Source of the DNA: Eubacteriales bacterium
GTDB lineage: Bacteria > Bacillota > Clostridia > Oscillospirales > CAG-272
Direction of reading: 5' to 3'
DNA: 56,819 nucleotides
Assembly: GCA_045652665.1 (NCBI GenBank)
Contig: JAZRUS010000054.1
Span: 1 to 56,819 of the forward strand
Below the pieces are notes generated by a model. That model was not told the DNA's origin. It worked only from the letters and a program-made list of their open reading frames with translations, and made no database searches. The position numbers and the translations under genes were made by a program. Below, in pieces: positions 1-56,819 of the stretch. Within the stretch, counting starts at the first letter, position 1. Every line of letters starts with the position of its first letter.

Positions 1-41
1 TCAGTCTTTCCGATCACTACCTAAAGGTAGCACATATTTAA
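1..41 (+). CDS. 3' end of group II intron reverse transcriptase/maturase (partial, runs off the window)
   Basis: Frame from base 3 reads SLSDHYLKVAHI*, resembling IIC RT C-termini, and stops 9 nt before intron domain V. Confidence 0.6.
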   Translation, partial: SLSDHYLKVAHI

Positions 42-50
42 TTTTGAATT

Positions 51-116
51 GAACCGCCGTATGCCGAACGGCACGTACGGTGGTGTGAGAGGTGGATTAA
101 ATTTCACCTACTCGAT
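51..116 (+). ncRNA. Group IIC intron domains V-VI (3' end)
   Basis: GAACCGCCGTATGCCGAACGGCACGTACGGTGGTGTGAGAGG...CACCTACTCGAT: short DV with CGC triad, DVI with bulged A, terminal AT. Confidence 0.9.
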
Positions 117-202
117 TGCGTCGGTGGAAACAAAGAAAAGGTTGTTTTGTTTGAACAAATATGATATAATAAGTCGAACTGTAAAATGAAAGGAAATAAG
201 AG

Positions 203-871
203 ATGTTATTACGAAAAGTTGCGACAATTTCTGATAAATTAAAAACTTTTATACAGAGTGGGAATTATGAAATATACATACTTCGGTTGATGAATCAATC
301 TAAAACTGTGTTCCCCGGAGAATATGATCGTCACAAAGTACAATCACACAGCGAATGTGACTTTTATGATGTTAAAACGCTGGAAAAGTATGAAGCAAAA
401 TTGCCTTTTGATAAAAAAGAAGGCGAATTGATTTGTCGCAATAATTCCAATTTAAAAGAATGGATATCATTTATGATGAGAGAGGAAGAGGAATTTGGCG
501 ATAAAATCATCATTCAGAGAGGCAAGTATACAGTTGACAGTCTTCGTTTGTACCGAACACTGAAAAAACGATTGAATGATGTAAAAGCAGATGAACATGC
601 CATTTTTTTCTTTCCATATCCCATAACATTTGATATGGAGCCTATCGGTGATGAGGCACCGCTATATCAAATGGTTTCAGATATACTTTCAGCATTGTTC
701 AGAGAATTGAAACGCAATGGGGTTATAGGAAATAGAAAAGTATATGCTATGTATCCCACTATGGATAAAAAAATTGCTCTCAGGTGTTTAAACAACGACT
801 TGAGAGAGTACATTTCTTGTAATGAACTTGATGAAATATTTACCTATAGATTTGCATTGGCTGATGAGTGA
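203..871 (+). CDS. Hypothetical protein (island cargo)
   Basis: 222 aa ORF with AAGGA RBS and upstream TGATATAAT; AT-rich; no family recognised. Confidence 0.75.
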   Translation: MLLRKVATISDKLKTFIQSGNYEIYILRLMNQSKTVFPGEYDRHKVQSHSECDFYDVKTLEKYEAKLPFDKKEGELICRNNSNLKEWISFMMREEEEFGDKIIIQRGKYTVDSLRLYRTLKKRLNDVKADEHAIFFFPYPITFDMEPIGDEAPLYQMVSDILSALFRELKRNGVIGNRKVYAMYPTMDKKIALRCLNNDLREYISCNELDEIFTYRFALADE

Positions 872-1063
872 AAAAATATTTGAGGCAAACGGCATCAGAG
901 TTTTTACAAAGAGAGGAATTCAAATTCTTGGTGCTGTTGCTAGTAATCTGAATATAGTGATATGATACACAGCGAATATCTACAGCTATCTTGATGCCGC
1001 GACCAAGTTAGATCCCGTTGTGGCAATGAGTAAGGCGCTACAGTGAGATAAAAAAGCAAAGAT

Positions 1064-1091
1064 TAATCCCGAAGCGTTTGCTTCGGGATTA
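1064..1091. terminator. Hairpin between convergent genes, probable terminator
   Basis: TAATCCCGAAGC-GTTT-GCTTCGGGATTA perfect 12 bp stem. Confidence 0.6.
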
Positions 1092-1094
1092 GAT

Positions 1095-2177
1095 TTACGA
1101 TTTGGAGTATAATTCATTGTAAAGTGTATTTGGTATTGATTCCCAATTTGTTTTATCAATATTATTACAAAACAAGTTGCTTATATCATCAGAATGATAC
1201 GCCAATTCTTTAAGAGCATGAGTTCGTGTTTGTTTATTGATATATTTTACGTTTTGATCGTTAATATCAAATATGTAATATTTATTGCTATCTGTATGTG
1301 AGTTCAAATTACATAGAAAAAGACAAACTTTAGGATTGACTGGCATGTATATGCCTGATTCATAAGAATAATCCAAATTTTTAATAATATAGCAAGGATT
1401 GTCAGAAGTGATAAACTCTGCATCGCCTGTCGCAATTAAAAAGCATGGTTGATAATTATTGCTTAGGCTTTTTACAGATCGTGAAACACTATTATTACTT
1501 TTCTTAATAGCATAGCGATATAGTTGCATAAGCCAGTGTGATTCTTCGTATGCAGTATCAAAAATTGTAGTACCAAGCATATCGTTTAGCTCTTTTATTA
1601 GTTTACTTAAACCCAATGCTTGCATATTTTCAAATCGACGAAGTAACTGTACAACTACAAATTCAAATAGAATTTCTCTGTGCTTTGCAAAGACTTTCCA
1701 ACTTCTTTTCATAATATGTGATGTTGTATAGTCTTTCACCTTTGGCCACTCATTTTCAATATTTTGGGCAAAATAATCTTCAATGGTTTTGGAGACTCTT
1801 TCTTTCCAAAGATCATAAACTATTGAGTCGTCTATTACCGTTCCGTCGGCTGTAGTATAAATCCATTTATCAATATTTTCCAAACAATTATTATAATCAT
1901 TCTCGTCAAGAATCTTTGTCCCATCACACATTGCAATTATATTAAGGTCACTAATAATTGCGAAAAAATGAGCATGAAACTTGAACATATAATCTTTGTT
2001 AAAATAATCGATTAAATACTTATCCTCAAAAGCAAAATTGGTATCGCTTAAATTCTCTATATTCTTATTGCTATTGATGGCAAGGGTCTTGCTTTTATCA
2101 AATATGTATATTGAACTTTTAGTGGTAGGGACTTTCCATGACTTCAAATAACATTGGGGGACAATGTGGCAATTCAT
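1095..2177 (-). CDS. DUF4238 family protein
   Basis: N-terminal HIVPQCYLKSW and later FITSDNP motifs; start moved to MNCH at 2177 because the longer ORF overlaps tRNA-Pro. Confidence 0.8.
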   Translation of the reverse strand: MNCHIVPQCYLKSWKVPTTKSSIYIFDKSKTLAINSNKNIENLSDTNFAFEDKYLIDYFNKDYMFKFHAHFFAIISDLNIIAMCDGTKILDENDYNNCLENIDKWIYTTADGTVIDDSIVYDLWKERVSKTIEDYFAQNIENEWPKVKDYTTSHIMKRSWKVFAKHREILFEFVVVQLLRRFENMQALGLSKLIKELNDMLGTTIFDTAYEESHWLMQLYRYAIKKSNNSVSRSVKSLSNNYQPCFLIATGDAEFITSDNPCYIIKNLDYSYESGIYMPVNPKVCLFLCNLNSHTDSNKYYIFDINDQNVKYINKQTRTHALKELAYHSDDISNLFCNNIDKTNWESIPNTLYNELYSKS

Positions 2178-2233
2178 TTTTGCGCTCCTATCTACTGAAA
2201 AATAATGCCGCTTTGGACTAATCAAAGCGGCAT

Positions 2234-2309
2234 TGGTCGGAATGACAGGATTTGAACCTGCGACATCTTGCTCCCAAAGCAAGCGCGCTACCAACTGCGC
2301 TACATCCCG
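2234..2309 (-). tRNA. tRNA-Pro(TGG), complete, CCA encoded
   Basis: CGGGATGTAGCGCAGTTGGTAGCGCGCTTGCTTTGGGAGCAAGATGTCGCAGGTTCAAATCCTGTCATTCCGACCA folds as a cloverleaf. Confidence 0.95.
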
Positions 2310-2338
2310 ATTATTCAATTTTTAGTGGTTTTCTGTAA

Positions 2339-2359
2339 GTGGTCAAATCTGTGGTCAAA
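2339..2359. repeat. Tandem GTGGTCAAA repeat, candidate integrase arm-type sites
   Basis: GTGGTCAAA-TCT-GTGGTCAAA in the spacer between half and full tRNA-Pro. Confidence 0.55.
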
Positions 2360-2466
2360 CCTCAAATTAATACACTTTTGGGAAGAGATAGAGTGCCGAA
2401 AAAGTCAGTGTTTACAAGGCTTTTCGGCGTTTTTTGCTTCGGGATACCTTGGGGGCGGTGTCCTGC

Positions 2467-2504
2467 TCCCAAACCAGGCGCGCTACCAACTGCGCTACAT
2501 CCCG
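2467..2504 (-). pseudogene. 5' half of tRNA-Pro(TGG), broken after the anticodon loop (att junction)
   Basis: CGGGATGTAGCGCAGTTGGTAGCGCGCCTGGTTTGGGA followed by GCAGGA and non-tRNA sequence; no T arm or acceptor 3' strand. Confidence 0.85.
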
Positions 2505-2548
2505 AGCATGCTGTAAACGGGAGATATCCTCGCCCGACAAGCTATTAT

Positions 2549-2577
2549 ATTATAGCAAATCGATTCGGCGTTGTCAA
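2549..2577 (-). promoter_or_regulatory. Sigma-A promoter for the tRNA-Pro locus
   Basis: TTGACA-17 bp-TATAAT on the minus strand upstream of the half tRNA. Confidence 0.8.
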
Positions 2578-2628
2578 GTGCGGAAATTTGTTATTTTAAA
2601 TTAATATTATTTATTTTGGAGGATTTAT

Positions 2629-3342
2629 ATGTTAAAAATCCAGCATCTAACTAAGCTTTACGGAGAAAAATGTGCCGTGGACGACCTCTCGCTTGAGATC
2701 GGAGCCGGAGAAATATACGGATTTATCGGGCATAACGGAGCGGGAAAGACGACGACGCTTAAGGCGTGTATCGGAATCCTTAACTTTGACAGCGGAAAAA
2801 TAAGCGTTGACGGAATATCCGTGGCGGATGACCCTATCGCCGCAAAGCGGATCATGGCGTATATCCCGGATAATCCGGAGCTTTACGATTATCTTTCAGG
2901 GGCAAAATATCTTGCCTTTGTTGCCGACGTTTACGGTGTTTCGGGTGAACGGCGCGAGGAAATTATCAATATGTATTCTGAAAAATTTGATATAAAGAAG
3001 GATCTTCCCGCACCGATAGGTACTTATTCTCACGGAATGAAGCAGAAGCTTGCGATCATTGCCGCATGGCTTCACTCTCCGAAGCTGATAATAATGGACG
3101 AGCCGTTTGTCGGTCTTGACCCAAAGGCTTCTCATTGCCTGAAGGAGATGATGCGTGAGCATTGCGCGGCTGGCGGATCGATCTTCTTCTCCACCCACGT
3201 GCTTGACGTAGCAGAGAAGCTTTGCGATAAGGTTGCGATCATAAAGGGAGGTAAGCTTGTTGTTAGCGGCTCGATTGAGGAAGTAAAGGGTAACGAGTCG
3301 CTTGAGGACGCCTTCCTTGAGCTGGAGGACAGAGATGATTAG
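2629..3342 (+). CDS. ABC transporter ATP-binding protein
   Basis: Walker A GHNGAGKT, signature YSHGMKQK, Walker B IIMDEP. Confidence 0.95.
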   Translation: MLKIQHLTKLYGEKCAVDDLSLEIGAGEIYGFIGHNGAGKTTTLKACIGILNFDSGKISVDGISVADDPIAAKRIMAYIPDNPELYDYLSGAKYLAFVADVYGVSGERREEIINMYSEKFDIKKDLPAPIGTYSHGMKQKLAIIAAWLHSPKLIIMDEPFVGLDPKASHCLKEMMREHCAAGGSIFFSTHVLDVAEKLCDKVAIIKGGKLVVSGSIEEVKGNESLEDAFLELEDRDD

Positions 3343-4945
3343 TATCCTCATTAGAAACAGACTCAGATATCTTCTTGCCTCAGCTGTCGGGAAGAATAAG
3401 GACGGTACGGTAAAAAAGGTGGGGCGGGGAAGGCTCGTCGGAATTTCGCTTCTGTATGCATTTATAGCCGCGATGTTCCTTTCGGTTTCGCTGACTCTCG
3501 CTATCGTACTCGGTCAGGTGCTTCTTCCGTTGAACGCAGAGTGGCTGTACTTTGGAATTTTTACCGTGGCCTTATTCTCGCTTATATTCGTATTTAGCAT
3601 TTTTGAAACGAAAAGCGAGATTTACGAATGCCGCGACAACGATCTTCTTCTCTCGATGCCTATAAAGCCCGGGGACATTATTGCTTCGCGTGTTTCCGTT
3701 GTTCTCATATATAATTATATTGAAGCGCTTATAATCATGGTGCCTTGCATAGTAGTCTATGCTGTTATTTCGGGCGGTGTTATAGGTGTTTTAGGGCTGA
3801 TCCTCGTCACGCTGCTTCTGCCGCTTCTTGCGACTGCGCTGGCATCTGCGGCAGGATATGCCGTAGCGCGCATTACGAAAAGGATGAAAAGCAAGACGTT
3901 CTTTACGGTTGCCGTCTCCCTCGTATTTATAATGGCATATTTTATCGGCTACAACCTCTTAGTAAACAATTTTGAATCATATATAGGCGAAGTTGAAAGC
4001 TCGGGGCAGGTCCCGATAAACGGTTTTTTATACCATATCGGTGCGATAGCAATGCTTCGTCCGTTAAACGCCGTACTGTTTATTTTGACATCCGTTGCCG
4101 TATCGGCTGCCGCATATTACGTTATTTCGAAAAATTATATTGGTATAGCAACCGCAGAGCGCAATTCTGCCGTCAGATACAGGGTGGCGGCTTTAAAGCC
4201 GAGTTCACTCAGGCGTGCCCTGATAGACAAGGAGCTCAGAAGATTTTTCAGCTCTGCAAACTATATCCTCAACTGTAGCCTCGGTCTTGTTTTTGAATTG
4301 ATCGTAGGAGTGATCGCCGCAATAAACAAACCGCTCGTTTCGGAATTTTCACAGGAGATATTCGGCGGATTTTCCTATGCTTTGCCGACGGTATCTGTGA
4401 TACCTACCGCGATCGCGATCATTATTATGCTTTCATCGTTCAACATGATGTCATCCTGCGCTCTTTCGCTTGAGGGCAGATCTCTTTGGATACTTAAGAC
4501 TGTGCCCGTCAGCGCAAAAGACGTGCTTGTTTCAAAGACGGTGCCTCATCTGATAGTGTCGGCACCGCCTACGGTAATATGCTCTGTGCTCTTTATGATC
4601 GCTACGTCAGCACCTGTTGAATATTGGATATTCTTTATCCTGACGCCGCTTTTGGCAAATCTGTTTTCTGCCTTGCTCGGCACTGTGATAAACGCGGCCT
4701 TCCCGAAGCTTGAATTTGAAAACGAAATACAGCCTATCAAGCAGTCATTCTCGGTATTTCTTGTGCTTATGATTCAGATGATAGGTTATTCTGCCGTTCT
4801 TTTCGCGGACCTAATTCTTGTTTTTATTCTTCATCCAATTGTCGTCGCTTTGCTCACTCTCGTGTTTTTCGGGGTCCTTTCGTCGATAATGTATCTTATT
4901 CTCGTAAAGCGTTCAACAATCAGATATGACAGAATAAGGGTGTAA
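3335..4945 (+). CDS. ABC-2 type transporter permease
   Basis: Many TM segments, LLLSMPI motif, coupled to the ATPase; ATG 3335 with GGAGG RBS. Confidence 0.85.
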   Translation: MISILIRNRLRYLLASAVGKNKDGTVKKVGRGRLVGISLLYAFIAAMFLSVSLTLAIVLGQVLLPLNAEWLYFGIFTVALFSLIFVFSIFETKSEIYECRDNDLLLSMPIKPGDIIASRVSVVLIYNYIEALIIMVPCIVVYAVISGGVIGVLGLILVTLLLPLLATALASAAGYAVARITKRMKSKTFFTVAVSLVFIMAYFIGYNLLVNNFESYIGEVESSGQVPINGFLYHIGAIAMLRPLNAVLFILTSVAVSAAAYYVISKNYIGIATAERNSAVRYRVAALKPSSLRRALIDKELRRFFSSANYILNCSLGLVFELIVGVIAAINKPLVSEFSQEIFGGFSYALPTVSVIPTAIAIIIMLSSFNMMSSCALSLEGRSLWILKTVPVSAKDVLVSKTVPHLIVSAPPTVICSVLFMIATSAPVEYWIFFILTPLLANLFSALLGTVINAAFPKLEFENEIQPIKQSFSVFLVLMIQMIGYSAVLFADLILVFILHPIVVALLTLVFFGVLSSIMYLILVKRSTIRYDRIRV

Positions 4946-5004
4946 TAAATCCTCTTACCGTTGCTCATAATATTGGTGAATAACCGACGTGGGGGCGGAT
5001 AAAG

Positions 5005-6012
5005 GTGTTTTTCATACGTATCTTAAATTTGTTATTCTTGATATCGCTTGCTTTGTATGCGATAACGCTGGCTTTTCCGCTCGCGGCTGTAAGTCTTGCG
5101 GAAGCTATCTCTTCTCCGATACGCGAGCTTATGCATCGCATCGGCTCGATATCCGATATTCCTCTTTTTGAGGCTGCGGTACTGATATCTCCGATTCTGA
5201 TTTTTCTTCTCGTGTTTTATTTCGTTCTAAAAAGCAAAGACCCGAGACGGAGCTTTCTGAATATTCTTTCGGTGATCTCACTTGCTCCGACGGTCTATCT
5301 GCTCGCGTTCGGAATCCCCTCAAACGCGCCAAGTGTCTTTTCGGAATATAAAAGGGAAGTGACTGTAGATCAGATGCGGTTTGCTTCAGAGGCGTTGGTA
5401 GAAAATATCAATTCGGATTTATGTGTGATAACGAATACTTATCCGGATAGCGGATTCTATCGCAATGCTTATATCGAATGCAACAAAATTTTACACGGGG
5501 CAGGGGATGACAGTGATTTTGCGCCAAGAGTGAAGCAGTTTTTGACCCCGGTCATCCCCCGTCTTGCCGGTGTCGCCGCCAAGTATTCCCCAATAACCGG
5601 TGAGATTACGGTCGATCCGTGCCTTCCGCGGTATACCTACGTTTTCTCTGTGTGCCATGAGCTGGCGCACGGTGCGGGCGCTGTAAGAGAGGATGAGGCA
5701 GGATTTTTAGCTTTTCTCGCTTCCGCGGCATCCGACGATCCTTATCTCAGATATTCCGCGAATCTCACAATGCTCGAATATCTTTTGGCTGATATTCGGA
5801 AAAATGACGCGGAAATGTATACAGAAGTTTACAAAACGCTTCCTCAAACCGCAAAAAACGATATAGCATCCTACCGCGAATATTACGGGTACAGAGAAAC
5901 TGCCGTCGGCGCGGTGGCGGAGCGGTTTAATGGCGCATATCGCGACGTTATGTCTCTCGGTGAGTATTCCGACGTATCCGTGCTTGTGACCGCCTATCTA
6001 CTGTCGGCATAA
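5005..6012 (+). CDS. DUF3810-like membrane-anchored zinc metallopeptidase
   Basis: N-terminal TM helices; CHELAH..G..REDEA motif. Confidence 0.75.
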   Translation: MFFIRILNLLFLISLALYAITLAFPLAAVSLAEAISSPIRELMHRIGSISDIPLFEAAVLISPILIFLLVFYFVLKSKDPRRSFLNILSVISLAPTVYLLAFGIPSNAPSVFSEYKREVTVDQMRFASEALVENINSDLCVITNTYPDSGFYRNAYIECNKILHGAGDDSDFAPRVKQFLTPVIPRLAGVAAKYSPITGEITVDPCLPRYTYVFSVCHELAHGAGAVREDEAGFLAFLASAASDDPYLRYSANLTMLEYLLADIRKNDAEMYTEVYKTLPQTAKNDIASYREYYGYRETAVGAVAERFNGAYRDVMSLGEYSDVSVLVTAYLLSA

Positions 6013-6047
6013 AATAACCGTAGGACTACTGTCCTCGGGAGTTTACA

Positions 6048-7268
6048 GTGAGTAAATTTATTGTCAACGGAGGAAGACGGCTTTCGGGATGTGTTGATAT
6101 CAGCGGTTCAAAAAACGCCGCGCTTCCGATAATCTTTGCCTGCATCACGGTACATGGAATTTCGGTTCTTGATAATCTGCCCGAGATCAGCGACGTTGAC
6201 GTCGCTTTTGATATTCTCTCTTGCTTTGGTGCTTCGGTTGAGCGTAATGGTAGTGTTGCTACGGTTGACACGCGCCGTCTCTGCTACTGTATTCCGCCGG
6301 AGCATCTCGTCTCGCGCATCCGTGCCTCGTCGTATCTTGTCGGCGCGTGTCTTGCCAGGTTTGGCAGAGCGCATATTCTCCGTTACGGTGGGTGTGATTT
6401 TGATAACCGTCCGATAGATATGCATTTGTCTGCCGCCGCTGCTTTGGGTGCTTCGGTGTATGACGGCGAGATTTGCGCCGAGCGGCTCATCGGCGGTGAG
6501 ATATATTTTGATAAGATTTCTGTTGGTGCTACGGTAAATTCGCTTCTTATGGCAGCATCTGCCGACGGTGTAAGCAAGATATTCGGTTATGCGCGTGAGC
6601 CTCATGTTTTTTCGCTTATTGATTTTTTAAGCTCGGCGGGCGCGGTGATCACCGTTCACGATTGGTATATAGAAGTCATCGGGGCGCGGCTTCACGGAGC
6701 CTCTGTATCGGTAATACCGGATATGATCGAGGCGGGAACCTTTATTTCGCTCTCTCTTGCGACCGCATCCGATATATGGGTTTGCGGTGAGTGGGCCTCG
6801 GAGCTTTCCTCATTTCTTCGCCCTCTTATTGATGCCGGTGCGGTAATTGAATTCGGTAACGGGATGACAAGGGCTACGGGACAGATCGACGAGCCCATCA
6901 GCATAGAAACTGCGCCGTATCCCGGCTTTCCCACAGATCTGCAACCGATAGTCGCGCCGCTTATGGCAATATGCCGCGGCGGTGAAATACGAGAGCGCGT
7001 CTGGCGTCAGAGGTTTGGGTATCTTAAGGATCTTTCATCCTTCGGCATTGCCTCTTCGGTTGCTGACGGCTCGGCGGTTATTTTGCCCTCGGAGCTGCAC
7101 GCCGCGTCTGTCTCGGCTCGCGATCTTCGCGGCGGCGCAGCACTGCTCATCAGTGCCCTCGCGTCAAAAGGGAAGAGCGTGATCGGCGGCGCGGAGCTTA
7201 TATGGCGCGGGTATGCGGATATAGTTTCTAAGCTTGTTTCGCTCGGCGCGGACATACGTGAGATTTAA
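6048..7268 (+). CDS. murA: UDP-N-acetylglucosamine 1-carboxyvinyltransferase
   Basis: SGSKNAALP, GGC..RPIDMH, PYPGFPTDLQ and DLRGGAAL motifs. Confidence 0.93.
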   Translation: MSKFIVNGGRRLSGCVDISGSKNAALPIIFACITVHGISVLDNLPEISDVDVAFDILSCFGASVERNGSVATVDTRRLCYCIPPEHLVSRIRASSYLVGACLARFGRAHILRYGGCDFDNRPIDMHLSAAAALGASVYDGEICAERLIGGEIYFDKISVGATVNSLLMAASADGVSKIFGYAREPHVFSLIDFLSSAGAVITVHDWYIEVIGARLHGASVSVIPDMIEAGTFISLSLATASDIWVCGEWASELSSFLRPLIDAGAVIEFGNGMTRATGQIDEPISIETAPYPGFPTDLQPIVAPLMAICRGGEIRERVWRQRFGYLKDLSSFGIASSVADGSAVILPSELHAASVSARDLRGGAALLISALASKGKSVIGGAELIWRGYADIVSKLVSLGADIREI

Positions 7269-7299
7269 CTTGATTTTTTAAAAGAGAGGATACATAAAA

Positions 7300-8142
7300 A
7301 TGAAAAGAATTATGACAATACAGGATATTTCCTGCGTTGGAAAATGCTCGTTGACCGTTGCCTTGCCGATTATCTCTGCGGCAGGTGTTGAGGCAGGAAT
7401 ACTTCCTACCGCAGTGCTTTCAACGCACACGATGTTCTCGAAGTATACCTTCTGTGATCTTACCTCGGAAATAACGCCTGTTGCGGACACCTTTAAGGAG
7501 CTGGAAATTGATTTTGATGCGATATATACGGGATATCTCGGTTCGTTCGATCAGCTTGCTCTCGTCGAAAAATTCTTTGATGATTTCAAAAAGGATGAAA
7601 CCGTTATACTCGTCGACCCCGTAATGGCAGACAACGGTATGCTTTATAAGGGTTTTACCGAGGAATTCGCCGCATCAATGGCTCGCCTTTGCGGTAAGGC
7701 GGACATAATAATTCCCAACCTTACCGAGGCATCCTTTATGCTCGGAATTCCGTATAATCCGGATTATGACGAGGAGTATATAAGGGATGTCCTGAAAAAG
7801 CTGACAGGACTCGGTTGTGCGAAGGCTGCGCTGACGGGAATAAGCTTTACCCCGGATAAGATAGGCGTATACTGTTACGACAGTGAGCGCGACAGCTATT
7901 TCTCCTATTTCAACGAGCGGCTTCCCGCATCCTTCCACGGAACGGGCGACATCTACGCATCCTCGGCTCTCGGTGCGATGATGCGCGGCATTCCCGTCGA
8001 GCAGTCGCTTGCCATAGCCGTTGATTATACTCTTGAGTGCATGAAAGAGACGATGCGCGATAAGGACCATCGCTTCTACGGCGTAAATTTTGAAACGGCA
8101 TTGCCGTATTATATTGAGCTCATAAATAAACACGTAAAGTGA
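7300..8142 (+). CDS. pdxK: Pyridoxal/pyridoxamine kinase
   Basis: QDISCVGKCSL, LPTAVLSTHT, VDPVMADNG and HGTGD motifs. Confidence 0.9.
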   Translation: MKRIMTIQDISCVGKCSLTVALPIISAAGVEAGILPTAVLSTHTMFSKYTFCDLTSEITPVADTFKELEIDFDAIYTGYLGSFDQLALVEKFFDDFKKDETVILVDPVMADNGMLYKGFTEEFAASMARLCGKADIIIPNLTEASFMLGIPYNPDYDEEYIRDVLKKLTGLGCAKAALTGISFTPDKIGVYCYDSERDSYFSYFNERLPASFHGTGDIYASSALGAMMRGIPVEQSLAIAVDYTLECMKETMRDKDHRFYGVNFETALPYYIELINKHVK

Positions 8143-8151
8143 GGAGATAGC

Positions 8152-8712
8152 ATGAGAAAGAATTTTGGAGCAAAGCCGCTTCTATATCCTCAACCCGTTT
8201 TCATTATTTCTACGTACGGAGAGGACGGCGTTCCCAATGCGATGAATGCCGCGTGGGGAGGTATTACAGAGGAAAACGAGGTCACCGTTTGCATAAGTGC
8301 GGGTCATAAGACCACAAAAAACATACTTTCAAGGGGAGCGTTCGTTATCAGCATGGCGGACGCCGCCCACGTTGCTGAGTGTGACTACGTCGGAATCGTA
8401 TCGGGAAACAAGGTTGAAAACAAGCTTGAGGTATGCGGACTTCACACTACGAAAAGCGAATTTGTTGACGCCCCTCTCATTGATGAGCTTCCGCTCGCTG
8501 TGGAGTGCCGTTTAAAGAGCTATGATAAAGATACCTGCCGTCTCGTAGGGGAAATAGTAAACGTATCCTGCGACGGTCGCGTACTTGACTCGGAGGGAAA
8601 CCTCGATCCCTCGCTTCTTCGTCCGATAACCTTTGATCCCTTCAACAACACCTATCTCGCGCTCGGCGATAAGGTTGGAGACGCATTCTCCGACGGATTG
8701 AAATTCAAATAA
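8152..8712 (+). CDS. Flavin reductase family protein (flavoredoxin-like)
   Basis: LYPQPV..NAMNAAWGG and DYVGIVSG motifs. Confidence 0.88.
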   Translation: MRKNFGAKPLLYPQPVFIISTYGEDGVPNAMNAAWGGITEENEVTVCISAGHKTTKNILSRGAFVISMADAAHVAECDYVGIVSGNKVENKLEVCGLHTTKSEFVDAPLIDELPLAVECRLKSYDKDTCRLVGEIVNVSCDGRVLDSEGNLDPSLLRPITFDPFNNTYLALGDKVGDAFSDGLKFK

Positions 8713-8859
8713 AGAAATAAACGGCGTGCCTGACAGCCAGGGGCGCCTTTTTTCGTATCAGAGAAAAACTTTTTTATTTCACTTTCGAAAGGTGTTGAAA
8801 AAGCGCGAAAAATATGGTAGAATCTCTGCAAATAAACATTATAAAACTCGGGGGATTCT

Positions 8860-9723
8860 ATGAGTATCAGAAGCAGCAGAAAAATTTCCTTTCTTGCGGT
8901 ATTACTTATCTACATAGCCGCGTCTGCGGTAGGTATAGCCGTGTATTGCGCCACCGAACTCAGTATGTGGTTATCACTTCTCATTGCAGACACAGCGGCA
9001 ACTGTGTTTGTGTTTATTTTTAGTTTGATATTCCGTAATTCATCGGTCTACGATCCGTATTGGAGTGTTCAGCCGATCGTGATACTTGCCGCGCTTATGA
9101 TAGCAAACGGAGTGAACCCCGCGCGGCTTCTCGTTTTTCTGACCGTTGCGGTCTGGGGAGTACGTCTCACTGCGAATTGGGCATATACGTTTAAGAGCTT
9201 ATCTCATCAGGATTGGCGGTATACCATGCTCAGCGAAAAGTGCGGTGCGTTCTATCCGATCGTTAATTTTGTAGGTATACACTACGTGCCTACGCTGGTA
9301 GTATATCTTGCGACGCTCCCCGCCGCGTACGTTATGGTGTCGGATGTAAATATGAATCTTCCGTGCGCGCTCGCACTCTTGCAATCGCTTTCAGCCGCAA
9401 TACTGCAAGGTGCAGCGGATATTCAGATGCACAAATTCAGAAGGTCGGCATTGGGCGGCTTTATAAGGACGGGACTTTGGCGGCATTCCAGACATCCGAA
9501 TTATCTTGGCGAAATACTTATGTGGTGGGGAATTGCTTTTGCCTCGCTGTCGCTTCTCGGCTTAGAGCCTTACACGTTTACGGGAGCTTTAGCCAATACC
9601 GTTCTCTTTCTTACCGTTAGCATACCGATGGCAGACGGCAGGCAGTCGAGGAAGCTGGGTTTCGCGGAATATAAAAGCGGCACCAGAATGCTACTGCCGA
9701 TAAAGAGGCACGGTGGAAAATGA
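8860..9723 (+). CDS. DUF1295 membrane protein (steroid 5-alpha reductase-like)
   Basis: NSSVYDPYWS, DWRY and GLWRHSRHPNYLGE motifs. Confidence 0.88.
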   Translation: MSIRSSRKISFLAVLLIYIAASAVGIAVYCATELSMWLSLLIADTAATVFVFIFSLIFRNSSVYDPYWSVQPIVILAALMIANGVNPARLLVFLTVAVWGVRLTANWAYTFKSLSHQDWRYTMLSEKCGAFYPIVNFVGIHYVPTLVVYLATLPAAYVMVSDVNMNLPCALALLQSLSAAILQGAADIQMHKFRRSALGGFIRTGLWRHSRHPNYLGEILMWWGIAFASLSLLGLEPYTFTGALANTVLFLTVSIPMADGRQSRKLGFAEYKSGTRMLLPIKRHGGK

Positions 9724-9890
9724 ACTGCGCTGAAATCAAGTAAAAAGGGGTACCGGGCATAGTTGGTTTGCGCGGTACCTTCTGCTTTTTAGCGAAGCGC
9801 AGATATATTCCCCTCGGCGTATCCTAAGGTTCTCCGAGGGGCGCGAGGCAGGTTTTGTTCACAGTTTTTTCTTATTTCAAAAATTTTCTA

Positions 9891-9919
9891 TTGATTTTGC
9901 GCGTGTAATATGCTATAAT
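9891..9919 (+). promoter_or_regulatory. Sigma-A promoter of the lipid operon
   Basis: TTGATT-17 bp-TATAAT with extended TG. Confidence 0.6.
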
Positions 9920-9977
9920 TAAACATATTTTTGATTTTATCCACAGCATTCGACAATTTATACAAAGGAAGCGTCAG

Positions 9978-11900
9978 ATGAAAAATGATAATTTTTGCGG
10001 CTTTGGCAGCATAGACGAATACGTGCGGCACAAGCTTTCCTCGTATGAAAAAGAAGAAAAGAATTTTGAAACTCTTTTCCGCTATATGTTCTGTGATGCC
10101 GATAACGTAATGGTTGAGACCTCCGACGGATACCGCATAAAGAAGGTGACCTACGGAGAATTTAGGGACTCCATCCTTTCGATAGCTCCGACCCTTATGG
10201 ATTCGCTCGACGATCTTCCGGGCGACGCAATAGTAGGTCTTTATATGCAGAATTCTGTGGAATGGCTCAAGCTGTTCTGGAGTATCCTTATATGCGGATA
10301 CCGTCCTCTGCTTATGAACACGCGACTGCCCGACGACGTCCTTGAGGGAATAATCACGGACCACTCGGTATCCGCCGTGATATCGGACGGAAAGCGTTTT
10401 TCGGTAAAGACCCTCGTATCTGCGGAGGTCTCCGTCCCGTCTGATAAGGCGCATGTAGAGCGCCCGTTCGGCTCCGAGGTGATATTTATGTCATCCGGAA
10501 CGTCGAGCAAAGTTAAGCTCTGCGCTTACACAGGCGAGAACTTTTATTATCAAATCCGCGACAGCGTGAATATAATAGAGCAATGTCCGGCAATAAAGCA
10601 GCATTACGACGGCGCGATAAAGCATCTTGCGCTTCTGCCTCTTTATCACGTTTTCGGTTTTATTGCAGTATATATGTGGTTTGGCTTCTTCTCGCGCACC
10701 TTCGTCTTTCCTAAGGACCTCGATCCCCAGACGATAAGAAGTACGGTTAAGAAGCACAAGGTCACGCATCTGTTCGCCGTTCCTATGGTGTGGGAGGCGG
10801 TCTATAAGGCGGCAGTCAAAAAGATAAAGGCGAAGGGCAAGTGGACGTGGCGCAAATTTAGGATTATCACGGGACTTGTCAATTCGCTCGGCCCACTTGG
10901 CGATAGACTCGCGCACCGCGCGCTCGGCGAGGTCAGGGACGCCCTGTTCGGTGACAGTATACGCTTCCTTATCAGCGGTGGCAGTCATATTGATCCGGAT
11001 GCGCTGAAATTCTTTAACGGTATAGGATATCATCTTGCAAACGGCTACGGAATGACCGAGGTAGGAATTACCTCGGTCGAGAAATCGAACAGAAAGAAGA
11101 TGCTTAATTCCGCATCCATAGGCTCGTCCTTTGGAAACACCGAGTATTCGGTAGGAGAGGGAGGAGTTCTTTTGGTACGCGGCAGAACGATGGCATCAAG
11201 GATAGTTGCCGACGGGGTCAGCCGTCAGACCGATTTTGACGAGTGGTTTGAAACCGGAGATCTCGTTCGTAAATCCGGCGGCAGGTACTTCGTAGAGGGC
11301 AGGGCAGACGACCTCATAATAACCGAGAACGGTGAGAACCTTAATCCCAATCTGATTGAAAACAGCATGGTGCTTCCCTCGGTTGACGGAGTTTGTATAT
11401 TTGCCGATGAGAATAAATCCGTCGTGCTTCTTGCCAGTGTTCAGGGCTGCTTCTCCTCTGAGAAATTCAGAGAGATACACGGCAGCATATGTGAGCAGCT
11501 CGCGAAGGTTAAGCTTGACGTCGTAATAAAAAAGATTGTTTTCACTCCCGAGCCGCTAATGCTCGGCAATGAATTTAAGGTGAGCCGCAAAAAACTCGCT
11601 TCAAGATATCTTAGCGGAAAAATGAAGATATTTGACCTTGCGAACATAGACGAAAATATTTCGGAAATGATGTCGGGTCTTGAGGCAGAGATCAGAGATT
11701 GCTTTGCCGAGGCGCTCGGTAAGGGGTCCTCGGAAATCGGAGAGAACGATAACTTCTTCCGCGATCTCGGCGGCACGAGCATCGATTACTTCTCGCTGCT
11801 CGGACTTTTAAAGAACCGATTTGGACTTGAGCTTCCGGCAGATGCGGCTGAAAGACTTGCTACGGTTAAAGAATTTTCTCACCATATAAAAACACACTGA
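9978..11900 (+). CDS. AMP-binding (acyl-AMP ligase) protein with C-terminal acyl carrier domain
   Basis: FMSSGTSSKVK, GYGMTE, FETGD and GRADD motifs; C-terminal NFFRDLGGTS. Confidence 0.88.
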   Translation: MKNDNFCGFGSIDEYVRHKLSSYEKEEKNFETLFRYMFCDADNVMVETSDGYRIKKVTYGEFRDSILSIAPTLMDSLDDLPGDAIVGLYMQNSVEWLKLFWSILICGYRPLLMNTRLPDDVLEGIITDHSVSAVISDGKRFSVKTLVSAEVSVPSDKAHVERPFGSEVIFMSSGTSSKVKLCAYTGENFYYQIRDSVNIIEQCPAIKQHYDGAIKHLALLPLYHVFGFIAVYMWFGFFSRTFVFPKDLDPQTIRSTVKKHKVTHLFAVPMVWEAVYKAAVKKIKAKGKWTWRKFRIITGLVNSLGPLGDRLAHRALGEVRDALFGDSIRFLISGGSHIDPDALKFFNGIGYHLANGYGMTEVGITSVEKSNRKKMLNSASIGSSFGNTEYSVGEGGVLLVRGRTMASRIVADGVSRQTDFDEWFETGDLVRKSGGRYFVEGRADDLIITENGENLNPNLIENSMVLPSVDGVCIFADENKSVVLLASVQGCFSSEKFREIHGSICEQLAKVKLDVVIKKIVFTPEPLMLGNEFKVSRKKLASRYLSGKMKIFDLANIDENISEMMSGLEAEIRDCFAEALGKGSSEIGENDNFFRDLGGTSIDYFSLLGLLKNRFGLELPADAAERLATVKEFSHHIKTH

Positions 11901-11916
11901 GAGAGAGGACGTTAAT

Positions 11917-13839
11917 ATGATTAGATCCCTTGATAAAAAGTGGAAGGAGTTTCTTTTCTCCTTTTCCGGCTTTGGTCCGAACTTTTTGATGATACTTATG
12001 GGCTCGTATTATTCCGATGCCTTAAATCCCGCTGCTCTTGAGAGCGGTGAGCAGTTCCAGGCGATAATGCCCGGGGTATGCTTTATACTTCCCGCGCTTT
12101 TCCCGATACTGTTCGCGCTCGGTAAGGTCTTTGACGGACTTATAGACATTCCGTTCGCTCACATCACGGATACGCTGTCTACCAAATGGGGCAGGCGCAG
12201 ACCTGCTATAGCAGTGTGCTTCTTGCCCATGGTAATAAGCTTTGTATTCTGTTGGTTACCGATAGGCGGAACGGATGCGCCGCTCTTTAATACTATCTGG
12301 GTTACCTTCTGGAGTCTTATTTTCTTTGCGTCCTATACGATGTGCCTGATCGCATTCTACGGCTCGCTCTCCACCGCCTGCTCGGATGAGCCTCAGCGCC
12401 TCAGGGTTTCGGGATACAAATCGTTTTTTGATACAATATCCTACTGCATCGTTTACGCTCTCGTTCCGGTAATTCTTACGGGTGCCGGGCTCCAGATAGA
12501 CACGCTCGTGTTCCTATCCACACCGCTTATGCTTACGATGCTTATTCCGCTATTCCTTATCAAGGAAGGCGCGAAGTACGGCTACCCCGAAAATGAGGGA
12601 ATGAGCGAGGAGAAGGTAACTATTGGCGAGAGCATAGCTCTTACCTTCAAAAACAAGATATTCCGCCGCTGGCTCTACGTAAACTGCTGTACCTTCTTTG
12701 GACTTCAGATGTTCCTGTCGTCGATGAACGGTCTTATAATCGGCGGTATCGGACTTAACGGCGCGCAGATGGCAATACTGAACACCGCGGCATTTGCTCC
12801 CGTTCCCGTTATGCTTTACCTGTTCAACAAGGTAAAGGCGAAGAAGGGCGTGCGTCTGACCTATCAGAGCTGTCTTTTGATGTTCGCGATCGCAATAATG
12901 TCCTTCTTCTTTGCGTCAAGATTTGTTCTCGGAGAGGAACATCTTACCGCTAAAATTGCTATGGGAATAGCGGGCGGTCTTTGCGCCAGCTGGTCGATCG
13001 GCGTATTCTTTATGATGCCGTATCTTGCGCCCGCTCAGATATCAAGCGTTGAGGAGCGTCTGACTCACAAAAATCACTCCGCGATGTATTTTGCCGGAAA
13101 TGCCGTTGCAACCTCGATCGTCGGCGCGATCTCCGGTTCGCTCGTCTACGAGTATATTAAAAACGTATTCTTCACAAAAGATGGGTGGAAGTTCACTTGG
13201 GCAACGAGCTCAAAGGAAGCTTACATAAAAATATTCGGTGCAGATGGCGTCGGTGCCGCGCTCACTGATGCACAGGCAGCAACGGTATTTAATTTCGGCA
13301 ACCTTCTCGTTCCGTTTATCGTATGTATAACCTGCATTATCGGTCTGTTCCTTGCCTTTAAGCTTCCGCGCGATTTCACGCCTGCGATACTTGCAAGGGA
13401 ATTCAAGGAGTTTGATCCAACGCTCGATATAAGTAAAATAGAGGCGGAGGAAGTGCCGCAGGAAAAGGGCGAGATCATCTTCGTTCAGGTAGGTCTTTCC
13501 GTACTTTCCGGATTTATCTTCGGATTTATATGGTCAGCGATAGTTATGCGCTCGGTCAAGGAGCTTGGCGGCAGGATAAACCGCCTAGTAGCATATGTTT
13601 TGTCTTGCTTCGTCCCTCTCGCATCTGTTTATTTTGTATCTAAGATGTCAGACGGGCTTTGTGCCCTCGCAAAAGAGCGCGGTGTTGAAATGAAGATCAA
13701 TAAGCCCCTGCTTGTTGCGCTTTCCGTTTTGTTCCCACTCCTTCCGCTCAACGTGATTACCCTTGCGATACTTCAGAAGAAGATAAATTCGCTCTATACC
13801 GCGGAAGCCGTCGACTCTAAGGTCAAAGAGGCTGAATAA
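11917..13839 (+). CDS. MFS transporter (GPH/MFS_2 type) with extra C-terminal membrane domain
   Basis: D..ID...AHITD...TKWGRRRP motif; more than 12 TM segments. Confidence 0.85.
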   Translation: MIRSLDKKWKEFLFSFSGFGPNFLMILMGSYYSDALNPAALESGEQFQAIMPGVCFILPALFPILFALGKVFDGLIDIPFAHITDTLSTKWGRRRPAIAVCFLPMVISFVFCWLPIGGTDAPLFNTIWVTFWSLIFFASYTMCLIAFYGSLSTACSDEPQRLRVSGYKSFFDTISYCIVYALVPVILTGAGLQIDTLVFLSTPLMLTMLIPLFLIKEGAKYGYPENEGMSEEKVTIGESIALTFKNKIFRRWLYVNCCTFFGLQMFLSSMNGLIIGGIGLNGAQMAILNTAAFAPVPVMLYLFNKVKAKKGVRLTYQSCLLMFAIAIMSFFFASRFVLGEEHLTAKIAMGIAGGLCASWSIGVFFMMPYLAPAQISSVEERLTHKNHSAMYFAGNAVATSIVGAISGSLVYEYIKNVFFTKDGWKFTWATSSKEAYIKIFGADGVGAALTDAQAATVFNFGNLLVPFIVCITCIIGLFLAFKLPRDFTPAILAREFKEFDPTLDISKIEAEEVPQEKGEIIFVQVGLSVLSGFIFGFIWSAIVMRSVKELGGRINRLVAYVLSCFVPLASVYFVSKMSDGLCALAKERGVEMKINKPLLVALSVLFPLLPLNVITLAILQKKINSLYTAEAVDSKVKEAE

Positions 13840-14492
13840 TGGTAGCTCTGTTTTCGTGGTTCGTTAAGATAACAGGTTGGATACTTTCTCTGACCGTTTT
13901 CAGAACCAAGGTTTATTATGAGGATGCTGACGTTCAGCGCCGTCGCATAAAGGGGAAGGCGATAATAACCCCGAATCATACTTCCGTTTTCGATTTTGCG
14001 GGGATGATGTTTCTCTTTCCGCTTCGCACGCTTAGATGCGTCGTAGCCGAGGTAATGTTCAATAAAAACTTTTTTATGAACGTCTTTCTCCGTATGCTCG
14101 GCTCAATACGCGTCGAGCGTGACGACTTTGATTTCTCATTCCTCGGCAAGTGTAAGCGTATACTTGACAGGGGCGGAGTGGTCGAAATCTATCCCGAATC
14201 CCGTCTTCCAAAGCCGGGGGAGAGCCGTCCGCTCGAATTTAAGCCAAGCGCGGTGTATCTCGCCCTTGAGGCTGATGCTCCCATAATTCCGATATATACG
14301 GACGGAAAATATTTCTGCAAGCAGAGATGCCGTATAATAATCGGAAAGCCGATATACGTTCGTGAGCTTTATGACAGTGCGCTGTCCGAAAAAGAAAACA
14401 TAGAAAATATAAACGCTTATTTAAGAGGAAAGATCATTGAACTCAGTGAACAACTCGCAGAAAAACAAAAAGAAGAAAAGGTTTCTGCCTAA
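13839..14492 (+). CDS. PlsC-family lysophospholipid acyltransferase 1
   Basis: NHTSVFD (HxxxxD) and variant YPES motif. Confidence 0.88.
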   Translation: MVALFSWFVKITGWILSLTVFRTKVYYEDADVQRRRIKGKAIITPNHTSVFDFAGMMFLFPLRTLRCVVAEVMFNKNFFMNVFLRMLGSIRVERDDFDFSFLGKCKRILDRGGVVEIYPESRLPKPGESRPLEFKPSAVYLALEADAPIIPIYTDGKYFCKQRCRIIIGKPIYVRELYDSALSEKENIENINAYLRGKIIELSEQLAEKQKEEKVSA

Positions 14493-15159
14493 TTTCTGCT
14501 ACGACTTCGTAAAAATAACCGGTGCGATTCCCACTCTGATATGGTTCAGAACTAAGGTTTTTCGCCCGTTCAAAACGAAAACTCCGCGCGGAGGCGTTCT
14601 TATATCGGCGAATCATAAGAGCCTTATCGATCCGATAATAGTGCATACCGCCTTCTCTTCCAGAAGGCTTCACAGTCTTGCGACGAAGGATCTGTATAAC
14701 ACGAAAACGAAGGCGAAATTCTTTAACCTGATGAACTGCATAATGGTTGATAAGGAGAATTTCAGTCTCTCGTCCTTCCATGACGTTGTAAACCGTCTGT
14801 CCGACGGAAAGGCAGTCGTTATATTCCCCGAGGGAAAGCTGAACCGAGAGGACGGAAACGCGCTCCTTGCATTCAAATCGGGGGCAGTCCTTATGGCGCA
14901 TAAGGCGAAGGCTCCTATTCTCCCCGTCTACATAGTGAAAAGGGAAAAGTGGTATCACCGTCAGCACGTGATAATCGGAGACCCGGTAGACGTCCGCGCG
15001 ATAGCCGGCGATATGCCGACTATGGAGGCGCTCGACCGCGCCAGCTCTTATCTCAGAGACCGCGAGATAGAGCTGCGTGAGTATTACGAGGAAAGAATCA
15101 CGGCAAAAAAGAGAAAAAAGACAGCAGAAAATAAAGAAAAAGAGGTAGTAACGCAGTGA
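14437..15159 (+). CDS. PlsC-family lysophospholipid acyltransferase 2
   Basis: NHKSLID, IFPEG and FKSGA motifs; start codon uncertain. Confidence 0.9.
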   Translation: MNSVNNSQKNKKKKRFLPNFCYDFVKITGAIPTLIWFRTKVFRPFKTKTPRGGVLISANHKSLIDPIIVHTAFSSRRLHSLATKDLYNTKTKAKFFNLMNCIMVDKENFSLSSFHDVVNRLSDGKAVVIFPEGKLNREDGNALLAFKSGAVLMAHKAKAPILPVYIVKREKWYHRQHVIIGDPVDVRAIAGDMPTMEALDRASSYLRDREIELREYYEERITAKKRKKTAENKEKEVVTQ

Positions 15160-16667
15160 ACGACAACAGATTTGAAAAGTATACCGACAGTGAAACCTAC
15201 TCTAAGATAGTGAACTATAACAACGTAGCCGAAATGTGGGAGCATAGCGTGAGCACCTATGCCGATAACGTTGCGATAGTGGACGGCAGGGAATATACCT
15301 ATGCACAGCTTGATTCTGACGTCTGTGCGTTCAGAACGGTGCTTAAAAATGCGGGAGTGCTGCCAGGTTCTCTTATCGGAATCCTAGCTCCTAATTCGAT
15401 AGGATTTGTGAAGGCATTTATTGCATCAGTGACCTACGGCATGCCGGCAGTTCTTCTCCCGGCTCACCTCGATGCGGCAACAGTTTTCGGTTGTTCAATG
15501 GGCTTTGGTCTTAAGGCTATCGTTTACGATGAGTCTCTTGAGGATAAGCTTGCGCTTGTAAAGGAGCGCAATCCCGCGGTATCGCTCGTCCCCACCTCTG
15601 CGACCTGCAATGTTCCCACACCGGCAATTCACGCCCCTGCGGAATCTCTCTGTACGGTACTCTTTACGGGCGGAACTACCGGAAAGAGCAAGGGGGCGAA
15701 GCTCAGTCAGAGAGCTGTTATGGCTGGTGTCCGCAACGGATGCTACGGAATTAGATACGTGTTTGAAGAAAGATATCTTCTCGTCCTTCCGCTCACGCAC
15801 GTGTTCGGTCTTATCCGAAACCTTCTTACCGCGCTTTATACGGGAAGCACTCTTTACATATGCAGAAACAATAAGGATATGTTCAAGAACATTGCCGAAT
15901 TTAAGCCGACGGTTATGGTCATGGTTCCCGCCCTTGCGGAAATGGCGCTTAACCTGTCACGTCAGTTCGGCAGAAATATGCTTGGCGAATCTATGAAAAC
16001 CATCATATGCGGCGCAGCCGCAGTTCCTCCGTACCTTATCAAGGAATACAAGAAGCTCGGAATTGAGCTCCTTCCCGGATACGGACTTACCGAATCTGCA
16101 AACCTTGTCAGCGGAAACCCCGAGGCAATGGCAAAGCCGGAATCCGTAGGCCTCATATATCCCGATATGGAATATAAGATCGTTGACGGTGAGCTCTGGC
16201 TCAAGGGCATTAATATGATGGACGGCTACGTAAACGGTGAGGAAAATTCGGTAGCTTATGAGGACGGATGGTTCAAGACCGGTGACCTTGTACGGATTGA
16301 CGAGGACGGATTCCTCTATATAACCGGAAGAATTAAGGAAATAATCGTTCTCCCCAGCGGAGAAAACGTTTCTCCCGCAGAGCTTGAGGTTAAGTTCTAC
16401 GCACTTGACGCAGTGCAGGATTGCCTCGTGTACGAGGACGGAGAAAATGCAGGACGCCTTGTTATCGAGATACTTCCGAGAGCAGCAACGCTCAAGGCAC
16501 TCGGCATCACCGACGTCGAGGAGTATTTTAAGGGAGAGGTCGCCAAGATAAACGGGACTCTTCCCGCATTTGAAAAAATCAATAAAGTCGTCATAAGGGA
16601 TACCGATTTCGTTCGTACCCCCGCGATGAAGATTGCGAGAAATTTAAATGGCAATGTCAAGAAGTGA
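15156..16667 (+). CDS. Long-chain acyl-CoA/acyl-ACP synthetase
   Basis: FTGGTTGKSKG, GYGLTE, WFKTGDL and GRIKE motifs. Confidence 0.92.
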   Translation: MNDNRFEKYTDSETYSKIVNYNNVAEMWEHSVSTYADNVAIVDGREYTYAQLDSDVCAFRTVLKNAGVLPGSLIGILAPNSIGFVKAFIASVTYGMPAVLLPAHLDAATVFGCSMGFGLKAIVYDESLEDKLALVKERNPAVSLVPTSATCNVPTPAIHAPAESLCTVLFTGGTTGKSKGAKLSQRAVMAGVRNGCYGIRYVFEERYLLVLPLTHVFGLIRNLLTALYTGSTLYICRNNKDMFKNIAEFKPTVMVMVPALAEMALNLSRQFGRNMLGESMKTIICGAAAVPPYLIKEYKKLGIELLPGYGLTESANLVSGNPEAMAKPESVGLIYPDMEYKIVDGELWLKGINMMDGYVNGEENSVAYEDGWFKTGDLVRIDEDGFLYITGRIKEIIVLPSGENVSPAELEVKFYALDAVQDCLVYEDGENAGRLVIEILPRAATLKALGITDVEEYFKGEVAKINGTLPAFEKINKVVIRDTDFVRTPAMKIARNLNGNVKK

Positions 16668-16908
16668 AATAGCTGAGAAGCTCGCCGACGTAATGAGGCT
16701 TGCGATGTCCGGAGCTTCCGTCGACGTATCGAATCTCAGCGAGGATTCAAGCCTCACGACCGACGTGGGACTCACCTCGGTAGGCGTTCTTTACGTGGTA
16801 ATAGCAATTGAGGAGTTCTTCTCGATTCAGTTTGATAACGTTGGATTCGGCGATTTTAAGACCGTTGGCGACGTAATAGATTACATAGAACAGAAGCTTG
16901 CGGAATGA
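16654..16908 (+). CDS. Acyl carrier protein
   Basis: Small acidic protein, DVGLTS..V.AIEEFF...KTVGDVIDYI; start could be 16648. Confidence 0.88.
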   Translation: MSRSEIAEKLADVMRLAMSGASVDVSNLSEDSSLTTDVGLTSVGVLYVVIAIEEFFSIQFDNVGFGDFKTVGDVIDYIEQKLAE

Positions 16909-17912
16909 AATGGAATCTCGTTGAGCCCTCATTCGGAGATATGATAAGGGTAAAGCTCGGTGAAATATATCACTACGGTATCTACGTATCCGACGGGGAG
17001 ATAATCCAGTTTGGACCGCCCCCCTCACAGCGGCTTACGAAGAAGGACAGTGAGATAGAGGTAATAGCCACCGATATCGATGCGTTCCTGATCGGTGGAT
17101 TCCTCGAGGTATGCGAGTTTGACAAAAAGGAACAAAAAAAGAACCGCACACCCGAGCAAATAGTTGAATTTGCGCGTTCAAAACTTGGAACACGGGGCTA
17201 TAATATTCTGTACAACAATTGCGAGCACTTTGCAAACGAGTGCGTATCGGGAGAGCATAGATCGTCGCAGGCGGATGCCGTGCGCTCGCTGTTCCGCGCT
17301 CTGCCTGTTGCCGACGTGTATATTGCCCGTATTCCCGATGGAAGGATACGCACGGTCGTACCGGAGGCTCGTAACAGAGAAATATCCGAAACGTCAAACG
17401 AGCGCGTTAAAAGGGAAAAGTACTACGTCTGGCGTCTGCTTGAATATGCGCTTGAGCGTAGCTTTGGTATGAGGATGAAGAAGCTTGAATTTGAGTGTCT
17501 TGCGTCCGGCAGATGGACCACCCCCTCTGCTGAAATATCGCTTTCCCATTCCGGAGCGTTCGTTGCGGTGGCAGTATCGCGCGCACCGATAGGAATTGAT
17601 ATAGAGAAGATCTCCGAGCCGCGCTCGGAGCGATTTGCAGACAGGGCGCTTACCGAGGAGGAATGCGTGAAATTCCGCTCTCTCGGTGAGGAGGCGCGCG
17701 CGGAGTACCTTATATCGCTTTGGACGGCAAAGGAGGCTACCTTTAAATCGCTTCATCTTGATGCCTTTTGTCCGAGGGATATAGCTGCAGATGCCTCAAA
17801 GCTGAGAAGCGGCAGGATAAGTGACGGTGAGGATGATTACATATGGACCGTTGCCACGTCAACCCCCGAGAGAGTCAGGGTCTATGAAAACGTTGATCTG
17901 AGCAAATTGTGA
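16905..17912 (+). CDS. LRAT-like (permuted NlpC/P60) acyltransferase fused to Sfp-type 4'-phosphopantetheinyl transferase
   Basis: GD..HYGIYV and YNILYNNCEHFA in the N-half; SLSHSG, IGIDIE and WTAKEA.FK in the C-half. Confidence 0.88.
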   Translation: MKWNLVEPSFGDMIRVKLGEIYHYGIYVSDGEIIQFGPPPSQRLTKKDSEIEVIATDIDAFLIGGFLEVCEFDKKEQKKNRTPEQIVEFARSKLGTRGYNILYNNCEHFANECVSGEHRSSQADAVRSLFRALPVADVYIARIPDGRIRTVVPEARNREISETSNERVKREKYYVWRLLEYALERSFGMRMKKLEFECLASGRWTTPSAEISLSHSGAFVAVAVSRAPIGIDIEKISEPRSERFADRALTEEECVKFRSLGEEARAEYLISLWTAKEATFKSLHLDAFCPRDIAADASKLRSGRISDGEDDYIWTVATSTPERVRVYENVDLSKL

Positions 17913-17925
17913 TTGGAGTCAGAAG

Positions 17926-19014
17926 ATGAGTGAGATGCGTGACGGATCAGTGAAAAGATCCGGCAGAAAAATGAAAAAGATCGTGCTTGCCATAACGGCA
18001 TCCCTCGCCGGAGCGACGGTTGCCGGGGTTGCGGCTACGGTTTGTGCCTACGACGCATTCTTTGAGCGGTATGAGCGGCCGGATTACTCGGTTTATCCCG
18101 GACTTTACGATTATGAAAAGCTCCGTGAGGTGCTTCCGCGCGAGACCTTTACTTTTATGTCTGACGGCGTTCGTCTGGCGGGATATTTCTATCCCTCCGC
18201 CGATGCGAAGGGGCTCGTCGTCGTCGCTCACGGTTTCCACGCGGGAGCAGACGATTATTTGCCGCTGATAGAGGCAATCGTTAACGGCGGCTATTCGGTT
18301 ATTGCGTACGATATAGCGGGAACCTATGATTCCGAGGGAGACTCCAACGTCGGAATGTGCCAGACGCTGAAGGATCTGGACGCCGCGCTTAACTACGTTA
18401 AGGAAGATAATCTTTTGTCGAAGATGCCTCTGTTCCTCCTTGGTCACAGCTGGGGCGGCTACGCCGTATCTTCGGTTTTGGAGCTACACCCTGAGGTTCG
18501 GGCGTGTGTTTGCATCGCTCCGATGTACAGCGGCGCAAGTATAATGGTAGAGAAAGCAGAGCAGTATGCGGGAAAGATCGCATACGCCTCAAAGCCTATT
18601 TTTGATATATATCAGAAAATACTGTTCGGTGACTACGTCAATTATAACGCCGTCCGCGGAATAAACTCGACGGATATCCCCGTTTTGATCGCGCAGGGTG
18701 TTGATGATAAGGTCATAACTGCGAAGGAGCAGTCTATAACCGCGCATCGCGCGGAGATAACAAATCCGAACGTTGAATACTATTGGGGACTTGGCTCACA
18801 GGGGGATCATCTCGGAATATGGCACTCTGATGCATCTTGTGAGTATCAGCGCGATGTTGAAAGCCGGCTAAAGCTTTTGGAGCTTGAGGCGGGAAGAGAG
18901 CTCACCGGTGAGGAAAGGGCAGAGTTTTATAAGGGCATTGACCACCGCCTCTATAGCGAGGTCGATCCCGTGCTTCTCTCCAAGATATTTGAAACCTTTG
19001 AAAAGGGTGTGTAA
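17926..19014 (+). CDS. Alpha/beta hydrolase (lysophospholipase-like) with N-terminal signal/TM
   Basis: HGF, GHSWGG nucleophile elbow, QGVDD acid and a late His. Confidence 0.88.
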   Translation: MSEMRDGSVKRSGRKMKKIVLAITASLAGATVAGVAATVCAYDAFFERYERPDYSVYPGLYDYEKLREVLPRETFTFMSDGVRLAGYFYPSADAKGLVVVAHGFHAGADDYLPLIEAIVNGGYSVIAYDIAGTYDSEGDSNVGMCQTLKDLDAALNYVKEDNLLSKMPLFLLGHSWGGYAVSSVLELHPEVRACVCIAPMYSGASIMVEKAEQYAGKIAYASKPIFDIYQKILFGDYVNYNAVRGINSTDIPVLIAQGVDDKVITAKEQSITAHRAEITNPNVEYYWGLGSQGDHLGIWHSDASCEYQRDVESRLKLLELEAGRELTGEERAEFYKGIDHRLYSEVDPVLLSKIFETFEKGV

Positions 19015-19037
19015 TTAAACGTAAAGGAGAACATATA

Positions 19038-19580
19038 ATGTATTATTGCTCACGTTGCGGAAAGAAGATCAGCTATGATTCAAGCATCTGCCGCGAATGC
19101 AGCCGCAGTGCATCAAAGATGAAGCGCGATGACGAGGATGTCTCATACTTTGAGGAGGACAGCTTCGTTTCCGAGGATTTTTCCGATACTTCCTCTGAGT
19201 ATGAGGCTCCGGTTCGTGATACCTCGACCAGAATGAAGGGCTTTCCCCTTGCGCTTACAGGCGTAATTTTGGACGTTGTATCCACAATAGTTATGGGTAT
19301 AGGCATCGGACTGTACGGATTCTTCCCGGCGGTCGGGTTGATCGTTTTGATGATCTCGGCCATTATGTGCCTTGTAAGCGTTATCGGCGGTATAAGATCG
19401 ATCGTTACCTTCGTTAAGGTCAAAAGGAGCGGCGGTGCCGTCCCTGTTGCAACCTTGGTTCTCGGAATAGCATCTATCGGTGTTGCCGCAATAATTTTGC
19501 TCTACGTTCTTATTCTTGCCGCCGCGCTCGGCCTCGTCTTTGACGACGGATATTACGGCGGAGATATAAACTACTTCTGA
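19038..19580 (+). CDS. Zinc-ribbon membrane protein
   Basis: N-terminal CxxC..CxxC, acidic linker, three TM helices; AAGGAG RBS. Confidence 0.75.
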   Translation: MYYCSRCGKKISYDSSICRECSRSASKMKRDDEDVSYFEEDSFVSEDFSDTSSEYEAPVRDTSTRMKGFPLALTGVILDVVSTIVMGIGIGLYGFFPAVGLIVLMISAIMCLVSVIGGIRSIVTFVKVKRSGGAVPVATLVLGIASIGVAAIILLYVLILAAALGLVFDDGYYGGDINYF

Positions 19581-19725
19581 TAATTGAAGTTTATAATTTA
19601 ACAAAATTAAAATAAAATTAACCGTTTGTGCGAAAAAAATACAAAATATTCAAAAAACTGCTTGACAATTGTTCTGCAAAGTGTTATGATATACATATCA
19701 TTAAAATAAAAGGAGATTTTCTAGC

Positions 19726-20091
19726 ATGAAATTCATCGGCAACATTCTTTGGCTTCTCTTTACCGGTCTCGTAAGTGCAATCGGATACTTCTTCCTTGGT
19801 GTATTTTGGTGCATCACTATCGTTGGTATCCCCTTCGGTCTTCAGGCTTTCAAGTTCGCTAAGCTTGCTCTCTGGCCCTTCGGAACTAAGGTAAATGCTA
19901 ACTTCGGTAAGCACCCCATCATGAACATCCTTTGGTTCATCTTTGGTGGATTTGGCCTTGCAATTTCCTTCTTCTTCATGGGTATCTTCTGGTGCATCAC
20001 CATCATCGGTATCCCCTTCGGAAGACAGGCATTCAAGTTTGCAAAGCTTGCTATTATGCCTTTCGGCGCTTCTATCGAGAGAGCAGCGTAA
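19726..20091 (+). CDS. YccF domain inner membrane protein
   Basis: Two repeats of NILW..GG..CITI.GIPFG.QAFK.A.LA..PFG. Confidence 0.92.
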   Translation: MKFIGNILWLLFTGLVSAIGYFFLGVFWCITIVGIPFGLQAFKFAKLALWPFGTKVNANFGKHPIMNILWFIFGGFGLAISFFFMGIFWCITIIGIPFGRQAFKFAKLAIMPFGASIERAA

Positions 20092-20100
20092 TAGTTACAT

Positions 20101-20129
20101 AAAAAGCGACGCTACAGCGTCGCTTTTTT
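20101..20129 (+). terminator. Rho-independent terminator
   Basis: AAAAAGCGACGC-TACA-GCGTCGCTTTTTT. Confidence 0.85.
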
Positions 20130-20177
20130 GTTTTTCTCTTTGTTTTTGTTATTTTTGTTTTTTTCTTCAATTGACTC

Positions 20178-20206
20178 TTGCTTTTTTTAAATAAATATGA
20201 TATACT
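20178..20206 (+). promoter_or_regulatory. Probable promoter for the tRNA-Ser locus
   Basis: TTGCTT-17 bp-TATACT with extended TG, upstream of the 5' half tRNA. Confidence 0.6.
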
Positions 20207-20282
20207 ATTACAGTACGTGATAGGAACAACCTGTCTTCGTCACTTTTACGTGATTAAGAGGTATTTTACACGAGTTTAATAT

Positions 20283-20322
20283 GCAGAGGTATCGAAGAGG
20301 TCATAACGGGGCTGACTCGAAA
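20283..20322 (+). pseudogene. 5' half of host tRNA-Ser(CGA) (attL)
   Basis: GCAGAGGTATCGAAGAGGTCATAACGGGGCTGACTCGAAA, then diverges at the end of the anticodon loop. Confidence 0.9.
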
Positions 20323-20461
20323 GAAACTCGGTTTCGTCACTATTTCGGCTCTAGCGTTCCTTGTAAACTCTCACTTTTTCGGGATTTTAAGTGAGGATTT
20401 TTTTAAGGCTGGTAGACAGCTTTCTATCAAAATTCCGTAAAATTTAATATGTTTTTTATAT

Positions 20462-20551
20462 GCAGAGGTATCGAAGCGGTCATAACGGGGCTGACTCGAA
20501 ATCAGTTTGTGCCAAAAGCACACGAGGGTTCGAATCCCTCCCTCTGCGCCA
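20462..20551 (+). tRNA. tRNA-Ser(CGA), complete, probably element-borne
   Basis: Full cloverleaf with long variable arm, anticodon loop CTCGAAA, ends GCCA. Confidence 0.95.
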
Positions 20552-20593
20552 AAGATGCAGTTGCACCATCCGGTGCGACTGCATTTTTCTTTT
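20552..20593. terminator. Terminator between tRNA-Ser and the convergent integrase
   Basis: ATGCAGTTGCACC-ATCC-GGTGCGACTGCAT followed by a T-tract. Confidence 0.75.
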
Positions 20594-20627
20594 GGCGCAG
20601 TCGGTCGGGTTTCTCACAAAAACTATC

Positions 20628-21821
20628 TTACGTTCCGCTTGCAAGAGCCACACCGATTGCCCTTGCACTGTCGAGCTTACTATTGGCATCAAGGTGGCTG
20701 TAAATATTTGAGGTAGTACCCATATCCGAGTGACCGAGCCAATCCTGGATCATCTTCATCGGTATCTTGTTAGCGAGTAGCAGAGATGCGCAGGAGTGCC
20801 TGAGATCGTGAAATCTTATCTTTCTTAGGTCGTGCTTTTTCAGTATCACTCCGAAGTGATCGGTTACGTAATTCGGTCTGTATAACCGTCCGAGAGCATC
20901 AACGTTTATATACTCCTTGTATTCGCCCGTATAGCTTTTTCCCATAACTCTCTGCATTTCAAAGCATTCGTCACGCTTTGCAATAAGTGCTTCTTCTATA
21001 AATGGGAGGAGAGGAAGCGTTCTGTATGAGGATTTCGTCTTCATTACGTCGTATCCTACGGGGCCGTTCTTCTCGTCAACAACCTTGTGCCTTATGCTTA
21101 TCGTCTTTTGATAGAAGTCTATCGCTGACCACTTTAAGCCTAAAACCTCGCTTCGCCTAAGACCGTAGTAAACCGCTAACAGAATTATCAAGTAAAGCTC
21201 GTCGGATTTAGCACATTCGAGGAGCTCTTTTATTTCCTCTGCGTTGTAGTAGTTACCTATGAACTGTACCGCCTTTGGTCTGTCGGCTTGGTCAACGGGA
21301 TTCGATGCTATGATCTTACGCTTCATTGCCGTTTTGAATGCAAGATGGAGCACGCTGTGATACCTCTGCATCGACGTGCCCTTGAGACCTGCCGTTCTCA
21401 GTGAAGCGTAGAATGCGTTTATCTCATCGCCGGTTATCTCGTTAACCTTAATCTTCATCGTTTTGAAGAATGGTATCATCTTTGATTCTATGTAGGTCTT
21501 GTATCCCTCATAGGTCGTTTTTGATACGTTTCCTCTGTGAGATTCGAGCCATTCGACAAGGTAATCCTCTACGAGCGAGTTTGCTATTCTGTGCCTCTCT
21601 CGCTCTGCATGAGTCATATTTTCGGTTAAGTAGGTAGTACCCGTATTCAGTTTTTCAAGGAGAGCGCGAAGTCTGTGATTCGCTTCGGTTTTAGAGCCTT
21701 TTCTTGACTCTAAATCAAGCGAGTACCACTTAACCTTACGCTTTCCGTCAGTTGTATAATGATTAACTGCGGCATACCATTTGCCATTCTTTTCTTCAAG
21801 ATGGCCTGTTAGTTTTTTCAT
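20628..21821 (-). CDS. int: Tyrosine recombinase/integrase (Tn916/ICEBs1-like)
   Basis: GLRRSEVLGL, FHDLRH and LGHS...IYSH catalytic residues. Confidence 0.95.
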   Translation of the reverse strand: MKKLTGHLEEKNGKWYAAVNHYTTDGKRKVKWYSLDLESRKGSKTEANHRLRALLEKLNTGTTYLTENMTHAERERHRIANSLVEDYLVEWLESHRGNVSKTTYEGYKTYIESKMIPFFKTMKIKVNEITGDEINAFYASLRTAGLKGTSMQRYHSVLHLAFKTAMKRKIIASNPVDQADRPKAVQFIGNYYNAEEIKELLECAKSDELYLIILLAVYYGLRRSEVLGLKWSAIDFYQKTISIRHKVVDEKNGPVGYDVMKTKSSYRTLPLLPFIEEALIAKRDECFEMQRVMGKSYTGEYKEYINVDALGRLYRPNYVTDHFGVILKKHDLRKIRFHDLRHSCASLLLANKIPMKMIQDWLGHSDMGTTSNIYSHLDANSKLDSARAIGVALASGT

Positions 21822-21840
21822 TAAAAACCTCCTTTTTAAC

Positions 21841-22209
21841 TTATTTTGTTAAGTTTCTCGTGGTATGTCCGTCGGCTACACTAACATTACCACACATTTC
21901 CGCAAAAGTCCAGAGCCTTTTTGGTCTTTCGGGGGACAAAACCGTATAATTTTCTTCGTTGACTATAAATTCCACCAAAGCCGTCTTGGGTATGAGAATT
22001 CTTCGCCCGATTTTGATGCTTTCTATCCTTCCGTTCTTCAGAAGCTCGTATACGGTGTTCTTGCTACAACGCAAAACCTTTACGATATCCGAGACCTTCA
22101 TAACGTCGGGTTCTTTCTCAAAATAAGCGAATACGCTTCTTTTAATCATGTGCTGATTTTTTCCTTTCTCTATCGGTATTCTTATTCTTACGTTCACTTG
22201 TTTTTTCAT
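21841..22209 (-). CDS. Excisionase-like HTH_17 protein
   Basis: PDVMKVSDIVKVLRCSKNTVYELLKNGRIESIKIGRRILIPK. Confidence 0.85.
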   Translation of the reverse strand: MKKQVNVRIRIPIEKGKNQHMIKRSVFAYFEKEPDVMKVSDIVKVLRCSKNTVYELLKNGRIESIKIGRRILIPKTALVEFIVNEENYTVLSPERPKRLWTFAEMCGNVSVADGHTTRNLTK

Positions 22210-23594
22210 TACATTGACTGACGGAAGGCGTGTTCGCCCTCGTCCTCTCCTTCGTCTATATCATCGTTTTGGGAAAGAGATTCTTCTTTGTTTAAGGCGG
22301 TCAAAATTTTTGTAGTTCCAGCCACTACAAGACCGACTGTCGCACCTGCGTTATCGCCCTCGCGGATCTTGCGCTCTTCCTCGGTTTCATCGCTATCAGC
22401 GACTATATTCCCAGCGTGAGCCCCAAGCCTCGTGAGAGAATGTAGAGTAGCACTATTATCAGAGGCAGAGCCAGAAGCACCAGCTTTACCCACCACATTT
22501 TCTCTTCGCGATCCATTCTGCTTCTTATTTGATTTGTAGCTTCTTCTCTCAGACTCCCAACCTGTCTTTCGATTGTCTCGGTTACTCGTTTCAGAGTTGC
22601 CGTCGCCCATTCCGTGTGCTCGCTCACCTTGCGAACCATCTCGGTAGTGCACGCCTTCGTCGTCTCGCGCATCTCTGCTTCTATCATCTCCATGCGAGTA
22701 AGAGTCTTCACTATCATATCCCAATCTTCCTTCGGTATCGTTACCGTTTCCGTCTCTTTCTTCGGGGCATTTATCATCTTCAAATTGTTGAGCCTCGCCT
22801 TGCCTGATTCTGAACTCATTTTCCATATTCTCCTTTAAGTACTTATCTTCGTGTAGCTTTATATCTCGCACACGACGCGGATTTTTGCCCTCTGCGCCGG
22901 GAACGATGTATGTTATGTATTTTCTCTCGTTCGTCCACATGACGTCGTAACCGCGTGCCCTCATCGCCTCTATAAATTCGTCCTTGCTTGATGCGAATTT
23001 CATACATTCATCAATCACGAAGCAGAGGCGCATCTTCCAACTTTCGCCCTTGATAGCTGCTCGGTATTCCTTCTGTCCGAGGTTCTCATAATTGCGTTTG
23101 TGCGTGTAAGGATCAAGCGTCGAAAGTCCGTGAGCTTCGCATATTTCGTCGCTCTTATTTCGGAGATCACAGAGGAAATCAAGGTTTGCGTGGAGCTTAA
23201 TTCCGGTTTCCAAATCGTATGCGTTTACGACGAAATGATTGTGCAAATGCTCCTTATCAATATGCGTTGCAACGAGCACCTCCCGGTTGCCAAAAGCCTT
23301 CGCAAGCTCGAGACCTATCTCGTGTACCGTCTCGGGTGAAACGTCTTCATCAGGGGAGAAGGACTGCACGTAATGGTAAAATCGTGGGCCGTCTGGCGAG
23401 TGGTCAAAAACCTTCTGCGTCGCTAAAAACGACTCGTGCGCCACGTCGGTTACGCAGTTATAACCGGTCACAAAAACCGTCCTTTCATCTAGCACCGTTT
23501 TATGCGCTTGTATGCAATATTCGATCACTCCGAGCTGTGCGCTGGGCGTTTGATTTTTCTCGGGTATGTTATTTACGGTCGCCATTAGTGTCAC
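22209..23594 (-). CDS. Relaxase (MOBP-type)
   Basis: HYVQSFSP and ATHIDKEHLHNHFVVN 3H motif; hydrophilic C-terminal tail. Confidence 0.92.
   Translation of the reverse strand: MTLMATVNNIPEKNQTPSAQLGVIEYCIQAHKTVLDERTVFVTGYNCVTDVAHESFLATQKVFDHSPDGPRFYHYVQSFSPDEDVSPETVHEIGLELAKAFGNREVLVATHIDKEHLHNHFVVNAYDLETGIKLHANLDFLCDLRNKSDEICEAHGLSTLDPYTHKRNYENLGQKEYRAAIKGESWKMRLCFVIDECMKFASSKDEFIEAMRARGYDVMWTNERKYITYIVPGAEGKNPRRVRDIKLHEDKYLKENMENEFRIRQGEAQQFEDDKCPEERDGNGNDTEGRLGYDSEDSYSHGDDRSRDARDDEGVHYRDGSQGERAHGMGDGNSETSNRDNRKTGWESERRSYKSNKKQNGSRRENVVGKAGASGSASDNSATLHSLTRLGAHAGNIVADSDETEEERKIREGDNAGATVGLVVAGTTKILTALNKEESLSQNDDIDEGEDEGEHAFRQSM
22403..22819 (-). CDS. Overprinted coiled-coil protein with C-terminal TM helix, nested in the relaxase (MobB-like)
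   Basis: 138 aa same-strand alternate frame; AAGGAG 10 nt upstream; ends WWVKLVLLALPLIIVLLYILS. Confidence 0.6.
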   Translation of the reverse strand: MSSESGKARLNNLKMINAPKKETETVTIPKEDWDMIVKTLTRMEMIEAEMRETTKACTTEMVRKVSEHTEWATATLKRVTETIERQVGSLREEATNQIRSRMDREEKMWWVKLVLLALPLIIVLLYILSRGLGLTLGI

Positions 23595-23904
23595 CTCCGA
23601 TGGCGAGAAGTAGCCTTCTGTAAGAGGTCAAAAGAGTGTCAAGATTGACGACTCTTATCGCTCCCTGGTGGCAGAGCCTCGTCAGCTGATTAAGGTTGTT
23701 TCCTTGGTAACGAAGTTCCTTGTTTGCTTCTCTCAAATCCGAGTTAACTACGACTTTACCCCTCATGCACATATCGAGAATAAACTTTCGCATCGAGGGA
23801 GAATCAGACTTTTTTTTGAGCCTTTCAAGAAGCTCTTTTTCTTCGGGTGTGAGGCGTATTGTTATCGTTTCGGTTTGCGTTCTCAAACCGTCATCTCCTT
23901 TCAA
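23569..23904 (-). CDS. mobC: Mobilisation protein MobC (RHH)
   Basis: ITIRLTPEE and LRYQGNNLNQL motifs; overlaps the relaxase start. Confidence 0.9.
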   Translation of the reverse strand: MKGDDGLRTQTETITIRLTPEEKELLERLKKKSDSPSMRKFILDMCMRGKVVVNSDLREANKELRYQGNNLNQLTRLCHQGAIRVVNLDTLLTSYRRLLLAIGGDTNGDRK

Positions 23905-23957
23905 AATAAAAGTGGGTATGGGCTTCTGCCCGAAAATAAATAAGCGCTATAAGGTCG

Positions 23958-24011
23958 CCACCGATTTCGGTGGACGTCCATGCGCTACGCTTGCCCCAGA
24001 GCAAGCGTAGC
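23958..24011. other. Candidate oriT
   Basis: Upstream of mobC; hairpins CCACCGA-TT-TCGGTGG and GCTACGCTTGC-N6-GCAAGCGTAGC; contains GCTTGCC, similar to pC221-type nic. Confidence 0.55.
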
Positions 24012-24061
24012 AAAGCTTTCTATCACTATCCTGAATTTTAGCGCTATTTTCATTAAAGTCG

Positions 24062-24171
24062 GTGACAACGTGACAGCTGGTTTGCTACTGATTTTTGCCG
24101 TCACTATGCCGTGCACGCGTCGCCCTTTGACAGCGTATCTGCCGCTATCCAATGAGCCGTCACGCTGTCAC
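24062..24171. repeat. Six KTGACRRC octamers, candidate replication iterons
   Basis: Forward copies at 24062, 24070 and 24127; reverse copies at 24097, 24156 and 24164. Confidence 0.6.
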
Positions 24172-25282
24172 TGACCGCAATAATCGGCTTATTATTCGGT
24201 GAGGAAGAACCGTCGTCAATAACCGTAATTTCCTCGTCATTGAGGGAAAATTTAAGTATTCTCTGGGAGTTCGTTCTTACGCTCTCAAATCGTAAACCGA
24301 TCTTCGAAAGCTGCTCGTGATAACGCACTAAATTCTTCTTTATCATATTGGAAGGAATATCAATATCGAGCTTATTTTTGATGCCTTCGCTGAGCTCGGA
24401 AGCACTACAAGAATATTCTCCATCGGTGATAATATTGGTATGGGAGAAGAGATATAGTTGTGTCGCTTTCACCGTCAAATTAAGCTCTTCGGGAACGTAC
24501 TCCGTGCCGTCACTAACCTGCCAAATACAGTTATCATCGAGCCTGAGTTCAATCTCTCTGTCAACCACGTCGCGCCCCGAAATAAAGAGCTTACCGCGCC
24601 TCTCAGTGCGCTTCGGGCGGAGCAGTAGCCAGTAGTTATCAACCGCGCCAACAAGTGCCGTAGAACCCGAAACAGCGTTGTACTGATCGTTGTCTTGCAT
24701 CTTCCTCGTATGGTGAACAACCAGCAGTGAAACGTTATGCGATTGGGTGAATTTATGCAGAGGAATAAGGTCGTTATAGTCCTTCTCATAGAGGTTCGCA
24801 TTCTTGCTTTCCGGGCGAATATAATTGAGCGTATCTATCGCTATAAGCACGGTGTCGGGATGATTACGAATGAAGTCGTCAAGAGCGTCAATAAGACCTT
24901 CGTCTATTCTGATTGCCTGGTTTGTAAAATGGAAATTTGATGGCATCTCGTCTGTCATTTGCATCGCTCGAGCTTGTATTCTGTCCTCTGTATCCTCGAA
25001 TGAAAGATAGAGTACCGTACCTTTTTTACTTGGGAAACCGAGTATGCTTTCACCTTTAGCAACCGCTATACAAAGGTTAAGAGTGAAGAAGGATTTACCT
25101 GCCTTTGGCGCACCTGCAAGGAGCGTAAGTCCTACGGGGAGAACAGAGGAAATAATCTGTTCCTTATGGTTTATTTGTTTATTCATAAGCGTTTCACCGT
25201 CAACGGTTTTAAAACGCTTTATACCTAAGAGCTCCTCTCTAATCCGCTTTTGTTCTTCATCAAAATCAAATGAGTCAAACAT
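24104..25282 (-). CDS. AAA_25 / RepA-type helicase
   Basis: LAGAPKAGKS, VLYLSFED, LIAIDTL, VHHTRK and SGSTAL.GAVD motifs. Confidence 0.9.
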   Translation of the reverse strand: MFDSFDFDEEQKRIREELLGIKRFKTVDGETLMNKQINHKEQIISSVLPVGLTLLAGAPKAGKSFFTLNLCIAVAKGESILGFPSKKGTVLYLSFEDTEDRIQARAMQMTDEMPSNFHFTNQAIRIDEGLIDALDDFIRNHPDTVLIAIDTLNYIRPESKNANLYEKDYNDLIPLHKFTQSHNVSLLVVHHTRKMQDNDQYNAVSGSTALVGAVDNYWLLLRPKRTERRGKLFISGRDVVDREIELRLDDNCIWQVSDGTEYVPEELNLTVKATQLYLFSHTNIITDGEYSCSASELSEGIKNKLDIDIPSNMIKKNLVRYHEQLSKIGLRFESVRTNSQRILKFSLNDEEITVIDDGSSSPNNKPIIAVSDSVTAHWIAADTLSKGDACTA

Positions 25283-25580
25283 CTGTCTTTCCTCCAAATT
25301 TCGTTTTGTTTATCGCCTTCATTTGCTCCCTGGCTTTTTCCTTTCGCTCCTCGGAGCAAGGATTAAGAAGACGAAAGGTGAAGTATTCCTTCCGCACCTC
25401 GAAGCATAACTGTCCGCATCCGTCATCATCGGTAAGACGGCAAAGCTCGGGATGCTCGGAGGCGTATTTCGTCAGCCTATTTTTAAGAGCAGTATTGTAC
25501 GTTTGTATCGTTGTAATATCATTTTCTTCATCGAAGAAAATCCCGGTAACCTTGTGTATTTTCTTTATTCCGGTTATCAT
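25275..25580 (-). CDS. Hypothetical IME backbone protein
   Basis: Coupled to the helicase start; GGGG RBS; TYNTALKNRL..YA..HPELC. Confidence 0.7.
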   Translation of the reverse strand: MITGIKKIHKVTGIFFDEENDITTIQTYNTALKNRLTKYASEHPELCRLTDDDGCGQLCFEVRKEYFTFRLLNPCSEERKEKAREQMKAINKTKFGGKTDV

Positions 25581-25855
25581 TTTTAGAATCACCCCTTTTT
25601 TAGAAATAGTCTTCAAAATGGCAAAAATTCGTTAGGTCTAGACCGAGGAAATAAGGCATTTTTCCTTTTCTGTTACTTGGATTTTATCAGCTGATCGATA
25701 AAGCTCTTAAAAAAGGCGATTTGCCGAATTTCCACGGACTAAACCGACGAGGAAAAGCCGTGCAATTTTCATCAAAAAAGGGCAGGAATTCAAGGCAAAA
25801 AGGCATAGCAAAAAGTCTATGTCTTACCTAAAATTCCTACCCTTGTATCTCGGAT

Positions 25856-26110
25856 TCACTGCCGAGAGGATGAAATTGATTCGCCACGCGAAGCGGCACA
25901 AAAATTATGTAATCTTTTGATGCTCAGTCCAACGAGCTGATGACATTTAGGACACTCAAGTATAAAATCCGCATACGGCTTCTCCGATAACCTAAAGACT
26001 ATACTGTCGTTTCTGATATCTCTGTCTGAAACGTCTGCAAATCTGTGGTTTCCGTATGGGCACTTCAGCTTTGGCATACCACGTCTGCCATCGTCACAAG
26101 CTTTTTCCAC
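25856..26110 (-). CDS. Small Cys-rich (zinc-ribbon-like) protein
   Basis: CPYG..ECPKC; begins directly after the lexA stop. Confidence 0.55.
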   Translation of the reverse strand: MEKACDDGRRGMPKLKCPYGNHRFADVSDRDIRNDSIVFRLSEKPYADFILECPKCHQLVGLSIKRLHNFCAASRGESISSSRQ

Positions 26111-26111
26111 G

Positions 26112-26744
26112 TCAGCACCTCCTTCTCCTAGAGGCTTCTAAGTTTTTCAGAACTCTGATTGCCACACCCACAATGTGTACTTCGGAAAGGATAATATCGT
26201 CGAGCTCGTCGTTTTCGGGATGGAGAATAAAACGCTTATTCTTCTCGTCACGATAAAATCTCTTTAGCGTTGCACGCCAACCGTCCGAATGTTCGTCCTC
26301 TATCATTGCAACTACGATTTCTCCATCGTCTGCGGTGTCCTGTTTTCGTACGTAGACGGTATCTCCGTTATCGATACCGACCTTTATCATAGAATCACCG
26401 CTTGCAATAAGACCAAAGTATTCGCCGGGGCCGAGTGATGCCTCGTCGACGGGAAGATATCCCTCTATATCCTCAATAGCGAGAGTAGGAGCACCGCACG
26501 CAATTGCACCAACGATAGGCATCCTGGTGTAAGAGAAATTGTCAGCAGTGATAGTCTGGTATCTTCCATACTTTTCTATAAGACCTTCTTCGACAAGGCG
26601 ATTCATGTATTTTGATACAGTGGATTTCGCCATTCCGAGCGTATTTCCGATTTCAAGAGTCGTGGGGCATACGCCTCTCTCCTTCATAAAGCTCGTAACG
26701 AAGCGGTAAACGTCCATCTTTCGCTCGTCATTCTTCGGTCTCAT
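26112..26744 (-). CDS. lexA: LexA-family repressor
   Basis: N-terminal wHTH (PTTLEIG), IACG cleavage region, GDSM Ser and TLKR Lys; ATG 26744 with AAGGAG. Confidence 0.88.
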   Translation of the reverse strand: MRPKNDERKMDVYRFVTSFMKERGVCPTTLEIGNTLGMAKSTVSKYMNRLVEEGLIEKYGRYQTITADNFSYTRMPIVGAIACGAPTLAIEDIEGYLPVDEASLGPGEYFGLIASGDSMIKVGIDNGDTVYVRKQDTADDGEIVVAMIEDEHSDGWRATLKRFYRDEKNKRFILHPENDELDDIILSEVHIVGVAIRVLKNLEASRRRRC

Positions 26745-26773
26745 AGTCAGTCTCCTTTGGTTTTGATATAACC

Positions 26774-26823
26774 CGAACAAGAGTTCGTGATATAATTATA
26801 GCACACCGAAAACCGCTTGTCAA
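26774..26823 (-). promoter_or_regulatory. lexA promoter with Gram-positive SOS box
   Basis: TTGACA-17-TATAAT (26823-26795) followed by CGAACAAGAGTTCG (26774-26787), fitting GAAC-N4-GTTC. Confidence 0.85.
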
Positions 26824-26880
26824 TACCCAGATGTACATATTCATGCACATCATATCCCAACTTTTACCCATCTGGGCAGT

Positions 26881-26949
26881 TTTTTGAAAAAATCGCGTCT
26901 TCTTTGATTAAGGCAGTGTATTTTTTTGTCATTGGGACAGAGAAAAGGT
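26881..26949. repeat. ~65 bp imperfect direct repeat, copy 1
   Basis: TTTTTGAAAA...TCTTCTTTG..AGGC.GTGTA.TTTTTTGTCATTGGGA..AGAGAAAA shared with 39052-39119. Confidence 0.8.
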
Positions 26950-26983
26950 CTGCCAACTAGACAGACCTTCAAAGATTAAATTT

Positions 26984-27988
26984 TTAGGTTTTAAATATTG
27001 GATCAACGTCATCGACTCGACCATAATATACATGCGCTGCTTCGCGACATCCGCCGTCGCATATATCTTTTTTATCGCAATCTTTACACATTTCAGGAAG
27101 ATAATCCCGGCTTCTGAATCGTATCCAATACTCATTCTGTGCAAGAGTGTCAAGCTCATCATATCTACAAACACGAACAGGAGAGTGATTACAAACCTTG
27201 AGATATCCGCTTGGATCAACAACGCAGAAACCTTTTGCAGCAGAGCAAAGGTTGCTTACTTGAATATGCTTATATTTTTCGGGATGATCTATCGCACATA
27301 ACGGCAATTCCGTTCCAACATGCCCATACTTGTTGGATTTCGCTAACACAGCTTCTGCAATATCAAGCATTTGATTGGTTTCTTCTTTTGTCAACAAATA
27401 CTCTTGATTTTTAAGTCCTCGTCCACCGGGCAAAAATCTATTTAGCAAAACATAGTCTGCACCTTTTATAAGAGCGTAAGCAATATTCTCATATAGTTCG
27501 GGAAGATTCTTTTTTGTCACAGCAATGTTTGCCGTCGTTCGAATTCCTCTAATTTTGGTTTTTTCGAATAATGACAACACATGCTCAACATTATCTATGC
27601 CGGTATGTTCCATAAATGTTTCTATTCCGGGAATACTAATGCAGATTGAAATTCTTCTTTTGGCAATAAAATCCAAAAAGTCATCATTGATTTTTCTGCC
27701 GTTTGAAATGATATTAAGCGAGGCTCCTCTCTGCAAAATATAATCAATGAGTCGAGTTAAATCCTCACGCATTAAGGGTTCACCGCCTGTTAACGTAAAA
27801 GATTCAACACCATTTTTCATTAAAATATCAACTACAGAATACCATTCTTCAAGAAATAGCTCATCTTTTTTATAGTTTTCTTCTGATTCCCAAGGACATG
27901 AACAAAATAAACATTTGTGATTGCAACGATATGTTAATTCAAGTGCAGCAACGCTCGGAAGAGGGGTTAAAAAAATGTTTGTTTTCAT
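26984..27988 (-). CDS. Radical SAM/SPASM domain protein
   Basis: CNHKCLFC, TGGEPL; C-terminal CSAA..C, VC and CKDC....CDGGC. Confidence 0.93.
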   Translation of the reverse strand: MKTNIFLTPLPSVAALELTYRCNHKCLFCSCPWESEENYKKDELFLEEWYSVVDILMKNGVESFTLTGGEPLMREDLTRLIDYILQRGASLNIISNGRKINDDFLDFIAKRRISICISIPGIETFMEHTGIDNVEHVLSLFEKTKIRGIRTTANIAVTKKNLPELYENIAYALIKGADYVLLNRFLPGGRGLKNQEYLLTKEETNQMLDIAEAVLAKSNKYGHVGTELPLCAIDHPEKYKHIQVSNLCSAAKGFCVVDPSGYLKVCNHSPVRVCRYDELDTLAQNEYWIRFRSRDYLPEMCKDCDKKDICDGGCREAAHVYYGRVDDVDPIFKT

Positions 27989-27994
27989 TCTTAG

Positions 27995-29545
27995 TTACCT
28001 TTTAGGTGTTGTTCCAAGCACATTCTTTATATGCTCTAAATATGCTTTTGAGCTAAAGTGTGTAGCGGTATCTGTAGATATTTCCGTCAATGTTTCAGAA
28101 CCTCTCAAGAAACTCAATGCTGTATCATATTCAGTTGAGCTATAGCTCATGTCATTGGGATAACTGTGTACTTCTTTGGTAGAACCACTAGCAACAAATG
28201 TAAACACGATTCTATTAATATCCCACGAGGAACTCGAAGGATGCAACTTTTTAGCACAATCATCGCAGTATACAGAAACCTTTGCTGAATGACCTAATGC
28301 TACAAACTCTTTTGCCAACTCACGATATTTACGCACAATATCTTCGTTGCCTTCAAAAACTCGCATTTCGAACGTCTTTCCACAATTTTCGCAAGTACAT
28401 GTAATATTGGCATCATCAGGGATACGCATAGAATAACACATCGCACTTCTTTCGGGCGGTTCTTGATATCCACTTTGCGAAGCTGCTAATTTCAGAAGCG
28501 CCTCATCAATTTCAGCTCTTGTACCTAGTCCATGCTTTTTATCTCTGCCTTTAGAATAATACACCGCTACAATCATTCCTATATCATACGCACCTTGCAT
28601 AGCATGAATAATCAGTTCGTCTGTGAGCTTCGTTGTTTTATTGAATATGTCTTGAGAAAGTTTAACATATGGTAGGATAATTTCCCAGATATGTTCTGCT
28701 TTTTCTTCACCAGCTTTAGTCTGCAACATTCTTTCTGCATTCCTGTCGGTAAATTCGATATCAATATGATCCTTTAGATATTCAAATTGTTGAACATTTT
28801 CATACACAGCATTATCCTTCAAATAAAACAGAGTTGCACATATCGCTCCATAAAATGAAGTAATGATATATTCGCCACACACTTTTTCTTGACCTAGAGA
28901 TGCATACTTTTGTCTGCAGTATTTCATCACTTTTTTGACAAATTCTTCTGGTTGATGTGCGTCTTCGCATTCCTCTATTGTTTCGAAGAAATCGTCATCG
29001 ACGAGCAAGTTGTTCTTTTCGCCAATTTCCCAAAAACAAGCATCCAATTCTGAAGTAAAAGCTTGGTTTTCAACAATATAATGTGTGTCTTCAACACCTT
29101 CCGCTACAAGTTCCTTCTTAAACGCAATAACTTCATCTGCTAAGTAGAGATCGAGAATATCATTAGCCAGCTGCATTGCATCATCCAATCGTCCAAGTTT
29201 ACGCAATGTCATGGCCTTGCCGAACAATGCTTTTCCGTATTCTTCATCAATTGCAATAGCTTTCTCGAACGCATCTAACGCATTGTTGGGTTCGTTGATC
29301 ATATTATAGGCGTTAGCTAAATTGTTCCTCGCCTCAGCGAATCTTGGCTCTAAAAACAAGGCGCGTTTATAGAAACGGATTGCCGATGGCAACTTTTTTT
29401 CAATAAGTGCCGCATCTCCGTCTGTTTTGATGGCAATGGCACAAGTTGAGCAATCCTTTGGGCAATCGTTTTCATGCCCCTCGAATTCGCAACTAATTAC
29501 CAATTCTTCGTTCCTTCCAAGATCATGCATTTCCATGTCCCCCAA
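27995..29545 (-). CDS. TPR protein with Cys-rich N- and C-terminal domains
   Basis: TPR repeats (AEARNNLANAY..A..AFEKAI.ID); CPKDCSTC at the N-terminus; AMCY..CENC..CDDC at the C-terminus; start uncertain. Confidence 0.8.
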   Translation of the reverse strand: MGDMEMHDLGRNEELVISCEFEGHENDCPKDCSTCAIAIKTDGDAALIEKKLPSAIRFYKRALFLEPRFAEARNNLANAYNMINEPNNALDAFEKAIAIDEEYGKALFGKAMTLRKLGRLDDAMQLANDILDLYLADEVIAFKKELVAEGVEDTHYIVENQAFTSELDACFWEIGEKNNLLVDDDFFETIEECEDAHQPEEFVKKVMKYCRQKYASLGQEKVCGEYIITSFYGAICATLFYLKDNAVYENVQQFEYLKDHIDIEFTDRNAERMLQTKAGEEKAEHIWEIILPYVKLSQDIFNKTTKLTDELIIHAMQGAYDIGMIVAVYYSKGRDKKHGLGTRAEIDEALLKLAASQSGYQEPPERSAMCYSMRIPDDANITCTCENCGKTFEMRVFEGNEDIVRKYRELAKEFVALGHSAKVSVYCDDCAKKLHPSSSSWDINRIVFTFVASGSTKEVHSYPNDMSYSSTEYDTALSFLRGSETLTEISTDTATHFSSKAYLEHIKNVLGTTPKR

Positions 29546-29898
29546 TCTAGCTCATTAGCACGAGTTAATTCATGAATAAGTACCGAATTTGCCGATTTAG
29601 TCAAATACGGATTTAAATATATTGCTCCATCGTATGTATACGAATTTACATTACCATTGTCATTTTTGGAAGCTTTATTTTTATTCCAACCTACATATTG
29701 ACTGAAATTAATATCAATGTTTGTGCGTATATACAGTTTGGCGAAATGCACAAGATTATATATGTTATCTATATGGTAAGCCCTTGCTTGTCTAATCATT
29801 GCGCGGATACTAAGTTTTGTAGGTTCATTCTGCATTCTGTATTCAGGGATATTTGCTCTTGCCCATGCATCAATTTCCATAGCTTCTTGGTTCATAAT
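29497..29898 (-). CDS. Hypothetical protein
   Basis: GGAGG RBS before MNQEA; degenerate IHELTR; overlaps the next ORF. Confidence 0.55.
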   Translation of the reverse strand: MMNQEAMEIDAWARANIPEYRMQNEPTKLSIRAMIRQARAYHIDNIYNLVHFAKLYIRTNIDINFSQYVGWNKNKASKNDNGNVNSYTYDGAIYLNPYLTKSANSVLIHELTRANELDWGTWKCMILEGTKNW

Positions 29899-29922
29899 AC
29901 CATGACCTCCATTCAAAAACAA

Positions 29923-30438
29923 TTACTTTAAAACTGCCGCTTGGAACTCTTCCAAAGATTGGGGTGTATCTCCGAAAGATACATGGTTTTTATTTACAAA
30001 CATACCCAATGCGAAAGAATTCTCAGCAGCATAGTATTCATTAGTGTAGTATCTTTTTTCATCTTCATCGAAAATCAATGCCACGTAATTACACTCACAC
30101 TCATGGCGCGCATCGGAAAATTCCAAAATGAATCCGAATTTACTGCGTTGCTCATTTTCAACAAAATGAACAGGCAAAGATCTATATTCTATCGGAATGC
30201 GAACTCTCAACTTATTTGAACATATTTCGAACGCACGCAACACCAATTTGTTTAACATCTCTTTGTTGTTGTAAAATTGTTCTTTCAAAAAAGTAGATTC
30301 ATAAAAAGCATCCCTTAAAGCAACACAACAAAACTGATAATTTGACGAAGATTTAATCCGTTTTTGATTTTCACGAATTTGTGCTATAAGTTCATCAGTT
30401 TCATCTTTTGTTCCAAAAAGTTTAGATAAAAATCCCAT
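29923..30438 (-). CDS. Hypothetical protein
   Basis: Starts MGFLSKLFG with GGAGG RBS; within the operon. Confidence 0.75.
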   Translation of the reverse strand: MGFLSKLFGTKDETDELIAQIRENQKRIKSSSNYQFCCVALRDAFYESTFLKEQFYNNKEMLNKLVLRAFEICSNKLRVRIPIEYRSLPVHFVENEQRSKFGFILEFSDARHECECNYVALIFDEDEKRYYTNEYYAAENSFALGMFVNKNHVSFGDTPQSLEEFQAAVLK

Positions 30439-30457
30439 TTTGTTAGGCCTCCGTTTG

Positions 30458-32407
30458 TTATTTATAAATTGTTCCACTTGCAGAGCTTACATCTGTACCC
30501 CAATAAATTTCGTCTGCTCCCGAACTTACATAGATCGTAATAGTGCCACTCTTTTTGTATCCAGAAGAACGATAAAGAGTAATGCTTTCAGTTTTGGAGT
30601 TTGTCGGAGTTGTTGAGAATGAATAGGGATAGACACCGCCTTTTAATTTTACAGTAATGCTTGAAGACGAAGAACTGTCTGAAGCATAAGAGGAACTTTT
30701 AGGCTTAATTGAATACGATATTACAACCTTGCTACCATCGTATTCCGCTGATGTCGTAATAGTAAAGTAATCTTCAAAGTTTGAAGAAGACAAAACAATC
30801 TTATCATCATTATTGTTCTTGTTAGAAGAACCGCCGGACGATCCACCCGAAGAGCCACCGCCAGACGGGTAATAAGACCCGCTACTGTTGTATCCACCGT
30901 TATTCGATGATCCGGAGGAACTTGATGAAGAACCATCGCATTCTGATAAGCTTGCAATTAGAATAATAAACAATACTATTCCGATCAACACCCAAGCGAC
31001 AATCTTCTTAGTTCTTGCACTATCATCTTGCGCTTGTTTAGCGGCTTGCACTCTTTCCAACATAACGGATTGCTGTGCGAGAGATTGTGCATCTTCTTGC
31101 AAACGTGTTTTTAACTCGTCAATGTCGCTAAATTGTGCTAGTAATGCTTTAGCAATCTTCAAGGCGAGATTGGTTTTCTGATAGTTGTTATGCAGTTTAA
31201 TTGCAGCTTCTCTTGATACAACGCAAATGCTTATACGAATTTTTTCTATAATTTCATCTTCGAGATCACTATATTCAACATCTTTATCAAATGATTTTAC
31301 GCGAGAAATAAATGTTTCAACATCAGACATTGTTGTAGAGAATCCCATCCGATCTGCAGCTGACTTTAACAATTCCATTTCAGTTGCAAACTCTTTGAGA
31401 ACGGTAGACGTCGCTACAATGTTTGCTAATGCCTCGGAATCTTCTTCGAGGCGTTCAGCTAAATCGCCGACCTCCGCAAAGATTTCTTGCATTGCGGTTA
31501 CAAGATCCAACGCAATCTCCGTTAATTCTTTTTCATTGTGGAGATACAGCGCTAAATCTCTGATTTCTCTGCCGAGCGACATGCTATTATCGTGGGGCAT
31601 ACCGCTTGCTTGAGATCTTAATTGCAACGGCTGAACAAAAACATCCCATTCTTTAACTCTCTTTATTAAACCACGAATGTTCTCTTTGATCGCTGTTTCA
31701 TCAGAGAGTCCTTTGATGCGTTCTATATGCTTTTCAACTGCTTCAGCATGCTTTTGGATTTCAGTTTGCATGCGTATTTCATACTGATCCAATGCATCCG
31801 AGATTACGATTCCATCATCATAGTCCTCGTTGGCAACATACTGCTTTGCCAGTATCGACACAAAAGCCATATAATCTTCATCGGAGAGAGTGTGTAACTT
31901 TTCGGTGAAGAGTTGTCTAATCGCATCTCTTTTAGCATCAATTGCCTCATCAACTTCGGCTTCCGTCACTATCTTCATACCTGCTTCTTTTCTGCAGGTG
32001 TTTACTATTTCGAGTACAGAGTCAATAGTAACAAGACCGAATTGTTCGTCGATATCAGTCAACATGAAGCCTATATCATAAGCTTCGACATCTTGCATGA
32101 TGCTGAAATTGAAAAGAAGGGCGTTGATTTTAGAGATGGGTGATAGCCCTTCTGTACTAATTTCCTTATTTTCAGCTATGCATTTGTTAATTTCTTTAAT
32201 TTCCTTCTTATCGATGTCCAAAAACCAATCAAGCTCTACCAACAAACGCTTTGCCGGATTTAAGAGTGTGGCTTGTGCTGCTTCGCCGCTACCGTCCTCT
32301 AAAAAGAATGCTTTTTCTTCGGCTTTTGATATGATAGTTGCGCGTTTATCTCTTGGGGTCACTTCGAGGAGATAAAAAGGATTATTACTTATATTGAAAA
32401 CCTGCAC
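30458..32407 (-). CDS. Large helical membrane protein with divergent J-domain-like N-terminus
   Basis: NPFYLLEV...LLNPAKRL..ELDWF start without HPD; long helical body; one TM; Ser/Gly linker; beta-rich C-terminal domain. Confidence 0.7.
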   Translation of the reverse strand: MQVFNISNNPFYLLEVTPRDKRATIISKAEEKAFFLEDGSGEAAQATLLNPAKRLLVELDWFLDIDKKEIKEINKCIAENKEISTEGLSPISKINALLFNFSIMQDVEAYDIGFMLTDIDEQFGLVTIDSVLEIVNTCRKEAGMKIVTEAEVDEAIDAKRDAIRQLFTEKLHTLSDEDYMAFVSILAKQYVANEDYDDGIVISDALDQYEIRMQTEIQKHAEAVEKHIERIKGLSDETAIKENIRGLIKRVKEWDVFVQPLQLRSQASGMPHDNSMSLGREIRDLALYLHNEKELTEIALDLVTAMQEIFAEVGDLAERLEEDSEALANIVATSTVLKEFATEMELLKSAADRMGFSTTMSDVETFISRVKSFDKDVEYSDLEDEIIEKIRISICVVSREAAIKLHNNYQKTNLALKIAKALLAQFSDIDELKTRLQEDAQSLAQQSVMLERVQAAKQAQDDSARTKKIVAWVLIGIVLFIILIASLSECDGSSSSSSGSSNNGGYNSSGSYYPSGGGSSGGSSGGSSNKNNNDDKIVLSSSNFEDYFTITTSAEYDGSKVVISYSIKPKSSSYASDSSSSSSITVKLKGGVYPYSFSTTPTNSKTESITLYRSSGYKKSGTITIYVSSGADEIYWGTDVSSASGTIYK

Positions 32408-32454
32408 GATTTCCTCCTATAATAACTTTACTGAACCATATTCGGCAAAGGTGT

Positions 32455-33867
32455 TTATGCAAATCCTATCTTTCGTTTTTCTTCCTTTTGAGGAAGTGTA
32501 GATAATGCCTTATCAAAACATTCCTTGTCAATAAATTCTTTTTCTGATTTTACTGCGAGTTTTCCGGCTTCGCGCAGAATGTACGTTACATCAGAAAATG
32601 GGTGACTATCGAGTGCTCCCGAAATATAGTCGATGCTTGCATCTTCGGCTACAGGGAGTTCTTCAAATTTAGATGTTAAGTATGCAGCAATTTCTTCTTT
32701 GCTTGCCATCTTGACCTCAATAATATGGTCAAAGCGACCTCTACGCAAAATCGCAGGATCGATCATGTCTATCATGTTAGTCATAGCAAAAACTAACACA
32801 CCGTTGGAAATTGCTTCGGGAATTTTTCGAAGGAATTCTGCCACTTCTTCTATGTGATGCGTACCACTTGCGGTAGACATATTTCGATTGCTCAAAAATG
32901 CTTCCATTTCATCAATTACGAGAATGGACGGAGCGGCTTTTATTGCTTCGCTAAAGACTTCGGAAATCTTCTTGCTTGTGTCATGTATGTACGAACTTGC
33001 TATAGTTGAAGAGTCAATATCAAACCGTTTCCATCCCAAATATTCAGTTAACCGTTCAACCGCATAGGTCTTTCCACAACCGGGTGCGCCATGCAGAATT
33101 GTTGCTCCAGGGAACGATATTCCCATTCGCTTATACTTTTCCTGATTTAGTACAATATCAATGATATTGTCGTTGAAAAACGCTTCAAGATCGGGACGAC
33201 CAATTAATCTGAATGTAGTATCAATAGTGGGCAATGCAACATTCGTTTCAATGTTTTCCTCGTCGTTGATCATTTCCATCAAATCCGTGTTTGATGTGTC
33301 AACCTCTTCGGGTATGGTAACATCAAATCCAGCTAATCGGAAAGATTTGCAAAGCACAACAGGAGGTATCCAAGACATGATTCTTGCAATTCTTTCAAAC
33401 GAATTGGCGGAAATGTTAATTCCTCCCGTAAGCCATTTTCCATACACATAGTCCATGGGACTCGCTTCTTCTGTCTGATTTCCGGGGAGTATTAAGGAAT
33501 ATTCTTCGATGTAGACGGCATCCTTCAGATCAATTTCGGGAAACAATTTCAGCGTTGTGTTAAACGCTATCGAAAATGCCTCTACTTGTACAAAACTATC
33601 CGGGAAGGGGCCGTTTTCAAGTGAAGATATTAAATAATCGCCCTTACTGCAAAATACTCGATATTTTCCCTGTGTTTCAATCTCCACGAATATACCGTCG
33701 GGTAAAGAATAATCCCTTAACCATGATTCATAAAGAGCCGCGGTTACCGCAAGGACATAAGTATCCTGATTGGTAGAATAAATCTGCCAACTCTCACTTG
33801 AGGAAATCACCTTTTTTATTCTTTTGTCATCGGATATTGAGAATCCTCTCGGTAACCATTGCATCAT
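32455..33867 (-). CDS. Classical-clade AAA ATPase with unknown N-terminal domain
   Basis: GAPGCGKT, ILVIDE and SRH IDPAILRRGRFD; ends RKIGF. Confidence 0.9.
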   Translation of the reverse strand: MMQWLPRGFSISDDKRIKKVISSSESWQIYSTNQDTYVLAVTAALYESWLRDYSLPDGIFVEIETQGKYRVFCSKGDYLISSLENGPFPDSFVQVEAFSIAFNTTLKLFPEIDLKDAVYIEEYSLILPGNQTEEASPMDYVYGKWLTGGINISANSFERIARIMSWIPPVVLCKSFRLAGFDVTIPEEVDTSNTDLMEMINDEENIETNVALPTIDTTFRLIGRPDLEAFFNDNIIDIVLNQEKYKRMGISFPGATILHGAPGCGKTYAVERLTEYLGWKRFDIDSSTIASSYIHDTSKKISEVFSEAIKAAPSILVIDEMEAFLSNRNMSTASGTHHIEEVAEFLRKIPEAISNGVLVFAMTNMIDMIDPAILRRGRFDHIIEVKMASKEEIAAYLTSKFEELPVAEDASIDYISGALDSHPFSDVTYILREAGKLAVKSEKEFIDKECFDKALSTLPQKEEKRKIGFA

Positions 33868-33872
33868 AGTGT

Positions 33873-36356
33873 TTACCCCTTAATGATATTTGCGATATCA
33901 AACATTCCAGTACCCGAATCTGCATGAATTTGAATAGAAAGCAATTCAAACAGAACGCGGCGAAGTTGATCAATATCGTCATTTGCCAATGCTTGATCTC
34001 CAAGCTGCTTAAGTTGTCTAAATCTCGTCACATCCGAATAGTTAGAGGAGGATGTAACAGAACGCTGATACCAATCAACGATGAACCAATCCTGACGAAT
34101 CAGTATCATTGTATTCTTGGTTTTCATGCTATCTAAAATATTGTCAAAGTCGGTATCATTACGATCTATCGATCTCTGTGCGGTGCGTGTAAGATTGTCA
34201 AATGCTTGTTCTTCTGCTTTGGTAGCGAATTGGCGAACAATTTCATTGAAAAATTCTACGCAACTATCAAGATCCATCTGTCTAATCGTTTTGAGGTTTG
34301 CTTGACGAGTTTTATTGATAAGCTTCTTCGCATCAAGCAAGTCGTTGTTGGCTTTCTGCACATCCTCGGCTTCACTTTGAGGTTGACTATCAAGGTTCGC
34401 TGCACGTTCAGCTTTTTTACGAGCTTCTGCAAGTTGAGGATCATCAACCTTTTCTGCCATACTATCAATTCTGTCTAATACCTGACGGCCTTGCTCAGCG
34501 ATGCTATCAATGTCGGTAAGATCAATTTGTCCTTCCTGACGAGAATAGAAGTTGCGATTTGCAAAGGATGCACCAATGCAAGGGATCGATACCTCCAAGT
34601 TGATCGTACCCGAATCCAATATTTCGTATTCGCATTCGATATCTGCACCTGTAGGAACTACACCTGAATCAATATCAGTACCTGTTATCTTCAACATGCC
34701 GATAAATCTGTTATCGGTAATAGGAGATTGGATATTACCTTCCCACAGCTTAATATTGATGGAGTCATTCGTGCCTGCTTTAAGTGTTTGTCCAGCCTTA
34801 ACGGTAAGAGTACCTTTCTTAGGAAGAGCATCTCCTTCTTCGACCAAAAACATAAGTTCGGGAACACCGCCAAGCTTGTCAATAACCTCAACTCCGATAG
34901 AATGCGATGCTGGTATAGCACCAATTGTTGCAAGAGTTTTGGTGATCACAATGGTGTTGCTTCCAATAGGTTGCTCACGACCAAATTCGTCCATTACTTT
35001 TACAGTAAAGGCATTTTCTCCGTTTTTGCTCAACGGAAGCGAAACCATCATATTGTTTTTCAATGCAGCAGAACCGGAACTCCAACCTGTATCGGAGCTT
35101 GTGAACTCTATCGTGTAGCCGTTCAAATCATTTCCAAGCACACACATAATTTTGGCAGAATCATTGGGTGTTCTTGCAGTATATTTAAACGAAAGATCAA
35201 TGTCTGTTTTGATAACTTCGTTAGCTGCTTTTCTACTGTGAGTATTGGACGACCAATCAATAGACTCAGCAAAAATACTTGCGCCTTCTGCAACAGCGGT
35301 CATCGGGTTTACATCGATGTTCGCCGGCAAAGACAACTCGTAAGCAATCTTATCACGCAAAGGCTTGTAATTTGTGGGGCCACCTACGAAAACAATTCTT
35401 TCAATATCGTTTGCAGAAAGACCTGCCTTGTTCATCGTTTCTCTTGTGGCTTCTACGGTTTCTTTAACGAGATCTGCGATAATGCTATCTACCTGTTGAC
35501 GGTTTAGATCAATGTCGAGATACATCTCGTTTCCGTCCTCATCGGTAGTACGAGCTTCGCCCTCGCTCAATGCGATAGTGCTTGTTTCGTTAGCCGAGAG
35601 TTCAATCTTTGCTCTTTCTGTTGCCCATTGTGCAACTCTGCAAAATGTTTTATATTTGCGGTTGATAAGAAAATCTTCGGGCAAAGAGAAGTTGGCTCTC
35701 AACCACGGAACAACAATCTGATTGAACACCATTCTGTCAATATCTCTACCGCCACACATTTCTACTCCGCCATGTGCCAAAAGATTGACCTTGCCATTGA
35801 TATTTTCGGCAATAGAAACGTCGAATGTACCACCTCCTAAGTCGTATACCAAGAAAATTCCTTCTTGCTTGGAGGCACGCATAATACTCATAATTGCCGC
35901 AACAGGCTCTTGCATCAAGGCGACATTATTAATACCTGCCATTTTTGCCGCTTGAAGAGTAGCATCCTTCTTCATCTGATTGAAGGCGGCAGGAACAGTA
36001 ATAACGACCGCAGTTTCGGGATCGTTTCTAATTTCTTCGGGCAAATAGCCGTACAAAACTTTCAAAATTTCCGCGCTACATTCTTCGGGCGTAAGCGAGA
36101 GTTGAGCTGCTTCGAGTTCAATTTTCGTGCTTGTTCCCATAAAACGCTTGAAGAGGGTTGCTGAGTTGCTGGGATTATAGGGAGCTTGGTTATAAGCTTT
36201 GTTTCCATAATAGCGGTTACCACGCTTATCAACATAAATCGCAGAAGGGGTTACATCGTTCTGTTCGGGACTTTTCCATACTCTAACTGTAGTTCCGTCG
36301 TAGGAACAAATTGCGCTATTTGTAGTACCCAAATCAATGCCTATGTAGTATCTCAT
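33873..36356 (-). CDS. Atypical Hsp70 family protein (827 aa)
   Basis: GIDLGTTNS, ITVPAAF, EPVAA, YDLGGGTFDVS and VGGPT motifs; non-DnaK C-terminal half. Confidence 0.93.
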   Translation of the reverse strand: MRYYIGIDLGTTNSAICSYDGTTVRVWKSPEQNDVTPSAIYVDKRGNRYYGNKAYNQAPYNPSNSATLFKRFMGTSTKIELEAAQLSLTPEECSAEILKVLYGYLPEEIRNDPETAVVITVPAAFNQMKKDATLQAAKMAGINNVALMQEPVAAIMSIMRASKQEGIFLVYDLGGGTFDVSIAENINGKVNLLAHGGVEMCGGRDIDRMVFNQIVVPWLRANFSLPEDFLINRKYKTFCRVAQWATERAKIELSANETSTIALSEGEARTTDEDGNEMYLDIDLNRQQVDSIIADLVKETVEATRETMNKAGLSANDIERIVFVGGPTNYKPLRDKIAYELSLPANIDVNPMTAVAEGASIFAESIDWSSNTHSRKAANEVIKTDIDLSFKYTARTPNDSAKIMCVLGNDLNGYTIEFTSSDTGWSSGSAALKNNMMVSLPLSKNGENAFTVKVMDEFGREQPIGSNTIVITKTLATIGAIPASHSIGVEVIDKLGGVPELMFLVEEGDALPKKGTLTVKAGQTLKAGTNDSINIKLWEGNIQSPITDNRFIGMLKITGTDIDSGVVPTGADIECEYEILDSGTINLEVSIPCIGASFANRNFYSRQEGQIDLTDIDSIAEQGRQVLDRIDSMAEKVDDPQLAEARKKAERAANLDSQPQSEAEDVQKANNDLLDAKKLINKTRQANLKTIRQMDLDSCVEFFNEIVRQFATKAEEQAFDNLTRTAQRSIDRNDTDFDNILDSMKTKNTMILIRQDWFIVDWYQRSVTSSSNYSDVTRFRQLKQLGDQALANDDIDQLRRVLFELLSIQIHADSGTGMFDIANIIKG

Positions 36357-36721
36357 TTTTCAATCCTCCCAAGTAGTACGGTGCCGGTTTTAACAACAAC
36401 ATCGTTTTGCATTATGATAGGCTCCATTGTCTGCGCGACATAGAGAACATCGTCTGTTTCAAATTCTTCAATATTTAGTGGCGTAACAGCCATGCCGGGA
36501 TCGTAGATTTGTCCGTCAAGGTCTATAATTCTCAATCCTGAATCATCAAGAGCTTTCATCACTCTTTTGGAAAACCAAGAAAATTGACTATTATACTTTG
36601 TCTGTTCCTCTACATCTAATTTGCTAATCGCTTTTGCGAACACACGCTTAAAACGGAACATTTCCGAACCTATCGTTATTAGATTCTCTCTCATAATTTC
36701 TAATTCGTTATTCATATTCAA
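36353..36721 (-). CDS. GrpE-like protein (divergent)
   Basis: Helical N-half, then G..YDPG...EP.....VVKTGTV resembling the GrpE beta domain; overlaps the hsp70 start. Confidence 0.6.
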   Translation of the reverse strand: MNMNNELEIMRENLITIGSEMFRFKRVFAKAISKLDVEEQTKYNSQFSWFSKRVMKALDDSGLRIIDLDGQIYDPGMAVTPLNIEEFETDDVLYVAQTMEPIIMQNDVVVKTGTVLLGRIEK

Positions 36722-36732
36722 CTCCTTGATTT

Positions 36733-37470
36733 TTATTTAAATTTAAAGCCAGTAGGAGCTTTTTGGGATATTGAAGTTCCGTACATGTTAATGTAGATAG
36801 TCTTATATCTTCTTCCATCAACGAACGAGATGTCGTAAATGTCTATCATTCCATTAATACCATTCACACTCATTGAGCCACGACGATCCCAAATAATTGC
36901 CTTTCCGTCAGAGGTCATCAAAGATCTTAAATACTTTTCAGAACCTCCAACTCCTGTTGTATAGATTGGCTTATTGGGAACAAGTCCATATTCCTCGTCA
37001 TCGAGGTTATCATTCTGTGCTTCCTCATTCAATCGAGAAGTTTCTCGATTTTGAGTCAAGATATTATCAAACATATTAAGCGCGTTGATATCTTCGGCAG
37101 ACTCCAACGCAAACGAATTGTTCTTCATGTTTATGGTACAGTAAGCAAGAACCTGTTGTGCAAGCATGTCATTATTGATATATTGTTTGTGATTTACTTG
37201 CAAGCTTACGATTATGTGTTCATCGGCACTTTTGGTTACAACTCGTCTGATAAGCACACCCGAATATATGGTCAAAACATTGTAATAATCTATCGGCTTT
37301 AATGCAGATAAATCAATGCCTAAAATCACGGCTAATGACTTAATGATACGGCTCGCTTGTTCCTTACCTCCGGGAAAGACCATGCCCACCATTTCCGGCT
37401 TATAACATTTATAAGCTAAAGCAACTTTTTTATCATGTTGGTTATTTTTTAAGAAGTCAAACAATCCCAT
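36733..37470 (-). CDS. Hypothetical protein
   Basis: Starts MGLFDFLK with GGAGG RBS; C-terminal YGL.P.KPI...YL..L...R.GS...IDIY...NMY...APTGF domain. Confidence 0.75.
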   Translation of the reverse strand: MGLFDFLKNNQHDKKVALAYKCYKPEMVGMVFPGGKEQASRIIKSLAVILGIDLSALKPIDYYNVLTIYSGVLIRRVVTKSADEHIIVSLQVNHKQYINNDMLAQQVLAYCTINMKNNSFALESAEDINALNMFDNILTQNRETSRLNEEAQNDNLDDEEYGLVPNKPIYTTGVGGSEKYLRSLMTSDGKAIIWDRRGSMSVNGINGMIDIYDISFVDGRRYKTIYINMYGTSISQKAPTGFKFK

Positions 37471-37492
37471 AATTTTTTCCTCCAAAGTTTAT

Positions 37493-38161
37493 TCAATCAT
37501 TCGGCAAACAGATTTGACACGGATCGTACTTGCCTGAATAATAGTCGCGCTCTGTTAAACGGCGCACAGATTTCTTGTCTTTTATGAAGATGCAGTTTTC
37601 TTCATGATAGCATGATCCTGTTTCGGTTACATAGAAATCACCATAATAACTGCTTTGCTTGATTAAAAACGAGACAAGGGGGATGGTTATCAACAAACAC
37701 ACTACCACAATCATTGCGATAATCGCAAGCTTCTTATTCTCATGATATTTTGCAACTGCCAAGGTGATTAAGTCGGGGTGAAGGATATAATGGGCAAATT
37801 CATTTGCCTCACGTTCTTCTTCTACATCAAGAGGAGAGGTGCCGTTTCCTTTCATATGACCGCAAGCGATATGTCCTAATTCATGCGACAAGGTATAGGT
37901 CTTATCATTGGCGTTTGTATCATCACGAATAAAAACAAATTTCAAGCCATTTCCGTTGTATGAAAATGCCTTGCATCCTTGTGAATAATTTTCAAGGTTT
38001 AGGCTGCTTAAAATGTTGTTTTTTTCACCCAACGAGTATTCAACGATTTCGTATCCCTGATCTTCTATTATGTAAACAAGATTGTCAAGTGTAACTTTTC
38101 CGAGCTTATACTTTCGGAGTAGCGACTTTGCTCGATTTATTGCAATTTTATCGTTAGTCAT
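37493..38161 (-). CDS. ImmA/IrrE-family metallopeptidase with TM helix and C-terminal Cys/His domain
   Basis: TLSHELGH..EEREANEFA; TM; YVTETGSCYH...C...PCQIC. Confidence 0.85.
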   Translation of the reverse strand: MTNDKIAINRAKSLLRKYKLGKVTLDNLVYIIEDQGYEIVEYSLGEKNNILSSLNLENYSQGCKAFSYNGNGLKFVFIRDDTNANDKTYTLSHELGHIACGHMKGNGTSPLDVEEEREANEFAHYILHPDLITLAVAKYHENKKLAIIAMIVVVCLLITIPLVSFLIKQSSYYGDFYVTETGSCYHEENCIFIKDKKSVRRLTERDYYSGKYDPCQICLPND

Positions 38162-38549
38162 TCTCATCCTCCTTGCTCGCTATAATTAAACCATTGAATG
38201 GTTTAACGATAGGTGATGAGTCCTCAGCGTTTGAACAGCGATTGTATTCTAATGTCAAGATACTTTTAACCGCATGAACACCCTTTACATCTAATTTAGA
38301 GAGCATCGAACAAATCTCATAAAATTGATCATTAAATATCGTTAAGTCGGCATCATACACTTGTTTCAAGTTCAGAAGCTTGCATATCTTAATCACGGTA
38401 TCATAGGAAGTTCCTCCAACCCCTTTGGTTAAAGCGTTGGATAAGGTACTATACGGAATACCGCTAACTTCCGAGAACTTTTTTACGCTTTTGTACTGTC
38501 GTTTAATTTCATCTCGAATTAATATTGTAATACTGTCCAAGGTTATCAC
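38154..38549 (-). CDS. Xre-family HTH regulator (ImmR-like)
   Basis: SVKKFSEVSGIPYSTLSNAL..G......TVIKICKLL; coupled to the ImmA-like gene. Confidence 0.85.
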   Translation of the reverse strand: MITLDSITILIRDEIKRQYKSVKKFSEVSGIPYSTLSNALTKGVGGTSYDTVIKICKLLNLKQVYDADLTIFNDQFYEICSMLSKLDVKGVHAVKSILTLEYNRCSNAEDSSPIVKPFNGLIIASKEDEND

Positions 38550-38578
38550 TCCTTTTTAGCAAAAAACACTACGAATAC

Positions 38579-38607
38579 ATTATATCACCAAATTTCGATT
38601 TTGTCAA
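38579..38607 (-). promoter_or_regulatory. Sigma-A promoter of the cargo operon
   Basis: TTGACA-17 bp-TATAAT with extended TG. Confidence 0.75.
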
Positions 38608-38700
38608 CAAAAAATTATCCAAATTTGGTTTTTTATTTTTTGGCATAAAAAAAGAGGATAAGAATTTATTCTTATCTCCTTATTTTGAGAAATTTATCCG

Positions 38701-38973
38701 TTAGTCGTCTTTATCCGTCTGCACCTCCATCACTAACCTCGCTCCGAGCTTGAAGGCGTATTCGAATATGGATGCTTCGGCAAGGCTCATGTATTCGCTC
38801 CAGCAGTCGTGGAACTTGTCGAAGATTTCTTTTTGTTCCTCGGTGAAGGTTTTCTCCAAGTCCTCGTGATGCCTTGCCATATATCCAAGGAGCTCTTTCA
38901 TCTCTTTGGAGTTCGTTCTGCTGTCCTCTTGCGGTATTATGTTGCCGTGCCATAGTTCTTTTACTACGTTCAT
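38701..38973 (-). CDS. DUF6809-like small protein
   Basis: ELWHGNIIP...F.YAFKLGARL pattern; GGAGG RBS. Confidence 0.75.
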   Translation of the reverse strand: MNVVKELWHGNIIPQEDSRTNSKEMKELLGYMARHHEDLEKTFTEEQKEIFDKFHDCWSEYMSLAEASIFEYAFKLGARLVMEVQTDKDD

Positions 38974-39051
38974 TTTTATTACCTCCGGTAGCACAACACA
39001 ATACCACATAAATCTCGCAAAGTCCAGACAATTTGGGAAAAGAAAACAGGC

Positions 39052-39119
39052 TTTTTGAAAACGCCCTCTTCTTTGTTATAGGCGGTGTAATTTTTTGTCA
39101 TTGGGAAGAGAAAAACGGT
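39052..39119. repeat. ~65 bp imperfect direct repeat, copy 2
   Basis: Aligns with 26881-26949. Confidence 0.8.
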
Positions 39120-39144
39120 GAGCATTTCTGCCCACCGTCGCTTA

Positions 39145-40416
39145 TTAGTTTTGTATTGCGAGATTGTACCTTGCAAGTACGTATTCCTTGATTTCCTTTG
39201 CTTTTACCTTCATATTTATTTTCCCAATAACTGCCTCTATTGTTTCCTCGCTAATGGTAGGTATATATTCCTTGTATTCGGGATAGGTTTCCATAACGTC
39301 GCGGAAGAGGGATATCAGAAGGTCGTTTGCGTTAGGTTTTGCCGGGTAACCACGGGAAATAAGTGCCATATTGTTATCGTAGTTCGGTGCGAGCCCGAGA
39401 AGCTTTCCGCTTTTCACATCACGCATAAGACCGAAGTTGTTTGTGTGTCGGTCGGGGTTTGCGCAGATCGTATCCATAAATATAAGCTTAATATAATCGG
39501 GGATTGCTTCGGGGCATATTCCTTCGAGTGCATCGATAACGTCGAGGTAGTCCTCGTTATCTCCCATAAATGCCGATGCAGGCTCGAAGTTCACTGAACC
39601 TTGCGAGGTGAAGTCAAGGCTCTTAATACAGCCTGTGCCTTTTTCATATCTTGCCATATTCATTCCGAGTGCTTTTCCAAGTTCGTAAACGAAGAGCTCG
39701 GAGAACATTTCGGGAAGAGTGGCTTTTTTGTGCATCCACCATTTGCCGTCCTTAAGCTTCCAGCATTTTTCAAAACTACCTACGTTTGTAAGTTCCGGAC
39801 TCTTCGTGTGTCCTCCGGAAGCTGCTTTGTTGAAGCTATCGTAGTTTCCCTTGAGGGCAAGGCTTGCGAAATAGTCGTTATCGAATTTCACGTCAGCATA
39901 GGTAAGCGTCGAGCCTATCGGTCTTATCCAATAGTTATCGGTAATGGTCGCCGCATTTACATGAATAACGGTGGAAATATCGTCCTTGTTTTCAAGGCGA
40001 AGCGCCTTTTTCAAGAGTCTTGAGTTAGCTCTGTGACTGTCTATTGCTCTAGTTTCAAGCCAAGAGTCTGCATCACGATATTTTCTAAGATATAACGGGA
40101 GAAGAGATTCGTTGTGAACAGTCAAATTTTTATCATTCCAGGTTGCGACAAGAGTATCTCCCGAAAGTATTTCATATGAGTCTTTTGTTGGAGCATTGTT
40201 ATTTACTACGGGTGCATCGGGAATAAACTCCATAATGTCGTCGAGTGTACATTCAAGAGCTGCACAGATCTTCCCGAGAACGTCTACGGTAACGTTATCG
40301 CCTCTTGACATCTTACTTATTGTAACTGGATTTATTCCGGCAAGTGCGGCAAGCTCTTTCTTTTTCATATCCTTATCAATGAGGAGCTTCCACAACTTTT
40401 TATAGGTAACAGCCAT
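39145..40416 (-). CDS. Xre-HTH fused to HipA-like kinase
   Basis: MAVTYKKLWKLLIDKDMKK HTH; GSFEKCW, N.DRH.NNFG and LAPNYDN kinase motifs. Confidence 0.85.
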   Translation of the reverse strand: MAVTYKKLWKLLIDKDMKKKELAALAGINPVTISKMSRGDNVTVDVLGKICAALECTLDDIMEFIPDAPVVNNNAPTKDSYEILSGDTLVATWNDKNLTVHNESLLPLYLRKYRDADSWLETRAIDSHRANSRLLKKALRLENKDDISTVIHVNAATITDNYWIRPIGSTLTYADVKFDNDYFASLALKGNYDSFNKAASGGHTKSPELTNVGSFEKCWKLKDGKWWMHKKATLPEMFSELFVYELGKALGMNMARYEKGTGCIKSLDFTSQGSVNFEPASAFMGDNEDYLDVIDALEGICPEAIPDYIKLIFMDTICANPDRHTNNFGLMRDVKSGKLLGLAPNYDNNMALISRGYPAKPNANDLLISLFRDVMETYPEYKEYIPTISEETIEAVIGKINMKVKAKEIKEYVLARYNLAIQN

Positions 40417-40656
40417 ATTTACCTCCAAAAATGCTTTTGTATCATTTTATCACAAAAACAGCCGCTTGTCAACTAATAAATTTTGCGTTCTCCAAATTAT
40501 TTTGCAAATTTGTTAATTTCGCACATAATTACTATCACTGTGGTGATAGTTTCGTTTGCTTGAACTGAACTTAAAAAATGCAAAAATTAAGAAAATATAA
40601 AGTAGACTTTAGATTTTCCTAAAAATCAAGGCTGGGCGAGTGCCCAGCCTATCGTA

Positions 40657-41199
40657 TTATGAGAAGTATTCGTTAAGCAATTCTTGATGCTTTTGACTCT
40701 TCTTTGCGATTTTAAATCCGTAATTCGAGATGAATGCTATCATCCATTCCTTTGCTATGATTTCCTCGCCTTGAGCTTTTACGCATTTTAGGTGTTCACG
40801 GTTTATCCATCGTCTTACCGAGTCGTGCTCGTAGCCGAGGAGCTTTTCGAGCTCTTTCGGTGAGAAGGTTTCTTTTTGATTGCACCACCGTTTTGTAAGC
40901 CATTTGGAGAAGTCTTCCCGAAGTTCATTCGGGTATCGTATTTCCGAGGTGCTTTTCTTTGCTGAGAATATGGGAGGAACAAAGTATGCGTTTGGGTTTT
41001 TGCTAACTGTACTCACATAGTGAATAACATCCGTAATTTCTATCGTGTATCGCCTGGTCTTCTTCTCGGTATCCTTGCAGGGTATTACTCCGTTCTGGAG
41101 CATCCAAGCACACTTGCGTTTGCTGATTCCGAGGATAATTCTGAGTTGCTCGGAGTTTATCGTTTTGGGATAAGTTGATACGATTTCGTTAACCGTCAT
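40657..41199 (-). CDS. Tandem HTH (MerR/Xis-like) DNA-binding protein
   Basis: Two Xis-like repeats (LRIILGISKRKCAWMLQNG; LEKLLGYEHDSVRRWI). Confidence 0.7.
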   Translation of the reverse strand: MTVNEIVSTYPKTINSEQLRIILGISKRKCAWMLQNGVIPCKDTEKKTRRYTIEITDVIHYVSTVSKNPNAYFVPPIFSAKKSTSEIRYPNELREDFSKWLTKRWCNQKETFSPKELEKLLGYEHDSVRRWINREHLKCVKAQGEEIIAKEWMIAFISNYGFKIAKKSQKHQELLNEYFS

Positions 41200-41455
41200 T
41201 TTTCTCACCTCCGACTCTGAAGCGTTTGCCGTCTGTATCGTCGGCATGCAGTAGGAGGTAATCTATTAGGTCGAGCTTTGATATGAGGTGAGCGCCTCGC
41301 ATAACGAAGCTTCTCAGCTCGCCCGATTTGAGCAGTGCATAAATCGTATTTTTACTTTTCTTCGTCCATCTCGCTGCTTGTATAGGTGATAGAATGTCGG
41401 GGCATCCGCGAAGTAGCCATTCAAGGTCTTGTCTTCTGGTTTCCGTATTGTTCAT
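41189..41455 (-). CDS. Excisionase-like HTH_17 protein
   Basis: PDILSPIQAA...SKNTIYALLKSGEL...ISKLDLIDYL. Confidence 0.75.
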   Translation of the reverse strand: MNNTETRRQDLEWLLRGCPDILSPIQAARWTKKSKNTIYALLKSGELRSFVMRGAHLISKLDLIDYLLLHADDTDGKRFRVGGEKNDG

Positions 41456-41666
41456 TTTTCTTTCTCCGTAATCTTTTTTTGCCGACGGTTACTGAGAAGT
41501 TGACAATTTTGAGATTTAGTGATATAATTCTTTTGCTGAATTTTACGGATTTTCTGACAGTTTTCTATCATTTTTCTTGAAAATAGTCGGAATTTTCGCT
41601 ATTATATGCCGGGATTTGTTATCAAATAGTGACGACGAGGGACGAGTAGGTATTAAACGGTTAATT

Positions 41667-41725
41667 ACTCGAAATCAGTTTGTGGATAACACCACACGAG
41701 GGTTCGAATCCCTCCCTCTGCGCCA
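41667..41725 (+). pseudogene. 3' half of host tRNA-Ser(CGA) (attR)
   Basis: ACTCGAAATCAGTTTGTGGATAACACCACACGAGGGTTCGAATCCCTCCCTCTGCGCCA followed by a terminator hairpin. Confidence 0.9.
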
Positions 41726-42047
41726 ATAAATGAACGGTCGGGTTTTTCCGACCGTTTATTTATTTTCACAGTCGGTCGGTCTCGAACACTGCTCGCGGAG
41801 CGAGCGAGGGTACAGCTATGTGTCGGTCGGACACGACACATTACGCTGGATACGGCATCCGTATAGCCGTATGCTGCAACTCCACTCGGAGATCGATAAG
41901 CTCGCTTGTTAGGCGCAGAGTGTAAGCATCTTCGCCATAGGCGAATACCCCTCCCACAACCTATTCGGATCTATTCCGATCAAACGACGGGTTCAATGCG
42001 CAGAAGAATCAAAAAAAGCAGAACCCACAAATAGGGTTCTGCTTTTT

Positions 42048-42123
42048 TGGTGCTCCTGCGGGAATTCGAATCCCGGACACCTTGATTAAAAGTCAAGTGC
42101 TCTACCGGCTGAGCTACAGGGGC
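42048..42123 (-). tRNA. tRNA-Lys(TTT)
   Basis: Cloverleaf, anticodon arm CTTGA-CTTTTAA-TCAAG, CCA end, upstream TTGACA promoter and downstream terminator. Confidence 0.92.
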
Positions 42124-42337
42124 ATACAAACTTACGCCATAATATGATAGCATATTAAAAGCGATTTGTCAATAGTTTTAACGAAAATAATCCAAAAAAT
42201 GCTTTTTTGATTTGCTGTACAAAATATGGGACATTTGATGCTTTATAATTAAATCACAAGGTAAAACGCAAGGGAAAACAAGGCTTTTCTTTAATGATCA
42301 TTTTGACCTTGAAATATGTATGAATTGGAGAAAAAAT

Positions 42338-42544
42338 ATGAGAACTAAGTATGCAGTTGCACTTATGAAAGGAGAGAATGAGTCCATTCTCGGCGTTTTT
42401 AAAACAAAGGAGGAGGCAGACAGATTTGGATACAGTACACATATACCCAGGGAAGCAGGTCTTCATTACTGCTTTGCAGCTCCGTTTGCCAAGGGAAAGC
42501 CGGTTGGTAAGAGTATAAGAGTTTATAATTATTACAATATGTAA
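42338..42544 (+). CDS. Small hypothetical protein
   Basis: GGAG RBS, 68 aa, followed by a hairpin. Confidence 0.6.
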   Translation: MRTKYAVALMKGENESILGVFKTKEEADRFGYSTHIPREAGLHYCFAAPFAKGKPVGKSIRVYNYYNM

Positions 42545-42754
42545 CGCAAGCCTGACCGGGAGCATTTGAATCTGTTCCGGTCAGGCAAGTGTTTTATTCA
42601 AGATTTTTAATTGGTATATTAATTCTCTATTGGAAGAAATAGAGAATAAATCATATTAGAATGCTAAAATACAAAAATATGCTTTAAATATTTTGTTTTT
42701 CTTAAAAAAGCACTTGACAATTCCAAATTTTTGTTGTATAATGTAGAAGCCGTT

Positions 42755-42838
42755 GCGGGAGTGGCGGAACTGGCAGACGCGCACGTTTGAGGGGCGTGTG
42801 GTTTTACCGTACGGGTTCAATTCCCGTCTCCCGCACCA
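42755..42838 (+). tRNA. tRNA-Leu(GAG)
   Basis: Cloverleaf with variable arm, loop TTGAGGG, CCA end; TTGACA-17-TATAAT at 42714-42742. Confidence 0.95.
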
Positions 42839-42886
42839 AAAATAACCTAAATTGAACCGCAAGGGACAATTTAGGTTATTTTTTAT

Positions 42887-43016
42887 CCATTGCGAAAGCA
42901 ATGGGATATCATCAGCCCGTAGGGGCTGATGATATACACGACTGCGTCGTGATGATATTCCAAGCCTGCGGCTTGGATAAAAAAATTCGACAAGTTGAAA
43001 CTTGCCGAATTTTTTG
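42887..43016. repeat. REP-like serial hairpin cluster with TGATGATA units
   Basis: CCATTGC-GAAA-GCAATGG, TATCATCAGCCC-GTAG-GGGCTGATGATA, CACGAC-TGC-GTCGTG and TCCAAGCC-TGC-GGCTTGGA. Confidence 0.7.
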
Positions 43017-43090
43017 TGAAGGGCGGACGAAAAAGATATTTTGGGGAGTTTTCGTATAGACTTGAACTCATGTGGATTGTGTATGCTCGG

Positions 43091-43339
43091 TTAACGTTTC
43101 GATTTTTTCTCTATAAACACTGTAAAAATAAATGAAATGATCAGAGAAAACAAAATGTATAACAGGTATGGCAGTTCAAACAGTTTAATTGTAAAATTAT
43201 CAAAACCATTAAATATACAGTCAATGGCGATTGCAAAAATATTGCATATAACAAATCCAATGAAAATTATTATGAATACAGCAATAAATAAAAGAATCGC
43301 TTGAAAAATAATACTTCGATTTTGATTTTTCTTTTTCAT
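43091..43339 (-). CDS. Small two-TM membrane protein
   Basis: 82 aa, two hydrophobic segments, AGGGG RBS. Confidence 0.55.
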   Translation of the reverse strand: MKKKNQNRSIIFQAILLFIAVFIIIFIGFVICNIFAIAIDCIFNGFDNFTIKLFELPYLLYILFSLIISFIFTVFIEKKSKR

Positions 43340-43372
43340 ACTACCCCTAATTTCCGTTGTGTTACGTTTTTG

Positions 43373-43471
43373 TCAGCTTGACATACCAATTTGACCTTTT
43401 ATACTGTCACAAATTTTGATAACTTTTTCAGCAAAATCGGTTGATAAATCCCGAAGCTTTGAATCTGCCAT
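43373..43471 (-). pseudogene. Truncated four-helix-bundle (23S rRNA IVP/Avd-like) gene
   Basis: Reads MADSKLRDLSTDFAEKVIKICDSIKGQIGMSS*, resembling the family N-terminus; AAAGG RBS and TATAAT upstream. Confidence 0.6.
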
Positions 43472-43523
43472 AGTAACACAGCCTTTCTGCTGTTATTATA
43501 TCATAAATTCGATATTTTTTCAA

Positions 43524-43698
43524 GTGAAATATTCGCCTTACGGCGAATGTGAAATAATTCACTTCGTGAATTGTGAAATATTGCTCCTTCGTCGCAATGT
43601 GAAATAAAATTCGCCTCCTCACGCGCGAAGCGCATTTCACATGCGAAGCATATTTCACGCTCCGAAGGAGTATTTCACTCGCCGTAGGCGAATTTCAC
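43524..43698. repeat. Nested GTGAAAT/ATTTCAC multi-hairpin palindromic element
   Basis: GTGAAAT at 43524, 43549, 43573 and 43599; ATTTCAC at 43634, 43652, 43672 and 43692; units separated by mini-hairpins. Confidence 0.9.
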
Positions 43699-43741
43699 TG
43701 AAAAAAGTAACTTATAAGTATTTCAAAAAACATTTAGTAAA

Positions 43742-44185
43742 TTATTGTTCCTTCTTTTTTAGATATGATCTGTGCTTCTTCAGTTTTGACACCGCTTTTT
43801 CAAATTCATCATAATGTTTTCCCGTAGAAACATTCTTATTTCTTTTAATACTAATTATAGGACTTAATTTTTCAAACTGACGGATAAAGAACCCTCCACC
43901 CAAACGGTTTAATACTTTATAAGAGTATATATTCGTGTTGACTCCTACTGAAAAATTTTCGATTTTTGCAAGACAAATGGTTATTTCTTCCCATTCTCTG
44001 CTTTTGTACACAATTTTTGATAAATCCTCATATTCATTAAGTTTCGCAAAAACACTATCTTGCAATTCATTATATGCAATTAATGTTGCTTCCTTTTTTT
44101 GGCGAGATGATTCTCGAAAAAATTGATAACTGGATAGTAAAAACGCTAAAATAGAAATGATTAAAGCTACGATCTCCATATACAT
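43742..44185 (-). CDS. Hypothetical protein with N-terminal TM (DUF4760-like)
   Basis: TM then KKEATL.AYN.LQ...E.FSVGVN..IY...Y.EFEK pattern. Confidence 0.65.
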   Translation of the reverse strand: MYMEIVALIISILAFLLSSYQFFRESSRQKKEATLIAYNELQDSVFAKLNEYEDLSKIVYKSREWEEITICLAKIENFSVGVNTNIYSYKVLNRLGGGFFIRQFEKLSPIISIKRNKNVSTGKHYDEFEKAVSKLKKHRSYLKKKEQ

Positions 44186-44214
44186 AATCTCCTTACAATG
44201 TTAATTTTGAATAA

Positions 44215-44466
44215 AAATCTTTTTACTTTTGTTTTTTTGAATTATCAATACGCTCTTGTATTAATTCCGGAGTGATGTTTTCCCAATAATTTATATAAAC
44301 CAATCGTACTCCATTTTTTGCTTAATTCTTGTTTTTCTATATCCCTCTGTTGTAGCTTTTTAAATGCTTCCTCACCACCAAAATAATCTATTGACTCAAA
44401 ATGTTGTTTGCCTTGATATTCAATGGCGGTTTTTAATCCCCAAATATATATATCGTAAGACATCAT
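44215..44466 (-). pseudogene. Fragment of PD-(D/E)xK-like endonuclease, 5' truncated and frameshifted
   Basis: YDIYI...AIEYQGKQHF..FGG...QQRD..K; the expected C-terminus NGVRLVYINYWENITPELI lies in another frame after an A6 run. Confidence 0.7.
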
Positions 44467-44505
44467 TGTTTTTTGTATAAACTTGAACCCACTCTAACAA
44501 TTGTA

Positions 44506-45294
44506 TTAATCTATGGTACTGCAACTATCTTGCCATAAATCTTCCATATCTTCTTGCAATTTACGATTCATCTCCTGTTGCACTATTTTACAATGAGATT
44601 TTACTTTTTCATCCAATATCAGTTTTTTATCTATTTTCTCTAAAAACTGACAAAAATCTAAAAGAGTTTCAAAATATTCTTGGAGATCGACATTACAACA
44701 AATATTATAAATGTTTTGCAATATAGAAATTTGGAGTGAAGGAGAAGACTGAGCAAAAAAATGAAACAAATAATCGTATGAGGAAATATCAACCATCTCT
44801 ACAACATTATTTTCATTTGTAAAAGCTTCTTTATCACCCAAAACGGCATTGATTATTTTTTTAAATTCACTTTTGTATTTATATGCGGAAGATAAATCTA
44901 CTCCATATTTTCCTCTTGCCCAAGTCGGTGTGGAGGTATCCCACTCTCCAGAAGCCAATACAGTGATATATTTTCTGTCATCTTGACCAAACAAAACATC
45001 GCTCGTAATTATAGATTCTTCATAGCCCACGCCCCCGATTCTTTTATCTGCCTTTTCTTTGTATAAAGGGGTACATATAATGAGAGTGAAATCACTTTCG
45101 ATAATTGATTTTTCCATAAATAAGGGCATTCTTTCTCCCAACTTAAGATCTTTTTGGTCAAGAATAGTACGAATACCATACATGGATAACTCATCGGATA
45201 ATTTTTTGACCCATGATTTATGGGTTTCACTATCCCAAGAATAAGAAATAAACACAGTGGGGCTCTCTTTATTTAAGGTTTTATCTTTTATCAT
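44506..45294 (-). CDS. TIR/SEFIR domain protein
   Basis: VFISYSWDSETHKSWV..L, MEKSI..SD..LIICTP.YK.KAD.R.GGVGYE. Confidence 0.88.
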   Translation of the reverse strand: MIKDKTLNKESPTVFISYSWDSETHKSWVKKLSDELSMYGIRTILDQKDLKLGERMPLFMEKSIIESDFTLIICTPLYKEKADKRIGGVGYEESIITSDVLFGQDDRKYITVLASGEWDTSTPTWARGKYGVDLSSAYKYKSEFKKIINAVLGDKEAFTNENNVVEMVDISSYDYLFHFFAQSSPSLQISILQNIYNICCNVDLQEYFETLLDFCQFLEKIDKKLILDEKVKSHCKIVQQEMNRKLQEDMEDLWQDSCSTID

Positions 45295-45454
45295 AATACC
45301 TCCTAAACACAAAAAATAATTTTTGTCATTCTAAATAAATTATATCACATAATTGGTGTTTTTTCAACAAAAACAAGTCATTATTTATCTTTTAACAATA
45401 ACATAAGCCAACCATTCTTGTTCATGGTATAATTTTCAAAAGGAGGATTGTATC

Positions 45455-46642
45455 ATGAAATCAAAATTTACAAACGAAGAAAAACAAGCAATTTTAGATC
45501 GCTACATATCAAATGCCGAGTCGCCTACAAGTATTATCAAATCCGTCGGGATTTCAAAAAGCACCTTCTACAAATGGCTGTCGGATTATAAAACGGAGCA
45601 AGCGGAAGCCAAACGAAAAGGCTTAACATTGCGAAATTTCAACTTACTTGAAGCTAAAGTCAAAAGGTTAGAAGGTATTATCGAAATCATCAAAAAGGCG
45701 AATGTATTGCCTAACGCCCCTTTACAACAAAAGTTATATGCGGCGGAAAAACTATCCGTCGAATATAGTGTCCATATGATCTGCGATGCGTTAGATATTT
45801 CCCGAGGAACTTATTACAACCATATTCTTCGCAATAAAAGAGATAATACGTGGTATGCAAAAAGGCGAGAAGCCTTGCGCTTCCAAATACAAGAAGTTTT
45901 TGATGAAAACAGCCAAATTTTCGGTGCGAGAAAAATAGCTGCCATTTTACGAAATAGAGGTGTTAAAGTAAGCGATGAAATGGTACGAGAATTAATGAAA
46001 GATATGGGACTTGTAAGCATTCGGCAAGAGGCAAAGAAACTTTATACCGATGACATAAAAAGGCACAAAAATTATCTTAATCAAGAATTCGATCCTGATG
46101 CTCCCAATCAAGTATGGGTAAGTGATATCACCTATTTCAAATGTAACGGAAAGTCGTATTACATTTGCGTTATCATCGACTTATATGCACGAAAAGTTAT
46201 TGCTTATAAAGCAGGCAAGAAAAATAGTACGCAACTTATAAAAACAACTTTTAAGCAAGCCTATGAAAATCGGCAACCGTCATCCTCTTTGATTTTTCAT
46301 ACTGATCGAGGCGCAAACTATTGTTCCAAGACCTTAAATGATTATATAAAAATGTTGGGTATTACTCGCTCATTCTCCCGTCCATATGTGCCATACGACA
46401 ATTCTGTTATCGAATCTTTCTTCGCTTCCTTAAAAAGAGAAGAATTATATAGAAAGAAATATCGTACAGAGGGCGAATTGCTCCAAGCTATTGATGATTA
46501 TATGGAATTTTACAACATGCGCCGTCCTCACGCTAAGATCCAATACAAGACGCCCGAACAAAAAGAACGTGAATATTCAGCAATGTTCGGAAATCTTGAT
46601 AATGAGCAATCGGACTATGGGGGTTCGGAAATAAGCTTTTGA
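45455..46642 (+). CDS. IS3-family DDE transposase, single fused ORF
   Basis: N-terminal HTH; WVSDITY, FHTDRGANY and DNSVIESFFASLKRE triad; AAGGAGG RBS. Confidence 0.9.
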   Translation: MKSKFTNEEKQAILDRYISNAESPTSIIKSVGISKSTFYKWLSDYKTEQAEAKRKGLTLRNFNLLEAKVKRLEGIIEIIKKANVLPNAPLQQKLYAAEKLSVEYSVHMICDALDISRGTYYNHILRNKRDNTWYAKRREALRFQIQEVFDENSQIFGARKIAAILRNRGVKVSDEMVRELMKDMGLVSIRQEAKKLYTDDIKRHKNYLNQEFDPDAPNQVWVSDITYFKCNGKSYYICVIIDLYARKVIAYKAGKKNSTQLIKTTFKQAYENRQPSSSLIFHTDRGANYCSKTLNDYIKMLGITRSFSRPYVPYDNSVIESFFASLKREELYRKKYRTEGELLQAIDDYMEFYNMRRPHAKIQYKTPEQKEREYSAMFGNLDNEQSDYGGSEISF

Positions 46643-46797
46643 TTTGAACTGTATGCCGATTTTGAGTTTTTCTGTTTTGTAGTCCGATATAAAAATTAAA
46701 AAAGCGACTTCTAAAAGCCGCTTAAATAAAGGGGAAAATAAGAAAACACCATTGTCATTCGAACTTTGAGGGTTCGGATTTCAATGGTGTCTTCATA

Positions 46798-46873
46798 TGG
46801 CAGGGGCGGAAGGACTCGAACCCACGACCCATGGTTTTGGAGACCAGTACTCTACCAACTGAGCTACACCCCT
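46798..46873 (-). tRNA. tRNA-Trp(CCA)
   Basis: AGGGGTGTAGCTCAGTTGGTAGAGTACTGGTCTCCAAAACCATGGGTCGTGGGTTCGAGTCCTTCCGCCCCTGCCA. Confidence 0.92.
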
Positions 46874-46984
46874 TTAAAACATTGGTATTATACTAAATTT
46901 TCGAGCATTTGTCAAGATGTTTTCGCAAAATAATCGGAATAATCGTAATAATTATCAGCAAAGCAACATTTTTTGTTTTTTGTA

Positions 46985-47048
46985 TTGACTTTTTGTCCGG
47001 ATAGTGATATAATCAATTGAACGTTTGAACAATTGTTCAATCGTTCAA
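46985..47048 (+). promoter_or_regulatory. Promoter and ArsR/SmtB/CadC-type operator
   Basis: TTGACT-17-TATAAT, then near-perfect 32 bp palindrome TTGAACGTTTGAACAATTGTTCAATCGTTCAA (47017-47048). Confidence 0.8.
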
Positions 47049-47101
47049 ACGTTTGCCTTAAAGTATTATCGCACAAATATGCCGCTTATATAGGAGGGAA
47101 A

Positions 47102-47470
47102 ATGATAAAGGAAAAAGAAGATGTCGCAACCTGTGATTGCCTTGAGGTACACCCGGAGGTAATAAAACGCAAAAAGGCGGGTATGCCCGACGAAACAAGC
47201 GTACACGATCTTGCAGACTTTTTTAAGATATTCGGAGATTCAACGAGAATGAAGATACTCTTCGCTCTCGACGGTGAGCCTATGTGCGTTTGCGATCTCG
47301 CAGAATTACTCGGAATGTCCAGCTCAGCCGTTTCGCATCAGCTCAAGATAATGAAGCAGAGCGCGTTGATATCCTATCGAAGATCAGGAAAAAACGTGTA
47401 TTACACGCTTGCCGATGACCACGTACACGATATAATCGTCAGGGCACTCGAGCATATTAACGAAAATTGA
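47102..47470 (+). CDS. ArsR/SmtB metal-sensing repressor (CadC/ZiaR-like)
   Basis: LADFFKIFGDSTRMKIL, CVCDLA, SAVSHQL and LADDHV motifs. Confidence 0.92.
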   Translation: MIKEKEDVATCDCLEVHPEVIKRKKAGMPDETSVHDLADFFKIFGDSTRMKILFALDGEPMCVCDLAELLGMSSSAVSHQLKIMKQSALISYRRSGKNVYYTLADDHVHDIIVRALEHINEN

Positions 47471-47541
47471 AAAGTAAATATTAATTGATTATTTCTGAAT
47501 CACGTTATAATTAAGTCGTAGAAACGACGGAAAGGATAAGT

Positions 47542-47754
47542 ATGAAAACGAAATACACAATAACAGGTCTTGACTGCCCTAATTGCGCGGCGAAGCTTGC
47601 GTCTATGATAGAAAAGGACGAGAGAATAGAATCGGCGAAGATCAATTTTCTGACGGAAAAGCTCACCGTTGAATCAAGCCTTAGCTCGGAGGAGCTTTAT
47701 GAGAAGGTCACTAAGATCGGAAAAAGCTTCTCAAAATCAATTAAGATAAAATGA
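47542..47754 (+). CDS. Heavy-metal-associated (HMA) domain protein
   Basis: GLDCPNCAAK. Confidence 0.9.
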   Translation: MKTKYTITGLDCPNCAAKLASMIEKDERIESAKINFLTEKLTVESSLSSEELYEKVTKIGKSFSKSIKIK

Positions 47755-49610
47755 AAAAGGTAATTTCTTTTGTAATTAGTGAGCTGGGGCGAATTATAGT
47801 TGGCTTGGTTCTGTTCTCCATGGCTCTTGCGGTCGAATATTACGACCGTGATACGTCATTCTCGTTGCGTGCGCTGATTCTTTACGTCGTTGCCCTTTGC
47901 GTTGCGGGCGCGCCCGTTTTTATAGATGCCGTTCGCGGTATATTCCGCCGCGACCTGCTTGATGAGAAATTTCTGATGTCTATAGCAGCGATCGGAGCTA
48001 TGATCGTGGGAGAGTGGCGAGAGGGCGTTGCCGTAATGATCTTTTTCCTTGTCGGGGAATATTTTGAGCACAAGGCAGTCTCCCGTGCGCGTAAATCAAT
48101 AAATTCTCTTATGGATATCCGACCGGATGAGGCATCCGTGCTGATCGACGGTGTTGAAACAGTGATGGATGCGGATGACGTTGCGGTCGGTTCAAGGATA
48201 GTGATAAGAGCGGGAGAGCGTGTGCCGATAGATTCCGTCGTCACCGACGGATCGGCTGACGTAGATACGTCTGCTCTGACAGGGGAATCTATGCCCTTTG
48301 CCGTTTTACCAGGTTCCTCGCTGGATAGCGGAGCGGTTGTTATGAACGGAGTTCTTACAGCGAGGACGGTCAGAAGTGCCGATTCCTCTGCCGCGGCACG
48401 TATACTCGACCTTGTGGAAAATGCAAACGAGCGGAAATCAAAAACCGAAAGCTTTATAACAAAGTTCTCTCATTATTACACTCCCTGCGTAGTTGCTCTC
48501 GCGTTGCTTTTGGCATTTATACCGCCGATATTTGACTGGATGACTATAAATGACTCTGTATACAGAGCGCTCACGTTTTTGGTCGTTTCATGTCCGTGCG
48601 CTCTTGTAATATCGATACCGATGGCTTTCTTTGGCGGAATCGGCGGCGCTGCCTCAAGGGGAATTTTGTTCAAGGGCGGAAGCACCTTTTCGGCGCTTGC
48701 GTGTGCCGACAGCTTCGCCTTTGATAAGACCGGTACTCTTACCGGCGGCAGCTTTGAGATAAAGGGTGTATATCCGATTGCTATAGATGAAGATAGACTG
48801 TTATATTACGCCGCGAGTGCGGAGAGCGCGTCGAATCACCCGATCGCGCAGTGTATAAGCCGCTCATGTAAGCGGGTGAGCAAGCCTGAGAGGGCAACCG
48901 AAATTGCAGGTAAGGGTATTTCCGCCGTGATAGACGGCTCAGCCGTGCTGGTCGGAAATGTCGCGCTGTGCGCCGATCACGGAGTGAATGTAGGTAGCTC
49001 ACATTTTCCTATCGGCACAGTATTCGTGTGCATAGACGGTAAACTGTGCGGTTATATCGTGATATCCGATAGGGTAAGAGACGAGGCGAGAGGGACTGTT
49101 GCTGAGCTTCGTAAGCTTGGTGCAAGGCGCATAGTTATGCTGTCCGGCGACAAGTCGGAGCGCGCTGAGGAAATCGGATGCGCTCTTAATATGGATGAGA
49201 TTTACTCCGAACTTCTGCCCGATGATAAATACCGAAAACTTGAAAATATCATCCAAAGCTCCCACAGCACGGTATACGTAGGAGACGGTATAAACGACGC
49301 TCCGTCCATCGCCCTTGCGGATGTTGGCATAGCTATGGGAGGCATAGGTCAGGACTCCGCAATTGAGGCGGCTGACGTAGTTATAATGTCTGATGATCTT
49401 AGCAGGCTCCCGCTTGCTGTCAGAGTCGCGCGTAGGACCTTGCGTATATCAAGGGAAAACATCGTTCTTGCCCTAGGTGTAAAGGCGGCGGTGCTCTTGT
49501 TGGGAGCTGTCGGTCTTGCAAATATGTGGCTTGCCGTTTTTGCGGACGTCGGTGTAGCTGCGCTCGCAATCCTCAACTCTATGCGAACCTTGAGGATCGG
49601 GAGAAGATAA
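47751..49610 (+). CDS. cadA: Zn/Cd-translocating P1B-type ATPase
   Basis: TGES, SCPC, DKTGTLT, HP and GDGINDAP motifs. Confidence 0.92.
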   Translation: MKKVISFVISELGRIIVGLVLFSMALAVEYYDRDTSFSLRALILYVVALCVAGAPVFIDAVRGIFRRDLLDEKFLMSIAAIGAMIVGEWREGVAVMIFFLVGEYFEHKAVSRARKSINSLMDIRPDEASVLIDGVETVMDADDVAVGSRIVIRAGERVPIDSVVTDGSADVDTSALTGESMPFAVLPGSSLDSGAVVMNGVLTARTVRSADSSAAARILDLVENANERKSKTESFITKFSHYYTPCVVALALLLAFIPPIFDWMTINDSVYRALTFLVVSCPCALVISIPMAFFGGIGGAASRGILFKGGSTFSALACADSFAFDKTGTLTGGSFEIKGVYPIAIDEDRLLYYAASAESASNHPIAQCISRSCKRVSKPERATEIAGKGISAVIDGSAVLVGNVALCADHGVNVGSSHFPIGTVFVCIDGKLCGYIVISDRVRDEARGTVAELRKLGARRIVMLSGDKSERAEEIGCALNMDEIYSELLPDDKYRKLENIIQSSHSTVYVGDGINDAPSIALADVGIAMGGIGQDSAIEAADVVIMSDDLSRLPLAVRVARRTLRISRENIVLALGVKAAVLLLGAVGLANMWLAVFADVGVAALAILNSMRTLRIGRR

Positions 49611-50224
49611 TGAAAGAATATTATATGTTCAACAAGCCGCGCGGACCTATAACCGCCCGCAGAGATGCAAGGCACGCAACGGTTATGGACTATTTCCCCG
49701 AGGAAAAAAGAGACGAGCTTTTTCCCGTAGGACGGCTCGATAAGGATACGGAGGGACTCTTGCTTGTCACGAATGACGGCACTCTCGCTTTTGAACTTAT
49801 GCAACCCGACCGCGCAGTACCCAAGAAGTATTTTTTCTGGGCGCAGGGTGTGCTTACCGATGAAAAAATATCCGAAATTGAATCCGGCGTGCGTATATAT
49901 TCGGATAGGGCGGAAACCGCCCCCTCGCGTATCGAGGTGCTGGGGGTGTCTACGATGAGGGGCGTAAAGCATCTGTTGATCGGTGAGGACGTGCGAGTGT
50001 CTAATCGCCGCGGCGATCAGCCCGTAGTCAGCGGATATATAACTATAACCGAAGGTAAGAAGCATCAGGTCAAGCGCATGCTCCGCTATGCCGGATGCCG
50101 CGTCGTTTATCTGAAAAGGGTAAGCATAGGTGAACTGAATCTTGACGAGTCGCTATCCCCCGGAGAATATCGAAGCCTCTCCGAGCAGGAGCTCATCCTT
50201 CTTACCGCCGCCACGGGCGTGTGA
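49610..50224 (+). CDS. RsuA/RluB-family pseudouridine synthase
   Basis: NKPRG, VGRLDKDTEGLLL.TNDG and EGKKHQVKRM; ATG overlaps the cadA stop. Confidence 0.92.
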   Translation: MKEYYMFNKPRGPITARRDARHATVMDYFPEEKRDELFPVGRLDKDTEGLLLVTNDGTLAFELMQPDRAVPKKYFFWAQGVLTDEKISEIESGVRIYSDRAETAPSRIEVLGVSTMRGVKHLLIGEDVRVSNRRGDQPVVSGYITITEGKKHQVKRMLRYAGCRVVYLKRVSIGELNLDESLSPGEYRSLSEQELILLTAATGV

Positions 50225-50237
50225 CAATGAAAAGTAT

Positions 50238-50280
50238 AAAAACAGCAGAGGATCCTTAAGACGACCTCTGCTGTTTTTTT
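50238..50280. terminator. Bidirectional terminator
   Basis: AAAAACAGCAGAGG...CCTCTGCTGTTTTTTT between convergent genes. Confidence 0.8.
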
Positions 50281-50290
50281 GATAAGCGAC

Positions 50291-50758
50291 TTAATAACGT
50301 TCTTTCATTTTCCTCTCAATTTCGCGGTTTGCGTCCTTGCGCGCAATATCGTCGCGTTTGTCGTACAGTTTCTTTCCGCGGCACAGACCTAACGCCATTT
50401 TCACGTGCGAGCCTTTAAAATACAGTGAGAGGGGAACGAGAGTATATCCGTCCCTTGCAACAAGACCCGCAAGCTTCATGATCTCGCGCTTATGCATAAG
50501 CAACTTGCGCGGTCTTAGGGGATCTTTATTGAATATGTTTCCTTGCTCGTACGGGCTTATATGTATTCCAAGGGCAAAAAGCTCGCCCTTGTCTATTTCG
50601 CAATATGAATCCTTAAGATTGACGGTGCCTGCGCGCAGGGACTTTACCTCGGTGCCGAAAAGCTCGATGCCCGCCTCATAGGTTTCCTCTATAAAGTAGT
50701 CGTGCCGTGCCTTTCTGTTATCCGTTATGATCTTTCCGTCTGTTTTTTTCTCGCTCAT
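50291..50758 (-). CDS. smpB: SsrA-binding protein
   Basis: [22 protein letters not shown] and GKKLYDKR motifs. Confidence 0.97.
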
Positions 50759-50821
50759 AGTTTCTCCGAATTGGTATTATTTCAACTATATTTTACCATA
50801 AGCATCACCTAAAATCAACAC

Positions 50822-51388
50822 CTACTTTGTAAATTCGCTTATGATTTCCAGCAGCTTGAATTTTACGTTATATTTTTTCGTTATCAAAAATTCCTCCTCG
50901 GGTGTGTAGCTCTCCGCGGAAAGCGCGGCGTCAAGGCAAAGCGGCGGAAACATTACGCACCACCAATTCTTTCCGACACCGTCGCCTATGATGACCCGAA
51001 GTGAGGTATAGTATCCGCAGGGGAGTGTAAAATTCTCGTATTCTCTTGTGTCGTACCATTCCTCGCTCAGCGTTACCGTTACGTCGTGCGTTACCCCCAT
51101 TGACGATAGCTTTGCTAATGAAAACTCTCTTATATCATTGAGCTGCCCCTCAAGCTGTGTTTTGGCATCCTCGGTGCTCTCAAATACGGACAGCTCCTTA
51201 CCGAACTCATCAAGTATGGCGTCGCGAAGCATGAGCTTCGTTTTTTGATCCTCCTCACTGTCGGAATTGGCGAGAATATGTAGGCGAACCGTATCCTCGT
51301 AAATTGCCCCCTCCGCCTCCGTGGGGAGCGTCGCTATCAGTAGCACGGCGGCAAGTATCATTGTTATTCCCGTTATAAAGCTTTTCAT
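50822..51388 (-). CDS. spoIIR: Stage II sporulation protein R
   Basis: Signal peptide; RLHILANSDS and G.NWWCVMFPPLC motifs. Confidence 0.95.
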   Translation of the reverse strand: MKSFITGITMILAAVLLIATLPTEAEGAIYEDTVRLHILANSDSEEDQKTKLMLRDAILDEFGKELSVFESTEDAKTQLEGQLNDIREFSLAKLSSMGVTHDVTVTLSEEWYDTREYENFTLPCGYYTSLRVIIGDGVGKNWWCVMFPPLCLDAALSAESYTPEEEFLITKKYNVKFKLLEIISEFTK

Positions 51389-51521
51389 GGTTTCTCCTTT
51401 TTTGCTGAGATTATTCACCGTCCGAAAGCTATTTATTCATTTTTTAAAAAAATTGTATAGGCTATGGACTTTTCGGAGCGAATGTGATAGAATCATTATG
51501 TAAATAAAAAGGAGTATAGCA

Positions 51522-52142
51522 ATGAAGGAATATATCGCAAAAAGAGTTGATTCGAAAATGTGCATTAACGATCCCCGCTGGAAGAGTGCCGAGACCGCCG
51601 AGCTTGAGTGCGCGTGGGTGGAGCTCTATCCCCCTCACTACAAGACTACGGCAAAGCTCGTTCATTCCAATGAGGGAATTACAGTGCGCCTTTCGACAAA
51701 CGAGTGGCCGCTTACCGTAACGGCAATGAATTTCAATGACGTCATCTTCGAGGACAGCTGTATGGAGTTCTTCTTCGTTCCCAATACGTACGAGGATGCC
51801 TATTTAAATATTGAGGTCAATCCCGCGGCGATCGCGCGCGTCGGTAAGGGACCCGGACGCCCGGACAGAGAGCTGCTTAATTTCAAGGGAAAAATAGAGA
51901 TCGAGACCTCGGTTATCGGCGAAGAGGGCTGGTCTGTTATGGCGTTTGTGCCGTACAGCTTCCTTCTTGAGCATTATACAAGCTGCGATAAGGAGATGCG
52001 CGCGAACTTCTACAAGTGCGGCAGTAAAACGGTTATAAGACATTACGCTGCCTGGAATAAGGTAGAGACACCGACCCCCGACTATCACCGTCCGGAGTAT
52101 TTCGGCAGAATTATTCTTTCCGATGAATGCATCGAACGTTAA
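51522..52142 (+). CDS. Carbohydrate-binding family 9-like protein
   Basis: EDSCMEFF, Y.N.E.NP, ANFYKCG and PDYHRPEYFG motifs. Confidence 0.85.
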   Translation: MKEYIAKRVDSKMCINDPRWKSAETAELECAWVELYPPHYKTTAKLVHSNEGITVRLSTNEWPLTVTAMNFNDVIFEDSCMEFFFVPNTYEDAYLNIEVNPAAIARVGKGPGRPDRELLNFKGKIEIETSVIGEEGWSVMAFVPYSFLLEHYTSCDKEMRANFYKCGSKTVIRHYAAWNKVETPTPDYHRPEYFGRIILSDECIER

Positions 52143-52240
52143 TTGATCTATAATCAAAGGGTGCCGTCGCATTTAAGCCGAACAAAAAAGCAAACGAGAT
52201 AGATACTGCGACAAACACGCAATTCTATCTCGTTTTTCTG

Positions 52241-52690
52241 TCACCTTGAAAGTAAGAGTAAGGCCTCTTTATATTTCTTTTCGCGTTCTAAAGCTCTTTC
52301 ATCCACAACGTCAAGGCGAGAGGTATCGCTGTTGTGCGTAAGATCAGCGATCTTTACCTTCTTTGCTATGGGATTTGCGGATATTTTCTCAACGTATTCC
52401 ATATACGGCACCGACGGGTCGTGAGTGAGAAGGCTGAGCACTTCTATTACCTGCTTCGGGAATCCCGTATTTTCAAGGTTGGCGAGGGTCGTATCGGTAT
52501 CCTCTACAACGTCGTGCAGGAGGGCGCATACCACCGATATCTCGTCGTCCATTTGCTCGGCGAGGTGGAATGGGTGGAATACGTAGGGAAGTCCTGTTTT
52601 GTCTACCTGATCCTTATGCGCGTCAAAACATATTCTTAGCGCCTTCTTCGTCAGATCTGTGTAAATGAAATTTTTTAATCCTGAGTTCAT
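52241..52690 (-). CDS. Stand-alone HD-domain protein (RelA/SpoT-like hydrolase fold)
   Basis: AHKDQ.DK.G.PY..HP, ALLHDVVEDT and VKIADL.HN motifs. Confidence 0.85.
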   Translation of the reverse strand: MNSGLKNFIYTDLTKKALRICFDAHKDQVDKTGLPYVFHPFHLAEQMDDEISVVCALLHDVVEDTDTTLANLENTGFPKQVIEVLSLLTHDPSVPYMEYVEKISANPIAKKVKIADLTHNSDTSRLDVVDERALEREKKYKEALLLLSR

Positions 52691-52892
52691 ATGAGCCTCC
52701 TGTACCGTGCTGCTTTACATAGCACCTTGTGATTATAGTATAATGTCTTTCAATAAGTTTGTCAAGAAAAGAAGGTATAATGAGTATAGAAAAAATATTA
52801 ACTTACGGAATATATGTTTGTTTTCCGTCGGTGAAATCATATAATTTTCAAAAAAGTATTGAAAAAAATAATTTTATGTTATATAATAATAA

Positions 52893-53104
52893 TGCCAAGA
52901 CGAAAGAACATGCGAATGAAAACGTATAAAGAGAGGCCGTGGTAGGTGCGAACGGTCTGCGGTTCATCGCCTTCCGCTTTCCGAGCATTCGGCGAAGAGC
53001 CGAGGGCGGTGCCCTTATAACCGTATGAGTGAGGATCGCGAGTGATCCTAATTTGGGTGGCAACACGGAGTTATTCGTCCCATAGCGGCGGATACTCTTT
53101 TTTT
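52893..53104 (+). promoter_or_regulatory. T-box riboswitch leader of serS
   Basis: AATTTGGGTGGCAACACG at 53050-53067, then terminator and T-tract; AGAGA and GGTGCGAA stem I elements. Confidence 0.85.
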
Positions 53105-53133
53105 ATTTTAAATAAAATTTAAGGAGAAATAAA

Positions 53134-54423
53134 ATGCTCGACATCAGATTTTTACGTGAAAACCCCGACGTAGTAAAGGAAAACATTAAAAAGAAGTTTC
53201 AGGACTCCAAGCTTCCCCTCGTAGACGAGGTCATCGCTCTTGACGAGGAGCTTCGTCAGAACAAGAAGCGCGCAGACGATCTCAGAGCCAACAGAAATAA
53301 GATATCAAAGTCTATCGGTGCTCTTATGGGGCAGAAGAAGTTTGAAGAGGCTGAGGCGGCAAAGAAGCTGGTATCCGAGCAGGCGGCGGAGCTTGCGGCA
53401 TGCGAGGCTCTTGAGGCAGAGCTCTCCGAGAAGGTAAACAAGATAATGATGATCATCCCCAATATAATCGATCCCACGGTTCCGATCGGTAAGGACGATT
53501 CCGAAAACGTTGAGGTTGAGAGATTTGGCGATCCTATAGTTCCCGCGTTTGATATTCCGTATCACGCAGAGATAATGGAGAGCTTTGACGGCATCGACCT
53601 TGACAGCGCGCGCCGCGTAGCAGGTAACGGCTTCTACTATCTTATGGGGGATATCGCGCGCCTTCATTCCGCGGTTATCTCCTATGCCCGCGACTTTATG
53701 ATCGATCGCGGCTTCACTTATTGTATTCCTCCGTATATGATTCGCTCGAACGTAGTTACCGGTGTTATGTCCTTTGCGGAAATGGATGCAATGATGTATA
53801 AGATCGAGGGCGAGGATCTTTATCTTATCGGAACGAGTGAGCACTCAATGATCGGTAAATTTATCGATCAGATACTTCCCGAGGCATCCCTTCCGTATAC
53901 CCTCACGTCATACTCTCCCTGCTTCCGTAAGGAAAAGGGAGCTCACGGTATAGAGGAGCGCGGAGTATACCGTATCCATCAGTTTGAAAAACAGGAAATG
54001 ATAGTTGTTTGTAAGCCGGAGGATTCAAAGGCTTGGTTTGATAAGCTCTGGAAGAATACCGTTGATATGTTCCGCACCCTCGATATCCCCGTAAGAACGC
54101 TTGAGTGCTGCTCCGGAGACCTTGCAGACCTTAAGGTTAAATCCATTGACGTTGAGGCGTGGTCACCCCGTCAGAAGAAGTATTTTGAGGTCGGCTCTTG
54201 CTCAAATCTCGGTGATGCACAGGCAAGACGCCTTAAGATTCGTGTAAAGGGTGAGGACGGCAAGACCTATCTTGCACACACGCTCAACAACACCGTGGTC
54301 GCACCTCCGAGAATGCTTATCGCATTCCTTGAAAACAACCTGAATGAGGACGGCTCGGTTAACATTCCCGTAGCCCTTCGTCCTTATATGGGCGGCAAGG
54401 AAGTAATACTTCCTCGTGCGTGA
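53134..54423 (+). CDS. serS: Serine--tRNA ligase
   Basis: MLDI, GTSEH, CFRKEKG..RG.YR.HQFEK.E and EVGSCSN motifs. Confidence 0.97.
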   Translation: MLDIRFLRENPDVVKENIKKKFQDSKLPLVDEVIALDEELRQNKKRADDLRANRNKISKSIGALMGQKKFEEAEAAKKLVSEQAAELAACEALEAELSEKVNKIMMIIPNIIDPTVPIGKDDSENVEVERFGDPIVPAFDIPYHAEIMESFDGIDLDSARRVAGNGFYYLMGDIARLHSAVISYARDFMIDRGFTYCIPPYMIRSNVVTGVMSFAEMDAMMYKIEGEDLYLIGTSEHSMIGKFIDQILPEASLPYTLTSYSPCFRKEKGAHGIEERGVYRIHQFEKQEMIVVCKPEDSKAWFDKLWKNTVDMFRTLDIPVRTLECCSGDLADLKVKSIDVEAWSPRQKKYFEVGSCSNLGDAQARRLKIRVKGEDGKTYLAHTLNNTVVAPPRMLIAFLENNLNEDGSVNIPVALRPYMGGKEVILPRA

Positions 54424-54998
54424 TGTATGCCTTGATGATCGCCGGACCGAGCGCAGTGGGGAAGACTACTGTTGCAAGTGAGCTGCTTCGCCTCCGTCCC
54501 GACGTCTTTTCTCTTGCTCGGTCTGCAACGACGCGCGCACCGCGCGGTGACGGACACGATGATGAATATATATATCTTACGGTAGGGGAATTTTTGCGCC
54601 GCTGCGAAGCGGGCGAGATGCTTGAATACACCGAGTTTGGCGGAAATTACTACGGCACACCTCTATCCGAGATAAATGCGATCCGCTCCGGCGGCAGAAT
54701 CCCTTTGCTCATCCTTGATATAAACGGCATCTCCGCGATCAAATCATCCGAGAACGGCAGCGACTGCTACGCCGTGTATCTTACGGAGGATATAGAGGTG
54801 CTTGACAAACGTCTATATGAGAGGGCAGAGGCGGACGGACTTACGGAAAAGGCGCTCGCCACCTACGAGCGGCGCCGTATGCAAAACAGGCGTGATCTCG
54901 CTGATATAGGCAAAAAAACGGACATTTTTGACAGAGTCGCGGTGAACCGCGACGTTGGTGAATGCGCCCGTCTGATTCTCAGTGCTCTTAATGTATAA
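54420..54998 (+). CDS. Guanylate kinase-like protein
   Basis: GPSAVGKTT, SATTRAPR and GNYYGT motifs. Confidence 0.85.
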   Translation: MMYALMIAGPSAVGKTTVASELLRLRPDVFSLARSATTRAPRGDGHDDEYIYLTVGEFLRRCEAGEMLEYTEFGGNYYGTPLSEINAIRSGGRIPLLILDINGISAIKSSENGSDCYAVYLTEDIEVLDKRLYERAEADGLTEKALATYERRRMQNRRDLADIGKKTDIFDRVAVNRDVGECARLILSALNV

Positions 54999-55079
54999 AA
55001 GAACATAATAAAAGCAAGGACGAAGATCAATGTCTTCTTTGGCATAGATCTGCGCCCTTGCTTTTCTATTTGATTAATA

Positions 55080-56573
55080 TTACTGTGAGTATTTCATTTT
55101 TATCTCTTCCTTAAGGGTGGAGAGATGATAGAAGGAGAAGCCTATGTAAAGCACAGCGCACGCTGTAACTACTATGTTGAACCACGGAATTGCGGGCGCG
55201 GTCATAATAGGCATCGTAACGTCGGTTATATCGCTGAATATTATTTGAACGTCTCCGCTTAAGAAGGTATCGAGGCATTTTACCGCTCCCAGAAGTATCG
55301 CTATAGACATAAGAACGTAATTCCGTCTGATCAGCGCGGAATGATATTCCTTCTCCATTAGGGAATATCTGTCACTGTCCACGGGAACTCCGGTATGTGA
55401 GAGGGTCATACGGTTGAGAGCCTTTGTGAACGTTACCAAAAATACAGCCAAAGCAATAAATTCCAAAACTGCCGACAGCTCAACGAAAAGATAAAGTCTT
55501 ACTGCCGATGGAGTATCCAATAGATCGGCGTACCCGTATTCCGACGCGAAAATTACGGTAAATACGTAGGCGGCTATAGCGAGTACGGTGTACAGAGCGC
55601 CGCTGACGTAGCCTGCCTTTGTAACTTGCGCATGACGTCTGATAAGGTGATATGCTACGAGCATAAGCACGCCGTGTATAAAATGGGGAAGGAGATTAAT
55701 ATTGTCCCAATCGCTCATTGATAGCTCTGGCGTAAACAGTGAGATTACGGATACAAAAGTAAGAAGCGAAAGAATTGAACGAAGCTTCGTTCTTTTTTCG
55801 TATCTTTCTTTGCCGGTCTCGTTTTGCATTGATTCAAGCGCGGAGTCGAATGATCCCTGAATATACACGTTGAAGGAGTATTTTTTCACCCTCATAAACC
55901 ATACGATACCGATCAACAGACCAACAAGCTGAGAAATAACGAGTACGTACGGATAGAATTTTGATATTGATACGATGTGACCCTTGTCGGTTATTCTTGT
56001 AAGAAGGAACATATCGGGTATCGTCGATATAGCCGCCTTGCAAATAAAGAAGAAGACGGTGAGGCTCTTTACGGAATCGGCGGAAATATCAAATTTGCGT
56101 TTTTTGCTGATCTCAGTATCGTCGCCCTTGTATTTTTTCGTATCCTCCGACCTACCGTGCGGGTCTGCGTTTAACGGGAGAATCAGAGCAGATGCCGAGG
56201 TGCGCTCTCCGAGATGAAACAGAGCGAGAAATATGTTTCTTGCCGTGGGAATAAGGAACAGCAGCTCTATCACTGCAAAAGAGAAGGAAACGAGAGCGAA
56301 AATGTTGTTATCGCTCGTGTCGCGCCTGCGGACGAACAAAATAAAGAGATTGCCCAGAATTTTTGCCAGGTTGACCCAGCCGAGCTTAATAAATCCCGAT
56401 CTCGCCTCCTCAAAGTAAGGTGCAGAATTCGCGGCTCTTTCAAAAAGGCGCGCGAGGATAAACCAGGCTATAAAGTCAGGCATAAGGTCTACTACGTTCA
56501 GATTTGGGTTCAGGAGTATTACAAAGCTGAATATAAGCAGAAGATAAAATCTTCTGGATGTAATTTTTTCCAT
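55080..56573 (-). CDS. Polytopic membrane protein of unknown function
   Basis: 497 aa with many TM segments and repeated DLMPD/NLLPH motif. Confidence 0.8.
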   Translation of the reverse strand: MEKITSRRFYLLLIFSFVILLNPNLNVVDLMPDFIAWFILARLFERAANSAPYFEEARSGFIKLGWVNLAKILGNLFILFVRRRDTSDNNIFALVSFSFAVIELLFLIPTARNIFLALFHLGERTSASALILPLNADPHGRSEDTKKYKGDDTEISKKRKFDISADSVKSLTVFFFICKAAISTIPDMFLLTRITDKGHIVSISKFYPYVLVISQLVGLLIGIVWFMRVKKYSFNVYIQGSFDSALESMQNETGKERYEKRTKLRSILSLLTFVSVISLFTPELSMSDWDNINLLPHFIHGVLMLVAYHLIRRHAQVTKAGYVSGALYTVLAIAAYVFTVIFASEYGYADLLDTPSAVRLYLFVELSAVLEFIALAVFLVTFTKALNRMTLSHTGVPVDSDRYSLMEKEYHSALIRRNYVLMSIAILLGAVKCLDTFLSGDVQIIFSDITDVTMPIMTAPAIPWFNIVVTACAVLYIGFSFYHLSTLKEEIKMKYSQ

Positions 56574-56576
56574 ACG

Positions 56577-56819
56577 TTATTTCTTCTTCTTTTTTGATAT
56601 CTTTTTCTTGAAGCGTTCGAGCTTGTATTCGGCATATTCGCGTTGCTTTTGTGCCGTGTGCTCTCGGTGCTTATTTATAAAGGAGAATCTTGACGGCTTG
56701 TCCTCCGTCTCGTTATCCACCTCGTCGGGCATACAGATATGCATATACGCGGAATAAAGAGTAACGAGATTTACCGCAACGTATATCAAAGTCGGAGGCC
56801 AAGCGGTCTTAGGAAGACA
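56577..56819 (-). CDS. C-terminal part of a membrane protein (partial)
   Basis: Hydrophobic segment, YMHICMP and a basic tail; ends 3 nt before the next gene and probably starts beyond the window. Confidence 0.6.
   Translation of the reverse strand, partial: CLPKTAWPPTLIYVAVNLVTLYSAYMHICMPDEVDNETEDKPSRFSFINKHREHTAQKQREYAEYKLERFKKKISKKKKK

What the first reader, a model, noticed from the sequence alone, without database searches (positions are those of the whole stretch)
20283..41725. Integrative element that destroys its tRNA-Ser target and carries a complete replacement tRNA inside its left end
Seen: the host tRNA-Ser(CGA) is split into a 5' half (20283-20322, behind the promoter) and a 3' half (41667-41725) that share only ACTCGAAA. 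A second complete tRNA-Ser(CGA) starts 139 bp after the 5' half (20462-20551) and has a different variable arm and one D-loop change. The 139 bp spacer shares motifs with the far right end, so it looks like element DNA: TCGTCACTATTT (20334-20345) is the perfect inverse of AAATAGTGACGA (41624-41635), GACAGYTTTCTATCA occurs at both ends, and TCCGTAAAATT is inverted at both ends. Known: tRNA-targeting integrases normally restore the gene because attP supplies its 3' part; complementation by a whole element-borne tRNA is something I recall only from some actinobacteriophages. Inference: this clostridial IME uses a break-and-replace strategy. The host promoter would read through the arm into the new tRNA, which could also offer a fresh attB for tandem accretion.
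Basis: partly seen in the sequence, partly recalled or inferred. Interest (0 to 1): 0.85.

Follow-up and report, generated by a model that had tools for sequence, protein, structure and literature searches.

The report
Mobile element that replaces tRNA-Ser
A 21-kb mobilizable element has cut the host's serine tRNA gene in two at the anticodon loop and brings its own complete copy of that tRNA, a trick described so far for some phages of actinobacteria and here found to be the rule for a large family of gut-clostridial elements.

Summary
A tRNA-Ser(CGA) 5' half (20283-20322) and a 3' half (41667-41725) share only ACTCGAAA. A complete tRNA-Ser(CGA) lies 139 bp inside the left end (20462-20551). 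Three motifs occur only in the two arms of the 56.8-kb window.

The element is an integrative mobilizable element. It carries a tyrosine integrase, an excisionase-family protein, a MobA/VirD2 relaxase and a NikA-like protein.

The break-and-replace reading holds at family level. Of 80 integrase relatives, 50 show 5' fragment, 126-300 nt arm, full tRNA-Ser, integrase. Only 4 with enough upstream sequence lack the fragment. In three sister elements with both ends in hand, the far 3' half pairs with the upstream host fragment and not with the tRNA beside the integrase. Nineteen loci, each from a different record, carry an identical element tRNA.

For this one copy, host and element tRNAs are too alike to exclude a conventional insertion at 20462 beside an older scar. 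No circle junction or same-strain empty site was found.

The logic matches the "tRNA-dependent lysogeny" of actinobacteriophages (2024). My searches found no report of it in mobilizable elements.

The parts
20178..20206 (+). host promoter-like site upstream of the broken tRNA (TTGCTT, 17 nt, TG-n-TATACT)
   Evidence: Read by eye. The consensus scan did not call it. Similar TTGATT...TGATATAAT sites stand before tRNA-Ser in relatives.
20283..20322 (+). 5' half of the host tRNA-Ser(CGA), ending with the anticodon loop; 20315-20322 is the left copy of the core ACTCGAAA (attL)
   Evidence: (D2). No tRNA call by ARAGORN or Rfam.
20323..20461 (+). left arm of the element (the P' arm of attP), 139 bp. 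It holds TCGTCACTATTT, a hairpin plus T-run (about 20369-20403), GACAGCTTTCTATCA and TCCGTAAAATT, and -35/-10-like TAGACA...TAAAAT before the tRNA
   Evidence: An alignment of 8 copies from elements with 65-100% identical integrases shows invariant blocks next to the core and at CAG.TTTCTATCAAAATTCC. The arm travels with the tRNA and integrase into an unrelated flank in L020.
20462..20551 (+). complete element-borne tRNA-Ser(CGA); the only tRNA-Ser(CGA) in the assembly
   Evidence: It is 100% identical in L020, next to a 98% identical integrase.
20552..20627 (+). tRNA terminator-like hairpin (about 20556-20585) plus T-run and a short spacer with CAGTCGGTCGG, also found after the 3' half
   Evidence: D20. 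The same hairpin follows the displaced host 3' half in G048.
20628..21821 (-). tyrosine integrase, 397 aa, reading toward the tRNA
   Evidence: Pfam Phage_integrase 8.2e-25 and Phage_int_SAM_3 1.2e-11.
21841..22209 (-). excisionase-family HTH protein
   Evidence: Pfam HTH_17 1.2e-12. NCBIfam TIGR01764 excise, 42.6 bits against a cutoff of 28.8.
22209..23594 (-). MobA/VirD2-type relaxase
   Evidence: Pfam Relaxase 9.1e-30.
23569..23904 (-). NikA/MobC-like relaxase accessory protein
   Evidence: Pfam NikA-like 3.6e-14.
24104..25297 (-). AAA_25 ATPase (RepA/DnaB-like)
   Evidence: Pfam AAA_25 1.3e-26.
25275..40428 (-). cargo and regulators: LexA/S24-like repressor, radical-SAM protein, TPR protein, 649-aa protein, AAA ATPase, Hsp70-like 827-aa protein, M78 peptidase plus HTH pair, DUF6809 protein, HTH-HipA-like kinase
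40657..41455 (-). two HTH_17 proteins at the right end
41499..41666 (+). right arm of the element (the P arm of attP). It holds a consensus outward promoter (41500-41528), TCCGTAAAATT inverted, GACAGTTTTCTATCA and AAATAGTGACGA, and ends ...GGTTAATT
   Evidence: The same arm and junction occur in G013, G005 and G048.
41667..41725 (+). 3' half of the host tRNA-Ser(CGA); 41667-41674 is the right copy of the core (attR)
   Evidence: D4. No tRNA call. Joined to the 5' half it gives exactly the intact tRNA of metagenome contig L111.

Best explanation
Window 20323-41666 is a 21.3-kb integrative mobilizable element. Its tyrosine integrase recombines an attP site that shares only the anticodon loop (CTCGAAA, with one flanking A) with the host tRNA-Ser(CGA). 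Integration therefore splits the host gene into a dead 5' half (20283-20322) and a dead 3' half (41667-41725). The element makes up for this with its own complete tRNA-Ser(CGA), which sits 139 bp inside the left arm, between attP and the integrase gene, with its own promoter-like and terminator-like signals. In the circular form attP would read: right arm, core, left arm. Both arms carry the same short motifs, which are probably arm-type sites for the integrase and excisionase. Excision would rejoin the two host halves. Because each element brings a fresh intact tRNA-Ser, further elements can insert into it. Mixed pairing of att sites, or homologous recombination between 5' halves, then leaves arrays of 5' fragments upstream. 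What the sequence shows: the split, the shared arm motifs, the element-borne tRNA in the family, and the nested arrays. What is inferred: that this copy still excises at 20322/41667, that the arm motifs bind the integrase, that the element tRNA is expressed, and that the host needs it.
For: Anatomy.

Family survey: 166 relatives of the integrase were found in species-representative genomes, and the best 80 were read. Of these, 50 have a 5' fragment of a tRNA-Ser ending CTCGAAA (CTTGAAA at tRNA-Ser(TGA) in 3 loci), an arm of 126-162 nt (300 nt in one), a full tRNA-Ser and the integrase. Four have at least 230 nt upstream and no fragment. Six have too little upstream sequence. Twenty have no full tRNA call.

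The tRNA belongs to the element. Nineteen loci from different records hold an identical 89-nt tRNA beside the integrase. In 21 of the 50 loci the upstream fragment has a different anticodon-stem strand from that tRNA, with 12 different stems in all.

Both ends: right ends were found in 4 of the first 5 elements followed. In 3 of those 4 the far 3' half pairs with the upstream host fragment and not with the element tRNA. These are G041 (CATGA/TCATG against GCTGA/TCAGT), G042 (GGAAGCG/CGCTTCC against GGAGACG/CGTCTCC) and G043 (GCAGACG/CGTCTGC). The fourth is uninformative.

Arms: the sister clade repeats TCTCGCA twice in the left arm and about four times in the right arm. The 44%-identity lineage repeats GTTCTCTCC in both arms. 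The window type has GACAGYTTTCTATCA in both arms.

Window type specifically: in L020 (integrase 98%) similarity to the window starts at the 5' half and runs through arm, tRNA and integrase at 91% nt identity, while the flank is unrelated. G013 holds the same element (95%) at a locus with the same right flank, and its left-junction contig stops exactly at ACTCGAAA.

Tandem arrays: 8 of the 20 loci without a full tRNA show another element's arm, then CTCGAAA and a 3' half, then the integrase. G004 carries a nested array on two contigs.

Precedent: tRNA-dependent lysogeny (PMC10865867; abstract and sections 10 and 11 read).
Against: There is no direct evidence of excision for this copy.
- No hit for the host-side pattern in metagenome contigs.
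- No attP junction in viral contigs or in any fetched locus.
- The four public runs laid are contigs of related integrases without this host's flank.

In the window the host and element tRNAs differ by one D-loop base and the variable arm only, so there is no compensatory test.

Three of the four closest relatives kept in the survey (L021 and L023 at 98-99%, L022 at 93%) show tRNA then integrase with a promoter directly upstream and no fragment or arm. L023 has 336 nt upstream, L021 179 nt and L022 206 nt.

Fragment-plus-arm scars do persist before intact tRNAs with no integrase beside them (L110, L111, G005).

The stretch after the element tRNA (hairpin plus CAGTCGGTCGG) resembles the stretch after the 3' half (D20). 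A conventional attP carrying the 3' half and some flank would look the same.
Confidence: 0.82

Rival explanations
1. Conventional integration beside an older scar. The present element would carry only the 3' part of the tRNA in its attP and would have inserted into the anticodon loop of the 20462 gene. The 5' half and the 139-bp arm (20283-20461) would be left over from an earlier element of the same kind and would no longer take part in recombination.
For: Scars of exactly this kind (5' half plus the same arm) stand before intact tRNAs with no integrase of this type next to them (L110, L111; G005). L021 and L023 (integrase 98-99%) have tRNA then integrase without a fragment or arm. The direct repeats 20494-20552 / 41667-41726, and the further likeness after them (D4, D20), fit an attP that holds the 3' half. 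In actinophages, close relatives switch between rebuilding the tRNA and not rebuilding it (PMC10865867 section 10).
Against: Even this reading needs an earlier break-and-replace event of the same arm type. Fifty of 54 informative relatives have the fragment-arm-tRNA layout. Where it can be tested, the tRNA beside the integrase is not a hybrid joined at the loop. The left arm shares three motifs with the right arm of the present element. It also accompanies the tRNA and integrase into an unrelated flank in L020. One fragment-less case that could be resolved (L057) is best read as a secondary deletion by homologous recombination inside the 5' half: its tRNA has the host's acceptor base but the element's anticodon stem, and the far 3' half is host type.
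Confidence: 0.13
2. Local duplication of the tRNA 5' region, unrelated to the mobile element (a tRNA pseudogene upstream of the real gene).
For: A 60-nt direct repeat lies 179 nt apart (D2).
Against: The fragment ends exactly at the 3' edge of the anticodon loop, and the far 3' half starts exactly at its 5' edge. The spacer carries the right arm's motifs. The same junction and arm recur in other genomes with unrelated flanks.
Confidence: 0.02

Closest known systems
tRNA-dependent lysogeny of actinobacteriophages (Fionnbharth, LeBron, Gaia and others; Guerrero-Bustamante & Hatfull 2024, PMC10865867; abstract and sections 10 and 11 read)
   Same: A tyrosine integrase acts at an attB inside a host tRNA gene. 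The common core is only 8-17 bp, so no functional tRNA is rebuilt. The element carries a cognate tRNA that stands in for the broken one. Arm-type sites flank the core. Close relatives vary between rebuilding and not rebuilding the tRNA.
   Different: Here the carrier is a mobilizable element with a relaxase and no phage genes, in gut Clostridia rather than Actinobacteria. The target is tRNA-Ser(CGA), or tRNA-Ser(TGA) in 3 loci. The core is the anticodon loop itself. The replacement tRNA sits 126-162 bp from the core, between attP and int, as one compact module. The element's tRNA serves as the next attB, giving tandem arrays and upstream stacks of 5' fragments. The need for the element tRNA is untested here.
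Conventional anticodon-loop integrases of tRNA-borne islands (Williams 2002, Nucleic Acids Res 30:866; seen only as a reference, its content recalled)
   Same: A tyrosine integrase gene lies next to an intact tRNA. Crossover is in the 7-nt anticodon loop. A displaced 3' fragment lies at the far end.
   Different: In those islands attP carries the 3' part of the tRNA and a hybrid gene is restored. Here attP carries only the loop, a 5' fragment is displaced as well, and the intact gene is entirely the element's.
Prophage Lj965 of Lactobacillus johnsonii (named in the discussion of PMC10865867; the primary papers were not read)
   Same: It is said not to rebuild the tRNA at the junction and to carry a cognate tRNA, in a Firmicute.
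   Different: It is a prophage. Details were not checked here.
Elements that recombine with the 5' part of a tRNA gene (Zhao & Williams 2002 and archaeal cases, as cited in PMC6563490 section 7)
   Same: A 5' piece of the target tRNA is displaced.
   Different: Those elements supply a new 5' part that joins the host 3' part. Here the whole gene is supplied and neither host half is reused.
Accretion of integrative elements and cis-mobilizable remnants in streptococci (recalled; no paper read)
   Same: Tandem arrays form by site-specific insertion next to a resident element, and remnants flanked by att sites are left behind.
   Different: There the repeated att site is rebuilt from the target's 3' end. 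Here each newcomer brings the next target gene.

Membership tests
tRNA-dependent integration (as defined for tRNA-dependent lysogeny, PMC10865867) | Tyrosine-family integrase | tested here: met
   Pfam Phage_integrase 8.2e-25 plus SAM-like N-domain.
tRNA-dependent integration (as defined for tRNA-dependent lysogeny, PMC10865867) | [quoted passage not shown] | tested here: met
   The two halves share 8 bp and neither scores as a tRNA. In three sister elements, stem complementarity shows that the halves belong together and that the adjacent tRNA is not a hybrid. For the window copy, the pairing of 20322 with 41667 is inferred.
tRNA-dependent integration (as defined for tRNA-dependent lysogeny, PMC10865867) | [quoted passage not shown] | tested here: met
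   tRNA-Ser(cga) at 20462-20551. An identical tRNA travels with the integrase in 19 loci of the sister clade.
tRNA-dependent integration (as defined for tRNA-dependent lysogeny, PMC10865867) | The element tRNA is required for survival of integrants | not testable with these tools
   It is the only tRNA-Ser(CGA) in an 82%-complete assembly. A tRNA-Ser(TGA) is present and might read UCG.
tRNA-dependent integration (as defined for tRNA-dependent lysogeny, PMC10865867) | The carrier is a temperate phage | tested here: not met
   No phage structural or lysis family appears among the 23 ORFs scanned. A relaxase and a NikA-like protein are present.
Integrative and mobilizable element (IME) | Integrase and excisionase module at one end, bounded by att sites | tested here: met
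   junctions.
Integrative and mobilizable element (IME) | Own relaxase (and accessory protein) but no type IV secretion genes | tested here: met
   Relaxase 9.1e-30 and NikA-like 3.6e-14. No T4SS or coupling-protein family passed its threshold; there is only a weak YWFCY hit at 0.0021.
Integrative and mobilizable element (IME) | Excises and is mobilized in trans | not testable with these tools
   No circle junction was found.
Conventional tRNA-rebuilding island (anticodon-loop class) | attP carries the tRNA 3' part, so the intact gene at attL is host 5' joined to element 3' | tested here: inconclusive
   Not met in the sister clade. In the window the two tRNAs are too alike to tell.
Conventional tRNA-rebuilding island (anticodon-loop class) | Only a 3' fragment of the target is displaced | tested here: not met
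   A 5' fragment is present in the window and in 50 of 80 related loci.

The most novel reading that the evidence does not exclude
Gene-replacing integration is the normal way of life for several integrase lineages (40-100% identical) of mobilizable elements in rumen and gut Clostridia. By needing only the functionally invariant anticodon loop of tRNA-Ser, one element can enter hosts whose tRNA-Ser bodies differ completely: 12 different anticodon stems and three different D-arm types were seen as targets. Each insertion brings the next target with it. The locus therefore grows by accretion, and the stack of 5' fragments upstream of tRNA-Ser is a readable, ordered fossil record of past invasions. 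Fragments cut at other positions (D-loop, end of the D-stem, acceptor/D junction) suggest that further element families use the same strategy.
Probability: 0.6. Interest if true: 0.7.

Novelty: new variant of a known kind. Interest (0 to 1): 0.62.

Why it matters
This finding extends tRNA-dependent integration, published in 2024 for actinophages, to non-phage mobilizable elements of another phylum. It shows the strategy as a widespread, conserved design (attP, tRNA and int in one module) rather than a curiosity.

It has four practical consequences.
- Island finders that look for an intact tRNA plus a 3' fragment will misplace the left border by about 180 bp. They will also call the element's tRNA a host gene.
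- tRNA gene counts in these genomes partly reflect mobile DNA.
- The design suggests how an integrase can gain a wide host range with a 7-bp target.
- The 5'-fragment arrays could serve as markers of strain history.

Tried and rejected
Same-species empty site: an exact 26-nt pattern from just upstream of the 5' half found nothing in metagenome contigs. Left-flank and right-flank searches in 40 relatives found no syntenic empty site. Only G013 shares the right flank, and it is occupied.

Circle junction: the junction-side pattern found two metagenome contigs, both chromosomal scars, and nothing in viral contigs. Right-arm-end patterns found nothing in viral contigs. All 9 distinct right-arm junctions in fetched loci are followed by a tRNA 3' half.

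Sequencing runs: 20 runs hold at most 0.40 of the sampled words. The four runs laid are Logan contigs that cover the tRNA and integrase of related elements but hardly any of this host's flank. They show no loose end that reads as right arm joined to left arm among those listed, and 100 further loose ends were not shown. This is no evidence either way, and I draw no conclusion about habitat.

My gapped pattern for 3' halves found nothing because the T-arm motif I chose does not fit these tRNAs. I replaced it with a protein search to get contig numbers.

Right ends: none was found for G045 within 41 kb. None was found for G046 or G049, or for any of the 5 elements (contigs end, or the element is longer than the stretch fetched).

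Plasmid and phage collections hold only integrases of 32-43% identity. Two "Bacteriophage sp." virome records are linear and unannotated. One (MT836101.1) shows the same fragment-arm-tRNA-int layout and no attP. The other (MT836946.1) shows only a full tRNA-Ser(cga), with no upstream fragment or attP.

Folding 20283-20410 as RNA is not better than shuffles (z = -1.17). The hairpin plus T-run in the arm is therefore only a visual lead, and the terminator scan did not call it.

GTTAATTACTCGAA before the integrase in L035 looked like an attP remnant. It sits after a membrane-protein gene, 1.1 kb from a contig-cut tRNA, and I take it as chance.

Supplementary files of papers were not consulted. 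Supplementary tables of PMC10865867 might list further non-actinobacterial cases.

Not-in-print claim: no paper describing this strategy in integrative mobilizable or conjugative elements turned up in searches. These cover only the held open-access library.

Full report
**What is in the window**

ARAGORN finds one tRNA-Ser(CGA), at 20462-20551. Rfam scores it 52.4 bits over the whole model and finds no tRNA on either fragment. It is the only tRNA-Ser(CGA) in the 1.76-Mb, 82%-complete assembly.

- A perfect 5' half lies 179 nt upstream (20283-20322). It stops at the 3' edge of the anticodon loop (...GCTGACTCGAAA) and is followed by GAAACTCGG.
- A 3' half lies 21 kb downstream (41667-41725). It starts at the 5' edge of the loop, preceded by ...GGTTAATT.
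- The two halves overlap only in ACTCGAAA.
- The complete gene differs from the 5' half at one D-loop base and from the 3' half in the variable arm.
Each occurs only in the 139-bp spacer and in the last 170 bp before the 3' half.

**What the insert is**

Between the halves all long ORFs lie on the minus strand. They are:
- a tyrosine integrase that ends 76 nt from the tRNA;
- an excisionase-family HTH protein;
- a MobA/VirD2 relaxase, a NikA-like protein and an AAA_25 ATPase;
- a LexA/S24-like repressor;
- cargo: a radical-SAM protein with a weak viperin-like match, a TPR protein, an IetA/IteA-like AAA ATPase, an Hsp70-like 827-aa protein, an M78 peptidase plus HTH pair and an HTH-HipA-like kinase;
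- two HTH_17 proteins at the right end.

No phage or type IV secretion family passed its threshold. It is an integrative mobilizable element of 21.3 kb.

**The test**

Two readings fit the window alone. In one the element runs from 20323 to 41666 and owns the complete tRNA (break and replace). In the other it runs from the loop of the 20462 gene to 41666 (conventional), and 20283-20461 is an older scar. I therefore looked at relatives.

**Relatives of the host**

A search with the left flank hit periodic 5' halves in other genomes of the genus.
- G004 has four tRNA-Ser 5' fragments about 180 nt apart, then a divergent full tRNA-Ser and an integrase. The third fragment is cut at ACTCGAAA and followed by the same arm as in the window. 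The fourth is the window's element-type 5' half, cut again at ACTCGAAA by a different arm.
- G010 has an intact tRNA behind the same upstream sequence that, in G023, precedes a 5' half cut at ACTCGAAA plus an arm and a foreign tRNA.

**Survey of integrase relatives**

The search for related loci found 166 relatives in species-representative genomes, and the best 80 were kept (61-99% identity). Reading each from the integrase outward gave:
- 50 loci with a 5' fragment of a tRNA-Ser ending at the loop, an arm of 126-162 nt (300 nt in one), a full tRNA-Ser and the integrase. Three of these are at tRNA-Ser(TGA).
- 4 loci with at least 230 nt upstream and no fragment (L023, L032, L039, L057).
- 6 loci with too little upstream sequence.
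- 20 loci without a full tRNA call. Eight of these show another element's arm, then CTCGAAA and a 3' half, then the integrase. Four are cut by a contig end or masked. Eight show no tRNA piece in the roughly 520 nt printed before the integrase.

**The tRNA beside the integrase belongs to the element**
- Nineteen loci from different records hold the same 89-nt tRNA.
- The fragments upstream vary with the host. In 21 of the 50 loci the anticodon-stem strand differs from that of the adjacent tRNA, with 12 different stems among the fragments. Three quite different D-arm types occur.
- For five elements in long contigs I fetched the interior. Right ends were found in four.
- In G041, G042 and G043 the far 3' half is complementary to the upstream host fragment in the anticodon or acceptor stem, and not to the element's tRNA. 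G044 is uninformative because both tRNAs are identical.
- The right junction is always ...GATACTG.C.TTTG then CTCGAAA.

These results show a host gene split in two around an element that carries a whole, different tRNA-Ser.

**The arms behave like the P and P' arms of a lambda-type attP**
- In the sister clade, TCTCGCA is repeated twice in the left arm and about four times in the right arm.
- In the lineage with 44% identical integrases, GTTCTCTCC is repeated in both arms.
- In the window type, GACAGYTTTCTATCA, TCCGTAAAATT and TCGTCAC occur in both arms.
- An alignment of eight window-type left arms, from elements whose integrases are 65-100% identical, has invariant blocks next to the core and at CAG.TTTCTATCAAAATTCC.

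**The window's own subclade**
- L020 (integrase 98%) has the same 139-bp arm and a 100% identical tRNA. Its similarity to the window starts at the 5' half and runs on at 91% nt identity, and its flank is unrelated.
- G013 carries the same element (95% over the right 2.5 kb) at a locus with the same right flank. Its left-junction contig stops exactly at ACTCGAAA. An assembly fork at that base fits two copies of the 5' half with different continuations, but this is only a hint.
- G048 has a 7.7-kb version with the same right arm.
- Metagenome contig L111 has an intact tRNA identical to the window's 5' half joined to its 3' half.

**Results against my reading**
- L021, L023 (98-99%) and L022 (93%) show a promoter, a tRNA and the integrase with no fragment or arm. 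Only L023 has more than 230 nt upstream.
- L110, L111 and G005 show the fragment plus this arm as scars before an intact tRNA with no integrase of this type nearby.
- The stretch after the element tRNA resembles the stretch after the 3' half (D20).

One fragment-less case could be resolved. In L057 the far 3' half is host type. The tRNA beside the integrase has the host's acceptor base but the element's anticodon stem. That fits loss of the arm by homologous recombination within the 5' half, and not a crossover at the loop.

Scars are expected from nested arrays when the att sites of different elements pair. G004 shows such nesting directly: the 3' half that completes its fourth fragment lies on another contig, after the right arm of the inner element and before a window-type integrase.

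**What could not be shown**

I found no circle junction and no same-strain empty site. The arm has a hairpin plus T-run and its own -35/-10-like boxes, none called by the scan, and the fold is not better than shuffles. A consensus promoter in the right arm (41500-41528, 12 of 12 with TG) points at the core. In a circle it would read across attP toward the tRNA.

**Comparison with what is known**

The logic is that of tRNA-dependent lysogeny, described in 2024 for actinobacteriophages. There the common core is 8-17 bp, no tRNA is rebuilt, a phage tRNA of the same isotype is required for lysogeny, and close relatives differ in whether they rebuild the tRNA (PMC10865867; abstract and sections 10 and 11 read). 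That paper names prophage Lj965 of Lactobacillus johnsonii as a possible case outside Actinobacteria.

Six searches of the held library found no description of the strategy in mobilizable or conjugative elements. Recombination with the 5' part of a tRNA is cited as rare (PMC6563490 section 7).

What is different here:
- the carrier is an IME;
- the phylum is different;
- the loop itself is the core;
- attP, tRNA and int form one tight module;
- the strategy is widespread across several integrase lineages;
- accretion and fossil arrays follow from it.

**Verdict**

It is a new variant of a known kind, of moderate to high interest.

Noticed in passing
L005 (G004:C55) 1148-1360; L016 (G010) about 590-810; L018 (G007) upstream of its tRNA; L020, L110, L111: Upstream of tRNA-Ser(CGA), relatives carry further tRNA 5' fragments cut at other places: after TCATAACGGG, after the D-loop (GAAGCGG then ATTC), and at GAGGTAT with a roughly 64-nt insert flanked by GAGGTAT-like repeats. 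In G007 this last type is repeated twice in tandem. They look like scars of other element families that also displace the 5' part of the gene.
   Followed up: partly
window 26984-36356: The cargo looks like defence genes: a radical-SAM protein with a weak viperin-like match (pVip, 4.9e-19), an AAA ATPase like IetA/IteA, an Hsp70-like 827-aa protein and several proteins with no family. No complete known system was recognised.
   Followed up: partly
window 41500-41528 and 38579-38608: A perfect sigma-70-type promoter (TTGACA, 17 nt, TATAAT, with TG) in the right arm faces out of the element. An 83% complementary inverted copy stands upstream of the HTH gene at 38154-38549, which suggests one regulator controls both.
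   Followed up: no
window 43742-45312: Just right of the element, on the host side, lie a DUF4760 protein and a TIR/SEFIR-domain protein, possibly another defence locus.
   Followed up: no
window 56781-56819 (contig end); L014 (G005:C33) contig end; L130 (G013:C28) 434-464: The last 39 nt of the window recur at 97-100% identity at or near contig ends in two other genomes of the genus. In G005 they sit directly after a GAGGTAT break in the tRNA scar region. This is probably the end of a repeated insertion element that breaks assemblies.
   Followed up: no
L143 (MT836101.1) 1-2000: A record deposited as "Bacteriophage sp." from a human faecal virome holds two tRNA-Ser 5' fragments, arms with TTCTCTCC motifs, a full tRNA-Ser and a 42% identical integrase. 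The same layout therefore occurs in human-gut organisms, and the record looks like bacterial chromosomal DNA.
   Followed up: partly
L052 and L056 (one Caproicibacter MAG contig, integrases about 7.4 kb apart): Two integrases of this family lie on one contig, each directly preceded by a tRNA-Ser 3' half. This is a tandem array of small elements.
   Followed up: partly
window 20552-20612 against 41726-41780, and G048 (L116) 7941-8000: The hairpin and the CAGT(C/T)(G/C)GTCGG motif after the element's tRNA match what follows the host's tRNA 3' half in this and another genome. In G005 a native-looking tRNA promoter resembles the inner end of the left arm. The element's tRNA cassette seems to have been captured from a host of this genus, promoter and terminator included.
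   Followed up: partly

Follow-up and report, generated by a model that had tools for sequence, protein, structure and literature searches.

What does an extra Hsp70, encoded beside a GrpE-like protein and an AAA ATPase, do on a piece of mobile bacterial DNA, and how many of the surrounding genes belong to the same system? In the window analysed here, 56,819 nucleotides from a Eubacteriales bacterium, these genes lie in an operon of eleven co-oriented minus-strand open reading frames that run exactly from 38549 to 26984, with successive gaps of -14, 7, 11, -4, 5, 47, -20, 0, -49 and 6 nt. The sequence-only reading of a tightly packed, AT-rich eleven-gene operon behind one consensus promoter agrees with the reading frames, the gaps, the composition (GC of 0.37-0.43 at 27-39 kb versus 0.44-0.52 for most flanking DNA) and a 12/12 promoter match. 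Because promoter-like sites are no more frequent in the region than in shuffled sequences (34 vs 36.3 ± 5.8), it is only the perfect match and the position of this promoter that carry weight. The terminator-like hairpin was read directly off the sequence and is absent from the program's site scan. In order of transcription, the features are:

38579-38607, minus strand: sigma-70-type consensus promoter upstream of g01 (TTGACA-17-TATAAT with extended -10 TG, 12/12 match)
38154-38549, minus strand: g01, small Xre-like HTH protein, 131 aa, apparent lineage-specific accessory (HTH_26 and HTH_3 at E ~1e-3)
37493-38167, minus strand: g02, M78 (ImmA/IrrE-like) metallopeptidase, apparent accessory (PF06114, 2e-9)
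36733-37485, minus strand: g03, 250 aa, MGLFDFLK N-terminal helix and conserved C-terminal domain, apparent accessory
36353-36721, minus strand: g04, putative minimal GrpE-like nucleotide exchange factor, 122 aa, core (hhalign)
33873-36356, minus strand: g05, Hsp70 paralogue, 827 aa, core (PF00012, 1.4e-61, nucleotide-binding domain)
32455-33867, minus strand: g06, classical-clade AAA ATPase, 470 aa, core, absent from some variants (PF00004, 3.7e-27)
30458-32407, minus strand: g07, adaptor, 649 aa, core (alignment, TM scan, AF2)
29923-30477, minus strand: g08, 184-aa ORF with MGFLSKLFG near its start
29497-29922, minus strand: g09, 141-aa ORF
27995-29545, minus strand: g10, TPR and Cys-rich protein, 516 aa, apparent accessory (TPR_1, 6.3e-12)
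26984-27988, minus strand: g11, radical SAM/SPASM enzyme, 334 aa, apparent accessory (PF04055, 1.2e-18)
26939-26967, minus strand: terminator-like hairpin GGTCTG...CAGACC (26947-26967) followed by a T-run, directly after the g11 stop codon

The operon is carried by an integrative mobilizable element of 21.2 kb at tRNA-Ser and takes up more than half of it; the host genome retains canonical grpE-dnaK-dnaJ genes besides the cassette. The ends, backbone and other genes of the element are:

20494-20552, plus strand: attL, element end formed by the 3' part of tRNA-Ser(cga) (repeat families D2 and D6)
20628-21821, minus strand: tyrosine integrase, backbone
22209-23594, minus strand: MobA/VirD2 relaxase, backbone
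24104-25297, minus strand: AAA_25 protein, backbone
26112-26780, minus strand: LexA/S24-like repressor, backbone
38701-39009, minus strand: DUF6809 protein
39145-40428, minus strand: HTH-HipA-like kinase
40657-41247, minus strand: HTH_17 protein
41667-41726, plus strand: attR, a direct repeat of the tRNA-Ser 3' part (18 nt at 100%, 39 nt at 95%)

Neighbourhood analysis confirms that homologues co-occur in other genomes and resolves a conserved unit of four genes only, g04, Hsp70, AAA and g07, which keep the same order and strand across 51 loci representing about seven phyla. The C-terminal half of the Hsp70 is found in all 51 loci, g04 in 43 (every time directly upstream of the Hsp70), the g06 N-domain in 42 and the g07 module in 43, with 7 of the 8 g07-less loci running into a contig end. 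An independent scan anchored on g04 retrieved 24 loci, 7 of them previously unseen and from other phyla, with the Hsp70 directly downstream in 24/24. At the same time the cassette is rare and patchy: a sample of 400 other genomes from the phylum contained it once, and 150 genomes of the family not at all.

That all eleven genes form one system, with the rSAM-SPASM enzyme modifying a chaperone component or client, appears very unlikely against this distribution. The single promoter, single terminator and tight or overlapping junctions speak for it, as do the TPR and rSAM genes that directly follow g07 in loci L002 and L013, and the restriction of full-length g10 homologues to these two loci, both beside the cassette (a fragment occurs in L022). 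However, the TPR and rSAM pair is found in only 3 of the 50 other loci, so that the proposed coupling to a protein-modifying enzyme fits one narrow lineage rather than the system. Homologues of g08 and g09 were found in none of the 51 loci fetched, and a related element from a bovine-gut run (X5) joins 29467 to 30458 on its contig, omitting both; in all other phyla the core stands without TPR and rSAM, g08 and g09. Homologues of g01, g02 and g03 are each limited to 9/51 loci.

The Xre/M78 pair, the small membrane proteins and the TPR and rSAM-SPASM pair thus appear, from their sequences and distribution, to be lineage-specific accessories, and most of their domain assignments hold. The putative Xre HTH of g01 is detected by HTH_26 and HTH_3 but remains below the Pfam cut-offs (19.5 vs 22 bits). 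The proposed ImmA-like membrane peptidase is borne out by a PF06114 match of 37.8 bits (cut-off 22), an HELGH motif and a hydrophobic segment; g02 further carries a Cys-rich tail and has RmrA/capP-like PADLOC matches at 1e-9 to 1e-7. The MGLFDFLK and MGFLSKLFG segments are indeed present just inside g03 and g08; g03 has no match in Pfam, NCBIfam or PADLOC, and its C-terminal domain is fused to two TM helices in relatives. As originally read, g10 is a TPR and Cys-rich protein and g11 an rSAM-SPASM enzyme, with CX3CX2C and CX2CX5CX3C motifs visible in the translation and a PqqE-like match (1.5e-30, residues 11-331) under all equivalog cut-offs.

Within the core, the Hsp70 identity of g05 is secured by its PF00012 match, and the GIDLGTTNS, DLGGGTFD and GGPT ATPase motifs are invariant in 30/30 Hsp70 sequences. 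The AF2 model (pLDDT 84.4) resolves a nucleotide-binding domain (NBD, 1-366), an inserted β-domain (379-473), a linker with SBDβ (474-600) and a helical region (616-808), and superposes over NBD, linker and SBDβ on ATP-state DnaK (4jn4, VIA; Z 35.1, rmsd 3.2 Å, 465 residues aligned, model residues 1-607). Motifs and model together indicate that g05, an Hsp70 paralogue, is complete and probably catalytically intact, with one β-domain added; the C-terminal half, earlier taken to be unrelated to DnaK, is instead predicted to form a DnaK-type SBDβ and helical lid. The gene just upstream, g04, overlaps the Hsp70 start by 4 nt. It has no match in Pfam or PDB-HMM, but its GrpE-like label gains moderate support from a targeted profile-profile comparison with 25 genuine GrpE sequences (hhalign probability 60%, P 8.6e-5), where 109 columns are colinear over both the helix and the β-domain, and we retain the relationship as putative.

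The classical AAA assignment of g06 stands on its PF00004 match, with PAN, FtsH and CDC48 as the nearest models. All 25 AAA sequences compared share G..G.GKT, the Walker B DE, the sensor-1 TN and the greater part of the Arg-finger motif without change; their pore-loop region is partly conserved. Residues 1 to ~230 form a family-specific N-domain that the searches related to nothing else.

The fourth core protein, g07, matches no Pfam model as an adaptor family and is modelled (AF2, pLDDT 85.3) as a conserved helical module (1-330), further helices, a TM segment, a disordered S/G-rich linker and an extracytoplasmic β-domain (536-648). Its description as a helical TM protein lacking HPD holds, the scan returning one hydrophobic segment (464-482). 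The J-like start does not: as a J-domain it scores P 0.048 vs 0.31 for the reversed control, which is not significant, and the HPD motif is absent. At the 50% identity level the family numbers 2294 representatives, and the best 150 of them are 301-1171 aa long. The ends are hypervariable: some members have a membrane anchor with an extracytoplasmic domain, others carry CpXC, FHA or repeats of the TPR, Sel1, Ank or LRR type. Domains added in 60 long members (CpXC 6, Flg_new 5, Sel1 4, TPR 2, LRR 1, Ank 1, FHA 1) are binding repeats, none of them enzymatic. Many relatives have no membrane segment, and in some lineages a soluble g07 adjoins a fifth gene for a separate single-pass membrane protein, annotated in Proteobacteria as peptidoglycan-binding. 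Pairwise complex prediction, proposed earlier as a check, weakly suggests that g07(1-330) may bind Hsp70(1-610): the pair scores 0.37 vs 0.02 for the best control, with at least 65% of contacts agreeing across three runs and partner pLDDT of at least 80. The score mark is reached by 58/80 solved complexes and 2/110 mismatched pairs, and scores at or below 0.60 include only 7 of the 80 together with both mismatches, counts that hold only roughly here since our own alignments were used.

This architecture bears on the possibility of an assembly, export or surface-display machine. Here Hsp70 and AAA would act on a variable extracytoplasmic client, either the C-terminus of g07 or the fifth protein, by holding it unfolded, extracting it or inserting it; an adhesin or cell-wall-bound factor of the element would be an example. 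The fusion of a conserved cytoplasmic module to variable extracytoplasmic domains, including Listeria-Bacteroides repeats and BspA-type LRR, and the peptidoglycan-binding annotations would suit such a machine. Yet many g07 relatives combine the lack of a membrane segment with cytoplasmic-type TPR, Sel1, Ank or FHA domains, and no linked secretion-system genes were found, so we regard it as distinctly improbable.

Genomic context offers a further guide to function. On Shewanella and Aeromonas plasmids the cassette is cargo of a Tn7-like TnsABCDE element; in Polaromonas it has Zorya (ZorA 1.7e-211) on one side and Gabija (GajB 2.3e-237) on the other; in Sinorhizobium its neighbours are a type IIG restriction enzyme and the Gabija genes GajA (4.5e-275) and GajB (9.2e-241); and in Aminobacter it adjoins a GajA-like gene (2.7e-41). 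The defence-island evidence consists of five plasmid contexts, two of them for an AAA-less variant. In the window, the HipA-like gene shares the element with the cassette. Around 27 mostly Clostridia loci, neighbours are chiefly housekeeping genes with a few recombinases, and defence-model matches among 122 neighbour proteins (mad3 2, mad8 2, Dsr2 1, PDC-S02 1, PD-T4-6 1 and mad6 1 among the first 25 of 71 families) are not clearly above background. The plasmid contexts nonetheless favour conflict over envelope stress, and we infer from them a possible role in defence.

AAA+ disaggregase islands occur on mobile elements, and by analogy the cassette could also be a mobile module for proteostasis or stress tolerance: its Hsp70 and AAA would then be a private disaggregase, or a quality-control machine for membrane proteins, that helps the host through heat, envelope or solvent stress. 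All enzymatic parts are of chaperone type and appear active, neither the core nor a sample of 60 g07 relatives shows a recognisable effector domain such as a toxin or nuclease, housekeeping neighbours are many, and both g07 and the fifth protein, with its peptidoglycan-binding annotation in Proteobacteria, are membrane-anchored. General quality control would not, however, be expected to need hypervariable adaptor ends and a very diverse adaptor pool; the cassette is also very rare, with a patchy distribution, adjoins Gabija, Zorya and restriction genes and travels as Tn7-like cargo, and no small heat-shock or protease genes were found alongside. We therefore consider such a module unlikely. 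The least probable of the readings is that the cassette serves the mobile element rather than host immunity, through counter-defence, establishment after transfer or exclusion of competitors. All inspected cases are on or next to mobile DNA (IME, Tn7-like, plasmids, IS, integrases) and an ImmR/ImmA-like Xre/M78 pair would act as control here; yet the cassette accounts for more than half of the element here, relatives occupy chromosomal sites without transfer genes, and a search of 50,697 phage genomes gave no match.

We tentatively favour, at somewhat below even chances, a self-contained, membrane-anchored Hsp70/AAA protein-remodelling conflict system with the horizontally mobile four-gene cassette at its heart. 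In such a system, g07 and its membrane partner would select or sense a target at the envelope and hand it to Hsp70, which would be recycled by the putative exchange factor g04, and the AAA ring would unfold or extract the client. The role would be anti-phage or anti-mobile-element, with either an invader protein dismantled or a host membrane protein remodelled to trigger abortive infection. In this lineage the Xre/M78 pair may render expression inducible, and the small membrane proteins and TPR and rSAM-SPASM pair would be add-ons. The earlier proposal of a dedicated membrane-associated chaperone set on mobile DNA thus survives in the 51-locus core and the tRNA-Ser element.

The Hsp70-AAA core turns up across widely separated bacterial groups, frequently as part of mobile DNA and in some cases with established anti-phage genes as neighbours. 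As first read, it corresponds to no named system: PADLOC has no match for Hsp70, g04, g07, g03, g08 or g10 (g09 was outside the scan), and the literature searched holds no description of the cassette. Among the known systems nearest to it is DnaK-DnaJ-GrpE with the two-ring ClpB, the bacterial Hsp70-AAA+ bi-chaperone, with which it shares an Hsp70 with intact ATPase motifs, linker and SBDβ, a putative exchange factor gene just upstream and an unfoldase-type AAA ATPase in the operon. Unlike these, the cassette is a rare accessory on mobile DNA in a genome that retains the canonical genes, its AAA protein is single-domain, classical-clade and single-ring, it lacks an HPD J-domain, and its Hsp70 is extended by a β-domain insertion of ~95 residues and by a long helical tail. 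The AAA domain of g06 matches PADLOC models of IetA from the anti-phage system IetAS (2.7e-25), but scores 82 bits against an NCBIfam IteA cut-off of 510 and has an unrelated N-domain, and the M78 peptidase is the only protease domain reported in the operon. As in the regulator pairs ImmR/ImmA and CapH/CapP, the mobile-element operon opens with an Xre-like HTH gene and continues with that of an M78 peptidase, whereas g02 has an additional hydrophobic segment and Cys-rich tail and the pair occurs in 9/51 loci.

Three further systems pair Hsp70-type proteins with conflict. Kaur et al. 2020 (PMC7159879) describe GAP1-N2 GTPase-centric systems with HSP70 and GrpE themes, a DnaJ/TPR-module adaptor and a predicted conflict role; the cassette resembles them in its extra Hsp70, GrpE-like protein and adaptor, and differs in having no linked GTPase, tubulin or FNIII protein, an AAA ATPase in place of the second NTPase and an adaptor family without Pfam model. 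CnuD of type III CoCoNuT, according to Bell et al. 2024 (PMC11090510), has an Hsp70-like NBD-SBD with HEAT-like repeats and degenerate Walker A-like motifs and travels in defence-type operons with McrBC-type GTPases and HEPN; the cassette Hsp70 likewise has NBD and SBD followed by a helical region, but its ATPase motifs are invariant, and McrB, McrC and HEPN were not found in the operon. Finally, a preprint (PMC12642450) reports EACC1-protease modules with DnaK-like fusions that are ~50% identical to DnaK and lack the lid helices; the cassette Hsp70, by contrast, stands as a protein of its own, has a lid-like region but neither protease nor EACC1, and shares with them the recruitment of an Hsp70-type domain to a defence-type module, possibly as a sensor.

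Eleven co-oriented open reading frames occupy the minus strand just where the sequence-only reading had placed them, with successive junctions from g01 to g11 of -14, 7, 11, -4, 5, 47, -20, 0, -49 and 6 nt; GC content is 0.37-0.43 over 27-39 kb and 0.44-0.52 in most of the flanks. The single consensus promoter proposed for these genes also stands, as a perfect TTGACA-17-TATAAT match with an extended -10, and because the total count of promoter-like sites in the region is not above that of shuffles, the promoter call relies on the exactness of this match and on where it lies.

Operon, its signals and the borders of the surrounding element (positions in the window)
41667-41726: repeat of the tRNA-Ser 3' part
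38607..38579, minus strand: consensus promoter
38549 to 26984, minus strand: operon of g01 (Xre-like), g02 (M78 peptidase), g03, g04 (putative GrpE-like protein), g05 (Hsp70, 827 aa), g06 (AAA ATPase), g07 (adaptor, 649 aa), g08, g09, g10 (TPR/Cys-rich) and g11 (radical SAM-SPASM enzyme)
26939-26967: terminator-like hairpin with T-run, directly after the g11 stop codon, read from the sequence
20494-20552: tRNA-Ser 3' part

Metatranscriptome contigs on g01-g07 from three runs of one study (X5, X6 and X8), such as a 1407-nt contig over 37123-38529 with 10 differences, give a hint of operon transcription and no more, as these RNA-library contigs are possibly DNA-derived; in the RNA runs, the lack of cover over g08-g09 and over the greater part of g10-g11 proves nothing. 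A 49-nt repeat brackets the operon together with a DUF6809 gene (26889-26937 and 39058-39106, 82% alike), and a further copy lies at 22273-22321 (65%). Each bracketing copy closely follows a terminator-like hairpin and precedes the promoter region of the gene that comes next, which beside one of them is a second 12/12 promoter (26823..26795), and the repeat could serve as a shared operator for repressors of the element.

The two tRNA-Ser repeats enclose a tyrosine integrase, a MobA/VirD2 relaxase, an AAA_25 protein, a LexA/S24-like protein, DUF6809, HTH-HipA-like and HTH_17 genes and the operon. The integrase beside the tRNA, the direct repeat of the tRNA 3' part at the far border and the relaxase are the marks of an integrative mobilizable element, and the repeats and the gene content between them identify the operon, which takes up 11.6 of the 21.2 kb, as its main cargo. 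A 23-nt stretch from inside the tRNA-Ser (20479-20501) is repeated without mismatch at 20300-20322, 179 nt upstream of the tRNA, and this copy may be the remnant of an earlier integration event. The HTH-HipA-like gene (39145-40428) encodes a 427-aa fusion of an Xre-type HTH and a HipA-like C-terminal kinase domain, a partial match to which, 68% identical, lies near the cassette at another locus (L003). Just outside the element, at 44506-45312 and 45455-46642, a TIR/SEFIR-domain protein gene adjoins an IS3-type transposase in a stretch of GC 0.30-0.34 among tRNA genes (Lys 42048, Leu 42755, Trp 46798). In the host assembly (82% complete, 84 contigs), canonical grpE-dnaK and dnaJ are found on other contigs, so that the Hsp70 of the operon is an extra paralogue.

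To follow the operon genes into other genomes, we combined a scan for the Hsp70 in one genome per species (38 loci) with an independent scan using the g04 alignment (24 loci, seven of them new, all 24 with the Hsp70 directly downstream of g04) and six further loci inspected after a plasmid tblastn, 51 loci in all. Homologues do co-occur elsewhere: across these loci a core of g04, Hsp70, AAA and g07 is colinear, in that order and on one strand by HMM matches, with a fifth protein, C4, between AAA and g07 where present. The locus counts are descriptive, because the part HMMs were built from some of the same 51 loci, L115 and L118 represent the same transposon, and L034 and L037 share one chromosome.

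Cassette parts among the 51 loci, by HMM search (descriptive counts)
Hsp70 C-terminal half: 51/51
g04: 43/51
AAA N-domain: 42/51
g07 module: 43/51
Fifth protein C4: 17/51

A contig edge is reached in seven of the eight loci without g07. The exception to the core order consists of two alphaproteobacterial variants, on a Sinorhizobium medicae plasmid (L119) and on Aminobacter pAM01 (L124), which hold three genes, g07-like, g04-like and Hsp70 in that order, without the AAA ATPase; in the former an ISNCY element splits the Hsp70, and a type IIG restriction-methylase follows downstream. On the Caldilineaceae chromosome, some 35 kb from L034, L037 shows a second and different Hsp70 arrangement, in which Hsp70-like ORFs of 1121 and 730 aa lie side by side and g04, AAA and g07 are absent.

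The remaining genes are far more local. Xre, M78 and g03 relatives each occur at nine of the 51 loci, the TPR and radical SAM genes at three, and g08 and g09 at none; g01-g03 and g08-g11 are lineage-specific add-ons. The eleven-gene unit of the sequence-only reading therefore divides, its conserved core being wider than had been thought and seven of its eleven genes being local accessories. Within the window's clade the latter encode mostly small membrane-associated proteins, such as g03 relatives with two TM helices, C10 and c23. A bovine-gut contig from X5, in which 29467 is joined to 30458 with 990 nt skipped, reveals a near relative of the element without g08-g09, where g10 directly follows g07 as it does in L002 and L013. 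A first pattern scan found no g10 relatives, and an alignment-based scan for g10 as an independent module returned only the two known loci and two TPR-only matches.

Loci with the cassette span about seven phyla, on mobile DNA, and, judged by record titles, include many Clostridia families, Bacteroidaceae, Caldilineaceae, Desulfatitalea, Hydrogenedentota, Myxococcales and Spectribacter as well as plasmids of Shewanella, Aeromonas, Vibrio, Polaromonas, Sinorhizobium and Aminobacter. The Hsp70 type comprises at least 2659 clusters at 90% identity, and a sample of 400 other genomes from across the phylum yielded the g07 family once, a sample of 150 genomes of the same family, two of them of the same genus, not at all. 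No relative of the cassette appeared in an IMG/VR pattern scan with a reach of close relatives, nor did tblastn with the Hsp70 C-terminal half find any in 50,697 phage records. The patchy presence and mobile contexts identify the cassette as a rare, horizontally moving accessory.

The cassette comes immediately after the TnsABCDE genes of a Tn7-like element on plasmids from Shewanella and Aeromonas; on Polaromonas pPNAP01 it is flanked by Zorya on one side and Gabija on the other (ZorA 1.7e-211, GajB 2.3e-237). The Vibrio cassette has a PLD-like gene, an integrase and a RelE/ParE pair nearby, the AAA-less Sinorhizobium variant adjoins a type IIG restriction enzyme and GajA/GajB, and its Aminobacter counterpart adjoins a GajA-like gene. 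A Pfam and PADLOC tally of neighbours within 6 kb at 27 loci, mostly from Clostridia MAGs (122 of 213 proteins of at least 130 aa, two antisense-ORF artefacts dropped), yielded heterogeneous, chiefly housekeeping functions, three serine recombinases and few PADLOC matches among the 122 proteins, a picture that leans clearly neither towards defence nor away from it.

Searches of Pfam, NCBIfam and PADLOC bear out most of the domain calls made from sequence, namely the M78 peptidase, the Hsp70 NBD, the classical AAA domain, the TPR repeats and the radical SAM enzyme with SPASM-type Cys motifs; the Xre call is weaker, as an HTH match exists in g01 but scores below the cut-offs. The M78 match of g02 reaches 37.8 bits (PF06114, cut-off 22) and includes HELGH, while g11 matches PF04055 (1.2e-18), carries CX3CX2C and C-terminal CX2CX5CX3C motifs in its translation and resembles PqqE-type SPASM enzymes over its full length (residues 11-331), reaching no equivalog cut-off. 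No significant family was found for g03, g04, g07, g08 or g09 in the three collections. PADLOC-DB 2.0.0, scanned with the operon apart from g09, has no model matching the Hsp70, g04, g07, g03, g08 or g10 and returned only generic AAA, M78 and radical SAM similarities, in agreement with the earlier failure to recognise a named system.

Pfam matches only the NBD of the Hsp70 (PF00012, 1.4e-61, residues 5-364), where GIDLGTTNS, DLGGGTFD and GGPT are invariant in 30/30 sequences. The protein stays well short of the canonical DnaK (NF001413, 222 bits versus a cut-off of 648) and HscA (TIGR01991, 195 versus 709) models. Its AF2 model (pLDDT 84.4, pTM 0.78) resolves the following domains.

Domains of g05 in the AF2 model (residues)
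1-366: NBD
379-473: inserted β-domain
~474-600: β-sandwich
616-808: helical region

Alignment of this model with ATP-state DnaK (4jn4; Z 35.1, rmsd 3.2 Å, 465 residues, 1..607 versus chain 1..505) identifies the C-terminal half as linker and SBDβ with a lid-like tail, contrary to the "non-DnaK" half first proposed; as modelled, it is a real linker and SBDβ too diverged for Pfam.

The GrpE likeness of g04 survives in part. The protein has no Pfam or NCBIfam match at E 0.01, and PDB sequence profiles gave only chance coiled-coil matches (E >0.7), but a profile of 18 g04 sequences aligns with 25 genuine GrpE sequences at an hhalign probability of 60% (P 8.6e-5) over 109 colinear columns, which cover a long helix followed by the C-terminal β-domain. 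This colinearity and the 4-nt overlap of g04 with the Hsp70 start lead us to regard g04, with moderate confidence, as a putative minimal GrpE-like exchange factor. The AAA ATPase, in turn, matches PF00004 almost completely (3.7e-27, profile positions 2-130 of 131), with PAN, FtsH and CDC48 as its nearest models. G..G.GKT, the Walker B DE, the sensor-1 TN and most of the Arg-finger motif R.GR.D are invariant in 25/25 relatives, and the pore-loop region is conserved in part. It is far below the equivalog cut-off for IetA of IetAS (82 bits versus 510), and the operon encodes no IetS partner protease, M78 being the sole protease domain reported there. The 230-residue N-domain has no family match in Pfam, and its best ESM Atlas match scores only 0.75.

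Conservation of g07 is limited to residues 1-330, with N9, F11, L14, R54, E58 and N136 as invariant positions. Within the clade of the window, the module is followed by a TM segment (464-482), then by a disordered linker and a β-domain; a second Clostridia clade has a soluble g07 homologue (~370 aa) and, between AAA and g07, C4 as a separate single-pass membrane protein (~570 aa). The adaptor side of the cassette is membrane-anchored. An annotated peptidoglycan-binding protein takes the C4 position in the AAA/g07 gap on the Shewanella and Aeromonas plasmids and follows g07 in Vibrio. At 50% identity the family counts 2294 representatives, the best 150 of which measure 301-1171 aa; in 60 of the 150 listed relatives, chosen for length, we found CpXC (6), Listeria-Bacteroides repeat (5), Sel1 (4), TPR (2), BspA-LRR (1), ankyrin (1) and FHA (1) domains, and no enzyme domain among these extras. 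Such a constant module with variable binding domains follows the logic of Hsp70 co-chaperones and NLR-type sensors. In L002 (13928-16879) and L007 (13930-16761), a CpXC zinc-ribbon-type domain of ~250-290 residues precedes the module, and in L004, L008 and L013 a Cys-rich segment and several TM helices follow it.

The sequence-only reading had also seen a J-like start without HPD in g07. The tripeptide is indeed absent from the N-terminal region of 25/25 aligned relatives, but the J-domain likeness is not significant by hhalign, either for the whole module (probability 0.4%) or for the first 85 residues (P 0.048 versus 0.31 for a reversed control), the two comparisons giving probabilities of 0.4-1.1%. 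ESM Atlas DnaJ clusters reach 0.79, which is no more than a lead, and in the g07 model the helices of residues 10-78 show a pattern compatible with a J-domain. Other fold assignments gave little: unnamed ESM Atlas clusters (0.92-0.94), no Foldseek match in the PDB at E 1e-3 or better, nothing below E 0.04 for the family alignment against PDB profiles, and generic helical matches in VIA-align over 48,161 chains, the best of which (8f6q_A, Z 11.7, rmsd 3.0, 112 residues) is within helical-bundle range and which barely cover the N-terminal 80 residues.

A predicted complex of Hsp70(1-610) with g07(1-330) scores 0.37 versus 0.02 for the best control, with at least 65% contact agreement between runs and a partner pLDDT of at least 80. 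In benchmark counts that hold roughly, custom alignments having been used for Hsp70/g07, this mark is reached by 58/80 solved complexes and 2/110 mismatched pairs, and scores of 0.60 or less comprise only 7/80 solved complexes and both passing mismatches. The model thus lends weak support to binding of the g07 module by the Hsp70.

The analysis shows an operon, conserved and carried on mobile DNA, that unites an intact Hsp70 with an AAA ATPase whose ATPase motifs are conserved and with two partner families. We infer a scheme in which g07, with or without the fifth protein, would act at the envelope to select a client or sense a signal, that client would be remodelled by the Hsp70 and AAA ATPase, and g04 would recycle the Hsp70; its purpose would be biological conflict. 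A more far-reaching proposal, which we consider rather unlikely, is an immune system of a new class whose executor is a protein-unfolding machine and not a nuclease, pore or nucleotide signal. There, a constant Hsp70-docking module, joined in the manner of NLRs to hypervariable domains of repeat or envelope type in g07 and the fifth membrane protein, would capture an invader protein at the membrane, and the private Hsp70, its own exchange factor and the AAA ring would dismantle it by force or, alternatively, trip a membrane-level abortive response. The main weakness of a conflict role is the absent effector domain, which is compatible both with an unfolding-based mechanism and with stress tolerance or surface-protein assembly, and we keep these non-defence roles as rivals.

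The cassette is compact and clearly bounded, and g04, g07 and the AAA N-domain are three partner families without a database model. It is a tractable four-gene system for asking how an Hsp70 acts when it lacks an HPD J-protein and has only a putative minimal exchange factor, and whether chaperone/unfoldase power is put to defensive use at the cell envelope; it merits experimental study. A full-text literature search returned no published description of it, and no experimental test of conflict-system Hsp70s was found in the literature searched. In that literature, GTPases or McrBC are so far the only partners predicted for extra Hsp70s of conflict systems. HSP70 and GrpE accompany DnaJ- or TPR-fused proteins in GTPase-centric systems (PMC7159879), CnuD Hsp70-like proteins accompany McrBC (PMC11090510), DnaK-like domains are fused to EACC1-protease modules (PMC12642450), and HSP70 domains figure in passing in PMC8195603 and a ParA preprint. 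Set beside these, the cassette is an uncharacterised variant among chaperone-centred conflict or proteostasis systems.
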